Of a DNA stretch of 64,000 nucleotides, positions 1-64,000 are shown one piece after another. Source of the stretch: an uncultured archaeon (GTDB lineage Archaea > Thermoplasmatota > Thermoplasmata > Thermoplasmatales > Thermoplasmataceae); the NCBI GenBank assembly GCA_000965745.1, contig CP009479.1, positions 576,001 to 640,000 of the forward strand. Direction: 5' to 3'. The notes beneath the pieces were generated by a model. That model did no database searches. It was not told the origin of the DNA and saw only the letters and a list, made by a program, of their open reading frames with translations. Within the stretch, counting starts at the first letter, position 1. Each line of letters begins with the position of its first letter. The translations under genes and the position numbers were made by a program.

Positions 1-1
1 A

Positions 2-229
2 GGTTTTGGAGATGCTCCAACCACACAGCAGGTTTTGACACTGATGGGGTCATCCGGATGGAACATTAACTGGGTGAACTGGTGGGGAAGCGCTTCCGTC
101 ATACCACATGAGCTTAAACATGGTCAATCTTTCACCTACGACCTGTATATCGGCCTTGGAGATCAAGCTGCATACAACATACCCGACCAGTATTTCAGTC
201 TGAACGTGTTTATGCCTCCTGCCAGATAA
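2..229 (+). CDS. C-terminal part of a hypothetical protein (truncated by window edge)
   Basis: Frame is open from base 2 to the stop at 229 and is followed by T-rich tracts. Confidence 0.55.
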   Translation, partial: GFGDAPTTQQVLTLMGSSGWNINWVNWWGSASVIPHELKHGQSFTYDLYIGLGDQAAYNIPDQYFSLNVFMPPAR

Positions 230-440
230 TCATTGATTTTTTGGGGCTTTTGCCCTCTTCCCATTTTTTGTTTGCCCTGGCGGCTGAGCAGTTCCGGGAA
301 TCCGGAAAAGATTAGTCATGATTGTTCTAGATGATTGTTACATGTATGAATTGCAGAATATTCCTCTTGCTTGCGTGAGCAGCAGCAATTAACAATGGAT
401 TGATCTCGCTGTTAATGGTGGGTTGCGATTTATGCTGCTT

Positions 441-1175
441 TCATAATCTCATGTGCTTTCCGTTGACGGAGTCATAATAATGCAGTTTCTCCATTATATT
501 GCTGCCAACTTTGGTGATACGGTATACCTTCTTGTTTTCCTCGTCCCTTTTTACCTCAAGAAGTTGTTTCTTGATCATATCCCCTATTATTTCTTTGGCG
601 TTCCTGTAGTTCAGGTTGCACTTGAAAATGATCTTGGTTATTGTCGCGCCCCCAGAGTCTGAAGTAGAGGATAGTATTTCGTGAATTATCTGGGTCCTGT
701 CCCTGTATCTTTTCTTTGGTCCTCTTGAGAAACTGTTCTTCCTGTACTTAAGGGCGCCATTTTCCTCTGCCTCCGGCCCTCTCCCCCTGTAGGAATCTTC
801 ACCGGTCCTGCCATTCAACAAGATTTCCATCCCCAGGGATGTTGACAGCATCTTCTCTTCCATAGCTGGTGCTGACTCGAAAATTATGACTGCCCGGGTA
901 GAATTCACGTCCTTTGAGTGGGCGAAGAATGTAGCAATTCTGCCCATCCTGTCTTTGGCGTCGCTTTTCAGAAGCATGCATACAATCCTGTCCTCTTTCT
1001 TTGCAGAACTTATGAGAAAATCAAACTGATGCATTAGCCCCGATCTTCCTTCAACCCATGCGTTTATTGAATATGTCCAGTCATTCCCTTTCAGTTTGAG
1101 CTTTTGCAAAGCAGATACTAATGATATAGCTTCATCGAACCCTGAGCCATTCTCGTAGTAGTTATGGATCTCCAT
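441..1175 (-). CDS. Restriction-endonuclease-fold (Mrr-like) domain fused to C-terminal winged HTH; putative regulator
   Basis: N-terminal GRSGLMHQFDF; C-terminal RDRTQIIHEIL..TITKIIFKCNLNY..YRIT.G archaeal wHTH pattern. Confidence 0.6.
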   Translation of the reverse strand: MEIHNYYENGSGFDEAISLVSALQKLKLKGNDWTYSINAWVEGRSGLMHQFDFLISSAKKEDRIVCMLLKSDAKDRMGRIATFFAHSKDVNSTRAVIIFESAPAMEEKMLSTSLGMEILLNGRTGEDSYRGRGPEAEENGALKYRKNSFSRGPKKRYRDRTQIIHEILSSTSDSGGATITKIIFKCNLNYRNAKEIIGDMIKKQLLEVKRDEENKKVYRITKVGSNIMEKLHYYDSVNGKHMRL

Positions 1176-1482
1176 TGGGACACCGGCTGGCAGTAATAAT
1201 TATCTAGATTAATGCATGACTTCTACGTACTTAGAATATAAATTACTTTCCAATCAAGAACGACATGACAATGTCATACACACGTCGGAAACTGGCTAAA
1301 ATTATGCTTTTTCGGTTTCACATGGGTTTATAAATGCGTATTGTGCCAATGATGTTTCCTTTTGGTCTGACAAACTGAAATGCTGGTAAGTTAACCCATA
1401 GATTCTGAATCTTTACCAGAAAAGAAAAAATGGTTTTCCAGGATCAAAGCAAAATAATTGGCCAGAAAATGAGAGGCGGGGG

Positions 1483-2112
1483 TTACTCATATTCTACTGG
1501 CAGAGACCTTGAGAGCCATCTGGACATTCCACCAATGACGTTTCCTGCATCAAAACCATTATCCGCCATATACAAAGCGGCAGACTGGCTTCTTGAGCCT
1601 GATGCGCAGACAAGTGCATATTTCTTGTCCTTTGATAGTTCCTGCAGTTTTGCTGGAAGTTCTTCCATGGGTATTTTCAGTGAGCCGGGTATGATCCCTG
1701 AGCTCCATTCAAATGGGTCTCTCACATCTATTACCGTATAGTCATCGCTTTTCTCGTAGAGGTCTTCCGGTGTAATCTCTTTCATCTCTGCTGTTGGCAA
1801 CTGGGAGGACTCCCATCCATTCATTCCGTCTGAGATGACAGTAACAACCTTGAAGCCGTTTTTCCCGGCCTCTTCTTGTGCTGCCTTGGCGATTGTCTCG
1901 TTTGGGGCAAGAATTGCCACATCCCCAACATCATTTCCGAAATAGCTCGCTATTGCACTGCCCCATCCCGATCTGCTGTATGGTGCGCAAACCGATCCCG
2001 GTATGTGCTTCTTAGTATACTCATTTGCCAGTCTTGTATCGATGAGGAGGACCTCACCGTTGTTTATTCTCTTCCACAAAGCGTTGTAGTCAAAGTTTCC
2101 TTCTCCTTCCAT
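1483..2112 (-). CDS. Tandem rhodanese-domain sulfurtransferase
   Basis: Two rhodanese repeats (IDTR..EY...HIPGS; IDVR...EW..G.IPGS); active-site loop CASGSRS. Confidence 0.9.
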   Translation of the reverse strand: MEGEGNFDYNALWKRINNGEVLLIDTRLANEYTKKHIPGSVCAPYSRSGWGSAIASYFGNDVGDVAILAPNETIAKAAQEEAGKNGFKVVTVISDGMNGWESSQLPTAEMKEITPEDLYEKSDDYTVIDVRDPFEWSSGIIPGSLKIPMEELPAKLQELSKDKKYALVCASGSRSQSAALYMADNGFDAGNVIGGMSRWLSRSLPVEYE

Positions 2113-2874
2113 TTAATTAACCTCCATTTCTGTTCCTGTATTCACTGCCCTAATCTCCCTAGCCTCTTCAGGCGGTGGTTTAAGGAGTTTCATCTGTCTG
2201 TCGACAAACTCGTCCACATCGGATATCTTTGCAAGAAAGTTGAATTTCTTTTCATAACCTACTGTGGAGCTTGGTTTTTTGCTCATAAAGAGGCCTCCGC
2301 ATTTTGAAGCCCCGTAATGTGCCGGATAGAGTTCCGTGTAATCAGGCAGATTCAATATTTTTCTTACACTTTCGAACTGCATCCTTGAAGCTTGTATGAT
2401 TTCGTCATCTCCAGCATCCTGAAGATCAGGTCTTCCAACGTCTCCAACAAAAAGGGAGTCACCTGTCATAACAAGCATTGGATCGTCTCCCCTCTGGGTG
2501 TCCCTTACCACCAGAGAAATGCTTTCCGGTGTATGCCCCGGTGTTTCCAGGACTTCCACTTCCACTGATCCCAGAGAGAGTTTCTGTCCCTCTGAAAGAG
2601 GTTGAAAATCATAGCTCACAGCCGCCCTGGCCCCGAATGAGACCTTGAGGCCAAGGCTCTTGGCAAGTTCCCTTGCTCCTGACCTGTGGTCAGCATGAAC
2701 GTGTGTTTCCACCACATGATTTATAGTGATTCCCAGGTCCTGGGCAGTCATTATGTATTCTGTGGCCCCTACCGACTCCAGAGGGTCAACTACCATTCCA
2801 GTCCCGGTTACTTCGTCTCCGAGAAGGTAGGAATTGCATCCCAGGTTTTCGTCTCTCATGACTTTCCAAATCAT
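2113..2874 (-). CDS. MBL-fold metallohydrolase (persulfide dioxygenase/glyoxalase II-like)
   Basis: THVHADH, TPGHT, TGDSLFVGDVGRPDL, YPAH; adjacent to rhodanese. Start taken at MIWK, ORF extends to 2901. Confidence 0.88.
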   Translation of the reverse strand: MIWKVMRDENLGCNSYLLGDEVTGTGMVVDPLESVGATEYIMTAQDLGITINHVVETHVHADHRSGARELAKSLGLKVSFGARAAVSYDFQPLSEGQKLSLGSVEVEVLETPGHTPESISLVVRDTQRGDDPMLVMTGDSLFVGDVGRPDLQDAGDDEIIQASRMQFESVRKILNLPDYTELYPAHYGASKCGGLFMSKKPSSTVGYEKKFNFLAKISDVDEFVDRQMKLLKPPPEEAREIRAVNTGTEMEVN

Positions 2875-3105
2875 AGTTTTTCTACCTCCCTTACTTTGCA
2901 CATATCGAAATATTATAATAGTATTACGTAAGAATCGCTGTCACATAATATGTATAATTAATTGGGCAGAAAAGTGTTCATTTGCGGGCTGATACCCCTC
3001 TTCAGAGAATCCTTCGTCATGCCTGGTCCCTTGAAATTTGTGAAGTACACATGCCAGTCGGTGTAATGCATTAATTATTACCTTTGAATTACGGTATCTG
3101 TTCAG

Positions 3106-4062
3106 ATGATAAGCGGGAAAAAGATACTTGTTACCGGCGGTGCAGGTTTTATTGGCTCAAACATGGTTGAGCTTCTCCATAATGATAATGAGATTACGGT
3201 TGTGGATGACCTGAGTAATGTAGATGACAGGTATATCAGAAGTTTAGTTGAAAGCGGAAAGGTGATTTTCAGAAAAATCGATCTCACTGGGAAGAACAGC
3301 CTGGAGGATCTTGGCAGACAAGACCTCGTAATCCACCTTGCTGCAAATTCCGATGTGCGGGGAGGCTCTGAAAATCCAATCAAGGATCTTAACAGCAACG
3401 TAATAGGGACCATGGAGGTCCTGGAATATATGCGAAGGACTGACACTGGAGAAATAGCCTTTGCCTCAAGTTCAACAGTATACGGGGAGACTGATGTGCT
3501 TCCCACCCCTGAGACTTATGGGCCATACATGCCAATATCCTCGTACGGGGCATCAAAAATGGCGTGTGAAGGCTTCATTACAGCATACTCGCATTATTAT
3601 GGCTTCAAGAGCTCTATATTCAGGTTCGCAAATATTGTTGGAAAGAACTCCACACACGGAGTGATTTTTGACTTCATAAACAAGCTCAGAAAGAATCCTC
3701 AAGAGCTTGAGATACTGGGTGACGGTACACAGAGAAAATCATACATGCACGTTTCAGACTGTGTTGGCTCCATAATTTATGTGCATGAGAAAAGCAGCAG
3801 AACCGACATTTTCAACCTCGGCAATGACATGACAACCTCCGTGAAGAAAATTGGCGAAACTGTAATCGACAAGATGGGCCTGAAAGATGTCAGGGTCAAT
3901 TTCACTGGGGGAGTTGACGGACGCGGATGGAAAGGCGACGTGAAAATAGCACAGCTTGGAATAGAGAAGCTCAAATCCACGGGCTGGAAAAATTCGTACA
4001 CGAGTGATCAGGCAGTGGAAGCAGCTGTAGAAGAGACTCTGGCACAGCTGCCGCATTCCTGA
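3106..4062 (+). CDS. galE: NAD-dependent epimerase/dehydratase (UDP-glucose 4-epimerase-like)
   Basis: TGGAGFIG, ASSSTVYG and YGASK extended-SDR motifs. Confidence 0.85.
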   Translation: MISGKKILVTGGAGFIGSNMVELLHNDNEITVVDDLSNVDDRYIRSLVESGKVIFRKIDLTGKNSLEDLGRQDLVIHLAANSDVRGGSENPIKDLNSNVIGTMEVLEYMRRTDTGEIAFASSSTVYGETDVLPTPETYGPYMPISSYGASKMACEGFITAYSHYYGFKSSIFRFANIVGKNSTHGVIFDFINKLRKNPQELEILGDGTQRKSYMHVSDCVGSIIYVHEKSSRTDIFNLGNDMTTSVKKIGETVIDKMGLKDVRVNFTGGVDGRGWKGDVKIAQLGIEKLKSTGWKNSYTSDQAVEAAVEETLAQLPHS

Positions 4063-4084
4063 AGGTGTCCTGGGGCTGGAAGAA

Positions 4085-5128
4085 TTGAATTCAGAAGATA
4101 TCAGAACCTTTGGGTGGATTTGGAATAACAGGGCAAAATGCAGATATGACCTGTCAAGGAATGAGCTATACGAACAGGATCTCGCGTCCCTGGGAATAAG
4201 AACATCTTATGATGACTACCTTAAGGAAAAGGACCCTGAGAGGTATTTCAAGCAGACTGTGGCAGAATTGTATGGTGTGGACGAGGAGAATGTTATTCCA
4301 ACTATTGGCGGAACGGAAGCCATATTCATTGCTTCAGGGTATCTGGGGAGCCTTTCCAGGGAAATACTCATACCAGCTCCTGAGTATGAGCCATTATTCA
4401 TCGTTCCCAGAAATCTTGGAAGCAGTGTTGTCCTTAGACCCGATTTTGAAGCTGCTGAAGCATACTCCGGCGATGGATCCGCCATGCTCACTTCACCTGG
4501 AAATCCCGAAGGTGTTGAGCGAATCGAGCTCTTTGACCGGTTTTCAGAAAGGCTGGGGAAGAATTCAAGGATTTATGTGGACGAGACGTTCACTGAATTC
4601 AAGTTCAAGGACAGGCCCGATTCATTGTTCAACAGGGATCAGCGGACCATCGTGTCTGGAACCATGACAAAATTCTTCGGCCTCACGAAGATAAGAACAG
4701 GGTGGATCCTGTCGCATGAGGAAGATAGGAAAGGCATATTGAGAGTGAAATCCATGTCAAGTGCGGCGAACCCACGCTACCCTATGTGGCTGGCTGCAAA
4801 TGTCCTGAGGGGCAGGAGCCGTTTTGCCGGAATCGTGAAGAGGTTGATTCAGTCAAATCTGCCAGTGGCAGATGAATTTGTCAGCAGGTTCGACCGCCTG
4901 AGTTGGAAAAAACCTGATTCAGCCCCATTCGGTTTTGTCAGGTATGACCTCGATGTAGACTCTGTAACCCTGTGCAGCAGGATATACGAAGACACAGGAG
5001 TGCTGCTCGTGCCAGGATCTTTTTTTGGTGTAGAGCACGGATTCAGGCTGTGCTTCTTTCTTGAACCTAGCGTTCTCATAGAGGCTTTCGAAACACTCAC
5101 GCAGTATTTTGAGGATCACCTGTCTTAG
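4085..5128 (+). CDS. PLP-dependent aminotransferase class I/II
   Basis: PGNPEG, VDETF, TMTKFFGL..IR.GW, VPGSFF...GFRL. Confidence 0.85.
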   Translation: MNSEDIRTFGWIWNNRAKCRYDLSRNELYEQDLASLGIRTSYDDYLKEKDPERYFKQTVAELYGVDEENVIPTIGGTEAIFIASGYLGSLSREILIPAPEYEPLFIVPRNLGSSVVLRPDFEAAEAYSGDGSAMLTSPGNPEGVERIELFDRFSERLGKNSRIYVDETFTEFKFKDRPDSLFNRDQRTIVSGTMTKFFGLTKIRTGWILSHEEDRKGILRVKSMSSAANPRYPMWLAANVLRGRSRFAGIVKRLIQSNLPVADEFVSRFDRLSWKKPDSAPFGFVRYDLDVDSVTLCSRIYEDTGVLLVPGSFFGVEHGFRLCFFLEPSVLIEAFETLTQYFEDHLS

Positions 5129-6956
5129 ATGGGAAAGAATTGAACCATCTGATCATTTCTGTGATATACATCTCAAAATGCTTTTTCTCCCTGAAGCCGT
5201 GGCCTTCCCTCGGAAAGAGAAGCAGCCTGGCCTCTTTTCCCTTATCTTTCAAGGCCCTGTAGAACTGGTAATACTGCCCAACTGGAACGTACGGGTCTTC
5301 AATGCCGTGCATCAAAAGGATAGGTGTCTTAACATTTTCCACATACCTTATTGCAGAGAATTTCAGGAACCTGTCAAACGCATATGGGTCCTGATCATAG
5401 TGAATGCTGTCCCATGTTGCAAGGCTGGAAACTCCATGGAAACTTATCCAGTCAACGATTCCAAAGAGTGATGCTGAAGCAGCAAAACGGTCCGTTTGCG
5501 TGACCGCCCACGCGGAAATGAACCCGCCATAAGATCCTCCTGTGATGAATATCCTGTCCCTGTCCACCGGCTCATTTTCAAGAACGTAGTCGAGGCCCTC
5601 CATTATGTCCTTGAAATCCATTCCGCCCATGTCACCTCTGTTCAGTTCCGCATATTTTCTGCCCTTTCCCGTGCTTCCCCGGTAATTGGGGAGAAACACT
5701 GAAAAACCTGCTCCCATAAGGAGCGTTGAATAATCCATGAAGTTCTCGGTGCTGGCGGAAGTCGGCCCCCCATGGACTACTACCACTAATGGGGCACCTT
5801 CTCCGGCATTCCTGAAGAGTCCGTACGGTTCAACGCCATCAGTGGATTTCCACTTCACCATTTTTGAGTCATAGCTCCTGAGGCCTGAAAGATGGGAATT
5901 AACATCCGTGAGTTTTTTTGCTTCTCCATTGCCGTCAACCAGGTACACTTCCTGCGGCCTGTCTTTGGCTGTGAAGGCAAAAGCGAAAAGGCCGCCTTCG
6001 CTGGAGAACTTGGGTGAAAAAGCTGGAAGAACTGCCCCGAATGAAGACCATATGATCCTCCCCTCCCCAATGGACTGGATCTCGAATGTCCCCATATTGT
6101 TTCCAAGGGCGTAAATCACGCCGTTCGCCGTTTCCTTGAAGCAGCTGAATGATTTTTCAGCGTTTTCAGTCATATTCACTGCCTTGCCATTCTCAATGCT
6201 GCATGATATGATGTCCCCGGATTCTACTCCATTGTCGCTCATCAGGCTTTCAATAAAGAAGACCTTTGATCCGTCCTTTGAAAATGACGGAGATGAAAGC
6301 TGCCTTTTCTCCGGGGTGTACAGAGTTCGCTGTTCTCCGGTTTCAAGGTCAATCAGAGCAATCCTGGGTTCATACCATGACCAGTTATAGGGATACTCTG
6401 ACACAACAGCGGCAGCCCTGTTTCCAAGTGATGAAAAGTCCCAAACCTGAAAACCTGATGTGAGTCTTCTCATCCCGTGTCCGGGGGTGTATTTCCATAG
6501 CGAGTGGAACTTGTGGTCTTCCTCGAAGAAGTAGCCGTCGTTTCCCTCCTTCTTCTTTTTCTTCTCTTCTTTGTGGTAGTCCTCAACAAGAGCTACCATG
6601 GAAGTGTCATCATGCCATTTAAGTGAGTCTATCTTTCCATTGACCATGGAGCTTTCCTGTCCGTTGGAGTCCACGTCCCGGATGACAATATAATTTCTCT
6701 CCTTCTCGGAGCTCACATAGGCAAGCCTGGATGAATCCGGAGAAAATGAAAGAGAGGAGTTTGCTCTGCCTTCATCGGAAATGATCTCCTCTTTCCCTTC
6801 CGCGAGCTTCATGAGAATGACCCTGTTTTCAATGAGCCCCTTGAATTCCTTGTATGTATCTGATGATATGAACGCCACATATTTTCCGTCTGGTGAGAGA
6901 GTCACGTTGTTGAGTGTCTGCATTCGGAAAAAATCCTCTACTCCATGGTCTTTCAT
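5097..6956 (-). CDS. S9 family acylaminoacyl peptidase
   Basis: Propeller SPDG repeats, HGGP, NYRGS, GGSYGG nucleophile, HG.ED, EGH. Confidence 0.92.
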   Translation of the reverse strand: MKDHGVEDFFRMQTLNNVTLSPDGKYVAFISSDTYKEFKGLIENRVILMKLAEGKEEIISDEGRANSSLSFSPDSSRLAYVSSEKERNYIVIRDVDSNGQESSMVNGKIDSLKWHDDTSMVALVEDYHKEEKKKKKEGNDGYFFEEDHKFHSLWKYTPGHGMRRLTSGFQVWDFSSLGNRAAAVVSEYPYNWSWYEPRIALIDLETGEQRTLYTPEKRQLSSPSFSKDGSKVFFIESLMSDNGVESGDIISCSIENGKAVNMTENAEKSFSCFKETANGVIYALGNNMGTFEIQSIGEGRIIWSSFGAVLPAFSPKFSSEGGLFAFAFTAKDRPQEVYLVDGNGEAKKLTDVNSHLSGLRSYDSKMVKWKSTDGVEPYGLFRNAGEGAPLVVVVHGGPTSASTENFMDYSTLLMGAGFSVFLPNYRGSTGKGRKYAELNRGDMGGMDFKDIMEGLDYVLENEPVDRDRIFITGGSYGGFISAWAVTQTDRFAASASLFGIVDWISFHGVSSLATWDSIHYDQDPYAFDRFLKFSAIRYVENVKTPILLMHGIEDPYVPVGQYYQFYRALKDKGKEARLLLFPREGHGFREKKHFEMYITEMIRWFNSFPSKTGDPQNTA

Positions 6957-7646
6957 GCAAGAGTATCTGAGGAATATATTTATGGTTGCCCAAAATTCAG
7001 GGGCACTTTGGAATACCGCTGGGGAAAGCTTAATTTTAAAGGACCGTCGGTAAACACGGATCTGCTGCTCTATAAAGAGAAGTCATACCTGATCCTGCCT
7101 TCCGAAGGCGAGGAAAACAGATTCTTCGTCAGTGCTGATGAATCAGGAGTTGATTTCTTTATAGCGAGTTCGTCTGTGAGAAACTTTCAGGCGATGCGGG
7201 GATTCTTCACAAAGATGTATGACTGTTATGCCTCTGAGGAAGAGCCGGAACGAATTCAGTCTGGCGGGAGATTTGTAATGACCAACAGGAATATTATGAA
7301 GAAGTCGGCTTTCAGTTATTTCCCTGAGTTCCTGAGAAACATGATATATCTTCCTTCATCTGTGGAAGACTTAAAACTGCAGTATGAAGTGATAATCAGG
7401 TCCTCTCACAACTTCAGGAAGAGGAAGCTTTACAATTTCTGTGTCTACGTCAGGTTTGAGACAGAAGGATGGAACCCTGATGAGATGATGGTTTACGTGC
7501 GAAACGAAGTTGCACGCCTCAATAGCGAGAGAAAATGGAAAATGGGCATATCCACCAAGGGAAGAGTCAGGTTCAGGACTGATAAGTTCGATGATCCCAT
7601 GAAACTGTGTAATTTTGTCAGGATACCGATAGATGAGAAGGCATAA
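6945..7646 (+). CDS. Hypothetical protein (start uncertain)
   Basis: 233-codon ORF in otherwise unassigned space; no motif recognised. Confidence 0.5.
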   Translation: MVFHARVSEEYIYGCPKFRGTLEYRWGKLNFKGPSVNTDLLLYKEKSYLILPSEGEENRFFVSADESGVDFFIASSSVRNFQAMRGFFTKMYDCYASEEEPERIQSGGRFVMTNRNIMKKSAFSYFPEFLRNMIYLPSSVEDLKLQYEVIIRSSHNFRKRKLYNFCVYVRFETEGWNPDEMMVYVRNEVARLNSERKWKMGISTKGRVRFRTDKFDDPMKLCNFVRIPIDEKA

Positions 7647-7820
7647 CGTTTGCAGGGGAGTCATGCCTGTATACTTGGTTCTTACTGCCATGGCAAACAG
7701 ATAACATTGCCTTCGAGAAAATTAATATATATTTGACAAAAGCATTTTGAATGCCCAAGTTTTCTTCTTGAACGCTCAAGCACCGTATCTTTTAATATTT
7801 TTAACCAATACCCCTGAAGT

Positions 7821-9266
7821 ATGTCCCAGAGATTTGAACCAGAAGGTTTATGGTCTGGAAAGGAGCTTAAAAACTGGGAGAAGGATTCATTTAACTTCTT
7901 TCGTCTCTGGGGTCCCCTGATACTTGTGTCCGGAGTTGCCGGCGGTCTCGGAGCTTACGTTTTTCGCGCTCTCATCATACTTAACCAGGACATTTTCTTT
8001 GGATTCATTGGAGGGCATGGTGTTCCAGTGATCTTCCTTCCTGTTATTGGCGGCCTCATAGTTGGGCCTATCATTTACAAATATGCTTCTGAGGCCTGGG
8101 GGCATGGTGTCCCTGAGGTCATGGAATCTTTGAGGACCAGGGGAGGGAAGATAAGAAGCCGTGTAGCCATTGTCAAGATCCTAGCCTCTTCAGTAACCAT
8201 AGGGTCAGGAGGAAGCGCCGGAAGGGAAGGTCCTATTGCACAGATTGGAGCATCCGTTGCTTCTGTTGTGGGTTCTGTCTTTCACCTTGACGAGAGGTCC
8301 CTCAAGCTTATGGTAATGGCAGGCGCATCAGCCGGAATCAGCGGTACATTCAAGGCTCCCATAGGTGGTGCACTTTTCGGGCTTGAGGTCCTCAACAAAG
8401 AGATAAGGACGACGGACCTGATCGTAATGGCACTTTCATCCCTAGTTGGATATGGCGTTTCTGTAGCCCTCCTTGGACCGGGTCCGATTTTCCTTGCCCA
8501 GGATCTTCAGTTTAACGACGCGGATCTTCCATTTTATCTCCTGCTCGGGGTAATAGGAGGATTTGCATCCTACCTCTGGACAAGGAGCCTTTACGGTGTT
8601 GAAGATCTCTTTGCAAAATTCAGAATTCAGAGGAAATGGTATTCCCCGTTTCTTGGAGCATGGGTTGTTGGAGCGGTTGGCCTGATGTTCCCGGAGTCTC
8701 TGGGGCTTGGCTACAGTGTTATCAATTCTTTCTTCAAGCAGGATCTTCCTGTCCATCTTGTTACCGGCCTGGCTTTATTCATCTTTCTTCTTCTTCTTGC
8801 AAAGCTTGCAACTTCGGCATTCACCATCGGTTCCGGCGGAAGTGGAGGCATATTTTCACCTTCCCTTTTCATGGGAGCTATGCTTGGCGCTCTGTTCGGC
8901 ATGGGTGTAGACGCCCTTTTCCCCAGCATATCGCCTGGATACCTTTCATATGCGCTGGTAGGAATGTGCGTGATTTTTGCTGGATCTGCCAAGGCACCTT
9001 TCATGGCCACAATAATAGTGGCGGAAATGGCAAGGAACTTCACGATGCTGCCTGCCCTCTTTCTGGCAAGTGTGGTAAGCTACCTGATCAGCGGCCCGGG
9101 ATCAATATACATGTTCAAGGTTGAAAGGACGGTAGGGCAGAACATACCCGACAAATACCTCGGAACCCCGCAGCCCCCTGCTATGGCACTGATGATTTAC
9201 AAAGCACTCAGATCCAGGAAGGCTACAAAAACAAAGGATATCAAGCAGGTTTACAAGAACAAGTAA
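7821..9266 (+). CDS. ClC chloride channel/antiporter family protein
   Basis: GHGVPE, GSAGREGP and GGIFSPSL signature motifs; many TM helices. Confidence 0.93.
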   Translation: MSQRFEPEGLWSGKELKNWEKDSFNFFRLWGPLILVSGVAGGLGAYVFRALIILNQDIFFGFIGGHGVPVIFLPVIGGLIVGPIIYKYASEAWGHGVPEVMESLRTRGGKIRSRVAIVKILASSVTIGSGGSAGREGPIAQIGASVASVVGSVFHLDERSLKLMVMAGASAGISGTFKAPIGGALFGLEVLNKEIRTTDLIVMALSSLVGYGVSVALLGPGPIFLAQDLQFNDADLPFYLLLGVIGGFASYLWTRSLYGVEDLFAKFRIQRKWYSPFLGAWVVGAVGLMFPESLGLGYSVINSFFKQDLPVHLVTGLALFIFLLLLAKLATSAFTIGSGGSGGIFSPSLFMGAMLGALFGMGVDALFPSISPGYLSYALVGMCVIFAGSAKAPFMATIIVAEMARNFTMLPALFLASVVSYLISGPGSIYMFKVERTVGQNIPDKYLGTPQPPAMALMIYKALRSRKATKTKDIKQVYKNK

Positions 9267-9351
9267 GCTCTTCTTGCATTATTTTGCAGATTATTTTGAT
9301 GTTATGAGTATATCCTCTTCATGTATCACCTTTTTATCCGGAGGAAAAACA

Positions 9352-9960
9352 TTGAAAAATTATGACAGAGTATACAGCAGGAGGGGGCTCTATTGGAGGA
9401 ATGATCCGAACAGCCTGTGCAGGGAGGTTGTGGAAATTCTCTCCCAGGAAGATCCAAGAAGAAAAAAGGTTATTGATCTTGGTTCCGGTGAGGGGAGGGA
9501 CCTGATGCACTTTTCCCGTAATGGATTTTCTGCCACAGGAGTGGAAATATCGCTCCCTGGCATCAACAAGTCCCTAGAATGGGCGAAAGGTGAAGAGGTC
9601 GAGATTGATCTTGTACAGTCCGATCTTAACGACTTCAAGCTTGAAAGTGAGTATGGTGTTATCTACTCAAGCGGTAGCCTCACTTTCATCAGGCCGGAAA
9701 ATAGGGGCGATGCTTTTGCGGATTACAAGTCCCACACATCTCCCGGAGGGCTTAATGCATTCAACGTATTCGTTGTGAAGCCTTTCATGGGAACTGTGCC
9801 CGACTGGGGGGACAATGAGTATTTCTACAGGGAGGGCGAGCTGGCTTCCTATTATTTTGACTGGAAAATAATAAAGTCAGAAAGTGAAACTTTCAGCTGC
9901 AATTCAGGGGGACTGCGGCACACCCACGCAATGGAAACCCTTATGGCAAGAAAAATGTGA
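9352..9960 (+). CDS. Class I SAM-dependent methyltransferase (TehB-like)
   Basis: VIDLGSGEGR motif I; TTG start preceded by GGAGG. Confidence 0.85.
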   Translation: MKNYDRVYSRRGLYWRNDPNSLCREVVEILSQEDPRRKKVIDLGSGEGRDLMHFSRNGFSATGVEISLPGINKSLEWAKGEEVEIDLVQSDLNDFKLESEYGVIYSSGSLTFIRPENRGDAFADYKSHTSPGGLNAFNVFVVKPFMGTVPDWGDNEYFYREGELASYYFDWKIIKSESETFSCNSGGLRHTHAMETLMARKM

Positions 9961-9986
9961 GAATTTATGGGAGCTTCACCAGGCTC

Positions 9987-11219
9987 TCAGAATTTCAGCT
10001 GAGCGGGGTAAGTCCCTTCTCCGGATTCCCACTTCAGACCTCCGCCTTCAATCTTCATTACGTTTGAAGCGTCGTGTGTGGACAGGGTTACCTTGTTTCC
10101 AGAAAGTTTGAGGCCGAGGATGCCGTAATTCATGGAGTCCATGAGGACCTCATCTCCTCTAACTATCTCGGGGTAAACAACCTTGCCATTGTACCTGCTG
10201 TATCCAAGCGTGCTCCAGTAATCGGGGGAAAAGGTAGTTGTATCGGTGAAAACCCTCAGGTAAGCTTCATGGTCTCGGTTCATGGCAGAGTGCGCTTTTG
10301 CAGACCTGATGAGGCTTATCAGCTCATCCCTTATCATGAATCCATCATTCCTGTGCATGTGGCTTCCCGAATATGTTACGTTTGCTGTGTAATACCCGGT
10401 CTTGTTGATTTTCCTGAATGTAAGAAAACTCATTATGTTCTCATAAACTACCTGATTGCCCTTCTTTTTGAGAACCTCCTTAAGAGCATCTTTCATCTGC
10501 TCCTGAGATTTCCAGCTTATTCCAAATCTGGATGGAAACTCCCAGGTGAACCATTCCGGAATTGCCTCACATTCCGATGATGCGGCTTCGTCGAATACAT
10601 CCCGGTATCTCTGGGACCAGTAGTCCCTCGGAAGGAATGACTGCGGTATTTTCCTGAATTCCTGGAAATCTATCTGGCATTCCCCGTACTTGAACTTGCT
10701 GGATGTAGCGTCGTATCTTATTGCCCTTTCATTTGGCCCGGCAAAGAATATTTTGTTGTCTATCATTCCGAGGCCTATGATCGACCTTGATATCAGATCA
10801 TAGAGCAGTCTCTTTCCAGATTCGATCCTGAGCCCTACTGAGTTCTCAGCTAGCTTCCTGGTTATCTCTTCAAGCCTTTCCTGCTGAGGCTGGTCCCATT
10901 CAGACGGGTCAGATGTTGTTACAAGCCTGGCTGAGACAACGTGTTTCTCGCTGTCAAAATCCCTGAATCGTGAGTTGAGCGTTATGATGGAGTCTTCGAA
11001 AAGATTGAGCTTGTCCATGCTTATGCCGTCCTGGCCGACACATTCACAGAAAACGTACCCCTCGTTCTCCTCTAGAAGGACATCATGGATAACTCCCAGG
11101 GTCTCATAACGTGGCACGACATTTTCTCCCCTGGACACACAAAGCGCTGCATAGGCCATTTCAAGAAGCCAGCCTTCCAGAGTAAGGTTGCCAGCCCAGT
11201 CTTCTTCAGTCTTCTCCAT
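9987..11219 (-). CDS. Hypothetical protein, possible N-terminal PD-(D/E)XK-like domain
   Basis: 410-aa ORF; E...HDVLL......FCEC spacing loosely resembles a nuclease fold. Confidence 0.6.
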   Translation of the reverse strand: MEKTEEDWAGNLTLEGWLLEMAYAALCVSRGENVVPRYETLGVIHDVLLEENEGYVFCECVGQDGISMDKLNLFEDSIITLNSRFRDFDSEKHVVSARLVTTSDPSEWDQPQQERLEEITRKLAENSVGLRIESGKRLLYDLISRSIIGLGMIDNKIFFAGPNERAIRYDATSSKFKYGECQIDFQEFRKIPQSFLPRDYWSQRYRDVFDEAASSECEAIPEWFTWEFPSRFGISWKSQEQMKDALKEVLKKKGNQVVYENIMSFLTFRKINKTGYYTANVTYSGSHMHRNDGFMIRDELISLIRSAKAHSAMNRDHEAYLRVFTDTTTFSPDYWSTLGYSRYNGKVVYPEIVRGDEVLMDSMNYGILGLKLSGNKVTLSTHDASNVMKIEGGGLKWESGEGTYPAQLKF

Positions 11220-11302
11220 ACGGTTTCAGATTCCGTTTATAACGTATAAACTTTTCTTCACGCAGAGCTGGATTTTAAGCTTAAATTCTAGAATAGCAGG
11301 GA

Positions 11303-11656
11303 TCAGTGCCTGAATGATTTGAGGATGTTCGAGAAATACACTTTTTCACTCCCGAGCCTGGAGCTGACCCCTTTTCCCATAGAGAATATCTTCCTGCCCT
11401 CAATTTCAAGGTCCAGCCGCCTTGAAGATCTGTTGAGTGCCTCAGCAATGCGGCTTATGTTCCCGAGTTCAGAGAATCTGTGCTTTATCCCCTCGAACAT
11501 TATGTTTGAAAGGTGTTTCTCTGTGATTCTTACTGTAATGACTCCCCCAGAGGCTTCGATCTCGACCGGATCTTCCTGGTTGAATCTTATTCCTACTTTT
11601 CCGGATATAAGTGAGGAGAGTGCACAGGCTGCAAGTGTCTCCGCCAGATCATTCAT
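11303..11656 (-). CDS. Hypothetical protein
   Basis: 117-aa ORF overlapping the upstream small ORF. Confidence 0.6.
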   Translation of the reverse strand: MNDLAETLAACALSSLISGKVGIRFNQEDPVEIEASGGVITVRITEKHLSNIMFEGIKHRFSELGNISRIAEALNRSSRRLDLEIEGRKIFSMGKGVSSRLGSEKVYFSNILKSFRH

Positions 11657-11825
11657 GCATCGGCCTTACAACAATGCTGATCCTGCCTGTTACATTGATC
11701 TTGGTCTGAATTGATGATATGCCAATCTCAAGGTTTTCAAAACTAAGCTCTGTTGTGCTCTTTGTGTTTTCCACAGCTCTCAGGAAGCTCTCTATAATTG
11801 TTTCGTCTTTTTTCTCATCTGCCAT
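11649..11825 (-). CDS. Small hypothetical protein (58 aa, MADEKKDETIIESFLRAVE...)
   Basis: Read by hand, below the track cutoff; its end overlaps the next gene's start. Confidence 0.6.
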   Translation of the reverse strand: MADEKKDETIIESFLRAVENTKSTTELSFENLEIGISSIQTKINVTGRISIVVRPMHE

Positions 11826-11897
11826 AATCGTCTAGCTGGATCTGAATAATATATGTTGCTGTATGTGAAAAGATAATTATTTTAATGACTGTGGGCG

Positions 11898-13961
11898 CTA
11901 CTGGTTCTGCTTTGCTGCCGCTCCCCTTTTCCCTGAATTCCTTCCGGATTCCCTTGGAGCCTCGAGCTCAAATGTCCTTTCCGTGAACGTCCTTCTCGTG
12001 CCGAAGGGCCTGAAAAGCTTTCCGTTCCCGGTGAAGAACTTGGAGAAGAACTCCACGTAAATAAGCCTCGCTCCCTGAATTCCAGGTTCAAACACCGCTA
12101 TTACAAGGTTGAAAAGCTGGCCAAATACGAGAATTATCACCCCGACCACGGCCAATTCCGGGGATTTGTTTACTCCCTTCAGGAATATCAGGTCGATGAT
12201 CTGCGACAGGATGACCGAAGCCAGGAGGATTCCCAGGATCCTTGTATACGAAAGAATATGGCTGATGATTGATGGTATCTCCATGCCTCCCTGTGCCTTT
12301 TCCGTTGCGATGATCAGGCCCAGCCCCACTACAAGCATGATTACATAGATTAGAGTTGCAGGGCTCTGCGAGAAATTGAAGGAAGCCTGCCCATGAATTA
12401 GCGCAAGGCCAAGAAGTGCAATTCCCCAGGCGAAAACAAGCCATCCTAGCTTGCCCACTGCCTCCTTTGTCTGTTTGAACCTGATCCTGTTTACCATTCC
12501 GAAGACAAGGCCGAGAGATACCATGCCCAATCCTATATAACCGGAGAATAACAGCAGTTTCCTCACCATGAAGTCAACGCTGAACAGTTCCGTGGCGGTT
12601 GGCGGGAAACCGTATACAGTAGTGCCGCCAAATCCAGTGCTTACAGCAAAGACAGTGTATGGAAGAAGCGGGAATCCGAAGAAGTTGTTGAATAGCAGCC
12701 CTACCGCTATTGCAACTATCGCACCGGGAATAAGGGCTTTACCGAGTGTCTTGAGAGACTCCGGGCCCATTATGGTGAGGACGAACCTTGACAGGAGCTT
12801 TGGAATATGGCTTTTCCTAACCGGATTGTTGATTCTGTGAATCATCCAAAGTGAGATCCCAAGAATGGTCAGGCCGTATCCCCAGTCTCCAACCATGAGG
12901 CCGAAGAATACCGGAAACACAATGGCAAAGATCATTGTAGGGTCTATTTCCCCGTGCTGGGGCAGAGAGTAAAACCTTACGAAGAATTCAAACACTTTGA
13001 ACCTTCCTGGATTGCTCATTACAGTCGGGGGCATTTCGTTCGTATCGACCTTTCTGAAAATCATCCTTCCTTCAGTCAGTTCATGAAGCTTCTGCTTAAG
13101 TGGAGAGAAGTATTTTTCAGGGATCCAGCCCTCCATGGCGAAGGTGTCCCTTGTCGAGGAAAGCTTCTCTGATGCTTCCATCTTCTTAACCTCTATTTCA
13201 AGGGCCTCCCTCAGCTGTGCAATTATAGCGTAGACCCGGTCTGCAAGCTCATTGATGTCTGTCCTTAACTGGTTCAGTGATCTTCGATTCTCACTGAGCT
13301 TCACGTTAAGAAAATCATGGTACTCACTAGGCCTGCCGGTCATCATTGGAACATGTATAAGCTTGAAGTTCTGCCTGCTGGCAATCTGGGCTAGATCAGA
13401 ATCCTTCTCCTCAGGCACAGCTATCAGAACATAGTCATTCCCGAGGTCAAGAACCTTGGAATTTGCAAGAGAGGATTCAACGATTTCCTTGAAATTCCTG
13501 TTTTTCTCCTTCTTGACAATGAAAGATGCAACGTATTTGTTGTTGAAAACCGACAGATCATAGTCCAGGTGCTTCAGTAAGTTCACTGCCGAAAGCCTCT
13601 GCTCTATCTCCCTGATCTCAGTGAGTATGTCCCCCTCCTCTTCTCTCAGCATCCTGATGTCGTTTTCAACCTTCACGGTGGATGCTTCTTTAAGGAGTTC
13701 TTCGATTGATTCGAACTGTTTCTTGCCCGAGACCTTTCTCCTTGGCAGTTGAGTCTCCATGCCCCTGAATTTCTGGAGAAGGCTGTTCAGTTCCTTGTAA
13801 TAATGATTTGTTGCTCCCTGCTGCAGAAGTTTTGAAATCTCCTCAGAAACGGGCTCAAGCTGTATTATTCCATAATCGTGAAGTGCTGACACTATGGTGT
13901 CCTTGACAGAATTTGCCGCTATTATCCTTACCCGTGCCATTTTTTCAGGGAACAGTGCCAT
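11898..13961 (-). CDS. atpI: A-type ATP synthase subunit I (a)
   Basis: EIDPT, FFGLMVGDWGYG, LSYTRI, QGARLIYVEFFSKFF. Confidence 0.95.
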   Translation of the reverse strand: MALFPEKMARVRIIAANSVKDTIVSALHDYGIIQLEPVSEEISKLLQQGATNHYYKELNSLLQKFRGMETQLPRRKVSGKKQFESIEELLKEASTVKVENDIRMLREEEGDILTEIREIEQRLSAVNLLKHLDYDLSVFNNKYVASFIVKKEKNRNFKEIVESSLANSKVLDLGNDYVLIAVPEEKDSDLAQIASRQNFKLIHVPMMTGRPSEYHDFLNVKLSENRRSLNQLRTDINELADRVYAIIAQLREALEIEVKKMEASEKLSSTRDTFAMEGWIPEKYFSPLKQKLHELTEGRMIFRKVDTNEMPPTVMSNPGRFKVFEFFVRFYSLPQHGEIDPTMIFAIVFPVFFGLMVGDWGYGLTILGISLWMIHRINNPVRKSHIPKLLSRFVLTIMGPESLKTLGKALIPGAIVAIAVGLLFNNFFGFPLLPYTVFAVSTGFGGTTVYGFPPTATELFSVDFMVRKLLLFSGYIGLGMVSLGLVFGMVNRIRFKQTKEAVGKLGWLVFAWGIALLGLALIHGQASFNFSQSPATLIYVIMLVVGLGLIIATEKAQGGMEIPSIISHILSYTRILGILLASVILSQIIDLIFLKGVNKSPELAVVGVIILVFGQLFNLVIAVFEPGIQGARLIYVEFFSKFFTGNGKLFRPFGTRRTFTERTFELEAPRESGRNSGKRGAAAKQNQ

Positions 13962-13962
13962 A

Positions 13963-14286
13963 TCAATCTTCCAGGTATTGGTTGAGTGCATCCAGCACTA
14001 TTTTTTCAATGTCCTTGTCAGAGATGCTCAGCCTGATAGTAGTGGCCTTTGCCTCCCCTTCCTCAATAATTTCAAGCCTCTTGGTCTCAAGCTCCCTCTT
14101 CAGCTCTTCCATCTTCCGGTTGTACTGATTCTCAAGCTCTTCCCTTTTGCGTTCTACTTGTGAAGTGCCGCGCGTTCTGGCATCTTCATATTTCTTCTTC
14201 TGCGACTGGAGAAATTCTTCAACCTCTTCATCGGCCGACTTCTCCTTGTCGCGAATTACCTTAAGTGTTTCAAAATCCTCAGTCAT
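13963..14286 (-). CDS. atpH: A-type ATP synthase subunit H (G)
   Basis: Charged coiled-coil of 107 aa directly before atpI. Confidence 0.85.
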   Translation of the reverse strand: MTEDFETLKVIRDKEKSADEEVEEFLQSQKKKYEDARTRGTSQVERKREELENQYNRKMEELKRELETKRLEIIEEGEAKATTIRLSISDKDIEKIVLDALNQYLED

Positions 14287-14460
14287 TTAGAGCACCCCTG
14301 CCAAAATAAAAGCCAGGACAATAGCAGACACTACGATGTTGAACATGAATATTGTTTTTCGTATCCTTAGGAACTTCCTGAGATTCCGGTTGCTCTTGAG
14401 CGTTTCCGAAGGGATGTTCTGCTGCTGGACCTTCCATTTGGGCTTGTAGTACCTGTTCAA
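14287..14460 (-). CDS. Small membrane protein (57 aa) inside the ATP synthase operon
   Basis: TTG start overlaps the atpD stop with GAGGAG upstream; [10 protein letters not shown]...IFMFNIVVSAIVLAFILAGVL; stop abuts the atpH ATG. Confidence 0.7.
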   Translation of the reverse strand: MNRYYKPKWKVQQQNIPSETLKSNRNLRKFLRIRKTIFMFNIVVSAIVLAFILAGVL

Positions 14461-15119
14461 CTCTCCTCAGCCTCCGCCCTTTCAGTAATCTTCCTTTTAA
14501 TGATCTTGAGAGTGGTGAAAGTGTCCCTCTCCAGTTCATCCAGCCTCATCCTTATCCTTTTCTGGGTCTGGACAAGATCCGGTATCAGTATGTTTTCAAT
14601 CGCGTTCGATCTCCTCTTGGTCCTGTCTATTTCATAGAGGAGTTTTCTCATAGAGTTTTCCTTCTCTGCAATCTCAACAATAAACCTGAATATTTTTTCA
14701 AATTTCTTTATTGCATCGTTCACCGGTGCGGGCACCGATACGACGCGATACATCTCCGAAAGAATTGTCTGCGCATAATTGACGGTGAGCTCTGGAATCC
14801 TGACGCCCATGATGTTCTTCGAGCCTATTCCGACACTTGAATCCGCTGACATGAATGCAATGCGCTCAACAGTCATGGTGCCTTCCAGGACCTCAGCCAT
14901 TTTCAGTGTGCTTATGGCCTCCCCAACATCCTTCCTCAGGTCCTCCCTCATTCCCTTGACCTGCCTGCTGATGTTGAAGAATTCCATCACAAGGGATGAT
15001 CTCTTCATCTTGAGCAGATCAAGGCCTTTTCTGGCAAGCTTTACCCTCCTGCCAGTTCGAATGAGTTCAATCCTTGTTGGTCTTACATCCTGCGACGGCA
15101 TTCTTAATCCTTTTTCCAC
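14457..15119 (-). CDS. atpD: A-type ATP synthase subunit D
   Basis: PTRIEL...[12 protein letters not shown]; TKRRSNAIE. True start may be 15101. Confidence 0.95.
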
Positions 15120-16492
15120 TTCCCGTACTTTTCTATGTGATCCCTCTTGACCCTCTTCATTTCATCTTCCGGGAGCTCAGAAAGAAGTTCCCAGCCGAGA
15201 TCAAGAGTCTGATCTATTGTCCTGTCCTCGTATATGTCCTGGTTAACATATTTCAGCTCGAAATCGTCTGCAAACTTCAGGTACTTCCTGTCGTTTGCGC
15301 CAAGTGCCTCCTCGCCTACAATCGCGCTTAGAGATCTCAGGTCTTTTCCACTTGCGTATGCTGAATATAGCTGGTCAGCAACTCCTCTGTGATCCTCTCG
15401 TGTTCTGCCCTTTCCTATTCCCTGGTTCATCAACCTGGAAAGTGAGGGGAGAACATCTATTCCGGGATATATTCCCTTCCTCTGCAGGTCTCTTGATAGC
15501 ACTGTCTGGCCTTCGGTAATGTATCCAGTAAGATCCGGGATCGGGTTCGTGATATCATCGCCCGGCATCGTCAGTATCGGGAGCTGTGTTATCGAGCCGT
15601 TCTTTCCCTTTATCTTTCCTGCTCTTTCGTAAATCGTGCTGAGGTCGGTATACATATAACCGGGATAGCCCCTCCTTCCGGGGACTTCTTCCCTTGCGGA
15701 TGATATTTCCCTCAACGCTTCACAGTAATTTGTCATATCCGTCAGAATGACTAGAATATGCATTCCCTCCTCGTATGCCAGATATTCGGCTGTTGTGAGT
15801 GCTACCCGTGGAAGCACGATTCTTTCCATGGACGGGTCTGATGAGAGATTCAGGAACATTACTGACCTGGCAATGGCCCCTGTGCTCCTGAACTCATTGA
15901 TGAAATAGTTTGCCTCTTCGCTGGTTATACCCATGGCACCGAATATGACAGCAAATCCCTCTTCTTTCCCAATCACCTTCGCCTGTCTTGCAATTTGTGC
16001 GGCAAGCTGGTTATGGGCGAGTCCTGAGGCTGAAAAGATTGGAAGCTTCTGCCCCCTTACCAGGGTGTTCATACCATCTATTGTTGATATTCCTGTCTGA
16101 ATGAACTCTGAGGGTTCTTCCCTTGAGTACGGATTTATTGAGTCCCCCACAATTTCGATTTTCTCTTTGCTGACTATCTCAGGACCGTTGTCTATAGGCT
16201 CACCGAGGCCGTTAAAGATCCTGCCCATCATGTCTCCCGAGATAGAAACTCTGGCAGTGCTGCCTGAAAACCTTATTCTTGTGTTCGTTGTGTCCATTCC
16301 GGAAGTTTGGCCAAATACCTGAACGATGGCCATTCCTTTCCTTGTGTCAAGAACCTGGCCTGTCCTCTTCTCACCGTTGCCCAGTGTTATTTCTACAAGC
16401 TCGTTGTAGGCGGCATTCGGCACACCTTCAACGAAGATAAGCGGCCCGCTTATTTCTGCAATTGACTTATAGCTGACTGACGGCATTTTCAC
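15104..16492 (-). CDS. atpB: A-type ATP synthase subunit B
   Basis: [36 protein letters not shown]. Confidence 0.97.
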
Positions 16493-19400
16493 TGCACCTC
16501 CAGAAGGCTGCTGAACTGGTTCTTGATGTCTGCCTGTATCTCGTTGTAGTAATCTTCAAAATTGTCATCCTTAATTTCCTTCATTCTCGAGATCTTTTGC
16601 CTGACGGGCAGGCTTTGAATTGCGTTCATTGAAAGACCCCTGTCTACAGATTCGGATTGTTTCCTTCCCAGTTTCAGTATTGAGTCAAGCATGAGGTACT
16701 GCTTCTTCATTGAGCAGTATGTGTCAACTTCATCGAAGGCGCTCTGCTGCAGGAAATCCTCCCTGATTGTCCTTGCAACATCAAGGACAGCTTTCTCCTT
16801 TTCCGGAAGTGCATCATACCCTACCAGCTGAACTACTTCCTGCAGTTCGGATTCTTTCTGCAGGATTCCCATAGCTTCAGAATAAAGATCATTCCAGTCC
16901 TTTGAGATGTTCTTCCCATACCATTCCTTCAGTGTGTCAAGATAGAGTGAGTAACTGTTCAGCCAGTTTATCGAGGGGAAATGCCTCCTTGAAGCCAGGG
17001 AGGAGTCAAGCGCCCAGAAAACCCTGGTAACACGGAGAGTGTTCTGCGAAACTGGCTCAGATATATCCCCTCCCGGAGGCGATACTGCACCTACGATAGT
17101 GATGGACCCCTGCCTTTCTCCTTCTGAAACAACAAGGGCGTTTCCAGATCTTTCATAGAACTCAGAAAGCCTTCGCCCGAGATAAGCAGGGTAGCCTTCT
17201 TCTCCGGGCATTTCTTCGAGCCTGCCTGAGATTTCCCTCAATGCCTCTGCCCATCTTGATGTGCTGTCTGCCATAAGGGCCACATCATAACCCATATCCC
17301 TGTAATACTCAGCTATCGTTATTCCTGTATAGATACTTGCTTCCCTGGCGGCTACAGGCATGTTTGATGTGTTTGCTATGAGAACTGTCCTCTCCATAAG
17401 CGGTCTTCCGCTCCTAGGGTCCTCAAGCTCTGGGAAAGTTGTAAGAATTTCAGTCATTTCGTTTCCTCTTTCCCCGCAACCAACGTAAACGACGATGTCA
17501 CTATCTGCCCACTTGGACAATTGATGCTGGACAACTGTGTTATGAAGAATAATTCCACCGTAGCCGCCGACAAAATTCATTCCATAATCCGGAAGCGAGA
17601 CATCGTAAACATCAAACGGGCCTGATATCTCTTCAATTTCAGCTATCCTGTCAAAAAATACATAGTCTAGGGAGCTAGCAAGGTTTTCAGGACTTTCTTC
17701 TTGAAGAAGATTTCCGGAGGATCTGCTGATCGCTTTTGAGGAACTCCTGAAGGTACCTGCCCCCATCTGTTCGACATTTCCGATGTAGTCTGATATCTCT
17801 ATGCCCTCACTGAGGTGTTCTGAGTATGCTGCATTTCGGTGAAGCTCACTGGTGACCTCTCCGGAAATAGGCACGATGTCTATGGAATCGTACGCGGAAT
17901 TTTTTCCTTTGACATAATCCGAAATTTTCTCCACCTTTATATGGTCTGTATTGAACAAGCTCAGCAGCTTACCAAGATTTGCGATTCCCCTGACACATAT
18001 ACTGTGGTAAACCCTGTCATTGTCATTCCTGGTTGCCATCGTATTCATTATTCCGTATCTGGAAAGGATGTAAGATAGCTGAGCTGATAGCCACTTACTT
18101 GCAGTGCCGAACTCTACCGTGCTATTGCTGAACGAGCCGCCACCCATGAAGTATGATATCATGAAAGAGGATATGCTGGAGTTGCCTGACCTCATAAGTA
18201 CGTCTGGGACCTTCCTGGAATATGCATTGTTTCCTGTTCCAAGAATTTCCAGGAAACCTACCAGAATTTTGCTGTGCAGGAGAACTTTCGGTATCTTTCC
18301 TTCCTGGCATTCCATCAAACCGATTATGCCGAAAAGATCGAATGCAAGTTTTTTGAACCTTTCGAGGAGTTTTTCGTCCCTGTTCGTAAATACTACTGTT
18401 TCGTTCCCGCGCACATAGCCTTGAGATATGTAGTATCCGAGGAATTCAGCCAGCCCATCGTTCATCTTTTCTGGAATCCGAACTGGAGTGCTTTTCCCAT
18501 CTCCGATGAGAAGCTTCGGGTGAGGTAGAGGTCTTGCCATCTTGGTGCATATCTCTTTGATCCAGGAGAGTTTTGGGTGCACGCTTTTTTCATTTCTGCC
18601 CAGGCTATGCTTTGTTATTGGAGGCAGATCTATAGTTATTCCTTTTGAATAGGATTCTTTCAGAAGTTGCCCTATGTATGTTTTGATGTCAGCGTCGAAT
18701 ACTCTGGCATTTCCCATTTCATAGATATCTATCGGCTGGTCCTTGGATTCTATCTCAGTATTCTTTGCAGAAACTATGTAATCTCCTACTGACAGATCTT
18801 TCGCCTGTGTTTCGACAATCTCTCCATCTCCATTCAATTTGAAAAGTTTATGGACTGGTGTCACCCTGGCCTCTCTTCCCGTCCTTGTCCTTACCCTCAC
18901 AACTGAATCGCTTTTTCCCTTGTAGAGAAGGGATGATTTGCTTTTCTTTATCTTGCCTTCAGTGAAAGAGAGCATTTCTATTGGTTTCTTGAGCCTAACA
19001 ATCTCTTCGTTACCTGATGTGGACCTCATTCCTCTGCTTTCATACCTTTCATAAAGCTCCTTTATCGGAATTACAGAACCATCACCCATAAGTAAAGGTG
19101 TATCTCCTGTTACGCACTTTCCACTTCCGAAAGGTCCCGGAACTGCCACCGTCCCTCCCTTTGCAACCGGGAAGAACGTGTCAATTACTCTCTGCCCTGT
19201 AATCAGTGGCGTCTCAGGCGGGAATTTCCTCAGCACTCTTCTGGCGCTTCTGACTGGCCATTCCTGTTTCAGCTTCAGTGGCACATCAGAGCCATTGTTT
19301 TCTGAAAGAGTGCCAAAGACATCACTCAGGGTGTAGTCTCCATCCTTTATCTCCTTAATCTTGCCGAATTTTCCGAATGGAACCATAACCTTGTGGGTTA

Positions 19401-19824
19401 TGATCCCGGTTTCCTGAACTTCACCTATTATCTGGCCTTCTTTGACTTCATCGCCAGGCTTGGCTGTCGCAGTGAAGTGCCATTTCTTTTTCTCATCCAG
19501 TGGTGGAGCTGTGTAACCTCTCCTGATGAAGTCTCCTGTCTGCTCTCTGATAACGTCAAGAGGCCTCTGAATACCATCATAGATGGACTTGAGAAGGCCT
19601 GGCCCCAATTCCACAGAGAGTGGTCTCCCTGTGGTTTCTATTTTCTCCCCTGGCCTCATGCCACTCGTGTCTTCATACACCTGAACAGTAACTTTTCCTC
19701 CGGATATCTTGATTATCTCGCCAACAAGTTCGAGGTCTCCTACTCTTACGACATCGTACATTCTGGCATTCTCTAGGTCTTCCGCGATTACGACTGGACC
19801 TGAAACACGAATTATCTTTCCCAT
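16489..19824 (-). CDS. atpA: A-type ATP synthase subunit A, intein-containing
   Basis: Walker A GPFGSGK|T split by an insertion; [20 protein letters not shown]; exteins total 585 aa. Confidence 0.97.
17539..19116 (-). mobile_element. Intein (526 aa) with LAGLIDADG-type endonuclease region in the atpA Walker A motif
   Basis: Starts CVTGDT, has block B VTPVH, ends VYDVSL...NFVG..GIILHN followed by Thr. Confidence 0.95.
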
Positions 19825-19828
19825 TTTT

Positions 19829-20152
19829 TCACCCGCTGATATCTACTCCAAGAATTCTCTTTGCAAGCTCCGAGACCGATTCCTCCTCCTTTCCGCCTGG
19901 AAGGGGAATAAAAACCACTAGTGGGTTCGTGGAAGTCTCTATTGTATCCAACATCTTTCTGTCCATATCACTTTTTATGTTTTCTGAAGCCATAATAAGT
20001 GAGTATTTTTTTGATTTGTAAAGTTCAAGGAGCTTCTCAACTCCCTTCTTTCCTTCAGCCATGAAGGAATTCTCGACACCTATGAGCCTGAATCCTAGAA
20101 CCAAGGCACGCTCGCCCACTACAGCTATGTTTCCAACCTGCTCTTTTGCCAT
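19829..20152 (-). CDS. atpF: A-type ATP synthase subunit F
   Basis: IAVVGE...LGFRLIGV...LGVDI. Confidence 0.93.
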   Translation of the reverse strand: MAKEQVGNIAVVGERALVLGFRLIGVENSFMAEGKKGVEKLLELYKSKKYSLIMASENIKSDMDRKMLDTIETSTNPLVVFIPLPGGKEEESVSELAKRILGVDISG

Positions 20153-20159
20153 TAAGCAC

Positions 20160-21221
20160 CTACCTCAGAATTATTATGTTGCCCAGTTTTTCAGGGTCAA
20201 GCTTGTACGTCTTTGCATACACAATTGAATGTAAATTCTCCCTTTCTATTTCAGCCCTCAGGAGAAGTGAGAAGATCGAACCTATCGAGAGGGATTGTGA
20301 TTCGAAGGTTGGAAGGTATTTTTCAAGCCTTTCCTTTTTCATTCTGGTGTCGAACTGCCCCAGAGTTCCCTCTAGGTTGTAGACCCTGAGTTCCTCTTCA
20401 AAATTATACCTGTCCTTAAGCCTTGCAAGAACATCTTCAACAGTCGGAAGTGAGAACAGTTCCTTCAGATCGTCCATTGACAATGTGCCTCCAGGTATCA
20501 CAAAGCTGGAGATCCGGTCAACCCCCACATCAAGGTCCTTTGCCTTAAGCAGCACCATTATGTTATTGCTGTCAATTTCCTCCCTGAAGAATCTGATCAG
20601 TGGGCCCTCATCCCCATTGTAGAACTTGAGCAGGGACATGAGCCTGGAATAATAGAATGCGTCAAGGGATGAATAAAGCATTGAAACATCTTTTGTCTTT
20701 CTGTAAATCTCCAGATGCTGAAGAATAGGCTGGTACCCGAATTTAAGAAGATAGTTTATCATGTCTTCTATTGAGCCCATTGAGAGCATGATCCTGAAGT
20801 CCTCATGGCTCATTGTTCCACCAAAAATGCCCATGGGAACATCCCTGAAGCTTATGAGGAAAGCCTCGGACTCTTTTATTGTATACCCGAGGTATTTCGA
20901 AGACATTATTGACTTTATATTCTGGATGTCCCATTTTGAGAGGTACGCCTTGATGAGGTCTTTTGATGCTGGTGGGGGCGCAAAAAGGGCAACCTTGTTT
21001 TTTGTTATCAGATGCCTGTTTATTGCCATCTCTAGAAGCACAGGGTTCTTGTAGAGGGCAGAAAGGGCATCAATGTCCTCCCTGTATGAAGTGTTGTACA
21101 ACTGCCTTGTTATCTCCTCCAGATCGTCGATGTGCTTAAGGTCCTCGACGAAAGAAGGTCTAAGAAAATCGGTTGTGTAAGCCTTTATACGGCCATACGC
21201 TCCTGCATAGGTAGGGTCCAT
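20160..21221 (-). CDS. atpC: A-type ATP synthase subunit C
   Basis: YAGAYGRIKA, KWDIQNIK, EIERENL; operon position. Confidence 0.92.
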   Translation of the reverse strand: MDPTYAGAYGRIKAYTTDFLRPSFVEDLKHIDDLEEITRQLYNTSYREDIDALSALYKNPVLLEMAINRHLITKNKVALFAPPPASKDLIKAYLSKWDIQNIKSIMSSKYLGYTIKESEAFLISFRDVPMGIFGGTMSHEDFRIMLSMGSIEDMINYLLKFGYQPILQHLEIYRKTKDVSMLYSSLDAFYYSRLMSLLKFYNGDEGPLIRFFREEIDSNNIMVLLKAKDLDVGVDRISSFVIPGGTLSMDDLKELFSLPTVEDVLARLKDRYNFEEELRVYNLEGTLGQFDTRMKKERLEKYLPTFESQSLSIGSIFSLLLRAEIERENLHSIVYAKTYKLDPEKLGNIIILR

Positions 21222-21787
21222 TAATCCTCTCCCAGATGTTTTACAAATTCAAGGGATATTTTCTCCCTAAGATCGTCCATAACAGTTCCGATGGTCAGAT
21301 CAAGCTCTCTATTTCCATCTGAAGATTCTGCTATTATCCCGGGCTCCTTGATATGATCCTTGGCGATCCTTATCCTGTTCATGTCCTGAAGAAATGATAG
21401 GTCTGCCTTTCTTGCATGAACAATACAGTTTTCGCCAAGTATCTCCATGCTGAGATTGACCATCTTCCTGAGTATCTGAGAATATTCCCTGGTGTCTGCA
21501 ATATTTCTAAGGAAAAAATCTGCTCGTTGCAGTGCATTATTCATAAGCTGAGAAATCTTTTCTCTTTCCAGGCCTTTGGCCTCCATTTTGGCGAGTTCCA
21601 CCTCCCTCCCCCTTAGGGCCCTGGAATCCTCTTCCAATTTCCTGGAGTAATACGCCTCAAGCCTCTGAAGCTCTTCTTCAACCTCTGAGTTCACACTGCC
21701 GATCTTGGTTTCGTACTCTTCGGAGATCTTCTTGATCTCCTGGTCCTTCCTTTTTTCCACTTCCTGTAGAATGTCCTCAAGAGGCAT
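21221..21787 (-). CDS. atpE: A-type ATP synthase subunit E
   Basis: MPLEDIL.. coiled-coil, GIIAESSDG; operon position. Confidence 0.9.
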   Translation of the reverse strand: MPLEDILQEVEKRKDQEIKKISEEYETKIGSVNSEVEEELQRLEAYYSRKLEEDSRALRGREVELAKMEAKGLEREKISQLMNNALQRADFFLRNIADTREYSQILRKMVNLSMEILGENCIVHARKADLSFLQDMNRIRIAKDHIKEPGIIAESSDGNRELDLTIGTVMDDLREKISLEFVKHLGED

Positions 21788-21798
21788 TGTCCGAACCT

Positions 21799-22029
21799 CT
21801 AGAAAATTCTCAACAGCAGAATTATACCCAGAATAAATCCAATTATCCAAAGCGTCTCCGGAATAACGAAAAAGAACAGAACCTGGCCGAACTTCTCCGG
21901 CTTTTCTGCAATGATTCCCATTCCGGCAGCTCCGATTCCCTGCTGAGCCATTCCAGTTCCGATCAGACCGCCGGCTATTGAAATGGATGCAGCTATAGCG
22001 AGTAAAGCTGACGTGTAATCAACTGCCAT
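21799..22029 (-). CDS. atpK: A-type ATP synthase subunit K (c, proteolipid)
   Basis: Two TM helices, AEKPE loop, PET carrying the ion-binding Glu. Confidence 0.95.
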   Translation of the reverse strand: MAVDYTSALLAIAASISIAGGLIGTGMAQQGIGAAGMGIIAEKPEKFGQVLFFFVIPETLWIIGFILGIILLLRIF

Positions 22030-22351
22030 TTAATTTTCACCGAACTATCATTGAAGTGGGTTATATAAAAGTGATCTGCATATACGCAAAATTAGCTCAT
22101 ATTCAGGACCCCAACAACTATCCATAAAGGTATAGATACCTTATCAGTAAGGGATGAAAAAAAGGATGTATTTAACAATTATAAATTTAGAAGAATTTCT
22201 ATTGTTTAAACCCTGAAACGCGGGTTACTCGTAACATTCTCCAGATCATTCCCAATTTCAAATCTCATTAAAATATTGATTGGAATCGGTAATGAATTCC
22301 GACAAATGTTAAATAAACCAGAAGTGTTTAGCCAGATATTACCCCTGGCAG

Positions 22352-22603
22352 GTGCTAAAAATCATGAATAGCAGCATTGAATCGCTTAAATCAGGCGTTC
22401 TGACATTTCTCACTCAGAACAACAGGAGCGGCTTTACAGAGAATCAGATTCTTACGGCATTCTTCGGGAGTCCGGAAAAAGCTTCAGATGAGGACAGGAA
22501 TGAAATAAGTTCCATACTGGAATCCCTAGTAGAAGGAAAAGCTATCTCCAAGAGTACATTAAGCACGAAGTCCGGGATGAAAACATACTACAAAGGATTT
22601 TGA
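22352..22603 (+). CDS. Small hypothetical protein, possible winged helix
   Basis: 83-aa ORF divergent from atpK; ILESLVEGKAI...KTYY pattern. Confidence 0.55.
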   Translation: MLKIMNSSIESLKSGVLTFLTQNNRSGFTENQILTAFFGSPEKASDEDRNEISSILESLVEGKAISKSTLSTKSGMKTYYKGF

Positions 22604-22607
22604 ACAA

Positions 22608-23153
22608 TCAGGGCCCGAGCTTTACCCTGCTAGCCCTTGAACTGTTTATCCTGCTTTTTCCTGACGGGTCTTCAATGATCATTGTCATTTCGGGTGCGTT
22701 CCCGTTCAGGATCCCCTCCAGGACATTTCTTATTTTTTCCATTTTCTCAGGATCTTCCGCGTCTTCACCTATGATATCCAGTTTCTCAAGGATCCTGCTA
22801 AGTATCCCCTCGACCGTTGTGATCTCGCCTGTGGCTGACTTACCGGGAAGCACTTCTGCTTCTATCTCCGGAATCTGCAAAACGGCCTCTGTCGATCTGT
22901 AGACAACAACGCGGAGGTCGTCCTGGCTCCTCAGCTTAAGGGTTGTCCTCACCGGATCTCGCCGCTCCATAGGTGCTACAGCACTCTGTTTGAAAAGGCA
23001 TGACTTGCAGTAATAGGTCTCGATACTCACACCTTCCTCGTATGCTATCTGAGTGTTGTAGAATATCAGGTAAAGGTCTTCCCCGCAAGACGGGCATTTG
23101 AGATTTGTCTGAAATTCCTGGGGAATCTCCTCGTCTTCATCCATCTTGCTCAC
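22608..23153 (-). CDS. ZPR1-type zinc finger protein
   Basis: CPSC...CKSC, IPEI.AEV.PG, ITTVEGIL, IEDPSGKS. Confidence 0.9.
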   Translation of the reverse strand: MSKMDEDEEIPQEFQTNLKCPSCGEDLYLIFYNTQIAYEEGVSIETYYCKSCLFKQSAVAPMERRDPVRTTLKLRSQDDLRVVVYRSTEAVLQIPEIEAEVLPGKSATGEITTVEGILSRILEKLDIIGEDAEDPEKMEKIRNVLEGILNGNAPEMTMIIEDPSGKSRINSSRASRVKLGP

Positions 23154-24202
23154 TTCCGATAATAGTTGAACCATGACTTAAGCGGTTCAGTGATGAAGAG
23201 CCTGGCATTCCTCAAATCCTCAACATTTTTTGAAGCAGTGAGGAACATTGCAATCTTGAAATCACGGATTAGAAATGATATCTGTTTTTTCAGTTCGTCG
23301 AAAGATGTGTCTGCATTCTTCAGTAGATGCCTTGCAAAGCCTCCAGCAGTGGCGCCTACCATTACAGCCTTGGCAAGATCAAGGCCATTTCTCAAGCCTC
23401 CGCTACCTATAACGGGCAACCCCAGAAGACAGTGGTTTATTGCTGCAGGTGAAGGAATGCCCCAGTTCCAGAAGGATAGACCGGTGTGCATTTTCTCTTC
23501 GTCGTTTGAGCTTTTGGCCCTGTAATACTCTATTGCTGCAAATGATGTCCCGCCAAGGCCTCCCACATCTATGGCCTTCACACCTGCGTCCTTAAGCTGA
23601 ATGGCAGCTTCCCTGGATATGCCGTTCCCGGTCTCCTTTGCTATGACTGGGTAGCTTTGCGCTATCTCCGAAACCCTTTTCAGTATTCCCTCAGAATTTC
23701 TGTCTCCCTCAGGCTGCACCATTTCCTGAAGGAAGTTGAAGTGAACAATAAGAAAATCCGCATTTATCAGGTTGAAAACGTATTCTATATCCTTGTCTGT
23801 GAATGCCGGTTTCCCCTGCTTGATAAGCTGGGGGGCACCTATGTTTGCTATTCTTGCCCTCATCTTGTAATCATTTATCACCGAGAAGGTGTCCGCAAGC
23901 TCCTTTTTCTCCACTGCGGCCCTCATGCTTCCCACTCCCATGGCAAGGCCGAACTCTTCTGCTGCAGCCGCGAGGTTTGAGTTTATCTTCTTGGCCAGCT
24001 GTGTCCCACCGGTCATAGAAGATATTATGATGGGATAGTCAAGTTTCTTTCCAAGCAGGCCTACGGAGGTGTCAATATTGTCAAAATCCACCTCGGGGAG
24101 GGGCTGATGAATAACGTGGATGTCATCCCAGTAATTATGGTCAGAAGTGACAGTCTCATTTTCCGCGATTCTTATGTGTTCCGTCTTTCTGTTTTCTATC
24201 AT
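23150..24202 (-). CDS. fni: Type 2 isopentenyl-diphosphate isomerase
   Basis: RKTEH, SMTGG, MGVGS, QEMVQPEGD, KETG, GGTS. Confidence 0.96.
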   Translation of the reverse strand: MIENRKTEHIRIAENETVTSDHNYWDDIHVIHQPLPEVDFDNIDTSVGLLGKKLDYPIIISSMTGGTQLAKKINSNLAAAAEEFGLAMGVGSMRAAVEKKELADTFSVINDYKMRARIANIGAPQLIKQGKPAFTDKDIEYVFNLINADFLIVHFNFLQEMVQPEGDRNSEGILKRVSEIAQSYPVIAKETGNGISREAAIQLKDAGVKAIDVGGLGGTSFAAIEYYRAKSSNDEEKMHTGLSFWNWGIPSPAAINHCLLGLPVIGSGGLRNGLDLAKAVMVGATAGGFARHLLKNADTSFDELKKQISFLIRDFKIAMFLTASKNVEDLRNARLFITEPLKSWFNYYRK

Positions 24203-24933
24203 GATATCATTGTTCCCAGGAAGTCTTTGGTTCCTATTTCCCTGAGCCTTTCCGGCTTAGCCCCGTTCAACATATATATTTCGGGTACAAATTCTTTCAT
24301 CTTTTTCATTGTCTCAATTTTCCTCTTGATTCCACCGGTAACATCTGCGGCACTCAATTCGAACGTTGCATCGTCATATATGCTCCTGAGGAGCCTGGCA
24401 TCCTTGTGCAGCTTAGGGTTCTTATCATAGAGGCCGTCTACATCACTCACAAAAATCGCCCGCTCAGGCCTCAGCCTTTCCGATAGATCAAGCATAATCT
24501 GATCTCCCGAATATATGCCGAACTCATTCCCTCCCATCAGGTATACATCTCCGAAACTGACTGGAGTCATGCCAGCATCAAGGTAGGCGTCGAATATGTC
24601 GTAATCTCTTCTGTTTCCAAGGATATATGAGGATGGAGGTATGGAGACTGCACTTATTCCGTTCTCGATAAGAATGGAAGTTACCATCTGGTTCAGTTCC
24701 ACCATGTCATTATGTATGATAGCTGCTCCAATTCTTCTTTTTTCAGTTATCCCTCCGGGGAGCTCATACTCTCTTGCCATTATGTGTCCAAAGGAACCGC
24801 CGCCGTGAACGACAATCATTGTTTCGTCCATGTCTGCGAGTTCTTTTATTATGTGCTCAGTAATTCTTTTCCTGAACGTCTTGTATCTAGATTTGTCTGT
24901 TATGATGCTTCCTCCGAGCTTTATTATGATCAT
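24199..24933 (-). CDS. ipk: Isopentenyl phosphate kinase
   Basis: IIKLGGSIITDK, VHGGGSFGH, SGD, DVTGG; overlaps fni. Confidence 0.93.
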   Translation of the reverse strand: MIIIKLGGSIITDKSRYKTFRKRITEHIIKELADMDETMIVVHGGGSFGHIMAREYELPGGITEKRRIGAAIIHNDMVELNQMVTSILIENGISAVSIPPSSYILGNRRDYDIFDAYLDAGMTPVSFGDVYLMGGNEFGIYSGDQIMLDLSERLRPERAIFVSDVDGLYDKNPKLHKDARLLRSIYDDATFELSAADVTGGIKRKIETMKKMKEFVPEIYMLNGAKPERLREIGTKDFLGTMIS

Positions 24934-25005
24934 TTGCTGCCACTATCGTATAAATTCAACATATTTATTGTTTGGATTGCGATCTTGCGTGAGATGGGGA
25001 CAGGC

Positions 25006-26238
25006 TCATGCTGCGCTACCCTGTTTACCGGTTCTTTTGAGGCTTCTTATGAATTCACCTTTCATGTTGCCGCTTATGATGATATAAGATGTGAAAAACA
25101 GAGCTGCGGATGGCAATCCGGCTACTGCACCAAGGAGCCAGTTTCCATTTCCGACATAGAACACCGCCAATGGCGGGTACTGCGTAGAAAACTGTGCGAC
25201 ATGAATCGCTGAAATGCTAGGCATTAGCTCCAAAAAAACTGTGGAAAGAGCGGCAGAGAAATAGATTATTGGCAGTGATGCAAGAAAAGCAAGTGTGAGT
25301 ATTTTCCGCCCTCTTCCATTCGTGAAGCCCATTGGTAGAATGGCTATAGATGCGATCTTCATGAGTGTCGGGGTGATCACAATGATGGGGCTGATGTCCC
25401 CCAAATTCCCTGTGATATGCAGATTGATTGGTAATGTAGTTACACGCGGAATCCCCATGGGTATTGGAATGAGCATCTGAGCCGCCACGATATCTGCCAG
25501 AATGAAAAGTGATAGGGCGATGGCTATAGGTGCTGTATTCTTTCTAGACAGTAGTTTCCTAGAAGAAATTATGAGCACTAGTGCGTAAATGAATAGCGCC
25601 AATGCTATTGATCCTGCATCATTTACCGCACTTCCTCCCCCTATCGGTATCTGCATGTATGGAAAGTTGAAGAACGGCGTCATCAAGGCCACAATTCCAA
25701 GCAATACAAAGGCTCTGCTGATTGGGTTCTGAGGATAGGCAACAATTGGGGAATCCTCTTCCCGTATGAAAAATTCAGAGTACATACTGGGAACTGACAG
25801 CACAACAGGCATATCCCTTATCCGTCTCTTTCCAAGACTTAGAATGATCTTTTGGATTTCTTTTTCAGAAATCTGCCCCCCTTCAATATAATTAATGAAG
25901 ATGAAGGGTCTTCCTGTTTCCCCAGTTTTACGTCTTCTCGCGCCCACTTTGAGACCTCTGGCATTTCTGACCAGTAATACATCCTCTTTTTCAGATTTCA
26001 GTTTGAGTGCTATGAAGGCAGCCGCAGTGCTCCTCTTGGATTCCTTGTAGGAATCTATCAGGAAGATGTTCTTTTTGTCATTGTTTTGTTCCCATTCCAG
26101 TATATCTTTGCATATCGAATCAAGAGATGTTGATTCCCTGAATGCTAGGCTGCGAATGCTGTCTACGTTTACTGAGAAATAATCGTAAAGATTCTCATTC
26201 ATACTATTATCGAGCGTGTCAAGAAAATCTATTTCCAA
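25006..26238 (-). CDS. Hypothetical membrane protein (soluble N-terminus, multi-TM C-terminus)
   Basis: 410-aa ORF with several hydrophobic segments after residue ~175. Confidence 0.65.
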   Translation of the reverse strand: MEIDFLDTLDNSMNENLYDYFSVNVDSIRSLAFRESTSLDSICKDILEWEQNNDKKNIFLIDSYKESKRSTAAAFIALKLKSEKEDVLLVRNARGLKVGARRRKTGETGRPFIFINYIEGGQISEKEIQKIILSLGKRRIRDMPVVLSVPSMYSEFFIREEDSPIVAYPQNPISRAFVLLGIVALMTPFFNFPYMQIPIGGGSAVNDAGSIALALFIYALVLIISSRKLLSRKNTAPIAIALSLFILADIVAAQMLIPIPMGIPRVTTLPINLHITGNLGDISPIIVITPTLMKIASIAILPMGFTNGRGRKILTLAFLASLPIIYFSAALSTVFLELMPSISAIHVAQFSTQYPPLAVFYVGNGNWLLGAVAGLPSAALFFTSYIIISGNMKGEFIRSLKRTGKQGSAA

Positions 26239-26392
26239 AACCTGGTCTCCCCATGCCTTTGTAGTGTCATAACATATTTAGGTATAAACACCTGACGAGG
26301 GTCTACGGGCAGATGAGACAAAAGGATAATGCATTCTATTCCGAACAAATTTATAATGGACCTTCTAATAACGTTCTTACTGCAATTTGCAG

Positions 26393-26464
26393 GGGCCGGT
26401 AGATCAGCGGTAGATCGCCTGCTTTGCAAGCAGGAGGTCTCGGGTTCAAATCCCGACCGGTCCA
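26393..26464 (+). tRNA. tRNA-Ala(TGC)
   Basis: Cloverleaf: acceptor GGGCCGG/CCGGTCC with G3:U70, anticodon arm CCTGC-TT TGC AA-GCAGG, T-loop GGTTCAAATCC; CCA not encoded. Confidence 0.97.
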
Positions 26465-26513
26465 TTTAATCTATTAATCGAATACTTTTTATCTCGCCAC
26501 TCGTTATGTTCTC

Positions 26514-27803
26514 ATGACCATGCAGCCGAAGTATCAGGAACTGCTTCTTGATGATGATTTACGAAGATGGTACGAGAACCTCAGGGCAAAGTCAGTTCTC
26601 ACGGCAACAGTGGCATTGAGAAATCTGGGCCACTATTGCGAGCTTACAAACACGAATCCAAAAGAAATACTGGTCAAAGCAAAAGGCAACGAGAAAGATT
26701 TCCGTTATGAATTCACAGATTTTGTAAGGATGATGGAGAAGGAAGGCAAAGCAGGATCATACATAGCGAGATTCAAGAAGGTCATTCTCTCCTGGCTGAA
26801 GTTTAACGGTATCGGTTTGCAGTTAACCGTTAACATATCTGGGGAAAACGAAACACCGACGATAGTTAACGAAAGAGTGCCTAGCAAGGAAGAATTAGCC
26901 AGAATCCTCAGGAAAGCCACTTCGAGAGGGAGGGTTGCCGTTGCCATTATGGCATTCTCCGGTCTCAGGCCTGAGTCCTTAGGAGACTATGAGGGCACCG
27001 ATGGCTTAAGGCTTGGAGATATCAAGGACCTGAGGATATCGGAGGAAATCCAGTTCGATAAGACACCTGCAATGATTGTGGTCAAGAACAAGCTGAGCAA
27101 GGCAAGACACCAATATTTCTCTTTCATAGAAGAGGAAGGCGCCACTTATATCAAGGAATATCTGGAAGAACGTAGAAAGCAGGGGGAGGAGCTAACTTAT
27201 GAGTCTCCATTACTGCAATTCGATGTTCGCGGAGTGAAAAAGAACGATTTCCTCCGAACCACTCTCGTTACAAGAGATATACGAGAAGCGATAGAGAACT
27301 CAGGCCTGAAGATGCGCCCATATGTCCTGAGAGCATATTTCAGTACGGCTCTTGACATTGCAGAAGCCAAGGGCCTCATATCTCATCCCTGGAGGCAGTT
27401 CATAATGGGCCACAAAGGAGACATTGAGGCTAGATACAGCACCAACAAGCGCCTGCCTCCAGATGTCATAGAGGAAATGAGGGAGGCATACAGGAAGAGC
27501 ACCAAGTTCCTTGAGACCAGATACAGCGAACTTGAGGAGGACAAGGCCAGAATGTACCTGCAGCAGCAGTTGCTATCAGCAGTGGGCTACAAACCGGAAG
27601 AAATTGACAAGATGGATCTCACTAAGATAAGCAACGATGATTTCCAGAAGCTCCTCCGGGACAAGGTGGCAGGAGCCATGGCAAGCAACGGCTCGAAGCA
27701 GAGGCTCGTTCCAATGAACGAGATTGAGAAGCTCCTGAGCGAAGGGTACGAGTTCCAGGCAGTCCTGCCCAACGGAAAGGCAGTTATGAAATTACCTTTT
27801 TAG
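26514..27803 (+). CDS. Tyrosine recombinase/integrase
   Basis: FSGLR (Arg I), YVLR (HxxR variant), MGH, EARY (Tyr); 49 bp from the tRNA end. Confidence 0.92.
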   Translation: MTMQPKYQELLLDDDLRRWYENLRAKSVLTATVALRNLGHYCELTNTNPKEILVKAKGNEKDFRYEFTDFVRMMEKEGKAGSYIARFKKVILSWLKFNGIGLQLTVNISGENETPTIVNERVPSKEELARILRKATSRGRVAVAIMAFSGLRPESLGDYEGTDGLRLGDIKDLRISEEIQFDKTPAMIVVKNKLSKARHQYFSFIEEEGATYIKEYLEERRKQGEELTYESPLLQFDVRGVKKNDFLRTTLVTRDIREAIENSGLKMRPYVLRAYFSTALDIAEAKGLISHPWRQFIMGHKGDIEARYSTNKRLPPDVIEEMREAYRKSTKFLETRYSELEEDKARMYLQQQLLSAVGYKPEEIDKMDLTKISNDDFQKLLRDKVAGAMASNGSKQRLVPMNEIEKLLSEGYEFQAVLPNGKAVMKLPF

Positions 27804-27826
27804 AGCAATAAAGCATCCGATGATAA

Positions 27827-28375
27827 GTGGACCTTAACGACGCCCCGTATAAGTTCATTATTCCCAGTTGCCCTGGCTGCGAGATGGTTTCAAACCGGAT
27901 AAGGGAACAGCAGGCACCAGTGATGGTGAAAGACCTCTACGCATACTTCGAGAACGGGGAAAGAAGACATTCGCCCGAATACATGACCCATAAGGCAGTG
28001 AATACGCATCTCACCCATCTTAAGAGGTCCGGATACCTCAAACGGGCATACGATGAGGAGAAGAAAGGTGTTGTGCTATCAATCTACGAGGCAAAGGTCT
28101 ATCTCGACATGTATCGCAGGGGTATACATTTTAAGGATGAAGCCGAAAACACAGACTTTGAGGAGGATATGAAATTCATATCCAACAGCCTCAAACAATC
28201 GGACAAGATCATTTTTGACAAAGCGAGAAAATGCGTGTGCGGAAAAGTCTACAAACCAAAGATGGACGTGATAGAGCCCATCAACGCAGGCAAGCAGGTC
28301 ATTCTGTTATTCTCGTTCAAATGCCCTGACTGCGGCCATGAAAGGTCATTTTCACTAATAGTATATAAACCCTAA
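27827..28375 (+). CDS. Hypothetical Zn-binding/HTH-like protein
   Basis: CPGC, CVC and CPDC motifs; HLKRSGYLKR. Confidence 0.6.
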   Translation: MDLNDAPYKFIIPSCPGCEMVSNRIREQQAPVMVKDLYAYFENGERRHSPEYMTHKAVNTHLTHLKRSGYLKRAYDEEKKGVVLSIYEAKVYLDMYRRGIHFKDEAENTDFEEDMKFISNSLKQSDKIIFDKARKCVCGKVYKPKMDVIEPINAGKQVILLFSFKCPDCGHERSFSLIVYKP

Positions 28376-28407
28376 ACGATACAAGTATACTCCCTGCATA
28401 TACTTAT

Positions 28408-28602
28408 TTGATGTCTACCCAACAGGACGGTAAGATCGACTTGTCCAACCTGAAGAGAGATTTTGCAAGTCGTTTTCCGGATAGTCCGCTTACGCCTGTA
28501 CTTCTGTCGGAACCGGATACGCTTAGTTTCGGGGACATGTTGGCAAAAGCCGGTACATGGCTGGTTCTGCTGGGGAACGACAAAAGGAGTAAAGAAATAT
28601 GA
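28408..28602 (+). CDS. Small hypothetical protein
   Basis: TATATAAA upstream; ATGA overlap with the next gene. Confidence 0.6.
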   Translation: MMSTQQDGKIDLSNLKRDFASRFPDSPLTPVLLSEPDTLSFGDMLAKAGTWLVLLGNDKRSKEI

Positions 28603-28952
28603 GGAGAGTAAGAGTGAGACCGATTTCGGAAGAGGCAGAATATGTTGGCTCACAGCCTGAGATTGTGCAATACGAGATTGAAAATCCACAGAAGAAAGGC
28701 ACCATAGAGAGATTGCAGGAAACGGTTATCGATAACACGGTTAACCGTTACGAGCTTGAAGACCGGAGGCAAATAGCAGCCATACGAGAGTTTATGGAGC
28801 GGAATCCCGACATAAGCTACGTGGAATACGAATCAAATCCGGTTCTGAGGATGGACCTAGTGATAACGAGGCGCGGCCTGATCTTCAAGCGCGAAGAAGC
28901 ATCAATATCCGCAACGCTGACTCCGAACAGAAGATTCAGGGCACAGAGGTGA
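28599..28952 (+). CDS. Hypothetical protein
   Basis: 117-aa ORF in a tightly packed + strand run. Confidence 0.7.
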   Translation: MRRVRVRPISEEAEYVGSQPEIVQYEIENPQKKGTIERLQETVIDNTVNRYELEDRRQIAAIREFMERNPDISYVEYESNPVLRMDLVITRRGLIFKREEASISATLTPNRRFRAQR

Positions 28953-28955
28953 ATC

Positions 28956-29360
28956 ATGGACGAGGATGTTCTGACATTTGGATTCCTGATCACCTCATTA
29001 GCGGTGTTCATAACCGGTCTGGTATGGCAGGGCCTCTGGCCCTTCTTGTTTGCCATGACAATGTCAGGAAACTTGCTCTATGAGATAATAGGAGTGTCAG
29101 GCTTTTTTCTGACATTCATCGGAGCTCTTGTCCTGCTATATTGCGCGCTTATCCTTATCGTGTACGTCATATTTTTTGCAGTCATATTCGGCATACCTGC
29201 GTACCTGGTATATCTTGCCCTTGGCATTGAGAACAGCATAATTCTCGCTGTAATTGTTGGCGTTATCATCCTCATTTACCTGATAGAAACCCGCACAGTA
29301 AAGGTGGAACACTACACAGTAACGCTGAACCTTCACAAACGATATGTTGTAAAAAGGTAG
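28956..29360 (+). CDS. Small multi-pass membrane protein
   Basis: 3-4 hydrophobic helices; GAGGTGA RBS. Confidence 0.75.
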   Translation: MDEDVLTFGFLITSLAVFITGLVWQGLWPFLFAMTMSGNLLYEIIGVSGFFLTFIGALVLLYCALILIVYVIFFAVIFGIPAYLVYLALGIENSIILAVIVGVIILIYLIETRTVKVEHYTVTLNLHKRYVVKR

Positions 29361-29366
29361 CGGGAT

Positions 29367-31145
29367 ATGAATAAATATTTGGAAAGCCAGAATACGATTA
29401 TGAGGGAATATGGCTTTTCTGAGCTCATAAACGCAAGGCGCGTATTATCGAAGCCACTCATAGAGCTACCTCTTAGGAATGAGCAGAGGCTATTCTATGA
29501 CCTCTCAAGAAGGCTGAGAAGATTTGCAGGCCACACAGCCCTTGCATACAACATCATACCCGATGTGGAAAGAGGAAAGTTCAGGAGAGAAGAATGCTCG
29601 CCCAAAGCAGCATCCCTCAGAGACTATGTGCTTCATAAGGGAAACAGAAATGTATCAATTACCGGTGTGTCGGGTCAGGGGAAGAGCTATCTGACCACTC
29701 ACCTGATTTCGATTTTCAAGGACAAGGAGATAATCATATTCTCCTTCAAGCCCAATGACCATGAATTGCATCTTGGAATCCCAGTAGTGGATGCAAAGGA
29801 GTGCCTGCCCAATCCCTTCAAGGATGTGAACGCCTTCTCCGAGGCTTATATGACCGCCTTCTTCGGCGAGAAGACCTCATCCGGCATACAGCTTCAACAG
29901 ACTCCGGGATTCTTGCAGGAGATCGCCTCAGAGAGCAGCAGCTGGAAGGATTTTATGCTGAAACTGAGCGAGAGAAAGAGATCCGCATCCAAGAATCAGG
30001 TGGAGGCTCTGAACGCAATTGAGCAGAACGTAAAGAGCCTGATCATTGCCGATATGGGGAGCGTGGTCCTGGATAATGGAAGCATTGTCTTTGACTTCTC
30101 ATCTCTCCCGACTAAACAGGCCCAGAATTTCTATGCTGAACTGATGCTGAGGCAGATATACAGGGAAATGGAGGAGCGCAAGAGAAACGGCGTTCTTATC
30201 CTGATAGACGAAGCCCATCGACTGACTAAGTCCTACCATACAATCCTCGATGTCATGTCCAGGGAGATAAGGGACAAGGGAATGCTCTGGATAATCACAC
30301 AGAACCTCATTGACATATTGCCGGAAATGAGAGCGAATTTCGGTACAAAGTTCACCTTCAGGCTTGGTGATGCCGATCTTAACCTTCTATCGTATAACCC
30401 CCTTATGAGATATGCCGTTGAGATACTACAGCCAAGGCAGTTCATAGACATAGAGTTCCCAGAAGGCTCATCGTTCTCCCCCGTGTTCACATACGTTTCA
30501 AACGGTTTGGAGCACAAGGAAACACAAAAGGTCGCCGCGGCGGTATCTGAACCAAAGAGGGAAGTGGGAGTCGGAGGGAGAGGGGAGGAGATAGACTACA
30601 GGAGGGAGGCCCTGGAGATACTCAACGAGAGGATGTCCTATGCAACGGAAATGGGAAAGATAATCGCTGAGAAGTATGGAATTACGAAGGATCAGGCAAA
30701 GCTGAAGCTCAAATCCGTACTGGAAGAGCTGAAGAATAACAACGAAGTCGGCAGGGTGAAGTATCTCAGAAATGGAAAGCCAATAGTGATGTATTACTCA
30801 AAGAGCCCTAACCTCACCAACCTGCACACAGGAATGCAGAGCCAGGCTGTCGACATGCTCATGGACCTTGGTGTCAGCATCAACAGAATATCGACAACGG
30901 GCGAGAGAAACGCCTTCGACATAGAGACAGACTTCTTCATGGTGGAGATTGAAACAGGCCTCAAGCACAGTATGGAGGACTTGAAGGATAGGATAGAAAG
31001 CACGAACCTTAGAGTCATAGTAATCGTCCCCAATAGGGAGCTTATGGACAGGTATCACGATCTCGGAGAAAGAGTAGTCGTCACGACAATTGACTCCCTT
31101 GGAGAGGTGCTAACAGAGTCTGAGAAGGACCTCAATCCTGAATGA
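29367..31145 (+). CDS. HerA/FtsK/VirB4-superfamily ATPase with C-terminal wHTH and possible PD-(D/E)XK-like region
   Basis: Walker A GVSGQGKS, Walker B LILIDEAH, EIRDKG, ITQN; C-terminal FDI.....VEIETG. Confidence 0.82.
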   Translation: MNKYLESQNTIMREYGFSELINARRVLSKPLIELPLRNEQRLFYDLSRRLRRFAGHTALAYNIIPDVERGKFRREECSPKAASLRDYVLHKGNRNVSITGVSGQGKSYLTTHLISIFKDKEIIIFSFKPNDHELHLGIPVVDAKECLPNPFKDVNAFSEAYMTAFFGEKTSSGIQLQQTPGFLQEIASESSSWKDFMLKLSERKRSASKNQVEALNAIEQNVKSLIIADMGSVVLDNGSIVFDFSSLPTKQAQNFYAELMLRQIYREMEERKRNGVLILIDEAHRLTKSYHTILDVMSREIRDKGMLWIITQNLIDILPEMRANFGTKFTFRLGDADLNLLSYNPLMRYAVEILQPRQFIDIEFPEGSSFSPVFTYVSNGLEHKETQKVAAAVSEPKREVGVGGRGEEIDYRREALEILNERMSYATEMGKIIAEKYGITKDQAKLKLKSVLEELKNNNEVGRVKYLRNGKPIVMYYSKSPNLTNLHTGMQSQAVDMLMDLGVSINRISTTGERNAFDIETDFFMVEIETGLKHSMEDLKDRIESTNLRVIVIVPNRELMDRYHDLGERVVVTTIDSLGEVLTESEKDLNPE

Positions 31146-31352
31146 ACATTGATAAAAGGCGTATATAGAAACGTTTTTAATACCTACCAGAGCACTCTGA
31201 GTGGGTGTATAACAATGGAAGGCGGAGGTTACAGCGGTTGAAAATAAGAATTCCGAGTTGACGAATTGCCAGGAAGGCGGAGGCATATCAGGATAGAAAC
31301 ACCAGGCTTGATGTCAACGCTTGGCTACAATTTTTGCTTTATATTGCCAGCG

Positions 31353-33002
31353 CTAGTTAATCACCTCTGACAACTCTGTGCTCGATCTCTCTCCCCTAAA
31401 GCCTACATTTTCACTTTCCTTCTTATTGTCATATATCACTTTCTCAACCCATTCTTCCTTGTATTCTTCAACTAACAGTTTATACTGATTCGTGTAAGTG
31501 TAGTCGAACAGCCTGTAAGGTATAGTTCCAACGAGCACCTCTTCAATCTTGAGCGGTTTGATTTCGTAGCCGGAAAGATTCTCTTCCATTGTGTTAGCAA
31601 TTTCCCCAATTCCACCGTCGCGGCTAATTATGTTGTAGTTATATGCCGGCACAATGTAGAAAATACCGACAGGAGAGGCGATATCACCGATTAAGGTGTA
31701 CTTTGATGTCGGATTATCGGAGCCTCCAAGGATGTCTCTCAATAGACGATCTCTCTTTGCTCTGATTTCTTCCTGGTTAACCACTGTTGAGAAAAGGATA
31801 TCGGAATGCAGCGGCAGATCCTGAATTGCTGTAATGCGCTTTATTACACCTCTATCGTGTAGCCTGGTGTACGCGTAATCAGACAGACCGTTATCAAATC
31901 CGTATTTCTTATCTATCTCGGACAGGTTGATGCTTCCGTCGATGCACAATTCCTTCAGTACTGCCCATTCTCTCTTGAATATCTGGTCCTCGTCGGGCCT
32001 TTGCTGTCCTTTCTTGCGCTTCCAAACTCTCTCATCTAGTATTTCGAAGAACTTATCTCTGATTGGCATAAAACCATAGGTAGTGAAGAACGGAGCAATG
32101 TTCCAAACAGAATCGAACGAAGGAGTCAGTGCCTCTCTCAGCTTGTAAATGTCGCTTCTTATCTCGTCATCGTTTCTAGCCAGGATGTGCATTACAAGAT
32201 CTATATCTCCTTCCGTCGCAGCGGCAAACTGCACCATCGGTTGCTTTTCCAAGGTCTCTTTCATCTCGTCTCTATTTGGTCTGTGAGGATAGTCTTCCGT
32301 GAACTTTACAAACGCAATGTAGCTCAGGTATCCAAGCTTGTTTATGTCAAGTTCTGCGGTGTATCTCAGCCTGAACTTTTTATCGACATCGTTTAGAAGC
32401 TTTCGTGCATTCTTCATGCTTGTACCTGCAATCTCTGCGAAGTGTTTTGTCGTGATCCGCCCGTTCATGGAGAGTGCCATCAAGGCTTTTCTCTCTTTAT
32501 CAGAAGGAATCGGCAACTCAGGAAACCACTTTTCCCTGAGTCTTTCATACTTTCTCCCTTTGTATTGCGAAAGAAGCTTCTTCGCAAGGGCATATCCCGC
32601 TTCGTAGCACTCTGGATCGAAGTCTCCCACTCTTGAAACAATCTGTCCTATCGCTTCGTCTATATTCGCACCTCGATCAATCAGAACTTTCGCTGAATTT
32701 TCGTGCTCAAAGCACAAGGCCTCCGTGAGATACAATGTTCCATCATTCTCCTTGCCATTCGGGTCCATAGCGTAATGCGCAATCAGCCTGTCGACCGCCG
32801 CACTCTCATCATTCATTAAAGCATCTTCCAACAGATCTTTCTTGGATTTCCAGTCTTCCCCATAGTACGCATCCTTCGCCTCGTCCAGTTCATGGTCAAG
32901 ACTTGCAGTGTCCCTGAAGACCGCCTTTACAAGATCAAGAAGCTGGCACCCCTCAATCGGCTCATCGGGTTCAAAATGCCTTATTTTCCCCAAGCTCCGC
33001 AC
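31353..33002 (-). CDS. Large Lrp/AsnC-like protein (two HTH/RAM-like units) with ankyrin-like N-terminal repeat
   Basis: ALSMNGRITTKHFAEIAG HTH, LDINKLGY, TEGDIDL; second HTH ELCIDGSINLSEI; N-terminal DGTLYLTEA...AKVLIDRGANID. Confidence 0.65.
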   Translation of the reverse strand: MRSLGKIRHFEPDEPIEGCQLLDLVKAVFRDTASLDHELDEAKDAYYGEDWKSKKDLLEDALMNDESAAVDRLIAHYAMDPNGKENDGTLYLTEALCFEHENSAKVLIDRGANIDEAIGQIVSRVGDFDPECYEAGYALAKKLLSQYKGRKYERLREKWFPELPIPSDKERKALMALSMNGRITTKHFAEIAGTSMKNARKLLNDVDKKFRLRYTAELDINKLGYLSYIAFVKFTEDYPHRPNRDEMKETLEKQPMVQFAAATEGDIDLVMHILARNDDEIRSDIYKLREALTPSFDSVWNIAPFFTTYGFMPIRDKFFEILDERVWKRKKGQQRPDEDQIFKREWAVLKELCIDGSINLSEIDKKYGFDNGLSDYAYTRLHDRGVIKRITAIQDLPLHSDILFSTVVNQEEIRAKRDRLLRDILGGSDNPTSKYTLIGDIASPVGIFYIVPAYNYNIISRDGGIGEIANTMEENLSGYEIKPLKIEEVLVGTIPYRLFDYTYTNQYKLLVEEYKEEWVEKVIYDNKKESENVGFRGERSSTELSEVIN

Positions 33003-33066
33003 CCTTCTATTATAGCCCTGCCTTCCAAATATTTATAACGTGCTATTTTTTCATTCCCCGGACACT

Positions 33067-33102
33067 GGTTAACCGCTAACCGTTATTCCAAGTGGGTTAA
33101 CC
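33067..33102. promoter_or_regulatory. Candidate parS/operator repeats (GGTTAACC)
   Basis: GGTTAACC at 33067 and 33095 plus GCTAACC; the same palindrome recurs at 34164 right after the partner gene. Confidence 0.45.
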
Positions 33103-33134
33103 ATAAACTTATAACTCTTCGCTTACAAGCCTAA

Positions 33135-33890
33135 ATGATGATCATTTCAATCGCCAACCAGAAGGGAGGTTGCGGAAAGACGACGACCGCAGCGAACCTG
33201 GGAGCGTTGCTTGCGCAGAAGCACAAGGTTCTCCTGGTAGACGTCGATCCGCAGGGAAACCTGACCACACATTTTGGCATTAACAAAGCTGACCAGAAGC
33301 ATACGATATACGATGTGATGCTCAATGGCAGGATTGAGGAAGCAATCATTCGAAAGGACGGTGTGGACATCGTGCCCAGCACTATTGACCTTGCAGGCGC
33401 AGAGGTAGAGCTTTCAGGAAAAATAGGAAGAGAGTACATTCTAGACAACGAACTCAAGAGGATTGCTAGGAAATATGACTATGTTATCATAGATACGCCG
33501 CCCAGTCTGGGAATATTCACCATCAACTCGCTTGTTGCGTCAGATTATGTTCTGATACCAGTGCAGGCCGAGTTCTTCGCTTTAGAAGGATTGACACAAC
33601 TCATGAGAGTCGTAGAACTCGTGAACTCAAGGCTCTCAAGAAACCTGAAATTGCTTGGAATGCTCATAACGATGTTCAATTCCAGAACAAGATCGTCAAA
33701 GGAGATTCTTGAGGATGTCAGGAAACATTACTCGAAGAGCCTGCTTAAGACAGTTATACCCAGGAACGTGACCGTAACGGATTCCACCATGGCAGGTTCT
33801 CCTGTAGTGAGATATCGGAAAACCGCCCCCGCATCAAAGTCTTACGTTGCACTTGCAAAAGAAATTGAAAGAATGCTCAAGGTGAAATGA
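33135..33890 (+). CDS. parA: ParA/Soj family ATPase
   Basis: NQKGGCGKTT, DVDPQGN, IDTPP. Confidence 0.95.
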   Translation: MMIISIANQKGGCGKTTTAANLGALLAQKHKVLLVDVDPQGNLTTHFGINKADQKHTIYDVMLNGRIEEAIIRKDGVDIVPSTIDLAGAEVELSGKIGREYILDNELKRIARKYDYVIIDTPPSLGIFTINSLVASDYVLIPVQAEFFALEGLTQLMRVVELVNSRLSRNLKLLGMLITMFNSRTRSSKEILEDVRKHYSKSLLKTVIPRNVTVTDSTMAGSPVVRYRKTAPASKSYVALAKEIERMLKVK

Positions 33891-34162
33891 TGGCAGATAT
33901 CAAGAAGAGAGGTTTGGACAGCCTGATATCACAGAACTCACACTCTGATGCCGAGACGAATAGGCCAGAGGAGAGATTCATAAAGACGGTGGGCTTCAAA
34001 GTAACCGAGAAGCAGTACGAGACCTACAAAAGATACTCAAAGTACTTTGGTTCTGACGACCTTATTAAGAAATGGCGTTCTGATCTTGACAAGATAGAAC
34101 GGGAGAGGGGCAAGGACCTAGAAAGCGTGGAAACTGAAATCAGGAAACGGCTAACAAAGTAA
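33887..34162 (+). CDS. Putative small ParA partner (centromere-binding adaptor)
   Basis: Overlaps parA; N-terminal KKRGLDSLI resembles a ParA-stimulating peptide; KTVGFKVT suggests an RHH beta-strand. Confidence 0.65.
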   Translation: MMADIKKRGLDSLISQNSHSDAETNRPEERFIKTVGFKVTEKQYETYKRYSKYFGSDDLIKKWRSDLDKIERERGKDLESVETEIRKRLTK

Positions 34163-34205
34163 CGGTTAACCGAAAACCCCCTAAGTTCATAAAACTCAAA
34201 CTTGG

Positions 34206-34928
34206 TCATTTCATTAATGCACTTTGCCATCTCTTAAGAGCTTGTTCGAGTCGAAGTCTAAGAGCCTTATCATTCGTTTTTCTTGCTATATTCGTGACGA
34301 CCTGTTCAACGTCAGACTCGGTCGTGATAACACTACCTATGAGATTTCTTGTATTTGCTGACTTTGCCAACTCAACAAGTAATAGAAATTCTCTTTTGTT
34401 TTTTGCGATGACCTGGATTTCCGGGATCATGATTCTCACCTGACCGGGTAAGCTTGGAAAGGTAGCTTGAAGAGACAGACCCTCAGGTGTGTTCCAGAAG
34501 GCTCTTCTGAATTCCCTTTCCAAGTTGTAATTGGCTCTGGTACCCTTAAGAGTTCCTTCTAGACGGCTTTTCTCAATGATTTTTCTGCGTAAAAGACGTA
34601 TCTGCATGGGTAGAAGTGGATTGTTTGCGACTGGATCACCATGAACAGGTAAGTTATCAATCTGGAAATTTATTGTTTTAGCGAAATCTCGCAATGGCAT
34701 GGACCCCTTCAGTTGATTACATGCTAGACATGATGTCACATAGTTGATCATTTCGTCAGTGCCGTTTTCAGCTAAGGGTATCAGGTGATCTACTGTGATC
34801 TCCTCACGCGAAATCTTTTTTCCACAATATTGACAGGTAAAGTTATCTCTTGCGTATACTTCTTTTCTGACTTTCCACGGTATTCTATGCCTTCCAACTT
34901 TGTTTTTGTGCGTGAACCTGTCTTGCAT
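34206..34928 (-). CDS. HNH endonuclease
   Basis: RDNFTCQYCG, VDHLIP...G....N....C..CN..KG. Confidence 0.9.
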   Translation of the reverse strand: MQDRFTHKNKVGRHRIPWKVRKEVYARDNFTCQYCGKKISREEITVDHLIPLAENGTDEMINYVTSCLACNQLKGSMPLRDFAKTINFQIDNLPVHGDPVANNPLLPMQIRLLRRKIIEKSRLEGTLKGTRANYNLEREFRRAFWNTPEGLSLQATFPSLPGQVRIMIPEIQVIAKNKREFLLLVELAKSANTRNLIGSVITTESDVEQVVTNIARKTNDKALRLRLEQALKRWQSALMK

Positions 34929-35009
34929 TTCCTGTACCCAAAACGAATCTGTCTTTTCACTTAAACCTTCATTTCACGTTTCTTTGGTAGCATAAGCATC
35001 TTGGTTTCC

Positions 35010-35085
35010 GTCACTAAACTTGTAATTTTAGTAACGCCACTAAACACTGGATTTTAATAACATATGCGTCCCTAAATTCTATGAC
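35010..35085. promoter_or_regulatory. Candidate three-subsite res site
   Basis: GTCACTAAA/TTTAGTAAC, GCCACTAAA/TTTAATAAC and GTCCCTAAA/TATGAC immediately upstream of the resolvase. Confidence 0.6.
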
Positions 35086-35089
35086 TTAA

Positions 35090-35695
35090 ATGACGCTCGC
35101 TTTTGCCTATGTTAGAGCCAGCACGCAGGAGGAGGTCAGGCAGGGCTCCAATGAGAGGCAGAAGGATGTAATCCGGCAGTACGCGGAACCCAGAAGATTT
35201 GAACTCGAATTCTTCGAAGACAGGGCAAAGTCAGGGAAGAACACCCAGAGACCGGACTTCGAGAGGATGCTGAAATCCCTTGATAAGAAACCCAAGGTGG
35301 TCATTGTGGCAAAGATAGACAGGTTTGCGCGATCACTTTCCGATCTCCTTAGAATGCTTGAGTTTCTGGGCCAGAATGGCATAGGATTCGTGAGCGTCAA
35401 TGACCCAGGCATTGATACCACCACACCCAATGGAAGGCTCCTGCTGCAAATTCTGGGCGCTTTCGCCGAATTTGAGAGGAATATGATCAATTCACGCACA
35501 AAGGCAGGAAGGGAACAAGCCATGAACAGGGGAGTCAAGTTCGGAAGACCTGCGCTAAAAACAAGGAATGGCAGCTTCATTGACAGACGAAAAGTTATCG
35601 AAATGAGACAGAAAGGCCTGTCCGCCAGAGCCATTGCAAAGTCCATGGAATGCTCTGTAACACCAATACTCAAAATACTAAAAGAAAATCTCTAA
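35090..35695 (+). CDS. Small serine recombinase (resolvase)
   Basis: AYVRAST, SGK..QRP, KIDRFARS, FAEFER, C-terminal HTH. Confidence 0.95.
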   Translation: MTLAFAYVRASTQEEVRQGSNERQKDVIRQYAEPRRFELEFFEDRAKSGKNTQRPDFERMLKSLDKKPKVVIVAKIDRFARSLSDLLRMLEFLGQNGIGFVSVNDPGIDTTTPNGRLLLQILGAFAEFERNMINSRTKAGREQAMNRGVKFGRPALKTRNGSFIDRRKVIEMRQKGLSARAIAKSMECSVTPILKILKENL

Positions 35696-35928
35696 TTCCA
35701 CGGGAAAGAGAGAGAGTCGCCGAACGCGTCAGCGTTCTTCTTATATAATATATACCTGATACAATGAACATTACATATTAAAAAAATGGAATTTTCCCTA
35801 ATTTTTAAAGCTTGAAACGAACAGAGAACTGGCCACTCGTTTTCTGACACTCTCTCTCAAAAGTCAATAACGACTGTTCTGCCACACTCAATGATTCGAC
35901 TCGTTCGTTACTTTTAATAATCTTACCA

Positions 35929-37041
35929 GTGAAGCATGATTGTGCAGGTGATCCAATGGCAATGAAAGATCCCTATGCATTCTTCGACACCAAGGTAAAG
36001 CAGAGGGCAAAGGAGACCAGCAACATAAAGAATGCAATGCTCTTTGACATGGACTTCAAGCCAAACCAGATTCTAATCAGAAAGGAACTCGACAAGGTAA
36101 CGGATGACCTAGCTGATTATGTTAACCTGCACCTGCCGAGGCACATAATCATATACGGCTCCAAGGGCTCGGGCAAGACGCTCAGCGCCTTGATTATGGC
36201 CAGGGCCCTGAAAGAGAGCAAATCCGTGCCATATTACTACATAAACGTGAGGGAAAACCCAACCTCCATCAAAATATACCGCTATTTGACGAGGATTTCC
36301 AGCAGAGGTCATGACATCGACGAGGTGAAGAACAAATTCGACTCCCTGTTATCTGGAAAATCCATTGTCATACTGGACGAGGTTGATTTCCTGCAGGACT
36401 ATGACATCCTGTATCACATCACGAGACACACGAAAGCCAATCTTATCCTCTTGACTCAGAAAGTCTACTGGTACAAGGACATGAACGATGAGAGTGTTAA
36501 GAGTTCGCTTCAGCCGGACCACATAGTATTCCACGAGTACAACGCCGAAGAAATGCGAGAGATCCTGAAGATGAGGGCAGAGGAGGGCCTTAACAGATTT
36601 GACAAGGATGCCCTGGGGCTTCTCTCTGCCATGCTGGTAAGAGAATACAGAAGCGATGCAAGAATTGGAATCAAGGCGCTGGAAATCCTCGGAAGGATCA
36701 ATAAATGGACTGATGAAGCTGTGAGAGCAGCACTGAGACAGGCATATGTTGAAGTGGAAGGAGAAACCCTGAGGAATCTGGGTGACAGGGATTTAATCAT
36801 TCTCGCCTCCTTGATCAAGAATCAGGACACAAACAAGGCGTATACGGAAGTTACCAATGTCAATAACTTCCTGGTAAATGGGATGAGCAAGTCCACATTT
36901 TTCCAGAGCGTCAATTACCTTCAGAACCTTGGTCTTGTCACGCTGATAAAGAAGAAGATTGGTCGGTACTATACAATGGAATCGCAAATTTTATTATCCG
37001 ATGCGTCGATTGTATCTGTCGAGCTGAAAAAGAGGCTATAG
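35929..37041 (+). CDS. Cdc6/Orc1-like replication initiator
   Basis: Walker A GSKGSGKT, Walker B VILDEVD, FHEYN.EE...IL..R, DAR; C-terminal wHTH. Start probably ~35956. Confidence 0.85.
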   Translation: MKHDCAGDPMAMKDPYAFFDTKVKQRAKETSNIKNAMLFDMDFKPNQILIRKELDKVTDDLADYVNLHLPRHIIIYGSKGSGKTLSALIMARALKESKSVPYYYINVRENPTSIKIYRYLTRISSRGHDIDEVKNKFDSLLSGKSIVILDEVDFLQDYDILYHITRHTKANLILLTQKVYWYKDMNDESVKSSLQPDHIVFHEYNAEEMREILKMRAEEGLNRFDKDALGLLSAMLVREYRSDARIGIKALEILGRINKWTDEAVRAALRQAYVEVEGETLRNLGDRDLIILASLIKNQDTNKAYTEVTNVNNFLVNGMSKSTFFQSVNYLQNLGLVTLIKKKIGRYYTMESQILLSDASIVSVELKKRL

Positions 37042-37042
37042 A

Positions 37043-40000
37043 ATGGAAAATGAGATTATCTTACGGGAAAATGTATATAAAAAAATTCTTACAATTGACG
37101 AAGCCAAAGGTGTTTACGAGCTATTCGGCACTTTGGGATTTCCCAAATCCGCAATACTGGACGCCTCTTCCAAAAGAAAAAAGTCCACATTCGAATTCAA
37201 GAAGGAAGATAATGAGAGGATTAAAGAAATATTCTCTGTGCTGAATCTGGATGAAAAACTCCCGGTTTTCCTTCTGGAAACAACTACATTGACGCCGTCT
37301 TTTATAAGGTCTGTCACAAATACATTTGACAAGCAGTATATTCAATACCTTCTTATTTTCACAGTTAAATACGATGATATCGTCTTTGTTTTCCCAGATA
37401 AGGAGAAGGTAGAGGCCGGGAAACACAAACTCAAACTGATCAAACTCAACGTTGACAAAGAAGACATAAAAACTAAGAAAATTTATTACAGCGTCATTGA
37501 GACTCTAGTGAATCTTAGATATGAAGATAAAGCAACTTGGAGAGACGTTTGGAGAAATTGGAAGAAAGCCTTCAGTGTAGAACGAGTGACAGAAGCCTTT
37601 TTTGACGATTACAAAGAGGTTTTCTTCAAATTAAGGAGCGAATTGCAGAAACAAAGGATTACCAGCAAAGAATCCCATGAATTTACCCTGCAATTCCTTA
37701 ACAGGATCATGTTTATTTATTTCATAACCAAGAAAGATTGGTTGGAAAAACCAAAGTTTGTTGATTGGTTATGGTCTACTTACAGGGGACTAGGCAAGTA
37801 CAACTCTAACGAATTTTATGAAAAATGGATCAAACAGGTATTCTTAAAAGCCTTCAATAATAGGGCGAATGAGATTGAGGGTTTGCCGGACGACGTGGTA
37901 AGGGTGATGTCCAGTGCACCCTACCTCAATGGTGGACTCTTCAGAGAAAACGGATTAGACAGCCTTAAGGTACTTATTACGGACAAGATGTTCCAGAAGA
38001 TTCTTGAATTCTTTGAATCGTACAATTTCACAATTAAAGAGGATATGCCATTAGAGTCAGAAGTTGCTGTAGACCCTCAGATGATCGGTTATGTATATGA
38101 GTCCCTAGCTAATGTTGCGGAGGAAATCTATGATAGGAACGATCTTGGTATCTTTTACACCCCCAGAGTTGAAGTAGATTTCATGTGCAGGAGGAGTATA
38201 GTTGAATTTTTGTCCAAAAACCTGTCAGAACTGCCAAAGGAAAAATTCTATCATCTCGTTTTTGACCCGGTTGAAGAGAGGGAAAGGATAGAAGGGTGGT
38301 TCACGAAGAATGAGCATTGGGGGAAACTTGAAGACACCCTGAATAATCTGTCAGTGGTTGACCCAGCATGTGGCTCAGGTGCCTTTTTAGTGGGTATGCT
38401 AAATGTTGTTTCTGACCTTTACAGGATGACCTACAAACACACTGGGAACAACAGTCTATCTGACTTTGCATTGAAGAACAGAGTGATTCAATATTCCTTG
38501 TATGGCGTGGACGTCATGCCCTGGGCAATTCATGCCGCCGAATTAAGACTCTGGCTTCAACTTATAGTAGAAACTGAGTTCAAAAAAGAAGATTTGAGAC
38601 AACACCCACTTTTGCCCAACTTGAATCTCAATTTGAGAGTCGGAGACTCTCTAGTTCAAGAGATAGGCGGTATTAGTTTCAATTTAAGAACTAACAACCT
38701 AAAGAATCACTTGAAGAGGAAGTTGGAGGACCTAAAACAGGAGAAAAGAAAGTACTTCGAAAACTCACCAACTGCGAAGTTTAAGACCCCGGAAGAGGTT
38801 AAGGAAGAAGAAGTCAGATTATTTGAAGAAATCATAGATGAAAGAGTTGAGAGTCTCGCAACCGACATACAAGTCTACGAACATAACATAAAAATGGCAA
38901 GGTCTCAGAAAACGCTTGCCGGAGAGCAAATAATAGATGAAAAGAAAGTTAAGGAGAACCAGGTTAGAATTGATTCAAATAATGATGAGATAAGAAAACT
39001 AATGGGTGTCAAAAGCCATTTAAGTGATCCTGAGAAGAAACCCTTTGTATGGGACATAGACTTTGCAGAGATTTTTGCAGACAAGGAAGGATTCGATATT
39101 GTCATCGGTAATCCACCCTACGTAACTAGAACTTATATCTCCCCCCCTAACAGATTGAAAAAGACGGTTACTAAAGAAGAAAGAGATGAATATAAGGACA
39201 AATTACTATTTTCTGTAAAGACGAGATTCCCAGTAGTTGACAATATAAGCAAGCAGAGTGACTATTATGTGTATTTCTATTTTCACGGATTAAGCCTCCT
39301 CAATGAAAATGGCACTTTTTGTTTTATAACTTCAAGTTCTTGGCTTGACGTACAGTACGGGAAAAATATGCAAGAGTTTCTGTGCAAGTTTGTTCCTATT
39401 TTGGCAATTTATGATAATCCTAAGAGAAGTTTTGCTCATGCTGATATAAACACCATAATAGCTCTTTTTGGGTCTCCCGTAATCACACAGAGATCATTGA
39501 ATGAGTGGATACCGGGAATGTCTGGAGGGAATAAGACTACTTGGCCAAGTATCAAAAATACTTGCAAATTTGTTATGTTTAAGAAACCTTTTGAGGAAGT
39601 ACTTTCATCTGAAAATCTCATAAGCATAGAGAAAGTTCAAGCAAGCCATTCGGGAATGGAGATGAGTCAATTAGCGAATGACGTAGTTAGTACCAACGAA
39701 TATAGGATATTTCCCATTAAACAAGAGGATCTCCTAAAAGATGGGTGGGAATATCCAGAGGATACTAAGAAAGATGTGTTCAAATCTGGCAATTATGAAG
39801 GCAATAAATGGGGTGGAAAATTCCTTAGGGCTCCTGACGTATTTTATCACAAGATAATAACAAAACTCAACTCTAGAATAAACGACAAAGCAAGAGTAAC
39901 CTTAGGCCTTACGTCAGGTTATAACCCGTTCTTTTACATAAAAAAGAACGAAATATCCAAGTTTGGGATTGAGCCAGAATTTCTAGAAGAATTAATTAAA

Positions 40001-40717
40001 TCTCCGAAAGACTGTAAAACCTTTGTTTTGAGTAAAAACTCATCTTTATGGTATGTATTGAATATTGAAAAGAGTAAAAATGAGCTCGCAGGAACAAATG
40101 TTCTTAAATACATCCTTGAAGGGGAAAAGGAGAGAATACATAAGAGGCCGTATTTCGATAACAAGGGCAAGGATAAATGGTACAAACTCAACATGATAAG
40201 TGCGACTTTGGTACAACCATACGATGTTAACATAAGGCATTTTACTGCGTTCAACAGCACTGGTGCTTGTGTTGACAAAAGACTAGTTTGTATTAATCCC
40301 GAAAAGAAATACGAGAAGGTTTTTTGGGCATATTTAAACTCGATAATTGGGATGTTGATGAAGGAGCTTTTTGGTAAGTCTTCCTTAGGAGAAGGGGCGC
40401 TGGATAACTCTGTAAAGGACGTTGAAAGAATTCCATTTTTCTCCAACAGTTTATTCAATAAGAGCGAATTGAAAATAGACGAGCTAATTAAGTCCTTAGG
40501 CAGAAGACAAATTATGACTGTTTTTGAAGAAGTAGGTATAGATCAATCAAAACCAATAAGAGAGCAAGAACCTAACCCTCTCCCCGATAGGGCAGAGCTT
40601 GACAACATTATATTCGATGAATTGGGACTGACTCAGGATGAGAGGAAGGAAGTGTACTGGTCAGTTTGCGAGTTAGTGAAGCAGAGAATAGACAAAGCCA
40701 GAAGCCTGAGGGATTAG
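37043..40717 (+). CDS. Large N6-adenine DNA methyltransferase (Eco57I/type IIG-like) with target recognition domain
   Basis: YLNGGLF, GIFYTP, DPACGSGAF, FDIVIGNPPY. Confidence 0.92.
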   Translation: MENEIILRENVYKKILTIDEAKGVYELFGTLGFPKSAILDASSKRKKSTFEFKKEDNERIKEIFSVLNLDEKLPVFLLETTTLTPSFIRSVTNTFDKQYIQYLLIFTVKYDDIVFVFPDKEKVEAGKHKLKLIKLNVDKEDIKTKKIYYSVIETLVNLRYEDKATWRDVWRNWKKAFSVERVTEAFFDDYKEVFFKLRSELQKQRITSKESHEFTLQFLNRIMFIYFITKKDWLEKPKFVDWLWSTYRGLGKYNSNEFYEKWIKQVFLKAFNNRANEIEGLPDDVVRVMSSAPYLNGGLFRENGLDSLKVLITDKMFQKILEFFESYNFTIKEDMPLESEVAVDPQMIGYVYESLANVAEEIYDRNDLGIFYTPRVEVDFMCRRSIVEFLSKNLSELPKEKFYHLVFDPVEERERIEGWFTKNEHWGKLEDTLNNLSVVDPACGSGAFLVGMLNVVSDLYRMTYKHTGNNSLSDFALKNRVIQYSLYGVDVMPWAIHAAELRLWLQLIVETEFKKEDLRQHPLLPNLNLNLRVGDSLVQEIGGISFNLRTNNLKNHLKRKLEDLKQEKRKYFENSPTAKFKTPEEVKEEEVRLFEEIIDERVESLATDIQVYEHNIKMARSQKTLAGEQIIDEKKVKENQVRIDSNNDEIRKLMGVKSHLSDPEKKPFVWDIDFAEIFADKEGFDIVIGNPPYVTRTYISPPNRLKKTVTKEERDEYKDKLLFSVKTRFPVVDNISKQSDYYVYFYFHGLSLLNENGTFCFITSSSWLDVQYGKNMQEFLCKFVPILAIYDNPKRSFAHADINTIIALFGSPVITQRSLNEWIPGMSGGNKTTWPSIKNTCKFVMFKKPFEEVLSSENLISIEKVQASHSGMEMSQLANDVVSTNEYRIFPIKQEDLLKDGWEYPEDTKKDVFKSGNYEGNKWGGKFLRAPDVFYHKIITKLNSRINDKARVTLGLTSGYNPFFYIKKNEISKFGIEPEFLEELIKSPKDCKTFVLSKNSSLWYVLNIEKSKNELAGTNVLKYILEGEKERIHKRPYFDNKGKDKWYKLNMISATLVQPYDVNIRHFTAFNSTGACVDKRLVCINPEKKYEKVFWAYLNSIIGMLMKELFGKSSLGEGALDNSVKDVERIPFFSNSLFNKSELKIDELIKSLGRRQIMTVFEEVGIDQSKPIREQEPNPLPDRAELDNIIFDELGLTQDERKEVYWSVCELVKQRIDKARSLRD

Positions 40718-40718
40718 A

Positions 40719-41867
40719 GTGGCCAAAACATTTACCGTTGAGGTGGTTCCCCTGGTCTTAACCTGGTTGAGAACCAGTGCGGGTTGGGAAGTAGAGGAAG
40801 TTGCCAAGAAACTCCGCACATCTGTAGAAGTGGTAAAAGATCTGGAATCTGGAAAAAGGAATCCGACTATGGGCCAATTGAATATCCTTTCAGAAACCTA
40901 CAAAAGGCCAATTGCATCATTCTTTCTGTCAAAACCAAAGCAAGAGAGGCCGATGCCCAAAGATTACAGATTCCTACCCAACAAGACTAACATATTCGAC
41001 CGCAAAACCATCCTTGCCATCCGAAGAACCAGGAGTCTTCAGAATCTGAGCAAAGAACTGTCCCTTAATATCAATTATGCCACGGAGACTGAAATCAAAA
41101 AGTCAAGAATAACCGATAATCCAGAACTCATTGCTTCAGAGTACCGGGAGATATTGAATTTTGACATTGAAAAGCAAAGGAAGTTCAGAGACGCGTACAA
41201 GATGATGGGCCATCTAAGAGACGTGCTTGAAGACCTTAATATTCTGGTTTTTCAGTTCTCCATGCCGATTGAGGATGCAAGAGGATTTGCCTTAGCAGAT
41301 GAAACTCCAAACATTATAGTGATAAACTCGAAGGATAGCATCGAAGCTCGGTTGTTCACTTTAATGCATGAATTTGGACACATAATCCTAGGAGAGACCG
41401 TAATAGACCTCCCAGAAGAGTCTTTGCAGGCTAGAAGCAACATTGAGGCCTGGTGCAACTCTTTCTCATCGGCTTTCCTGTTGCCAAAGGAGGTTTCAAT
41501 TGATTTATTCAACAAAAGCAAGCATAATCTCACTGAGACGGACACCCTGAATACTCTGTCTAAGAGATATAAGGCAAGTAAGGCAGTTCTTCTGGTGAAG
41601 ATGGTAAATCTAAATTACATTTCAAGGCAAGAATTTGAGTCAGTGCTTGCCAGATACACTCCAAAGGAAACAAAAGTGGAGAAGAAAGAGAAGCAGGTTA
41701 TGGGAATGGCATCCGATCAGAGGTGCCTTTCAGAGGTGGGTAATAAATTCGTATCTCTCGTTGCCAATAACTTCGACAGGGAGTTCATAACTTACAATGA
41801 TGCCCTCAGCTTCTTATCCATAAAATCGAGAAACTTTGATAAAGTCCTGGCAAGAGCGAGAAAATGA
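40719..41867 (+). CDS. XRE-HTH plus ImmA/IrrE Zn metallopeptidase
   Basis: N-terminal HTH (LESGKRNPT); RLFTLMHEFGH (HExxH); E.WCN.F...FL.P. Confidence 0.9.
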   Translation: MAKTFTVEVVPLVLTWLRTSAGWEVEEVAKKLRTSVEVVKDLESGKRNPTMGQLNILSETYKRPIASFFLSKPKQERPMPKDYRFLPNKTNIFDRKTILAIRRTRSLQNLSKELSLNINYATETEIKKSRITDNPELIASEYREILNFDIEKQRKFRDAYKMMGHLRDVLEDLNILVFQFSMPIEDARGFALADETPNIIVINSKDSIEARLFTLMHEFGHIILGETVIDLPEESLQARSNIEAWCNSFSSAFLLPKEVSIDLFNKSKHNLTETDTLNTLSKRYKASKAVLLVKMVNLNYISRQEFESVLARYTPKETKVEKKEKQVMGMASDQRCLSEVGNKFVSLVANNFDREFITYNDALSFLSIKSRNFDKVLARARK

Positions 41868-42355
41868 CTTCCAATAACTACATAATGGACACATCTTCGT
41901 TGGTAGAACTCAATAGACATAATCCAATAGATGTGTTTCCAAGTGTATGGAATAATTTGGAATCACTTTCAAAGAAAGGTCTCCTAGTGGCCCCGGCAGA
42001 GGTACTCTCAGAGGTTAAGGAAAGGGACGATGAGCTTGCATCCTGGGCAAAGAGGAATAACAGTATATTCCAACCGCCAACGAAGAAACAGATTGAAATA
42101 TTGAAGGACATATTAAAAAATTATCCGGCGTTAGTTAAAGAAGACAGAAAATACGATGCTGATGCCTGGGTGGTAGCACTTGCGGTAGAAATGGCTACGG
42201 GCTCTCAACAAACTCTGATCCAGATAAAAAGAATAGTTGTCACGGAAGAAAAGTTTCGTGGAGACAAAATAAGGATACCATATGTGTGCCAGAAGTACAG
42301 TATTGAATCCATCGGCATAATCGAGATGTTCAGGATAGAAGGGTGGAAATTCTAG
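41864..42355 (+). CDS. PIN-like protein (DUF4411-type)
   Basis: YIMDTS, EV..E, ADAWVVALA, VVTEE, IPYVC; overlaps the ImmA gene. Confidence 0.8.
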   Translation: MTSNNYIMDTSSLVELNRHNPIDVFPSVWNNLESLSKKGLLVAPAEVLSEVKERDDELASWAKRNNSIFQPPTKKQIEILKDILKNYPALVKEDRKYDADAWVVALAVEMATGSQQTLIQIKRIVVTEEKFRGDKIRIPYVCQKYSIESIGIIEMFRIEGWKF

Positions 42356-42364
42356 GGTGATGTT

Positions 42365-45300
42365 ATGGCGCTGCACAAAGAGATAATAGACAACAGTGAT
42401 GGCAATAAACTGGTCAGCTTCTTAAATGACGCACTGAAAGAAAATGGCAAAGGCAACTTTGACATTGCAACCGCTTTTTTTAACATAGGTGGTTTTGCCA
42501 TGATCAAGGATAGCCTTGACCAATCAGTAAAATTTAGACTCTTATTGGGCAAGGCACCAGAGATCCAGAACGATACAACCTTAGGAGATGTCTTACTTGA
42601 GGAGATAAAGAAAGAAGTGGAGGGATTTGACCTTTCAAAGGACTCCGATACAACTGTAAGGCTTTTTATCGAGTTCCTGAAACGAGACAACGTACAAGTG
42701 AGACTTTTTGAGAAATTTCTTCATGGAAAGGCCTATATTTTCGATGATCGGATAGTCATAGGCTCTTCCAATTTCACCGGTGCTGGACTTACTAGATATG
42801 GTGAGCTGAACACCTGGAGGCAGGAATCCCAGGCCATCTACGCCAGAAAAGAATGGTTTGACAAGTTTTGGGCTGAATCGATAGATTTCAAGAAGGATTT
42901 GATAGAGCTCCTCGAAAACTCAAGATTTGGCAGTAAAGAGTATTCCCCCTATGAAATTTACATAAAAACACTCTATGAAATGCAGAAAGAAGACATAAAG
43001 GAGGGACAAAAGGAAGAAAAGCCAAGTGGGATGCCTGAGACTAAAGTAAATTTAGCACAATTCCAAGAAGACGCCATAGCCAGAATATGGACCAGGATGA
43101 AGAAATATGGTGGATGCATAGTAGCGGACTCAGTAGGATTAGGTAAAACGTGGATCGCAAAGAAGGTCCTAGAGCAAATAGGTTACTATGAACGGAAAAA
43201 CATACTGGTTGTCTGCCCGGCTCAGCTTCGAGAGATGTGGAGAGGTGAGCTCAAGAAAATAGATACTAAAGAGAACATACTTTCACAGGAAGACCTTGCA
43301 TCGGAAAACTACCTAGAGAAAGCAAAAAGAACTCTTGGCGGACGCCTGGATAACGTAGAGTTAATTGTTGTCGACGAAAGCCATAACTTCAGGAATCCTT
43401 TGTCAAATAGATGGGAGAACTTTTTCTCTCTCGTGAACGATAACGTTTCAAGTTCGGGTAACAAGCCCTATATTTTGTTTCTTACAGCAACCCCAATCAA
43501 TAACACTCCTTGGGACCTTTATTGGCAAATTATGCTTCTCGTATTGATGGATAGATCCGCCTTTATCAAAGAGAACATACCAGATCTGTTCAAATACTTC
43601 AGAGAGGCCAAAGACAACCCTTCGCTGCTAAATGACCTCTTAAATGAGATATCTATCCGAAGAACCAGGGACTATATCATTGAAAACTATCCTGACGCAT
43701 ATATAGTCGTCGAGATGCCCAATGGTGAGTCTGAAGAGCGCAAGATTACATTCCCTAAACGAGTTCTTGAAAATGTCAATTACAAACTGGACACCGCGTA
43801 CAAGGGAATGTACAAGGAAATATCAGACACGCTTACCGAAAAACTTACCATGGCATATTACCGTATACTGGAATATAGGAAAGAAGGCGTCAAGACAGAG
43901 GAAGAGAGACTGGCTCTGGGAAGAATGATTGCTATAGGCGGCATCTTTAGGACGATATTGCTAAAGAGGTTGGAAAGCAGCGTAGATTCATTCAGAAAAA
44001 GTATATCCAACCACATTCAATTTCTTGAAAAGTTGAAACTCTACCTCAAAGTTGGAAAACTGCTGACCAAAGAGAGTTACATAAAGTACATGCTCAGGTC
44101 TTACGACGAATTGGAAGACGGAGATATAAGGGAGATTCTTGATGATTTCAAACTCGCTGAATATCGTATTGACGACCTGTTCCATGACATTGATATTGAT
44201 ATAGACTTGCTAAACAACATTTTGGGGAAGGTTAAGAAAATAAAACCTGCTGATGATTCAAAACTCAACGTACTAAAGGAAAAGCTCCTTGAGCTATCCA
44301 AAGATAAAGATGGACAGATTGTTCTTTTTACATATTATGCAGACACCCTCAACTACATTTATGAAGAAATTGCCAACGATAAACGGTTCTCAAAACTCAA
44401 AATAGAGGCCATATCTAGCTCTGGAACAACAAGCAAGAGCCCTGTTCAGCGCGAAGAGATAATTAAGAGATTTTTTGAGAAGAATGTCGACATCATACTC
44501 AGTACAGACGTTCTTTCTGAGGGCCAGAATCTTCAGACAGCAAAGTACCTGATCAATTACGACCTGCACTGGAACCCCACGAGAATGATACAAAGGGCAG
44601 GTAGGATTGACAGAATTGGCTCTCCATACATGGAGATATATGTTTACAATTTCTTCCCGGAAGATGAACTTGAAGAGCTCCTTAAGTTGGTGCAAGCTCT
44701 GCAAAGCAAGATTATCGATATAGATGATTCCGTGGGCCTCGATCAGACAGTTCTAGGGGAGGAGATACATCCAAAGGTTTTTGGCATAATTAGACGCATT
44801 AGAGGAAAGGATGAAAGACTGTTCACGGAATTAGAAGCAGACCTATTCGGTGGAGGAGAGCTTTTTTACCAACCCCTGAAAGATTTCCTGAAGGACAAGG
44901 GCGTAGAGGAGCTAGAAAAGATTCCATTCGGCGTATTTAGTGGGCTAAAGAAGGAAAGAATTTCTGGCATATTCTTCTACTACGAGTATGAGAACGACTT
45001 TCATTTCTGGTATTTGTATGATATCAAGACGGGTAGCACTCTGACAAGTAAGACTGACATTTTGGACTATATAAAATGCAAGAGGGATGAAGAACGCGAG
45101 ATTCCGTCTTTCTTTGAGAAGGTCTACGATACAAACAAGCTTATCCTGGAGGAGATTGAAAGAACATACAAAGAGATAGAGCTTAGCAACACGCAGGATT
45201 CACAGCTAAAGGAACTCAATAGGTCTAACAGTACTAAATTTATCAAGAAAATGATAGATGAAATTGAGATACAGTTAACTGAATACCTGTATGAGTATCC

Positions 45301-45547
45301 CAATGATACTTCAGTTGAGCATGTATGGGAACAGATCAAGTCAAAATTACTCTCCCTGCCACCCACAAAGAAAAGGCTTCAGGCCCTCAGACAAATATGG
45401 AAATCCTACAAGAAGGACAACGACTGGAAGAAGATGGTAGAAGAATTGGGCAACTTCATGACTGAAAAGGGCATTTTCAAGAAGACAGAGATAGAGCCAT
45501 TCGACGCTTCCAGGCTCAGATTGGTGACCATGGACTTCATCTCATAA
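42365..45547 (+). CDS. PLD-nuclease/SNF2-family helicase fusion
   Basis: HGKAYIFD plus GSSN (HKD); ADSVGLGKT, DESH, TATP, QRAGRIDRIG. Confidence 0.92.
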   Translation: MALHKEIIDNSDGNKLVSFLNDALKENGKGNFDIATAFFNIGGFAMIKDSLDQSVKFRLLLGKAPEIQNDTTLGDVLLEEIKKEVEGFDLSKDSDTTVRLFIEFLKRDNVQVRLFEKFLHGKAYIFDDRIVIGSSNFTGAGLTRYGELNTWRQESQAIYARKEWFDKFWAESIDFKKDLIELLENSRFGSKEYSPYEIYIKTLYEMQKEDIKEGQKEEKPSGMPETKVNLAQFQEDAIARIWTRMKKYGGCIVADSVGLGKTWIAKKVLEQIGYYERKNILVVCPAQLREMWRGELKKIDTKENILSQEDLASENYLEKAKRTLGGRLDNVELIVVDESHNFRNPLSNRWENFFSLVNDNVSSSGNKPYILFLTATPINNTPWDLYWQIMLLVLMDRSAFIKENIPDLFKYFREAKDNPSLLNDLLNEISIRRTRDYIIENYPDAYIVVEMPNGESEERKITFPKRVLENVNYKLDTAYKGMYKEISDTLTEKLTMAYYRILEYRKEGVKTEEERLALGRMIAIGGIFRTILLKRLESSVDSFRKSISNHIQFLEKLKLYLKVGKLLTKESYIKYMLRSYDELEDGDIREILDDFKLAEYRIDDLFHDIDIDIDLLNNILGKVKKIKPADDSKLNVLKEKLLELSKDKDGQIVLFTYYADTLNYIYEEIANDKRFSKLKIEAISSSGTTSKSPVQREEIIKRFFEKNVDIILSTDVLSEGQNLQTAKYLINYDLHWNPTRMIQRAGRIDRIGSPYMEIYVYNFFPEDELEELLKLVQALQSKIIDIDDSVGLDQTVLGEEIHPKVFGIIRRIRGKDERLFTELEADLFGGGELFYQPLKDFLKDKGVEELEKIPFGVFSGLKKERISGIFFYYEYENDFHFWYLYDIKTGSTLTSKTDILDYIKCKRDEEREIPSFFEKVYDTNKLILEEIERTYKEIELSNTQDSQLKELNRSNSTKFIKKMIDEIEIQLTEYLYEYPNDTSVEHVWEQIKSKLLSLPPTKKRLQALRQIWKSYKKDNDWKKMVEELGNFMTEKGIFKKTEIEPFDASRLRLVTMDFIS

Positions 45548-45582
45548 CTGCTTAATGCCGACGATCGTGTGAGGGTCCAATT

Positions 45583-45744
45583 CTATTGGCCCTTTGGGAT
45601 AGTATAGGTTTTATGCTCGCTCACATAGACATTAAAGTTGTTCCCGCACGATGAGCATTTATAGCGAGAAACCTCGAATACATTGAAAGACCATTTCTTC
45701 TTTGGAGAACTGTTATTTTCTTTTTCACACACCGGACACTTCAT
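45583..45744 (-). CDS. Small Zn-ribbon protein (53 aa)
   Basis: MKCPVC...YKCSSCG. Confidence 0.7.
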   Translation of the reverse strand: MKCPVCEKENNSSPKKKWSFNVFEVSRYKCSSCGNNFNVYVSEHKTYTIPKGQ

Positions 45745-45833
45745 TATTACGCTAGCTACCTTCACAACTAAAATCTTTCGATCTCGCAAACTGAGTCAAT
45801 TCAGGCTCATTGATATCCTCAATAATAGCTAAA

Positions 45834-46007
45834 TTAGAGTTCTTTTAAAAATTCCCTTGCTTTCCTGATCCTACCATTGTTGATGTCAGCCTCACTTCGC
45901 TCTAGCTGTTCCATCACATACTCATTGCTTAAGGTCTGAATAGTGGCCGCAAGGCCATTCAACCGGGATTTAGCTATGTTACCAAGCCTGAATCTGGGTG
46001 TTGCCAT
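45834..46007 (-). CDS. Small antitoxin-like protein (57 aa)
   Basis: Read by hand: ...TIQTLSNEYVMEQLERSEADINNGRIRKAREFLKEL, similar to RelB/Phd-type C-termini. Confidence 0.55.
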   Translation of the reverse strand: MATPRFRLGNIAKSRLNGLAATIQTLSNEYVMEQLERSEADINNGRIRKAREFLKEL

Positions 46008-46049
46008 TACAATTCTTATATGATTTTAGATTTAAATCGTTTTTCGTGC

Positions 46050-46460
46050 TCAGTCTCAAATTCACCCCTATCCCCTCTTTTAGCCTTCGCCCATTACCAT
46101 GTGCCCTTCGCTCGCCTTCACGCCGAGCACAGGACCCCATGCTTCAACTCCAATCAAAATTCACCCCCTATCCCCTCTTTTGATTTCCGTCTCGCACTCT
46201 TCTTTGAAGAGCCCCTCATTCGCCTTGCTCATTCAGGGTAGTGTCCTGTGCTCGCCGCTCGTGGTGTATGTGTGGTGTTACACACCTTCGCTTCGCTTGG
46301 TGTTCCACACCACCCACCGCTAACGCTTACACCACTCGGTCTTGCTACGCAAGACTTCCGGCTCGCTTCGGGCACATTAGTCTCTCCTGCAGAGTGCAAT
46401 TTGAGGGGGACAGGGGAGGGGGATTTTAGACCGCACAATCTCGCTGCGCTCAGTGCGGGA
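46050..46460. other. Extensively base-paired non-coding region (candidate single-strand origin/oriT or ncRNA)
   Basis: Nested inverted repeats 46099-106/46370-377, 46124-135/46243-254 and 46261-268/46328-335, several local hairpins, duplicated CCCCTATCCCCTCTTTT. Confidence 0.7.
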
Positions 46461-46518
46461 TAAAGACAGATACCAAATCAAAAAGAAGGTTTTTTAAGGA
46501 CTCATATGATTAAAGTTT

Positions 46519-46740
46519 ATGTATCCCCAAAGTGTAAAAGATGCTGTCAAGAAAATGCCACTAAACCGGAAAATCGATCTTGCTAATGCATTGCTCGACG
46601 CAGTGTTGAAGAAGAGAATCCAGGAGAAGGGAGAAGAACTAAGGAGCAGATTGGATATTCTTGAAAAAGAGCTTAATGAGAGATTCAACAAACAACTTGA
46701 CGACATGTTGGAGTCGTTGTTAGACAATCTGTCTGAATGA
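46519..46740 (+). CDS. Small coiled-coil hypothetical protein
   Basis: 73-aa ORF with TTTTTAAG upstream. Confidence 0.6.
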   Translation: MYPQSVKDAVKKMPLNRKIDLANALLDAVLKKRIQEKGEELRSRLDILEKELNERFNKQLDDMLESLLDNLSE

Positions 46741-46811
46741 ATCAAGACTACAAACCAGACCCGATTTCGGGTTAACGAAAGTGATTTAAGCTCTCAAAGG
46801 GTAGCTTCTTT

Positions 46812-47450
46812 ATGGAGATTTTCCTGAGTCATTCAAGAAAAGACCTGAATCTCGTTAATACCGTGAAGAAGGCTCTTGGGCTCTTGGATTATCACACCAT
46901 CGTCTACGAAGATTTACCTGAAAACCTGAGACCAGGGAAAGACTTAGACAATATTAGAAATCTCATAAGTCAAAGTCAATTGGTTTTTTTGTTCTTGACA
47001 AGTAATGTAATTTCTTTAAAACACACCCTGACCTGGGTTCAGTATGAGGACCACGTTGCATCAATGTCTAACAAACCGGTGATAGTGTTCCAAGAACAAC
47101 TCCCTGTTTCAACAACCAGCTTTCCAATTTTGTACTTTACAGATGTAATTTCTTGGGTGGGGCCCTCAGCAGATCCTATGAAAATACAGGAAATTGCCAA
47201 ATCATTTAGATCGTCTGGAGCAGTGGTTAGAGCGGTAGCTGGAGGGGCTATCGGAGCAATTTTTGGGCCAATAGGTGCTCTACTTGGGGCACTAGTTGGT
47301 TTGGCGTCAACTCCTCAAAACCCATTGCAAAACATACCAACAGTCAAGTGCCCAAATTGCAAATATACGTTCAGGTATTGGGGCAATGAAAATACCTTGT
47401 TTTACTGTCCAAATTGCCTTAAAGAATGGTTATACAAAGGTAGGAGTTAA
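46812..47450 (+). CDS. TIR-domain protein with glycine-zipper TM segment and Zn ribbon
   Basis: IFLSHS..D, WVQYE (TIR Glu position), GGAIGAIFGPIGALLGALVG, CPNC..CPNC. Confidence 0.75.
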   Translation: MEIFLSHSRKDLNLVNTVKKALGLLDYHTIVYEDLPENLRPGKDLDNIRNLISQSQLVFLFLTSNVISLKHTLTWVQYEDHVASMSNKPVIVFQEQLPVSTTSFPILYFTDVISWVGPSADPMKIQEIAKSFRSSGAVVRAVAGGAIGAIFGPIGALLGALVGLASTPQNPLQNIPTVKCPNCKYTFRYWGNENTLFYCPNCLKEWLYKGRS

Positions 47451-47451
47451 C

Positions 47452-47754
47452 ATGGTTGTTAGGGAATCTGTGGAAATAAAGGCACCGCCAGAGGAAGTTT
47501 ACAGTTTCTTGGCCAGCCTGAGCCTTAATGGATTGAAAGTATCACGTAAGATTCCGGAGATGAAAACTGTCATTATTTCTTCAGGATTATCACTATTCTC
47601 TTGGGGAGAAAGTATAGAGGCATCAGTTCAGTCGAGTCAAGCCGGATCGCTTGTTATATTAAGAGCCCAAGGGAAATCCCAACTAAACATTACTGCAGAT
47701 CCTAAAGCATTGTCTCAGAGAGTGAAAGATGCTTTGAAAGGGAGATTTGGCTAA
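47452..47754 (+). CDS. Small SRPBCC/START-like or hypothetical protein
   Basis: VEIKAPPEEVYSFL start motif; GGAG RBS; 1 bp after the TIR stop. Confidence 0.6.
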   Translation: MVVRESVEIKAPPEEVYSFLASLSLNGLKVSRKIPEMKTVIISSGLSLFSWGESIEASVQSSQAGSLVILRAQGKSQLNITADPKALSQRVKDALKGRFG

Positions 47755-47765
47755 GGTTAGTTTTT

Positions 47766-47805
47766 GGTATTCGCTTAAAACTTTAATCAAATCCCGACCG
47801 GTCCA
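47766..47805 (+). repeat. att-like site 2 (21-bp arm + tRNA-Ala 3' core); attR of the large element
   Basis: GGTATTCGCTTAAAACTTTAA-TCAAATCCCGACCGGTCCA. Confidence 0.92.
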
Positions 47806-47828
47806 CTAGTTTTTATTCATTGAGTTTT

Positions 47829-47901
47829 TATCACTGATAGATATTTAAGATATCTCTGTTAACGGATAATTATCAGTGATACATTAATAAAGTATCACTG
47901 A
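47829..47901. promoter_or_regulatory. Inverted-repeat operator around the promoter of the type IV TA-like pair
   Basis: TATCACTGATA (47829), TATCAGTGATA (47871) and TATCACTGA (47893) around the TATA-like TTTAAGA. Confidence 0.7.
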
Positions 47902-47915
47902 ATACAGATACAAAA

Positions 47916-48947
47916 ATGGATGAAGATCTAGAACCAATTTATCAGTTTATACTTGAGAAACTCCGTATTTCACCTGATGCAAAAATAGACAGGTCGTATC
48001 CGATATCTATTGGAGAAAGAGAATTACTGATAGACTTAGCAATTAAGTCCAGAGGCACTTTGACGCTTGTTGAAATTAAGTCTAGAATAAATGAAGACAC
48101 TATATACAGAATATATGCTCTTTCGCACTTAATAAGCAAACAGTTGATGGGTAAGAAAGAGATAAGATTGGTTTGTGCTGGAAAATCACTGAAGTACAGC
48201 ACCCAGGAACTTGCCGCCAGGCTTGGTGTAGAAACCCTGCTCATCCCTCCAATATTGTATCAGTACTTGTCACCTATGGTAACTGCATCTAAGGTGAATG
48301 CTCCTTTCGAACACTTAAGAGCTAGTCCGTCAAAAATTACTTCCGAAAAGGCATGGAAAATTGTCTGTTCCCTACTGACTGATAAATCATCCAACATCCT
48401 TGCTATTTCTAAGAAAACCGGTGTTTCATATGGCTGGACAAACACTGTAATTCATAAACTTGAAGAATCTGGGATAGTAACGGTCAATTACAGCTTTAGA
48501 ATCAAAGACATAGATAAGCTTTTGAATTTGGTCTCGTGGGAAAGAGCCCTTGACGACCTGCTCTTGGAGACTGTAAACACAAATTTCAGCACTGCAACCC
48601 AGTGTATAAATGAAGTCGCGTTGAATCTAAACAGGCTCGGAATAGATTATGCTTTCACGGCCCATTCGTCTGCCGTTTCATATGGTTCTTCTATAATGAA
48701 GGAAGATACAGCATATATCTACCTCCCGAACCCATCCGACAAAGAAGTTATTAGGTCCTTTTCTGAAAGAGAAGCAGTTGGAATTCGCCTGAAGGTATAC
48801 GTACCCGAAAGAGATATCATGAAATCTTCCACCATGTTTAATGGCGTTCGGATTGTTGACGTGTGCCAGAACATACTGGACCTTGCAGGATTAGGTATGG
48901 ATGGACGGATTGCCGCAAAGGATCTGGTGAATAAGTGTGGTAAATGA
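47916..48947 (+). CDS. AbiEi-like antitoxin/regulator (nuclease-like N-terminus + wHTH)
   Basis: IDLAI.....LVEIKS; wHTH ISKKTGVSYGW....IHKLEESG; YAFT; C-terminal V.IVD..Q.ILDL. Confidence 0.65.
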   Translation: MDEDLEPIYQFILEKLRISPDAKIDRSYPISIGERELLIDLAIKSRGTLTLVEIKSRINEDTIYRIYALSHLISKQLMGKKEIRLVCAGKSLKYSTQELAARLGVETLLIPPILYQYLSPMVTASKVNAPFEHLRASPSKITSEKAWKIVCSLLTDKSSNILAISKKTGVSYGWTNTVIHKLEESGIVTVNYSFRIKDIDKLLNLVSWERALDDLLLETVNTNFSTATQCINEVALNLNRLGIDYAFTAHSSAVSYGSSIMKEDTAYIYLPNPSDKEVIRSFSEREAVGIRLKVYVPERDIMKSSTMFNGVRIVDVCQNILDLAGLGMDGRIAAKDLVNKCGK

Positions 48948-49683
48948 AGAAGGTGGAGAGACCACTTTGGCCCGGGATTCATTCGAAGAGCTCAGGTACA
49001 TTTTCGACTGGAGCTCCGCTAACAGAAATTATAGGCCAGGTGATATCGTTCTCATAGGCGGATGGGCAGTCCACTCATTTAATCCTTGGAAATATTCACT
49101 CGATATCGATTTGATCGCAACTGGTCGTTTCAAGGATTCATTAAAAAGACATCTATACTCGACCCGGGATTACAGTAGAGAAAGGGATTCTGCAGGAAAT
49201 ACCTTGTTTCTAAAAAGTATAGACTCTGGAGATATTTATCTTGACTTTCTACCGAAAAAAGATCAATTCCACGGAACGGGCAAATTTCTCAATTTGATGA
49301 AAATAGAATACGAGACTGTTCCCAAAAATATTTCCCATTCCATTGAGCCTGAGTTCCAAGTCATAGTCCCAGAGATCTCAATGCTCCTCTTGCTAAAGTT
49401 AAAAGCGGCATGGGACAGATACTATGATTTATCGCTTGAAACTGCTCTGGACAAGGATCATTTGAACGAGAAGTTTACCAAGGATTGTGGCGACATCATT
49501 GCTTTACTTCAGAGTGATGCATTTCAGTTCGCCAGATTTGATTGGCTGTCTTCAATCATATCCAGATTTGATTTCTTGCGGACTTTCCTGGGGCAGGGAA
49601 TTATAGCGGATAATTCGGCTTTTGACCGTATTTCTCATAAGGAAGGCAAAGCGCTAATCAAAAGGTTATTGTCTCTTATTTGA
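48937..49683 (+). CDS. Nucleotidyltransferase (AbiEii/type IV TA toxin-like)
   Basis: VLIGGWAV, SLDIDL, LLLLKL.A, KD..DI; overlaps its partner. Confidence 0.75.
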   Translation: MVNEEGGETTLARDSFEELRYIFDWSSANRNYRPGDIVLIGGWAVHSFNPWKYSLDIDLIATGRFKDSLKRHLYSTRDYSRERDSAGNTLFLKSIDSGDIYLDFLPKKDQFHGTGKFLNLMKIEYETVPKNISHSIEPEFQVIVPEISMLLLLKLKAAWDRYYDLSLETALDKDHLNEKFTKDCGDIIALLQSDAFQFARFDWLSSIISRFDFLRTFLGQGIIADNSAFDRISHKEGKALIKRLLSLI

Positions 49684-49730
49684 TGAAACTCTAAATGGAA
49701 TGGTTGCAAGAGTTATCATAGAGACCTAAA

Positions 49731-49770
49731 AGTATTCGCTTAAAACATTAAACAAATCCCGACCGGTCCA
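49731..49770 (+). repeat. att-like site 3
   Basis: AGTATTCGCTTAAAACATTAA-ACAAATCCCGACCGGTCCA; 37/40 identical to site 2. Confidence 0.9.
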
Positions 49771-50260
49771 TTTCATGTGCATAATTAGTATGCTTGTGAT
49801 AAATAGGATTATCATGGAGGTTAAGGGTCTTCAGTTTCCTTGTTTGTTTCATTTTGTCCAGCCTTTCTAACAGAATTGCGCGTCTCCCTGGTCCACAGGT
49901 AAACAAGTACGAACACAGTTATTGAGGGCACTATTAAGCCAATAATCCCTGTTTAATTGATCATAATTCAGGTCGAATTCATGCCCGCATTTTTGGCACT
50001 TCAAATGATGCTCCTAGCCCATGCTAATTCCTCTGGTGGATCATATGAAATAAGAATATATATCTCAACAGAAGATCCATAGGCTCCCTACACCATTTTA
50101 AGATTATTCTCCTTTCTATGGGGTACTGACCTCTTCAAGGTACCATCGGGTTTATGCCATGGAAATAGACCGTTATCTTGAGGATTCAGCAATTTTGGAG
50201 TGGGGTGAGCATAAGCTTCTATATAAAAAAACTTTATACTATCGTTTACCATAGATAACT

Positions 50261-50482
50261 GTGACAATTACAACAATACAGATAAAGGAAGAGACCAAGA
50301 AGACATTGCAGTCCATGAAATTACATCCAAGAGAGACTTACGAGGAAGTGATAGAAAGGATGCTGGAGGACCTTCGCGAACTTAATGAAGAAACCATAGC
50401 AGATATCGAGGAAGCTAGAAAGGAAATTGAATCCGGTAAATTCGTCACGCATGAGCAATTGAAAAAGGACCTTGGCCTCTGA
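50261..50482 (+). CDS. Type II antitoxin (RHH, RelB-like)
   Basis: TTIQIKEETK..L...K....ETYEEVI; IEEARKEIESGK; overlaps the toxin. Confidence 0.85.
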   Translation: MTITTIQIKEETKKTLQSMKLHPRETYEEVIERMLEDLRELNEETIADIEEARKEIESGKFVTHEQLKKDLGL

Positions 50483-50736
50483 TGGAATACGAAATAATCT
50501 GGTCAATCAAGGCAGCAGGTCAGATGAGAAGTCTTGATAGGTCCGTTGCCAAAAGAATTCATGAAAAAGTGGACCAGCTTTATCAAAACCCGGAAAGATT
50601 TGTTGAGAAACTCGTCAGGTATCCTTATTACAGGCTTAGGGTGGGAGATTATCGTGTGATTCTTGACATCAAACATGAATCTGTTAGAATATTGATCCTA
50701 AAGGTAGGACCCAGAAGTAAAATATACGAGCGATAG
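50482..50736 (+). CDS. relE: RelE/ParE family toxin
   Basis: YRLRVGDYRVI...VGPRSKIY. Confidence 0.92.
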   Translation: MEYEIIWSIKAAGQMRSLDRSVAKRIHEKVDQLYQNPERFVEKLVRYPYYRLRVGDYRVILDIKHESVRILILKVGPRSKIYER

Positions 50737-50748
50737 TAGAATCAGAAT

Positions 50749-50788
50749 GGTATTCCCTTAAAACATTAATCAAATCCTGACCGGTCCA
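50749..50788 (+). repeat. att-like site 4
   Basis: GGTATTCCCTTAAAACATTAA-TCAAATCCTGACCGGTCCA; 37/40 identical to site 2. Confidence 0.9.
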
Positions 50789-50889
50789 TAATCCTATGAG
50801 CCCGAGTCTCAAGCATATGTTGACATAAATCCACAGATTAAGTTGAAAAGATTTAAAATATCCTCTTTTTCTAATCCCACTAGAGTTGG

Positions 50890-51360
50890 ATGGACCATCT
50901 GAATAAGATTATAGAGGAAGCTTGGAATCAACGGGACACCCCTGAAGTGTTTCTAAAGAAATTCCAGGAAGTATTCGAAGATTACAGCGAAAATGCTGTG
51001 TACTTGTTCGAATATGCAAGTGCTTTGGATTTCCTGGGGAAGGAGACTGAGGCAATTCCTCTATATCAAAGGGCCATAAAGATAGGGCTTTCAGGAAAAA
51101 TGAAAACTCAGGCTGAAATACAGTTGGGAAGTTCACTCAGTGTCACGGGCGAAAATGAAAGTGCCATATCTATCCTGAGCAGAGTACAGAAGGAAACGGG
51201 GGATCCTGCCGCCCTGTCATTCCTGTGCATTGCTCTGATCAGATCTGGAGAAACTAAGAAGTCGCTCAAGACTGCTCTCAATTTTATTCTGTCAAGCAAT
51301 CAGGGTCTATTGCCTGAATATGAGAGACCCCTTTCACAGTACCTTGATGAAATCGGTTGA
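50890..51360 (+). CDS. Tetratricopeptide repeat protein
   Basis: FEYASALDFLGKETEAIPLYQRA, IQLGSSL...G. Confidence 0.85.
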   Translation: MDHLNKIIEEAWNQRDTPEVFLKKFQEVFEDYSENAVYLFEYASALDFLGKETEAIPLYQRAIKIGLSGKMKTQAEIQLGSSLSVTGENESAISILSRVQKETGDPAALSFLCIALIRSGETKKSLKTALNFILSSNQGLLPEYERPLSQYLDEIG

Positions 51361-51447
51361 TTTCTGATTCCGTCCGCCCATTCTGGCATATTGTAGCCAT
51401 TCATTTAGAGAAGTGCCAACAAATGACTTGTAAGACCGACGCAAAAA

Positions 51448-52350
51448 TCATCCTCTACCCTTTACTTCGCGATAAAGGTTTATGGATGCCGGGCTTGTTT
51501 TCCACATTTTGTTCAAGCGTATTCCTGGAAGTTCTCCCTGTTTAATTCTCAGTGCCAGGTATTTCGACGAGTAATCTGTACCGGAGGCTTCTCTTGCCTC
51601 TTTCAGGGTCAATAGGTTATCCTCTTCGGAACCCACCTTGTCGAGAACAAAGACAAGTGATCTTGCCATATTTGTTTCCAGAAACTCTGTTAATTTGCTC
51701 ACACCTTTACCATGAGCAGCCTCAAGCGCATCCAGATAAGAACCTCTGTCGTTAGGGAGAATGTGAATCAACGGCCAGTTGTGATTGAGGAAGTGTATAT
51801 TCAGCAGCAGTCTTCCGACTCTTCCATTTCCATCTGAAAAGGGATGGATTGACTCGAAACCGATGTGCATCTCTGCAGCCTGTGCGAAGATATCTTCACG
51901 CCCCATATCCATTGCCGCATAGTGCTTTTCCCATTCCCGAAGCAGTGAAATGAGCTTTTCAACTCTTGGGGGTGAATATCTTGAACCTGATATTCTGACA
52001 TTGACTTTCCTCCACTGACCTGCGTCAATAAGTATCCCATAAAAAATATGTCGGTGCAAATCCAATGCACTTTTCATGCTAACTTCACATATTCTTCCAC
52101 TTACAATTTCTGCCAAAGCGGATCGATGCTGGATAGTTTCAAGCAGATCTCTCACTGGGCGATCAGGAATAGTCATTCCACTTTCAATTACTCTGGTCAC
52201 TTCATCCAGGGTTAGAGTGTTACCCTCTATGGCATTAGTTCCCCAGGTATTGAGTATGAACGATTCTTGAAGGGTCTTCTCTGGCATATTGCGTAATGAG
52301 CCTCGATCCAACATCCTTTCCCTGAGTCTATTTAGTATGTGTCTATCCAT
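51448..52350 (-). CDS. Fic family protein with C-terminal HTH
   Basis: TNAIEGNTL; HPFSDGNGRVGR Fic motif. Confidence 0.93.
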   Translation of the reverse strand: MDRHILNRLRERMLDRGSLRNMPEKTLQESFILNTWGTNAIEGNTLTLDEVTRVIESGMTIPDRPVRDLLETIQHRSALAEIVSGRICEVSMKSALDLHRHIFYGILIDAGQWRKVNVRISGSRYSPPRVEKLISLLREWEKHYAAMDMGREDIFAQAAEMHIGFESIHPFSDGNGRVGRLLLNIHFLNHNWPLIHILPNDRGSYLDALEAAHGKGVSKLTEFLETNMARSLVFVLDKVGSEEDNLLTLKEAREASGTDYSSKYLALRIKQGELPGIRLNKMWKTSPASINLYREVKGRG

Positions 52351-52437
52351 TATCGATACAAATATACATATTAGATATTTAAACATATATGGAAAACTCA
52401 AATAATCTTATTAACTCCATATTAACCATCATTTTAA

Positions 52438-52707
52438 CAAAATTGAGCGGGAAATCCCCTTCCGAAAGGGAGGGAATGAAAGTGAACCTATCTGTATCAC
52501 AAACAGATGTAATTCCTGTTCGCTGGCAGACAGAAGTGAAAGTGGTCGGATAGCATATTGCTCCATGCATGCCTGCGTCCGTAAAGTCAGGTGGCTGAGC
52601 ATGGAGGACATAGTACCTTCGGGCCAAGGGGAATTCAAGCCTGTGGAGATTCCGCCAGCAACCTTTGAAGCAGGAAGCTCCCTGTGAAAGCTGGGAGAGG
52701 AGGTCAC
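52438..52707 (+). mobile_element. Non-autonomous IS200/IS605-family derivative (270 bp) with tnpB 3'-end/omegaRNA remnant
   Basis: Preceded by TTTAA; left hairpin CCCTTCC-GAAA-GGGAGGG; tnpB-like tail VPSGQGEFKPVE; right hairpin CTCCC..GGGAG ending GGAGGTCAC. Confidence 0.75.
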
Positions 52708-52720
52708 ATAGTTTCAAAGC

Positions 52721-53227
52721 TCAATCCAATGAAATCCTTTCCATCTCGTTTCCATTTACTGTTAGAAGCCCCTTAACCTCACAGGCTTTCGACAGTGTGT
52801 TGGTAACATAGCAGTCGGAGGCAGAAACTGATGCCAATTCCCTGATTTTCTCGACGTTTTCAGGCGATCTGATGTCAACGAAATATACTATCTCAGAGAA
52901 AGATCTTGGCCTGCTTACGCTGAATTTTCCCTCAACCCCTATGGTGAGGTGATCGATTACCAGATCTTTGGAGCCCGCGTGTTCTCCGTAGTGTATCATC
53001 TGGCACATGGCAAGGCTTGATACAAAATAAGCGAGAGGACTGGGCCCATTTTCATCTGATACCCAGGAAAATTCCTGATTGCCAGGACTGGCTCTGGAAA
53101 ATAGATTGTTACCCTTGCTCACTGTGACACTGACATTTGAAAAAACATCTCCTTTCTTATCAAATTTTGAGAATTTTTCCATCCTTTCCTTCATTCTCTG
53201 TTTGAAGTCTCCGTCAAACTGTACCAT
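52721..53227 (-). CDS. OsmC/Ohr family protein
   Basis: SDE.GPSP..YF..SLAMC...CYVTNTL. Confidence 0.8.
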   Translation of the reverse strand: MVQFDGDFKQRMKERMEKFSKFDKKGDVFSNVSVTVSKGNNLFSRASPGNQEFSWVSDENGPSPLAYFVSSLAMCQMIHYGEHAGSKDLVIDHLTIGVEGKFSVSRPRSFSEIVYFVDIRSPENVEKIRELASVSASDCYVTNTLSKACEVKGLLTVNGNEMERISLD

Positions 53228-53262
53228 GCCACTGAAATTTGGATTGGTTCTTAATTCCTCAC

Positions 53263-53277
53263 CGTCAACCGTTGACG
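53263..53277. promoter_or_regulatory. Palindromic operator CGTCAAC-C-GTTGACG upstream of the osmC-like gene
   Basis: Perfect 7-1-7 palindrome; related copies at 54055-54063 and 54168-54179. Confidence 0.65.
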
Positions 53278-53296
53278 CAAGCCGGCCTTTTTGGTC

Positions 53297-53983
53297 TCAA
53301 ACAGTAACAATCCTGCCAAGGGCTGTTATCTCTACTTCCATTCTTCCCCTGGCCTTTCTGTTTACGGACACAAGCCCAAGATCGATGAGACCCTGAGAAT
53401 CGTCAGTGCCATTCATGTGCCTGCTGATAAGGGATTTTTCAAGCCCCGTTAATTCCGAGAGCTGCTCAAGGCTATCCACCTTGCCTTTCATCCTTGACAG
53501 TGCACTTAATATAGAAAGCTTGGTCTCAGACAATATCTTCTGGTATCCCAGCTTCATGATGGGCAGCATATGCACACCCGATTGATCCACCCAGAAAGCT
53601 CTTATGCCAAAAATAAAAGCAGAGGAAATGGCGGTGCACGACAGGAGTTTCCCTCCTTCGGTAACATTCATGAAAATGTCCTCATACTCCTGGCTATGCT
53701 CCTTATACACTGATTTTACGGCGTCGAGGACCTCATTGAGTTCCCCCGATTCTATCATCACCTCATCAACCTGGGCCATAAGGGCTCCTGAGACCTGCTC
53801 CATAAAACCATTGAACGGAACGTCATTCACGGGGATGCTTTTCCCATGGACCCGTTCGTGAATTATTACAATCTTGTCCAGAGGAAGATGCCTTATTCCG
53901 GATCTTATCCCTGTATAAGACTGCCCGTCTGTATATATGGCGATCTGAAGGGTCTTTTTCTGTAAGCCGGCCTCATCTGCCAT
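53297..53983 (-). CDS. CARF-like + winged-HTH transcriptional regulator (Csa3-like architecture)
   Basis: DKIVII, NVTEGGK (CARF motif II pattern), C-terminal LSELTGLEKSLISRH...ITALGR. Confidence 0.75.
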   Translation of the reverse strand: MADEAGLQKKTLQIAIYTDGQSYTGIRSGIRHLPLDKIVIIHERVHGKSIPVNDVPFNGFMEQVSGALMAQVDEVMIESGELNEVLDAVKSVYKEHSQEYEDIFMNVTEGGKLLSCTAISSAFIFGIRAFWVDQSGVHMLPIMKLGYQKILSETKLSILSALSRMKGKVDSLEQLSELTGLEKSLISRHMNGTDDSQGLIDLGLVSVNRKARGRMEVEITALGRIVTV

Positions 53984-54223
53984 GGTTCTTAGGAAGCAAT
54001 CAGTGTTTATAGACATGTGTTCGCATCAAGGGAGGTAATACTAACTTTCCCCAGCAACCGTTGGTGGGTAATTTATTCTATCTTAGGTATGCATATCCAG
54101 CGTGTATTGACAAGAGAAGTCTTCCGGCTTAACACTTATTTTGAATCCCGTTACGACTTCATATTAGCAACCGTTGACGGAATTGGCTTATATATACTTC
54201 CAAAATCTGAAAATCAGATAAAA

Positions 54224-54820
54224 ATGACAGAAAACAGATGTGATGTGTGCGGTATGTCCTTTGGCTCGAAAGAGAGCCTGATGGAACATGCAAAAATGCA
54301 CATGGGATCGGGAAATACAAGAACGGGACCAGGGAAGCTGACAACAAGGGGTGTAATAACCTCATCCGTGGTTGGAGGAATTCTTGGTGGAATAGTAATG
54401 CTCATAGTCCTAATGGTTGGTGCAATGGGAATGGGGCTTTCGGCCACAACTTTTGCAATGGTTATGGGCATGGGCCTTGGCGCTTCAATGGGAGCGGCGA
54501 CGGCTGTTGGAGTAGTCAGCCATTTTGTTGTTGCAATAGTGGCAGGAGGCATATTTGGGGCAATCGTTTCATTTGTGAAACCTCTTGGCCTTAAAACAGC
54601 AGGTAGAGCACCTATTCTGGGTTTAGTGTTTGGCATAGTAATGTTCCTGGTGTTCTTCCTTCCAATGGCGATGGCGGTATTTGCACCTGTAATGATGCAC
54701 CTGATGGATCCAAAGGCTGCAATGATGCTACCAGATGTACTGGTGACAGGATTCATAGGTCACATCCTGTTCGGTCTCGTACTTGGAACAGTGGCATTTT
54801 ACTTTGGAAGAAAATTTTAA
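54224..54820 (+). CDS. C2H2 zinc finger fused to a Met-rich four-TM membrane domain
   Basis: CDVC...H...H; hydrophobic helices with many Met and two TM His; TTATATA upstream. Confidence 0.75.
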   Translation: MTENRCDVCGMSFGSKESLMEHAKMHMGSGNTRTGPGKLTTRGVITSSVVGGILGGIVMLIVLMVGAMGMGLSATTFAMVMGMGLGASMGAATAVGVVSHFVVAIVAGGIFGAIVSFVKPLGLKTAGRAPILGLVFGIVMFLVFFLPMAMAVFAPVMMHLMDPKAAMMLPDVLVTGFIGHILFGLVLGTVAFYFGRKF

Positions 54821-54872
54821 ATTATCAAACATAATTTTTTAATATTTAAAATAAAGATCATGAGTGATTGAA

Positions 54873-56225
54873 ATGACAGCAAAATACGACTTAATAATCA
54901 TAGGATCAGGATCAGCTTCCACTACCACAGCGTTCAGGGCACTGAAAGCAGGAAAGAAAATTGCAGTGATAGACCAGAAGCCAATCGGAGGAACATGCGC
55001 CCTCAGGGGATGTGATCCCAAAAAGGTCATGGTAGGTGTTACCGATTCCCTGGAGCATGCAAAACGACTCCAGGGATACGGCATATCTGATTTTAAGGGA
55101 GAACTCAACTGGGACGAGCTCATGAAGTTCAAGAGCTCCTTTACCGAGCCAATGTCCAAGAAAATAGAGGAAAGCCTCGTTAAAAGTGGTATTGATGTGC
55201 ACAGAGGGAGGGCGAAATTTATCAAGCCTGATACGCTCGAAGTTGAAGGAAAACCACTGGAAGCCGAAAAATTCCTGATATCCTCAGGAGTGAAGGCAGC
55301 AACTCTCAATTTTCCTGGTTCAGAGTACCTGATAGATAATGAGGAGTTTCTGAACCTTCCCTCACTGCCGAAGAACCTGGTGTTCATCGGCGGGGGATAC
55401 ATTTCGGTTGAATTCGCCAGTATAGCAAGAAAAGCTGGCTCGGAGGCAACTATAATACAGCACTCAGACAGGATACTGGTCAACTTTGACAAAGAAGTTG
55501 CTGAAGTCCTTTCCAAGCAGTTGAAAGATTCGGGTATAAGGACTCTGACAAGCAGCTCAGTGAAGGAGATACAGAAGTCAGGGGGCAAATATGAAATACG
55601 CCTTGCAAAGGACGGAAAGGAGCATTCCATTACAGCAGATCTTGTTGTTCATGGTGCGGGCAGAGAATTTGATTCAGACATGGGACTTGAAGTTGGACAG
55701 GTGAAATGGTCCAGAAAAGGAGTGGCAGTAAATGAATATCTCCAGAGTGTGTCGAATCCCAGGGTTTATGCTGCTGGAGATTCCGCTGATACTTCAGGAC
55801 CAAAGCTGACACCGATTGCGGTTATGGAAGGCAACATAGCAGCAGAGAACATCATAAACGGAAATTCCGTGAAGGCAAATTACACAGGGATTCCTACGTC
55901 CGTCTTCTCCTCTCCGCCATTGGCAATGGTTGGAATCACTGAGGAGGGTGCTTCCAGGAAAGGTATTAAGACAACTGTGAAAAAAGGGGAGATGACATCC
56001 TGGTATAATTCCAGGAGGAGAATGGTGCCAAGTTCATTCTATAAGATCATCATGAATGAGGACTCCAGCAAAATTCTGGGTGCACACATTCTTGGTGAAA
56101 ATTCAGAGGAAACCATTAATATCTTCGCCCTTGCAATAAGGCTTGGCATCGATGTGAAAACACTACTCTCGATACCTTACACCTATCCATCGGATACGAA
56201 CGACATTAGATACATGATCGGGTAA
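54873..56225 (+). CDS. Class I pyridine nucleotide-disulfide oxidoreductase (glutathione reductase-like)
   Basis: IGSGS, GGTCALRGCDPKK redox disulfide, IGGGYI, AAGD. Confidence 0.9.
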   Translation: MTAKYDLIIIGSGSASTTTAFRALKAGKKIAVIDQKPIGGTCALRGCDPKKVMVGVTDSLEHAKRLQGYGISDFKGELNWDELMKFKSSFTEPMSKKIEESLVKSGIDVHRGRAKFIKPDTLEVEGKPLEAEKFLISSGVKAATLNFPGSEYLIDNEEFLNLPSLPKNLVFIGGGYISVEFASIARKAGSEATIIQHSDRILVNFDKEVAEVLSKQLKDSGIRTLTSSSVKEIQKSGGKYEIRLAKDGKEHSITADLVVHGAGREFDSDMGLEVGQVKWSRKGVAVNEYLQSVSNPRVYAAGDSADTSGPKLTPIAVMEGNIAAENIINGNSVKANYTGIPTSVFSSPPLAMVGITEEGASRKGIKTTVKKGEMTSWYNSRRRMVPSSFYKIIMNEDSSKILGAHILGENSEETINIFALAIRLGIDVKTLLSIPYTYPSDTNDIRYMIG

Positions 56226-56290
56226 ATCCTGCATTCAATATCTATTGCCGAACAACTCCATTTTTTTTGTATTGCGGGAAGTGTGTATTT

Positions 56291-56330
56291 GATAATAGAT
56301 TAAAATTTTGATCAAATCCCGACCGCCTCT
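56291..56330 (+). repeat. att-like site 5 (degenerate)
   Basis: GATAATAGATTAAAATTTTGA-TCAAATCCCGACCGCCTCT; 30/40 identical to site 2, first 14 core bases exact. Confidence 0.75.
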
Positions 56331-56364
56331 GAATGTGATTTATTGCAAAGGGGGAAAACCGTAC

Positions 56365-56625
56365 GGGTGTGATTCTCCGTCAGGATATGAAGCGCCCAGT
56401 TTTCTGAAAGCGCCCATTCTGGCTGGAAGTCTGCCCGGATGGCCAAACTGGCACCAGCCGACCATGTCTTTGCTATCGTACACTAGTGCAGAGTGCGGAG
56501 CTTTCCATCCTTGACAAGCTTCTTCTCATACTCCCTGGTGTTTTGGGCAGCCTGTTCATAAATCCCTGGTTTTCGGTGGAAGGAAACACACCAGCAACCA
56601 CCCCAAATCCCGTTGTGCTTTTTCG
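56365..56625 (-). pseudogene. Frameshifted GNAT acetyltransferase remnant
   Basis: KHNGIWGGCWCVSFH and HSALVYDSKDMVGWCQFG lie in different frames. Confidence 0.65.
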
Positions 56626-56734
56626 TGGTTCTGGCCAAATCAGGCCACCATTAATGAGTGAGAACAACTAATTTGCCTTTTCCAAACTAAGGCTCTGAGT
56701 TTGGAATTATATGAAATCTCAACTACAATTGAGG

Positions 56735-57718
56735 TTAAGTTAGCCTAAGATCTACTCCCATCTTCCTCGATAGGTTCGGGAGATCCTGCACAACATAGAA
56801 GAAAGCCATCCAGGACCATTCACCCCATCGTCTCATTCCCTCAGCTTTTACCTTTTCAACCGCCTCCCTGTTGTTCTCCGGCTTCTTACCGAAAAACAGC
56901 TTGCCAAAAACCTCAGCCGACCAGACATCTATGGGGAACCCCCCATGCGGGCTGATTATGTCTGCGGAGTAATCCCCTATTCCCGGCAACCCGATAAGTG
57001 CCTTCCTGGCCTCCCCGGGACTCATTTCCGCGAGTTGCTGCATCGATGGGAATTTCTCCTCTGAAAGCTTTTTTGCAAGTTTTACTATGTGCTTTGCCCT
57101 ATACCCGACTTTGCATTTTCTTGCTAGCTCGCTCTCTTCGATTGAGGAAATTCTTTCCGGAACTGGCCATGCAGAAACCTGTCTGTCATCGAATTCGGCT
57201 GCCTCGCCATAGTTTTGAATGAAAGAAGCCATCATCTCATTGCTTCTCTTAAGAGGGGCCATCTGAAGAAGTATAGCAAGCACAGCCTCAGGGAAAACAG
57301 ATGGTGGAATTCCGTCATGCATTCCATAAAGGTCGTCCACCGCATGCTTCAGTATGTCGTCCTTCCTTGCCATTTCATAAAATCCGCTAAGGTCCTGCTC
57401 TGCCCCCAGGGCTTCCTTGATAACATCAATAAGGAATTTCGTATGAGATATAGCCAGTTCTTCAATGGAAAATACCTGCACACTCACCACCGGGTTGCTG
57501 ATATTTCCCTCCGACCACATTTTAACCCCAATCAGGGTGGAAGAAACCTTGGTGGCTGACCACAGTGTACCGTTCTCGAATATTTCGAAGGGCGTAAAGA
57601 ATGACCATCCTGCAGGATTCTTTACTGTAAGGCTGAAATCAAAAGGTGCTGTCGGTTTCAGTGAGAACTCAAAAATGTGGGAAAGAGGCGTCACAACTAA
57701 GGAGATGTTGTACTCCAT
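56735..57718 (-). CDS. HhH-GPD DNA glycosylase (AlkA-like)
   Basis: VGYRAKHI, LPGIGDYSA, FPIDVW. Confidence 0.85.
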   Translation of the reverse strand: MEYNISLVVTPLSHIFEFSLKPTAPFDFSLTVKNPAGWSFFTPFEIFENGTLWSATKVSSTLIGVKMWSEGNISNPVVSVQVFSIEELAISHTKFLIDVIKEALGAEQDLSGFYEMARKDDILKHAVDDLYGMHDGIPPSVFPEAVLAILLQMAPLKRSNEMMASFIQNYGEAAEFDDRQVSAWPVPERISSIEESELARKCKVGYRAKHIVKLAKKLSEEKFPSMQQLAEMSPGEARKALIGLPGIGDYSADIISPHGGFPIDVWSAEVFGKLFFGKKPENNREAVEKVKAEGMRRWGEWSWMAFFYVVQDLPNLSRKMGVDLRLT

Positions 57719-57795
57719 TGTATTGTTTTTGCTACTCCGCTTGAATGTGCCTGTTCATCGTGCTTGATGGTTCGGGCCATTTCTACCATACTGTC

Positions 57796-58201
57796 TTATT
57801 GCTCCTGGGACATCAGCATCCACCTGATTCCGTAACGATCATCCAGCATAGCGTAGAATCCGCCCCAAAACGGTTTCTCTACAGGCGTTATCACTTCCCT
57901 CCCTCTGAAAGGGTTTCTAAAAGGTTCCTCATTGTTTTCTCATCTTCATACTCGTTACTGATAGAGATCACACTGCAAGACCAAGCTTGTAAGAGGCGAA
58001 TGTATCCATTGCAAACAGCTCAAGATCACCGTTTTTCAGGCTTGAATGTATTATATTCTTCATATCAGGCGGTACCTCTTCCTCCATCGGCGACCCACCT
58101 GCCATCATTGTGTTAAGTACTCCCCCAAAGCAGTTTTTTTAGAAGTCCATGGCCTCTTCGCATGTGCCGCCAAAAGTCAGATGTGGAACTAATTCCTTCA
58201 T
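57796..58201 (-). pseudogene. PhnB/VOC family pseudogene
   Basis: MKELVPHLTFGGTCEEAMDF* ... PFWGGFYAMLDDRYGIRWML, with stops and frameshifts. Confidence 0.75.
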
Positions 58202-58299
58202 ATAAAACCAAGTTCAATTCGTACATATAGTATATTTTAACAGTAATTCTCATCAGTGAAAGTTGAGTTTTATAGCCACCCGGTCCATGATTTTTATGC

Positions 58300-59178
58300 A
58301 TGAGAAAATTTTCAGTTTCGAGTGGTTCACGCAAATTAAATGCCCTGGAAACCGGTGCTTCCAGAGGAATCCCTGTTTTCTTTCTTCATCCGGCTCCAGG
58401 CTCAAGAGTCATGTATAAACCCCAGGTTGATAACGCAAATAATACCGGTGTAAGGCTTATCAGTTACAGCAGGCCTGGTTATGGAGGTTCGGAAAGGGAG
58501 GAGGGGAGAAATATTTCAGGCGCGGCAGAGGATGTTCTGGCAATAGCGGACGATCTTGGCATTGAGAGGTTTGGTGTCATAGGATATGCAGAAGGAGCGC
58601 CGCACGCACTCTCCTGCGCTGCCAGAGAACCTGAACGTGTAGTTGCAATTTCAGCAATTTCGGGATACGCCCCCTTCAATGCTGAAGGCTTTGATTTCTT
58701 TGCAGGAATGGGTGATTATGCCACAAAGGATTTCAATATGCTTCTAAATAAAGATCAGAAATGGGAGGAGAGCAATCTCCAGGCAGTTGAGACGCTCAGG
58801 CAATCCACAAGGGATCGGTTGGTGCAACTCATAGGTTCCATGTATTCGGAGGCGGATGCCAAGGCTGTTTCAGATGATCTCGTAGATTTTATGATCGACA
58901 GCGTCCTAGATGGCTGCTCTGAAGGTATAGACGGTGTCAGGGAGGATAGGCTGGCCCTTACCAGGCTATGGGGTTTTGATGTGGGTTCAATCAGGGTCCC
59001 CACACAAATATGGCATGGAGAACAGGATACAGTTGTTCCAATACAGCACAGCCAATGGCTGGCCTCAGAAATTCCAGGCGCCGAAGTCCACCTAGAAGGA
59101 GATGAGGGGCACCTGTCAACATTTGTCAACAACATTAATGATGTCCAGCAATGGATAAGATCAGAGTTTGAAAAATAG
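58300..59178 (+). CDS. Alpha/beta hydrolase fold protein
   Basis: HPAPGS, SRPGYGGS, WHGEQD..VP, EGH; nucleophile elbow reads GYAEG. Confidence 0.88.
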   Translation: MRKFSVSSGSRKLNALETGASRGIPVFFLHPAPGSRVMYKPQVDNANNTGVRLISYSRPGYGGSEREEGRNISGAAEDVLAIADDLGIERFGVIGYAEGAPHALSCAAREPERVVAISAISGYAPFNAEGFDFFAGMGDYATKDFNMLLNKDQKWEESNLQAVETLRQSTRDRLVQLIGSMYSEADAKAVSDDLVDFMIDSVLDGCSEGIDGVREDRLALTRLWGFDVGSIRVPTQIWHGEQDTVVPIQHSQWLASEIPGAEVHLEGDEGHLSTFVNNINDVQQWIRSEFEK

Positions 59179-59329
59179 ACGGATGAGAATGGACAATAAT
59201 TCAGGGATTTGTGGCTTGGGCCCTTCCCAGCGTCATGCATACGGGGCAAAAGCCATATATTGCGCCTTCAGAATGTTTATTTAATTTTGTTAACTAAAAC
59301 GTTTATAAATTAATAATCATTTTAATTTT

Positions 59330-59998
59330 ATGAGTACAGAAAGAGCTGCCTTCATAACTGGAGGTACGTCTGGACTGGGCAACTCTCTGGTGAGATTGTT
59401 TCTTGACAATGGCTGGAAAGTTGCCACCTGTGGAAGGAGGAAAAACCTCCTGGATGAGCTCGCCCGGGATCACGGAGATGATCTGCTTGCACTGGCATGC
59501 GACATTAGATTTGACAACCACCTTGATTCAGTAATTGAGCGAATTGAAGAAAAGTGGGGGAGCATCGACCTTATAGTGCTGAATGCCGGGGAGGTTGGTC
59601 CGGTTCCACTTCCGGAGGTGTATGGAACAACCTTGATGGACTTGAGGAAGACTATGGAAACAAATTTCTTTGCCAATTTCAATATAATCAGGAAATTTGC
59701 AGGCCTGATGAAAAATCCATCTCTCATTGCCCATATCACCTCAGATGCTTCTTCATCACCTTATCCGGGCTGGGGAGCATACGGAAGTTCCAAGGCTGCA
59801 ATGGATCAGCTAATCAGGATACTGGATGAGGAGTCAAAGTGTTCGGGCATAAACGCTTTCTCTTTCGATCCGGGAGACATGAGAACAGAAATGCACAGAA
59901 AGGCCATTCCAGAGGATGATCCGGATTCGTTAAAGGAGCCTGATGTTTCAGCTCTTGAGCTTTTCTCAATTGTTGAGAAGAAACTGGGTGTGAGATAG
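59330..59998 (+). CDS. Short-chain dehydrogenase/reductase
   Basis: TGGTSGLG, NAG, YGSSK, DPGDMRT.MH. Confidence 0.92.
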   Translation: MSTERAAFITGGTSGLGNSLVRLFLDNGWKVATCGRRKNLLDELARDHGDDLLALACDIRFDNHLDSVIERIEEKWGSIDLIVLNAGEVGPVPLPEVYGTTLMDLRKTMETNFFANFNIIRKFAGLMKNPSLIAHITSDASSSPYPGWGAYGSSKAAMDQLIRILDEESKCSGINAFSFDPGDMRTEMHRKAIPEDDPDSLKEPDVSALELFSIVEKKLGVR

Positions 59999-61054
59999 AT
60001 GGTTTTTCCAGGCGCGGATGGAGTAACGAGTGTTCCTGAATCCCATCTGCCCGCAGGCTTTCTTGGGGGTAGAAGGGACGGGGTGAAACTCCTGGTTGTT
60101 GACAGGAAGGGGGGAGCCATATCATCGGATATTTTCATGAATCTGTCAGAATACATCAATGAAGGGGATCTGCTCGTTGTAAACAACAGCAGGATCATCA
60201 AGGCATCATTAAGTGCTTACTTCCCCAGGCTGGGTAAATATGGGGACTTTAATTTTGGTACCAGCCGGAAAGGTGGTATGGTTCTTGCCGAGCCAAGGCC
60301 AAAGGAGTTGAACAGAGATCTCCGTGCAAATGATGAGGTTCAGCTCATAGGGCCCGATGTTTCGGCAAAGCTTATACGGAAACATGAGGAGTTTGAGCGT
60401 TTCTGGTGGATTGATCCAGGTGTCGATGGAAATAACCTCATGACTGTCATGAAGAGTTATGGAAAGCCCATAACCTATAGCCATGTTGCATTCCCTGTTT
60501 CCGAAGACGAATATCTGACAGAGTTTTCCAGGGTACCGGGTTCTGTGGAGCCTCCATCGGCTGGCATACCGTTCACTGAGGAAGTTTTGGATGATGTTGA
60601 AGGGGCAGGAGCAGAAATTGCCGAGTTGACACTCCACTGTAACCTCGGGTCCCTCGAGTTTTTTGAATTCAGCAAAAAGGAAAGGCTTCTGAATGAGGAA
60701 TATAGCATTCCAGGAAGAACTCTGAGAAAAATGGTGGAAACAAGGAGCAATGGTGGAAGGGTAATAGCAGTGGGGACGACTGTCGTCAGGGCTCTTGAGT
60801 CATACGCTTTGGAAAATAGTATCGATTACAGGGAAGAAGGTTCATATGAAGGTTCGACAGATATTTTCATAAAGAGAGGTTTTAACTTCAGGGCAGTTGA
60901 TGGACTGATAACAGGAATGCATGATGGTGGGAGTTCTCACATCGATATGATATCCGCCCTAGTAGGTCCAGAAATGCTTCAGACTGCATACGGGCTTGCT
61001 GTCCAGTGGGGATACCTGTGGCACGAGTTTGGCGATATGACGATGATACTGTAG
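59999..61054 (+). CDS. QueA-like protein (SAM:tRNA ribosyltransferase-isomerase family)
   Basis: GDLLVVNNS..I.A, PGSVEPPSAG.PFT, LTLH, VIAVGTTVVRALES, LITGMH, HEFGD. Confidence 0.85.
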   Translation: MVFPGADGVTSVPESHLPAGFLGGRRDGVKLLVVDRKGGAISSDIFMNLSEYINEGDLLVVNNSRIIKASLSAYFPRLGKYGDFNFGTSRKGGMVLAEPRPKELNRDLRANDEVQLIGPDVSAKLIRKHEEFERFWWIDPGVDGNNLMTVMKSYGKPITYSHVAFPVSEDEYLTEFSRVPGSVEPPSAGIPFTEEVLDDVEGAGAEIAELTLHCNLGSLEFFEFSKKERLLNEEYSIPGRTLRKMVETRSNGGRVIAVGTTVVRALESYALENSIDYREEGSYEGSTDIFIKRGFNFRAVDGLITGMHDGGSSHIDMISALVGPEMLQTAYGLAVQWGYLWHEFGDMTMIL

Positions 61055-61099
61055 CGATTGTACCAAAATTAGCTAATATCTATTAATATTTCAACAGCA

Positions 61100-61606
61100 A
61101 TGAAAAATTCACTGAAGATAGCTGCAGGAGTTGTTGCTGCAATAGCAATAGCCTCCGGCGCTTTTTTTGCTCTGAATTACAATAACAGCAGCGGAACGTT
61201 GAAAGTGTATGTGCATGATCTGCCTGCAACGAACGTCAGCAGTGTTTACATTACATTCTCAGAAATTTCGATTCATGGAAACCAGAGCGGTTGGAAGAAT
61301 TATTCAATAGGGCATGAAACTGTGAATATACTGGGGACAGCTTCCAGCAGTTCCACATTGCTGAAATCAGTAACACTCAACGCTGAGAAATACACAATGA
61401 TAAGGCTCTACATACAGACAGTGAACGTCACGATTGGTGGAAAGAATATCACATTCAACATGTCATCTCCATACGCATTCATAAACCACCCGTTTGATGT
61501 GAAATCAAATTCATCAACCACGATCAATTTCGATTTCCACTTGAACAAGGACCTGAACTTGAATTCTAAAGTATTCACTCCAAATATAGGATATTCAATT
61601 TCATAA
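61100..61606 (+). CDS. Membrane-anchored DUF4382-like protein
   Basis: N-terminal TM, GTLKVYVHDLP, V.ITFS.I..H, YTMIRL, DFH. Confidence 0.75.
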   Translation: MKNSLKIAAGVVAAIAIASGAFFALNYNNSSGTLKVYVHDLPATNVSSVYITFSEISIHGNQSGWKNYSIGHETVNILGTASSSSTLLKSVTLNAEKYTMIRLYIQTVNVTIGGKNITFNMSSPYAFINHPFDVKSNSSTTINFDFHLNKDLNLNSKVFTPNIGYSIS

Positions 61607-61723
61607 GTTCCATAATTTTTAACCGGTTGATGAGGGGGCCTTCCTCTTTCAACATATTTTGGCTCACATGTAAAATATGCTGAAAACATATAATATTCCA
61701 GAAACAATTCATGGGTGATAACA

Positions 61724-61891
61724 ATGCCAATTGATATTCAGAAGCGCATGAAGGTCCAGGCAGAACTTGCATACACGAATGAGAGGATCGCCCAGATCAG
61801 GGCAAACATAGATGAGCAGGGATATAACAAATACGAATACGATAACCTGGTAAAAAAGAGAGAGGAATTATTGAACCAATTGAATGCATGA
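61724..61891 (+). CDS. Small coiled-coil protein (55 aa)
   Basis: Read by hand; GGGTGAT RBS; MPIDIQKRMKVQAELAY... Confidence 0.55.
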   Translation: MPIDIQKRMKVQAELAYTNERIAQIRANIDEQGYNKYEYDNLVKKREELLNQLNA

Positions 61892-61913
61892 TAGGGGGAG
61901 AGGGGTGTATTTC

Positions 61914-62999
61914 CTATGGAACCATTTTTGGCCTGGACACCTTCGAGTTGAATTTCTTACCCCTGATTTCGATCTCAACTTCAGTACCTGCTTTCATGAA
62001 TTTCATGTCAATAAATCCGAGACCAATCCCCTTCTTCAATACGGGAGAAAGGGTTCCGCTTGTTATTTTTCCAACATCTTTTCCGTCGGATAATATCCTG
62101 CACTCTTCTCTGGGTATTCCTCTGTCATCAATTATGAATCCCCTGAATCTCAACTTAGATTTGTCCTTGCTCTCAAGGGCTTTTTCTTTTCCTACAAAAT
62201 CATGATCTATATCCATGATGAAGGATATTGAACATTCATAGGGCGTTCTGTTTCTGTTGAAATCATGGCCGGAAAGGAGCATGCCTTTCTCCATTCTGAG
62301 TGTATCCCTGGCTCCAAGGCCACAAGGAAGCCCGTTGTACTTTTTCATAAAACCCATGAGTTTATCCCAAAGGTCACCTGCATATTCATTTGGAAGTATG
62401 AATTCCACTCCACTTTCTCCAGTGTAACCTGTTCCGGAAACAATCATCTTCCTGTTCTTTGTCATAGGGTTTTCGAATTCTATGTCTACCTGATAAAAAG
62501 TAAAAGCTTCCGGTAGATGATATCCCATTTCCTTAAGAATGTTTTCACTATCAGGTCCCTGGAGAGCAATGCTGGAAAGTTTGTATGAATAATTCTCAAC
62601 CTCTATCTCAAAACCTTCCTTATGCTCATCAATCCATTCAAGAATCTGTTCTGTAGGACCGGCATTCGGGACGAAGAAGAACTCATTCTCACTCAACCTG
62701 TAGATAATTGTATCATCAATAATACATCCATTTTCATCCAGAAAAGCTGTGTATACACATTTCCCATCCTCGAGCTTTGATGCTCTTGTGGGCAGTATGT
62801 AGTCAACAAATGCAGAAGCATCCTTTCCTTTGATGGCAACATCTCCCATATGCGATACATCAAAAATTCCAGCGTGATTTCTCACTGCCATGTGTTCATC
62901 CATTATCCTCGTGTACTGGAGAGGCATATCCCACCCAGAAAACTCAGTCATTTTAGCTCCCGTTTCTATATGTTTATCAAAAAGTGCCGTTTTCTTCAT
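61914..62999 (-). CDS. gcvT: Glycine cleavage system T protein
   Basis: FSGWDMPLQY, FDVSHMG, TGYTGE.G.E, GLGARDTLRMEKG. Confidence 0.96.
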   Translation of the reverse strand: MKKTALFDKHIETGAKMTEFSGWDMPLQYTRIMDEHMAVRNHAGIFDVSHMGDVAIKGKDASAFVDYILPTRASKLEDGKCVYTAFLDENGCIIDDTIIYRLSENEFFFVPNAGPTEQILEWIDEHKEGFEIEVENYSYKLSSIALQGPDSENILKEMGYHLPEAFTFYQVDIEFENPMTKNRKMIVSGTGYTGESGVEFILPNEYAGDLWDKLMGFMKKYNGLPCGLGARDTLRMEKGMLLSGHDFNRNRTPYECSISFIMDIDHDFVGKEKALESKDKSKLRFRGFIIDDRGIPREECRILSDGKDVGKITSGTLSPVLKKGIGLGFIDMKFMKAGTEVEIEIRGKKFNSKVSRPKMVP

Positions 63000-63017
63000 G
63001 CTACCACCCACGGTCTG

Positions 63018-63623
63018 TTATGTTCCAGTGGAAGAGTACCCCCCTCCCCCTATAATATCAGTAAACAGCTTGTGTATTCTTATATCTTGCGTGAGCTCAG
63101 GGTGAAATGTCATACCAAGTATATTTCCACTCCGAACCATTATTGCGTTTCCTTCATGTTCTGAAAGAACCTCTGCATTTTCAACTGATTCTATAACAGG
63201 AGCCCTGATGAACACAGCCTTGAATCTTCCCAGCCCTTTTATCTCAACCTCGTCAATGAATGAATTGATCTGCCTTCCGTACGCATTCCTGTTGATCCTC
63301 ACATCAAGAGCCCCCATCCCCTCAACACGTTCATCGCCTGTATCCCTTGACAGCAAAATTACGCCTGCGCATGTTCCCATGACTGGCAGGCCCCTTTCAA
63401 TCCTCTCTTTAATCAGATCATATATTGAATACTGTTTCAGGAGCTTGTAAATTGTAGTGCTTTCCCCTCCGGGTATTATGAGGCCGTCTATCCCCTCAAG
63501 ATCTTCTTTCTTCCTGATCAGCCTCACACTGATTTCCATACCTTCCTCCCTCGAAAGCCGTTGCAGGATGTCTGAATGTTCAGACACATCACCCTGGAAG
63601 CCTACAATTCCAATAATCACCAT
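63018..63623 (-). CDS. pdxT: PLP synthase glutaminase subunit
   Basis: QGDVSEH, PGGESTT, GTCAG, RNAYGRQ, FHPEL. Confidence 0.96.
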   Translation of the reverse strand: MVIIGIVGFQGDVSEHSDILQRLSREEGMEISVRLIRKKEDLEGIDGLIIPGGESTTIYKLLKQYSIYDLIKERIERGLPVMGTCAGVILLSRDTGDERVEGMGALDVRINRNAYGRQINSFIDEVEIKGLGRFKAVFIRAPVIESVENAEVLSEHEGNAIMVRSGNILGMTFHPELTQDIRIHKLFTDIIGGGGYSSTGT

Positions 63624-63654
63624 TCTGAATTTATTACAGTGTAATATTGTTTTT

Positions 63655-64000
63655 CTAACCCTTTCTCGACAGGAGAAGCCTTCTTGTGTAGTAGTACAGT
63701 GCAGCAGACCCTGCTATCAATACGACTGCAATGAGCCCATGTTCCTGGTAAAACGGAACATAAGCGAAATTATGATCCACTGATATCCCATACCCTAGAT
63801 TGGCAAGTGTAGTTCCGGAAGACCCCGTTGAGTTATATGGCCTTTCATTCAGGGGAATCTGGAACACCATTGGAAACAGCGATGATACAGTGGTTATGCC
63901 ATGATATGTTGCTGGACCAAAGTCATAGGTTTCAGGCATCAGGTTCATAATGGCCGGGCTGAACGTAAGGGGAGCCCTCTCAATACTTCCGCCGCTGTAT
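63655..64000 (-). CDS. C-terminal part of a membrane-anchored protein (truncated by window edge)
   Basis: Frame is open to the window end; C-terminal TM helix plus basic tail. Confidence 0.6.
   Translation of the reverse strand, partial: YSGGSIERAPLTFSPAIMNLMPETYDFGPATYHGITTVSSLFPMVFQIPLNERPYNSTGSSGTTLANLGYGISVDHNFAYVPFYQEHGLIAVVLIAGSAALYYYTRRLLLSRKG

Follow-up and report, generated by a model that had tools for sequence, protein, structure and literature searches.

The array behind tRNA-Ala(UGC) in the 64,000-nucleotide stretch of DNA analysed here (the window) is best read as a push/pop (last-in-first-out) stack of gene cassettes, which would be run by the tRNA-Ala integrase of plasmid-like integrative elements; the probability of this reading is put at about 0.65. 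The earlier note had described mobile, reordering cassettes under one integrase family, and this part of its reading was borne out, whereas the proposed excision in trans and the analogy with attC were not. The features concerned are, in window coordinates:

26393..26464, + strand: tRNA-Ala(UGC), the integration target; the core is its last 19 nt (26446-26464)
26465..26485, + strand: P' arm, an inverted copy of the 21-bp arm (16/20 match to the arm)
26514..27803, + strand: tyrosine integrase, 429 aa (best model XerA-like, E 1e-9, below the cut-off)
27827..45547, no strand: plasmid-like element body, its backbone common to a second island, with a VirB4/HerA-like ATPase (29367-31145), ParA (33135-33890), a serine resolvase (35090-35695), an Orc1/Cdc6-like protein (35929-37041), a type IIG RM-like gene (37043-40717) and a PLD-SNF2 helicase (42365-45547)
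45833..46463, no strand: conserved structured block, apparently non-coding, near the right end of the element (fold z -4.4)
46812..47754, + strand: right-end cargo, a TIR-domain gene and a 152-aa ORF
47766..47805, + strand: unit 2, P arm plus core without P'; attR of the 21.3 kb element
47806..49730, + strand: body of cassette 2 (family F1, same ends in other genera), with an AbiEi-like regulator (47916-48947) and an AbiEii-like nucleotidyltransferase (48937-49683)
49731..49770, + strand: unit 3
49771..50748, + strand: body of cassette 3, with an antitoxin (50261-50482) and a ParE/RelE toxin (50482-50736)
50749..50788, + strand: unit 4
50789..52431, no strand: cassette with TPR (50890-51360, +) and Fic (51448-52401, -) genes
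52432..52707, no strand: repeated element of about 280 bp, present in at least 10 genomic places
52721..56225, no strand: OsmC, CARF-HTH regulator, DUF6789 protein and pyridine nucleotide-disulphide reductase
56291..56330, + strand: unit 5, decayed, which closes the array at its far end

The 19-nt tRNA end recurs at 47787 without mismatch and at 49752 and 50770 with one mismatch each (chance expectation 0.01), and the 21-bp arms are located at 47766, 49731 and 50749 (chance expectation 0.02). The identities to site 2 (37/40, 37/40 and 30/40 for the remaining units) and the core-to-core spacings of 21341, 1965, 1018 and 5542 bp were reproduced as first claimed. Of the core at site 5, only 15 of 19 positions match, but a profile score of 18 bits supports a genuine unit; no unrelated + strand site of the 2.2 Mb genome scores above -5, and site 5 directly precedes the gene that follows the same tRNA in relatives. 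A chance origin of the repeats was rejected on the basis of the two expectations, the profile scores and reversed-pattern controls, which gave 0.

Directly after the tRNA lies the inverted arm copy (P'), so that tRNA and P' form attL of the element and the internal units, which lack P', are of the attR type. By sequence, attP is composed of the P arm, the 19-bp core and the inverted P' arm, and the integration products are tRNA-P' on the left and P-core on the right. The 21-bp arm belongs to the attachment site of a tRNA-Ala-targeting tyrosine integrase, in which it forms the element-side arm (P). P' also follows the tRNA at the other loci with the integrase, wherever this occurs; it is absent at window sites 2-4 and follows about 6 of 292 internal units (about 2%), with two exceptions behind tRNAs.

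On the evidence of its genes and ends, module 1 is a tRNA-targeting, plasmid-like integrative element: a tyrosine integrase with catalytic residues adjoins the target, the tRNA 3' end is duplicated and element arms are present at attL and attR. As claimed before, the integrase is confined to this module in the window. Its residues R152, K196, Y270-x-x-R273, H300 and Y308 are invariant in an alignment of 8 homologues, and homologues carry integrase/XerD annotations; a PDB sequence search returned only XerA (E 0.87), and a single-sequence structure prediction gave a pLDDT of 38. The element body also encodes HNH, IrrE/HTH and DUF4411 proteins. No relaxase was identified, which bears on the route of cell-to-cell transfer. 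About 30 related elements keep the structured block close to their right end, and we infer that it is an origin of replication or transfer. In sequencing run X8, modules 2-4 were covered and the element hardly, with no contig joining across, so that this observation carries no evidential weight. In two runs of one study, contig depth was 26-30 for the element and 89-124 for the cassettes and downstream chromosome, only a hint of element excision, as depth is not a share of cells.

When arm plus core was searched for across relatives, the unit was found in 67 of 103 genomes of the family, in arrays of up to 11 units; a second array lies behind tRNA-Ala(CGC) of the same genome, and cultured carriers are Cuniculiplasma divulgatum (two 8-unit arrays) and Acidiplasma aeolicum VT. 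An exact-pattern search of viral contigs gave no match to the unit. The 192 complete modules (median 1.6 kb) fall into 120 families, and the 29 families with several members usually show different neighbours. None of 167 unit-to-unit modules matches the integrase, which is also absent from 20 of 25 tRNA-adjacent modules. That the small modules are discrete, integrase-free cassettes was thus upheld, their location and order differing between genomes, and the arm common to the units is explained by one integrase family. Six other genera also have module 2 of the window, with near-exact ends and different neighbours, and five of these copies lie directly downstream of the tRNA; its start coincides exactly with a unit in 7 loci and with the end of the tRNA in 5. 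An element end of 2.7-4.2 kb that includes a decayed internal unit and cassette F13 is shared at 98-99.96% identity by three genomes from two families, and its next neighbour differs in each genome. Confinement of the modules to large elements in fixed order, the outcome that would have contradicted the earlier note, was not what these comparisons gave. The predicted decay away from the tRNA was seen as a tendency: site quality tends to fall in 25 of 39 arrays, and the first unit exceeds the last in 26 of 39 (p=0.053), a borderline result from arrays that are not mutually independent.

Decay of distal units would also be expected if the arrays were passive relics, that is, full-size islands decayed to their right ends and reordered by homologous recombination or slippage at the 40-bp repeats without the integrase acting on internal units. 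Some integrase-free modules do retain the conserved right-end block or P' (L060, L067, L091), and the arginase junction described below, with its microhomology, fits such an origin. Random decay, however, predicts remnants of P' or integrase after many units, against the 2% with P' given above. The same 0.7-2 kb cassettes with the same ends occur across genera at 80-100% identity, also directly behind the tRNA, and the unit is kept at >90% per position amid 151-166 unrelated flanks, both of which make purely passive relics quite improbable. A part of this alternative is nevertheless retained: cassettes appear to be trimmed from larger units and carried in cis by distally excising elements.

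Arm variants follow the left flank and not the right (0.84, 0.60 and 0.66 versus 0.44, 0.33 and 0.49 for positions 1, 8 and 22). Since they travel with the left flank only, the exchange is placed in the core. The symmetry of attP indicates a crossover at unit positions 28-35 and the arginase junction one at 35-41; a crossover in the arm palindrome or right of the core was ruled out by the allele tracking together with flank identity from position 41. These data make it highly improbable that a host Xer recombinase moves the cassettes at a dif-like arm palindrome, as in pdif modules. An 11-6-11 imperfect palindrome does make up the first 29 bases of the unit, and the genome encodes other tyrosine recombinases, but the position-22 alleles, right of the palindrome centre, track the left flank and so do not place the crossover at that centre, this half-site recurs beside the cognate integrase gene and beside related integrases at tRNA-Arg and tRNA-Leu, and the array units are all co-oriented and all bear the tRNA end.

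Cassettes appear to arise by trimming of larger units at chance GGTCCA matches, as suggested by a single case in clearly coding DNA; other core-like matches could be eroded units. In this case (G001), the cassette start corresponds to a point within an intact arginase gene, which the junction cuts in mid-frame. The junction directly follows a core-end match of 8/9, compared with 6/9 in the intact copy, and shows a microhomology of 6-7 bp.

In the proposed stack, the integrase would require just P-core on the right partner, so that any downstream unit would be usable as attR. Excision at the nearest unit would remove the element and leave the cassettes directly behind the tRNA, and excision at a farther unit would take cassettes along (cis-mobilisation). 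Such a composite would insert at tRNA-Ala of another cell, ahead of the resident cassettes, and repeated push and pop would generate new orders. The standard reactions attP x attB and attL x attR suffice to explain the shuffling without trans action. A cassette would be born when a deletion joins the core end to a chance GGTCCA-like match to the right, with loss of P', the integrase and everything between; this deletion may stem from recombination at a secondary site or from repair, by microhomology, of a break made by the integrase. Decay of internal units would fuse cassettes into larger modules or element ends, and toxin-antitoxin cargo probably aids cassette persistence. Decayed core alleles are rarely common to sites sharing a right flank (16/328 versus a background of about 3%), as reshuffling by way of the tRNA would predict.

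The same scarcity argues against a true integron analogue, in which the integrase recombines unit with unit and frees integrase-free P-core circles that reinsert in trans at the tRNA or attL, independently of element movement. Cassettes that are small, have exact ends and occur in nearly any order would suit this model, as would those lying between tRNA and integrase element at some loci (L019), the duplication of one cassette end inside one array (G013) and an imperfect 28-bp palindrome of arm and part of the T-loop that could bind an integrase dimer. Yet contigs of four runs, from which rare variants are dropped, contain no circle or exact-skip joint, and no empty junction has both flanks near-identical, the right flanks of the seven candidates being just 70-85% alike; free circles and excision in trans, as suggested earlier, thus found no support. 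Joints that seemed to go back were rejected as circles of window modules, since they correspond to homologous cassettes at other places and contain intervening letters or unknown gaps. Free cassette circles would yield the same orders as push and pop, which reaches all observed states, and the integron analogue is considered unlikely. It is likewise doubtful, if somewhat easier to entertain, that the integrase is a gene-capture enzyme that joins P-core to P-core or tRNA without P', makes circles in trans and takes in new cassettes at six-to-nine-base pseudo-cores; if true, Thermoplasmatales would share a community-wide cassette pool under an integron analogue evolved independently of IntI/attC.

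Integrons, including archaeal ones (bioRxiv 10.1101/2022.02.06.479319), resemble the array in having small cassettes that each close with a recombination site, in variable order, in being rich in toxin-antitoxin and defence genes and in having the newest cassettes near the insertion point. The platform here is a tRNA gene at which the integrase comes and goes, without IntI, attC fold or attI. No integron-integrase-specific NCBIfam model matched the integrase at E<=1, the four unit strands folded gave no stable hairpin (z -0.4 to +1.5), and there was no Rfam match besides the tRNA. The last genes in the window do stop 11, 47, 12 and 65 bp ahead of the arms, but their + orientation is no rule: by crude ORF calls, the last gene is on the + strand in 59 of 106 cassette families and the first in 52 of 106, with 209 + and 156 - ORFs and a median leader of 172 bp. 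The absence of gene polarity, like that of a hairpin, leaves the attC analogy unsupported, and ORFs on both strands behind such leaders contradict promoterless, co-oriented genes of the integron type. As IntI, attC and such genes all fail, the array is not an integron. With the same cassettes in other orders in related species it works like one, yet its building blocks are ordinary tRNA-type integration sites.

The closest known systems are the ssrA islands of Dehalococcoides and CIME accretion. The former are arranged in tandem downstream of a single RNA gene, and a 20-bp direct repeat preceded by a conserved 15-bp motif closes each of them; 15 of the 31 have no integration module, and cis-mobilisation was proposed for these (McMurdie et al. 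2011, PMC3146451). They use a serine integrase and tmRNA, whereas the archaeal array uses a tyrosine integrase and tRNA-Ala, with cassettes of mostly 0.7-4 kb that cross genera with exact ends and carry toxin-antitoxin/defence cargo. CIMEs are integrase-less elements that are stacked by successive integration of ICEs/IMEs and co-transferred with an adjacent element (PMC5704250). The unit-to-unit modules without integrase match and the annotated window cargo agree with the lack of integrase and transfer genes in CIMEs, and co-transfer of this type is indicated by comparison only, in the element end with F13 that is near-identical across two families. CIMEs by definition keep attL and attR, whereas about 98% of the junctions here lack the attL-side arm and keep the attR-type unit, and the arrays reach the 11 units mentioned. 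In Prochlorococcus tycheposon islands, newer elements displace older ones from the tRNA and partial tRNAs are left along the island (bioRxiv 10.1101/2020.12.28.424599); these are tRNA fragments of about 40 nt and degenerate remnants, whereas the core here is short, the non-tRNA arm beside it is conserved and the cassettes are reusable. SNJ2-type archaeal integrases are alike in being intact, non-split tyrosine integrases with a core at the tRNA 3' end and conserved P/P' arms, and the parts of that report consulted describe no cassette arrays (PMC5861418). In the literature on Thermoplasmatales islands, searched mostly outside subscription papers, no account of these arrays was found.

For the variable defence islands of Thermoplasmatales, the stack offers a specific mechanism, in which genera share through a single tRNA a pool that numbers at least 120 types of module and is rich in PIN, Fic, AbiE-like, RM and ATPase genes. 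The origin and movement of integrase-less modules in tRNA/tmRNA arrays become testable in this system, which offers a site of just 40 bp, an intact integrase, a birth junction open to reconstruction and hosts in culture. Searches with the unit also locate exact cassette boundaries, and hence candidate defence genes, in acidophilic archaea.

In the window itself, cassette 3 has a right end common to many loci and a left part of 447 bp that is specific to this copy. Module 4, with the gene content given earlier, is a fusion of the TPR-Fic cassette, a repeated IS-end element and the OsmC-to-reductase block. In other genomes, TPR-Fic (F27) is a separate cassette of 1.8-2.0 kb with its own unit, the expected place of which is occupied here by the repeat of about 280 bp. 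Homologues of the OsmC-to-reductase block lie mostly outside arrays, and one has a unit at the same place.

The repeats claimed in the earlier note (the tRNA, the core copies and the arms) are all present, far beyond chance expectation. Each unit of 40 bp consists of a 21-bp arm (P) in front of a 19-bp core, which is a copy of the tRNA-Ala 3' end:

26393-26464, tRNA-Ala(UGC), followed by P', a 21-bp inverted copy of the arm
47766-47805, unit 2, core at 47787
49731-49770, unit 3, core at 49752
50749-50788, unit 4, core at 50770
56291-56330, unit 5, decayed (core 15/19, unit 30/40)

Unit 5 scores well over background on the unit profile and lies directly ahead of an HhH-GPD gene, which follows tRNA-Ala(UGC) in relatives. 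The host genome is a single contig of 2.23 Mb, and both the named close homologues of the integrase and the named genomes with an exact unit belong to the Thermoplasmatales. Since P' is an inverted arm copy, the attP of the circular element is symmetric (60 bp: P, core and P'), with the tRNA end as attL and unit 2 as attR. Units 3 to 5 are further attR-type sites, and the sequence beyond their cores is unrelated. In some units of other arrays (locus L027 at 8122, locus L077 at 5450 and the array of genome G013), the central spacer of the arm is inverted and the palindrome is more perfect, which looks like quasi-palindrome template switching.

The gene behind P' encodes an intact tyrosine integrase in which R152, K196, Y-x-x-R273, H300 and Y308 are invariant. 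Module 1, the integrase-bearing stretch between the tRNA and unit 2, is a plasmid-like element that also specifies a VirB4/HerA-like ATPase, ParA, a resolvase, an Orc1/Cdc6-like protein and RM/helicase cargo. A sister element with a 95 % identical integrase is located at tRNA-Ala(CGC) of the same genome (G000:C1:390292-410633; loci L001 and L002). Behind it lie two cassettes of its own (711 and 2042 bp); its units are at 407841, 408552 and 410594, and the first two have a rare arm variant in common. A similar P' also accompanies more distantly related integrases at tRNA-Arg and tRNA-Leu; the arm motif therefore belongs to the integrase family. About 30 related elements share with module 1 a conserved, strongly folding and apparently non-coding block close to their right ends (45833-46463 in the window), and a few modules without an integrase also contain it; it is a candidate origin of replication or transfer. 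At the right end of the element (46812-47754), a TIR-domain gene and an overlapping 152-aa ORF, with a weak ThsB-like match, possibly form a defence pair.

The unit was present in 67 of the 103 genomes of the family and in 17 of its 20 genera, with zero control matches; cultured carriers include C. divulgatum and A. aeolicum VT. In the fetched loci, 45 genomes had at least two units and arrays reached 11 co-oriented units. The 192 complete modules have a median length of 1.6 kb and were grouped into 120 families; the neighbours of the 29 multi-member families generally differ on both sides. The modules are discrete cassettes. Module 2 is an AbiEi/AbiEii-like pair, an assignment made by feature similarity only. 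Its full-length counterparts come from six other genera and one metagenome, and six of the seven align to within 1-4 bp of the left boundary. A family-wide search showed that its closer homologues begin exactly at a unit (seven loci) or at the tRNA end (five loci). Of 24 loci with the RelBE portion of module 3, 13 have a unit within 4 bp of its end; the sequence to the left of it varies. In other genomes, the TPR-Fic genes of module 4 form a cassette of their own, and in the window a repeated element of about 280 bp takes the place of its unit. The OsmC-to-reductase block of this module occurs mostly outside arrays, one genome having a unit at the matching position. Among 147 cargo proteins sampled, 16 were PIN and five Fic proteins; others belonged to ATPase, RM and transporter families.

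The repeated element (52432-52707) has at least 10 copies in the genome and further copies in relatives; its hairpin ends are reminiscent of non-autonomous IS200/IS605 derivatives. Loci L060 and L067 have, behind tRNA-Ala, modules (711 and 5576 bp) that lack an integrase and retain both P' and a unit; these are classical two-armed mini-elements. In locus L138 (genome G002, same genus), tRNA-Ala(UGC) is followed directly by a truncated copy of module 2, which has lost its unit, and then by the native gene, an arrangement that represents the end stage of decay.

In genome G001, a unit abuts sequence that in four other loci sits inside a longer cassette. The corresponding point in those loci directly follows a 6-8/9 match to the core end, with no trace of an arm. 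As the junction point lies in frame within an arginase gene, which is intact in one locus, this match is a pseudo-core that arose by chance rather than a unit that has decayed. At several other left ends, non-unit homologues are preceded by core-end matches of 6-9/9 (at least 6 being expected in 0.7 %), some of which may be eroded units. New cassettes would thus be born by precise trimming to the core, the join being made either by the integrase or by microhomology repair. Such precision would explain the absence of P', which is found behind only about 2 % of internal units.

An integrase match was obtained for 0 of the 167 unit-to-unit modules, and of the 25 modules that immediately follow the tRNA, 20 lack the integrase. 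Arm polymorphisms are co-inherited with the left flank, which places strand exchange inside the core, as in a reaction of attL with attR. Three genomes of two families share an element end with a decayed internal unit and a cassette of family F13; the copies are 98-99.96 % identical over 2.7-4.2 kb, and each has a different follower. In C. divulgatum, a related end has kept its unit intact and has yet another follower. These ends suggest that elements excise at distal units, taking cassettes along. Site quality tends to drop with distance from the tRNA, a borderline trend. Two runs from a single study gave the contigs of the element roughly one quarter to one third of the depth of the cassettes and adjacent chromosome, whereas the depths were equal in another study; the contrast hints that the element leaves while the cassettes stay. 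Taken together, the absence of P' and integrase, the arm alleles, the F13-bearing ends, the site decay and the depth make it most likely that the array is a push/pop stack operated by standard reactions. A search for empty junctions yielded none whose two flanks were both near-identical, and the contigs searched contained neither a cassette circle joint nor an exact internal skip.

The earlier note had interpreted the array as integron-like, with one integrase capturing and stacking cassettes in trans. That interpretation is supported in part: its discrete, reused cassettes stand, and the outcome is like that of an integron. Integron membership was rejected on IntI, attC and gene layout, cassette genes here lying on both strands with long leaders. 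That the array is a true, IntI-independent integron analogue, in which the integrase would act in trans on single cassettes, is rather unlikely. Its architecture matches CIME accretion (PMC5704250) and the ssrA islands of Dehalococcoides, which have a motif and a direct repeat and of which 15 of 31 are without an integration module (PMC3146451); it also resembles tycheposon islands (bioRxiv 10.1101/2020.12.28.424599). The differences concern the host domain, the class of enzyme, the lost attL arm, the small size and the reuse across genera. The accessible portions of the papers on these organisms' islands contain no description of the arrays.

Two other genomes (G018:C11 ~8746-8825 and ~13438-13484; G013:C1 ~908132-908170) have, between their 40-bp units, longer copies (about 45 bp) of the 3' half of tRNA-Ala, pointing to a second type of element that also enters this tRNA and pushes its stack. 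In the host genome (G000:C1), tRNA-Thr(CGT) near 1091350, tRNA-Leu(CAG) near 2068864 and tRNA-Val(UAC) near 2149057 have copies of their 3' parts 2.4-6.4 kb downstream, which suggests that small modules using different types of site are integrated there as well.
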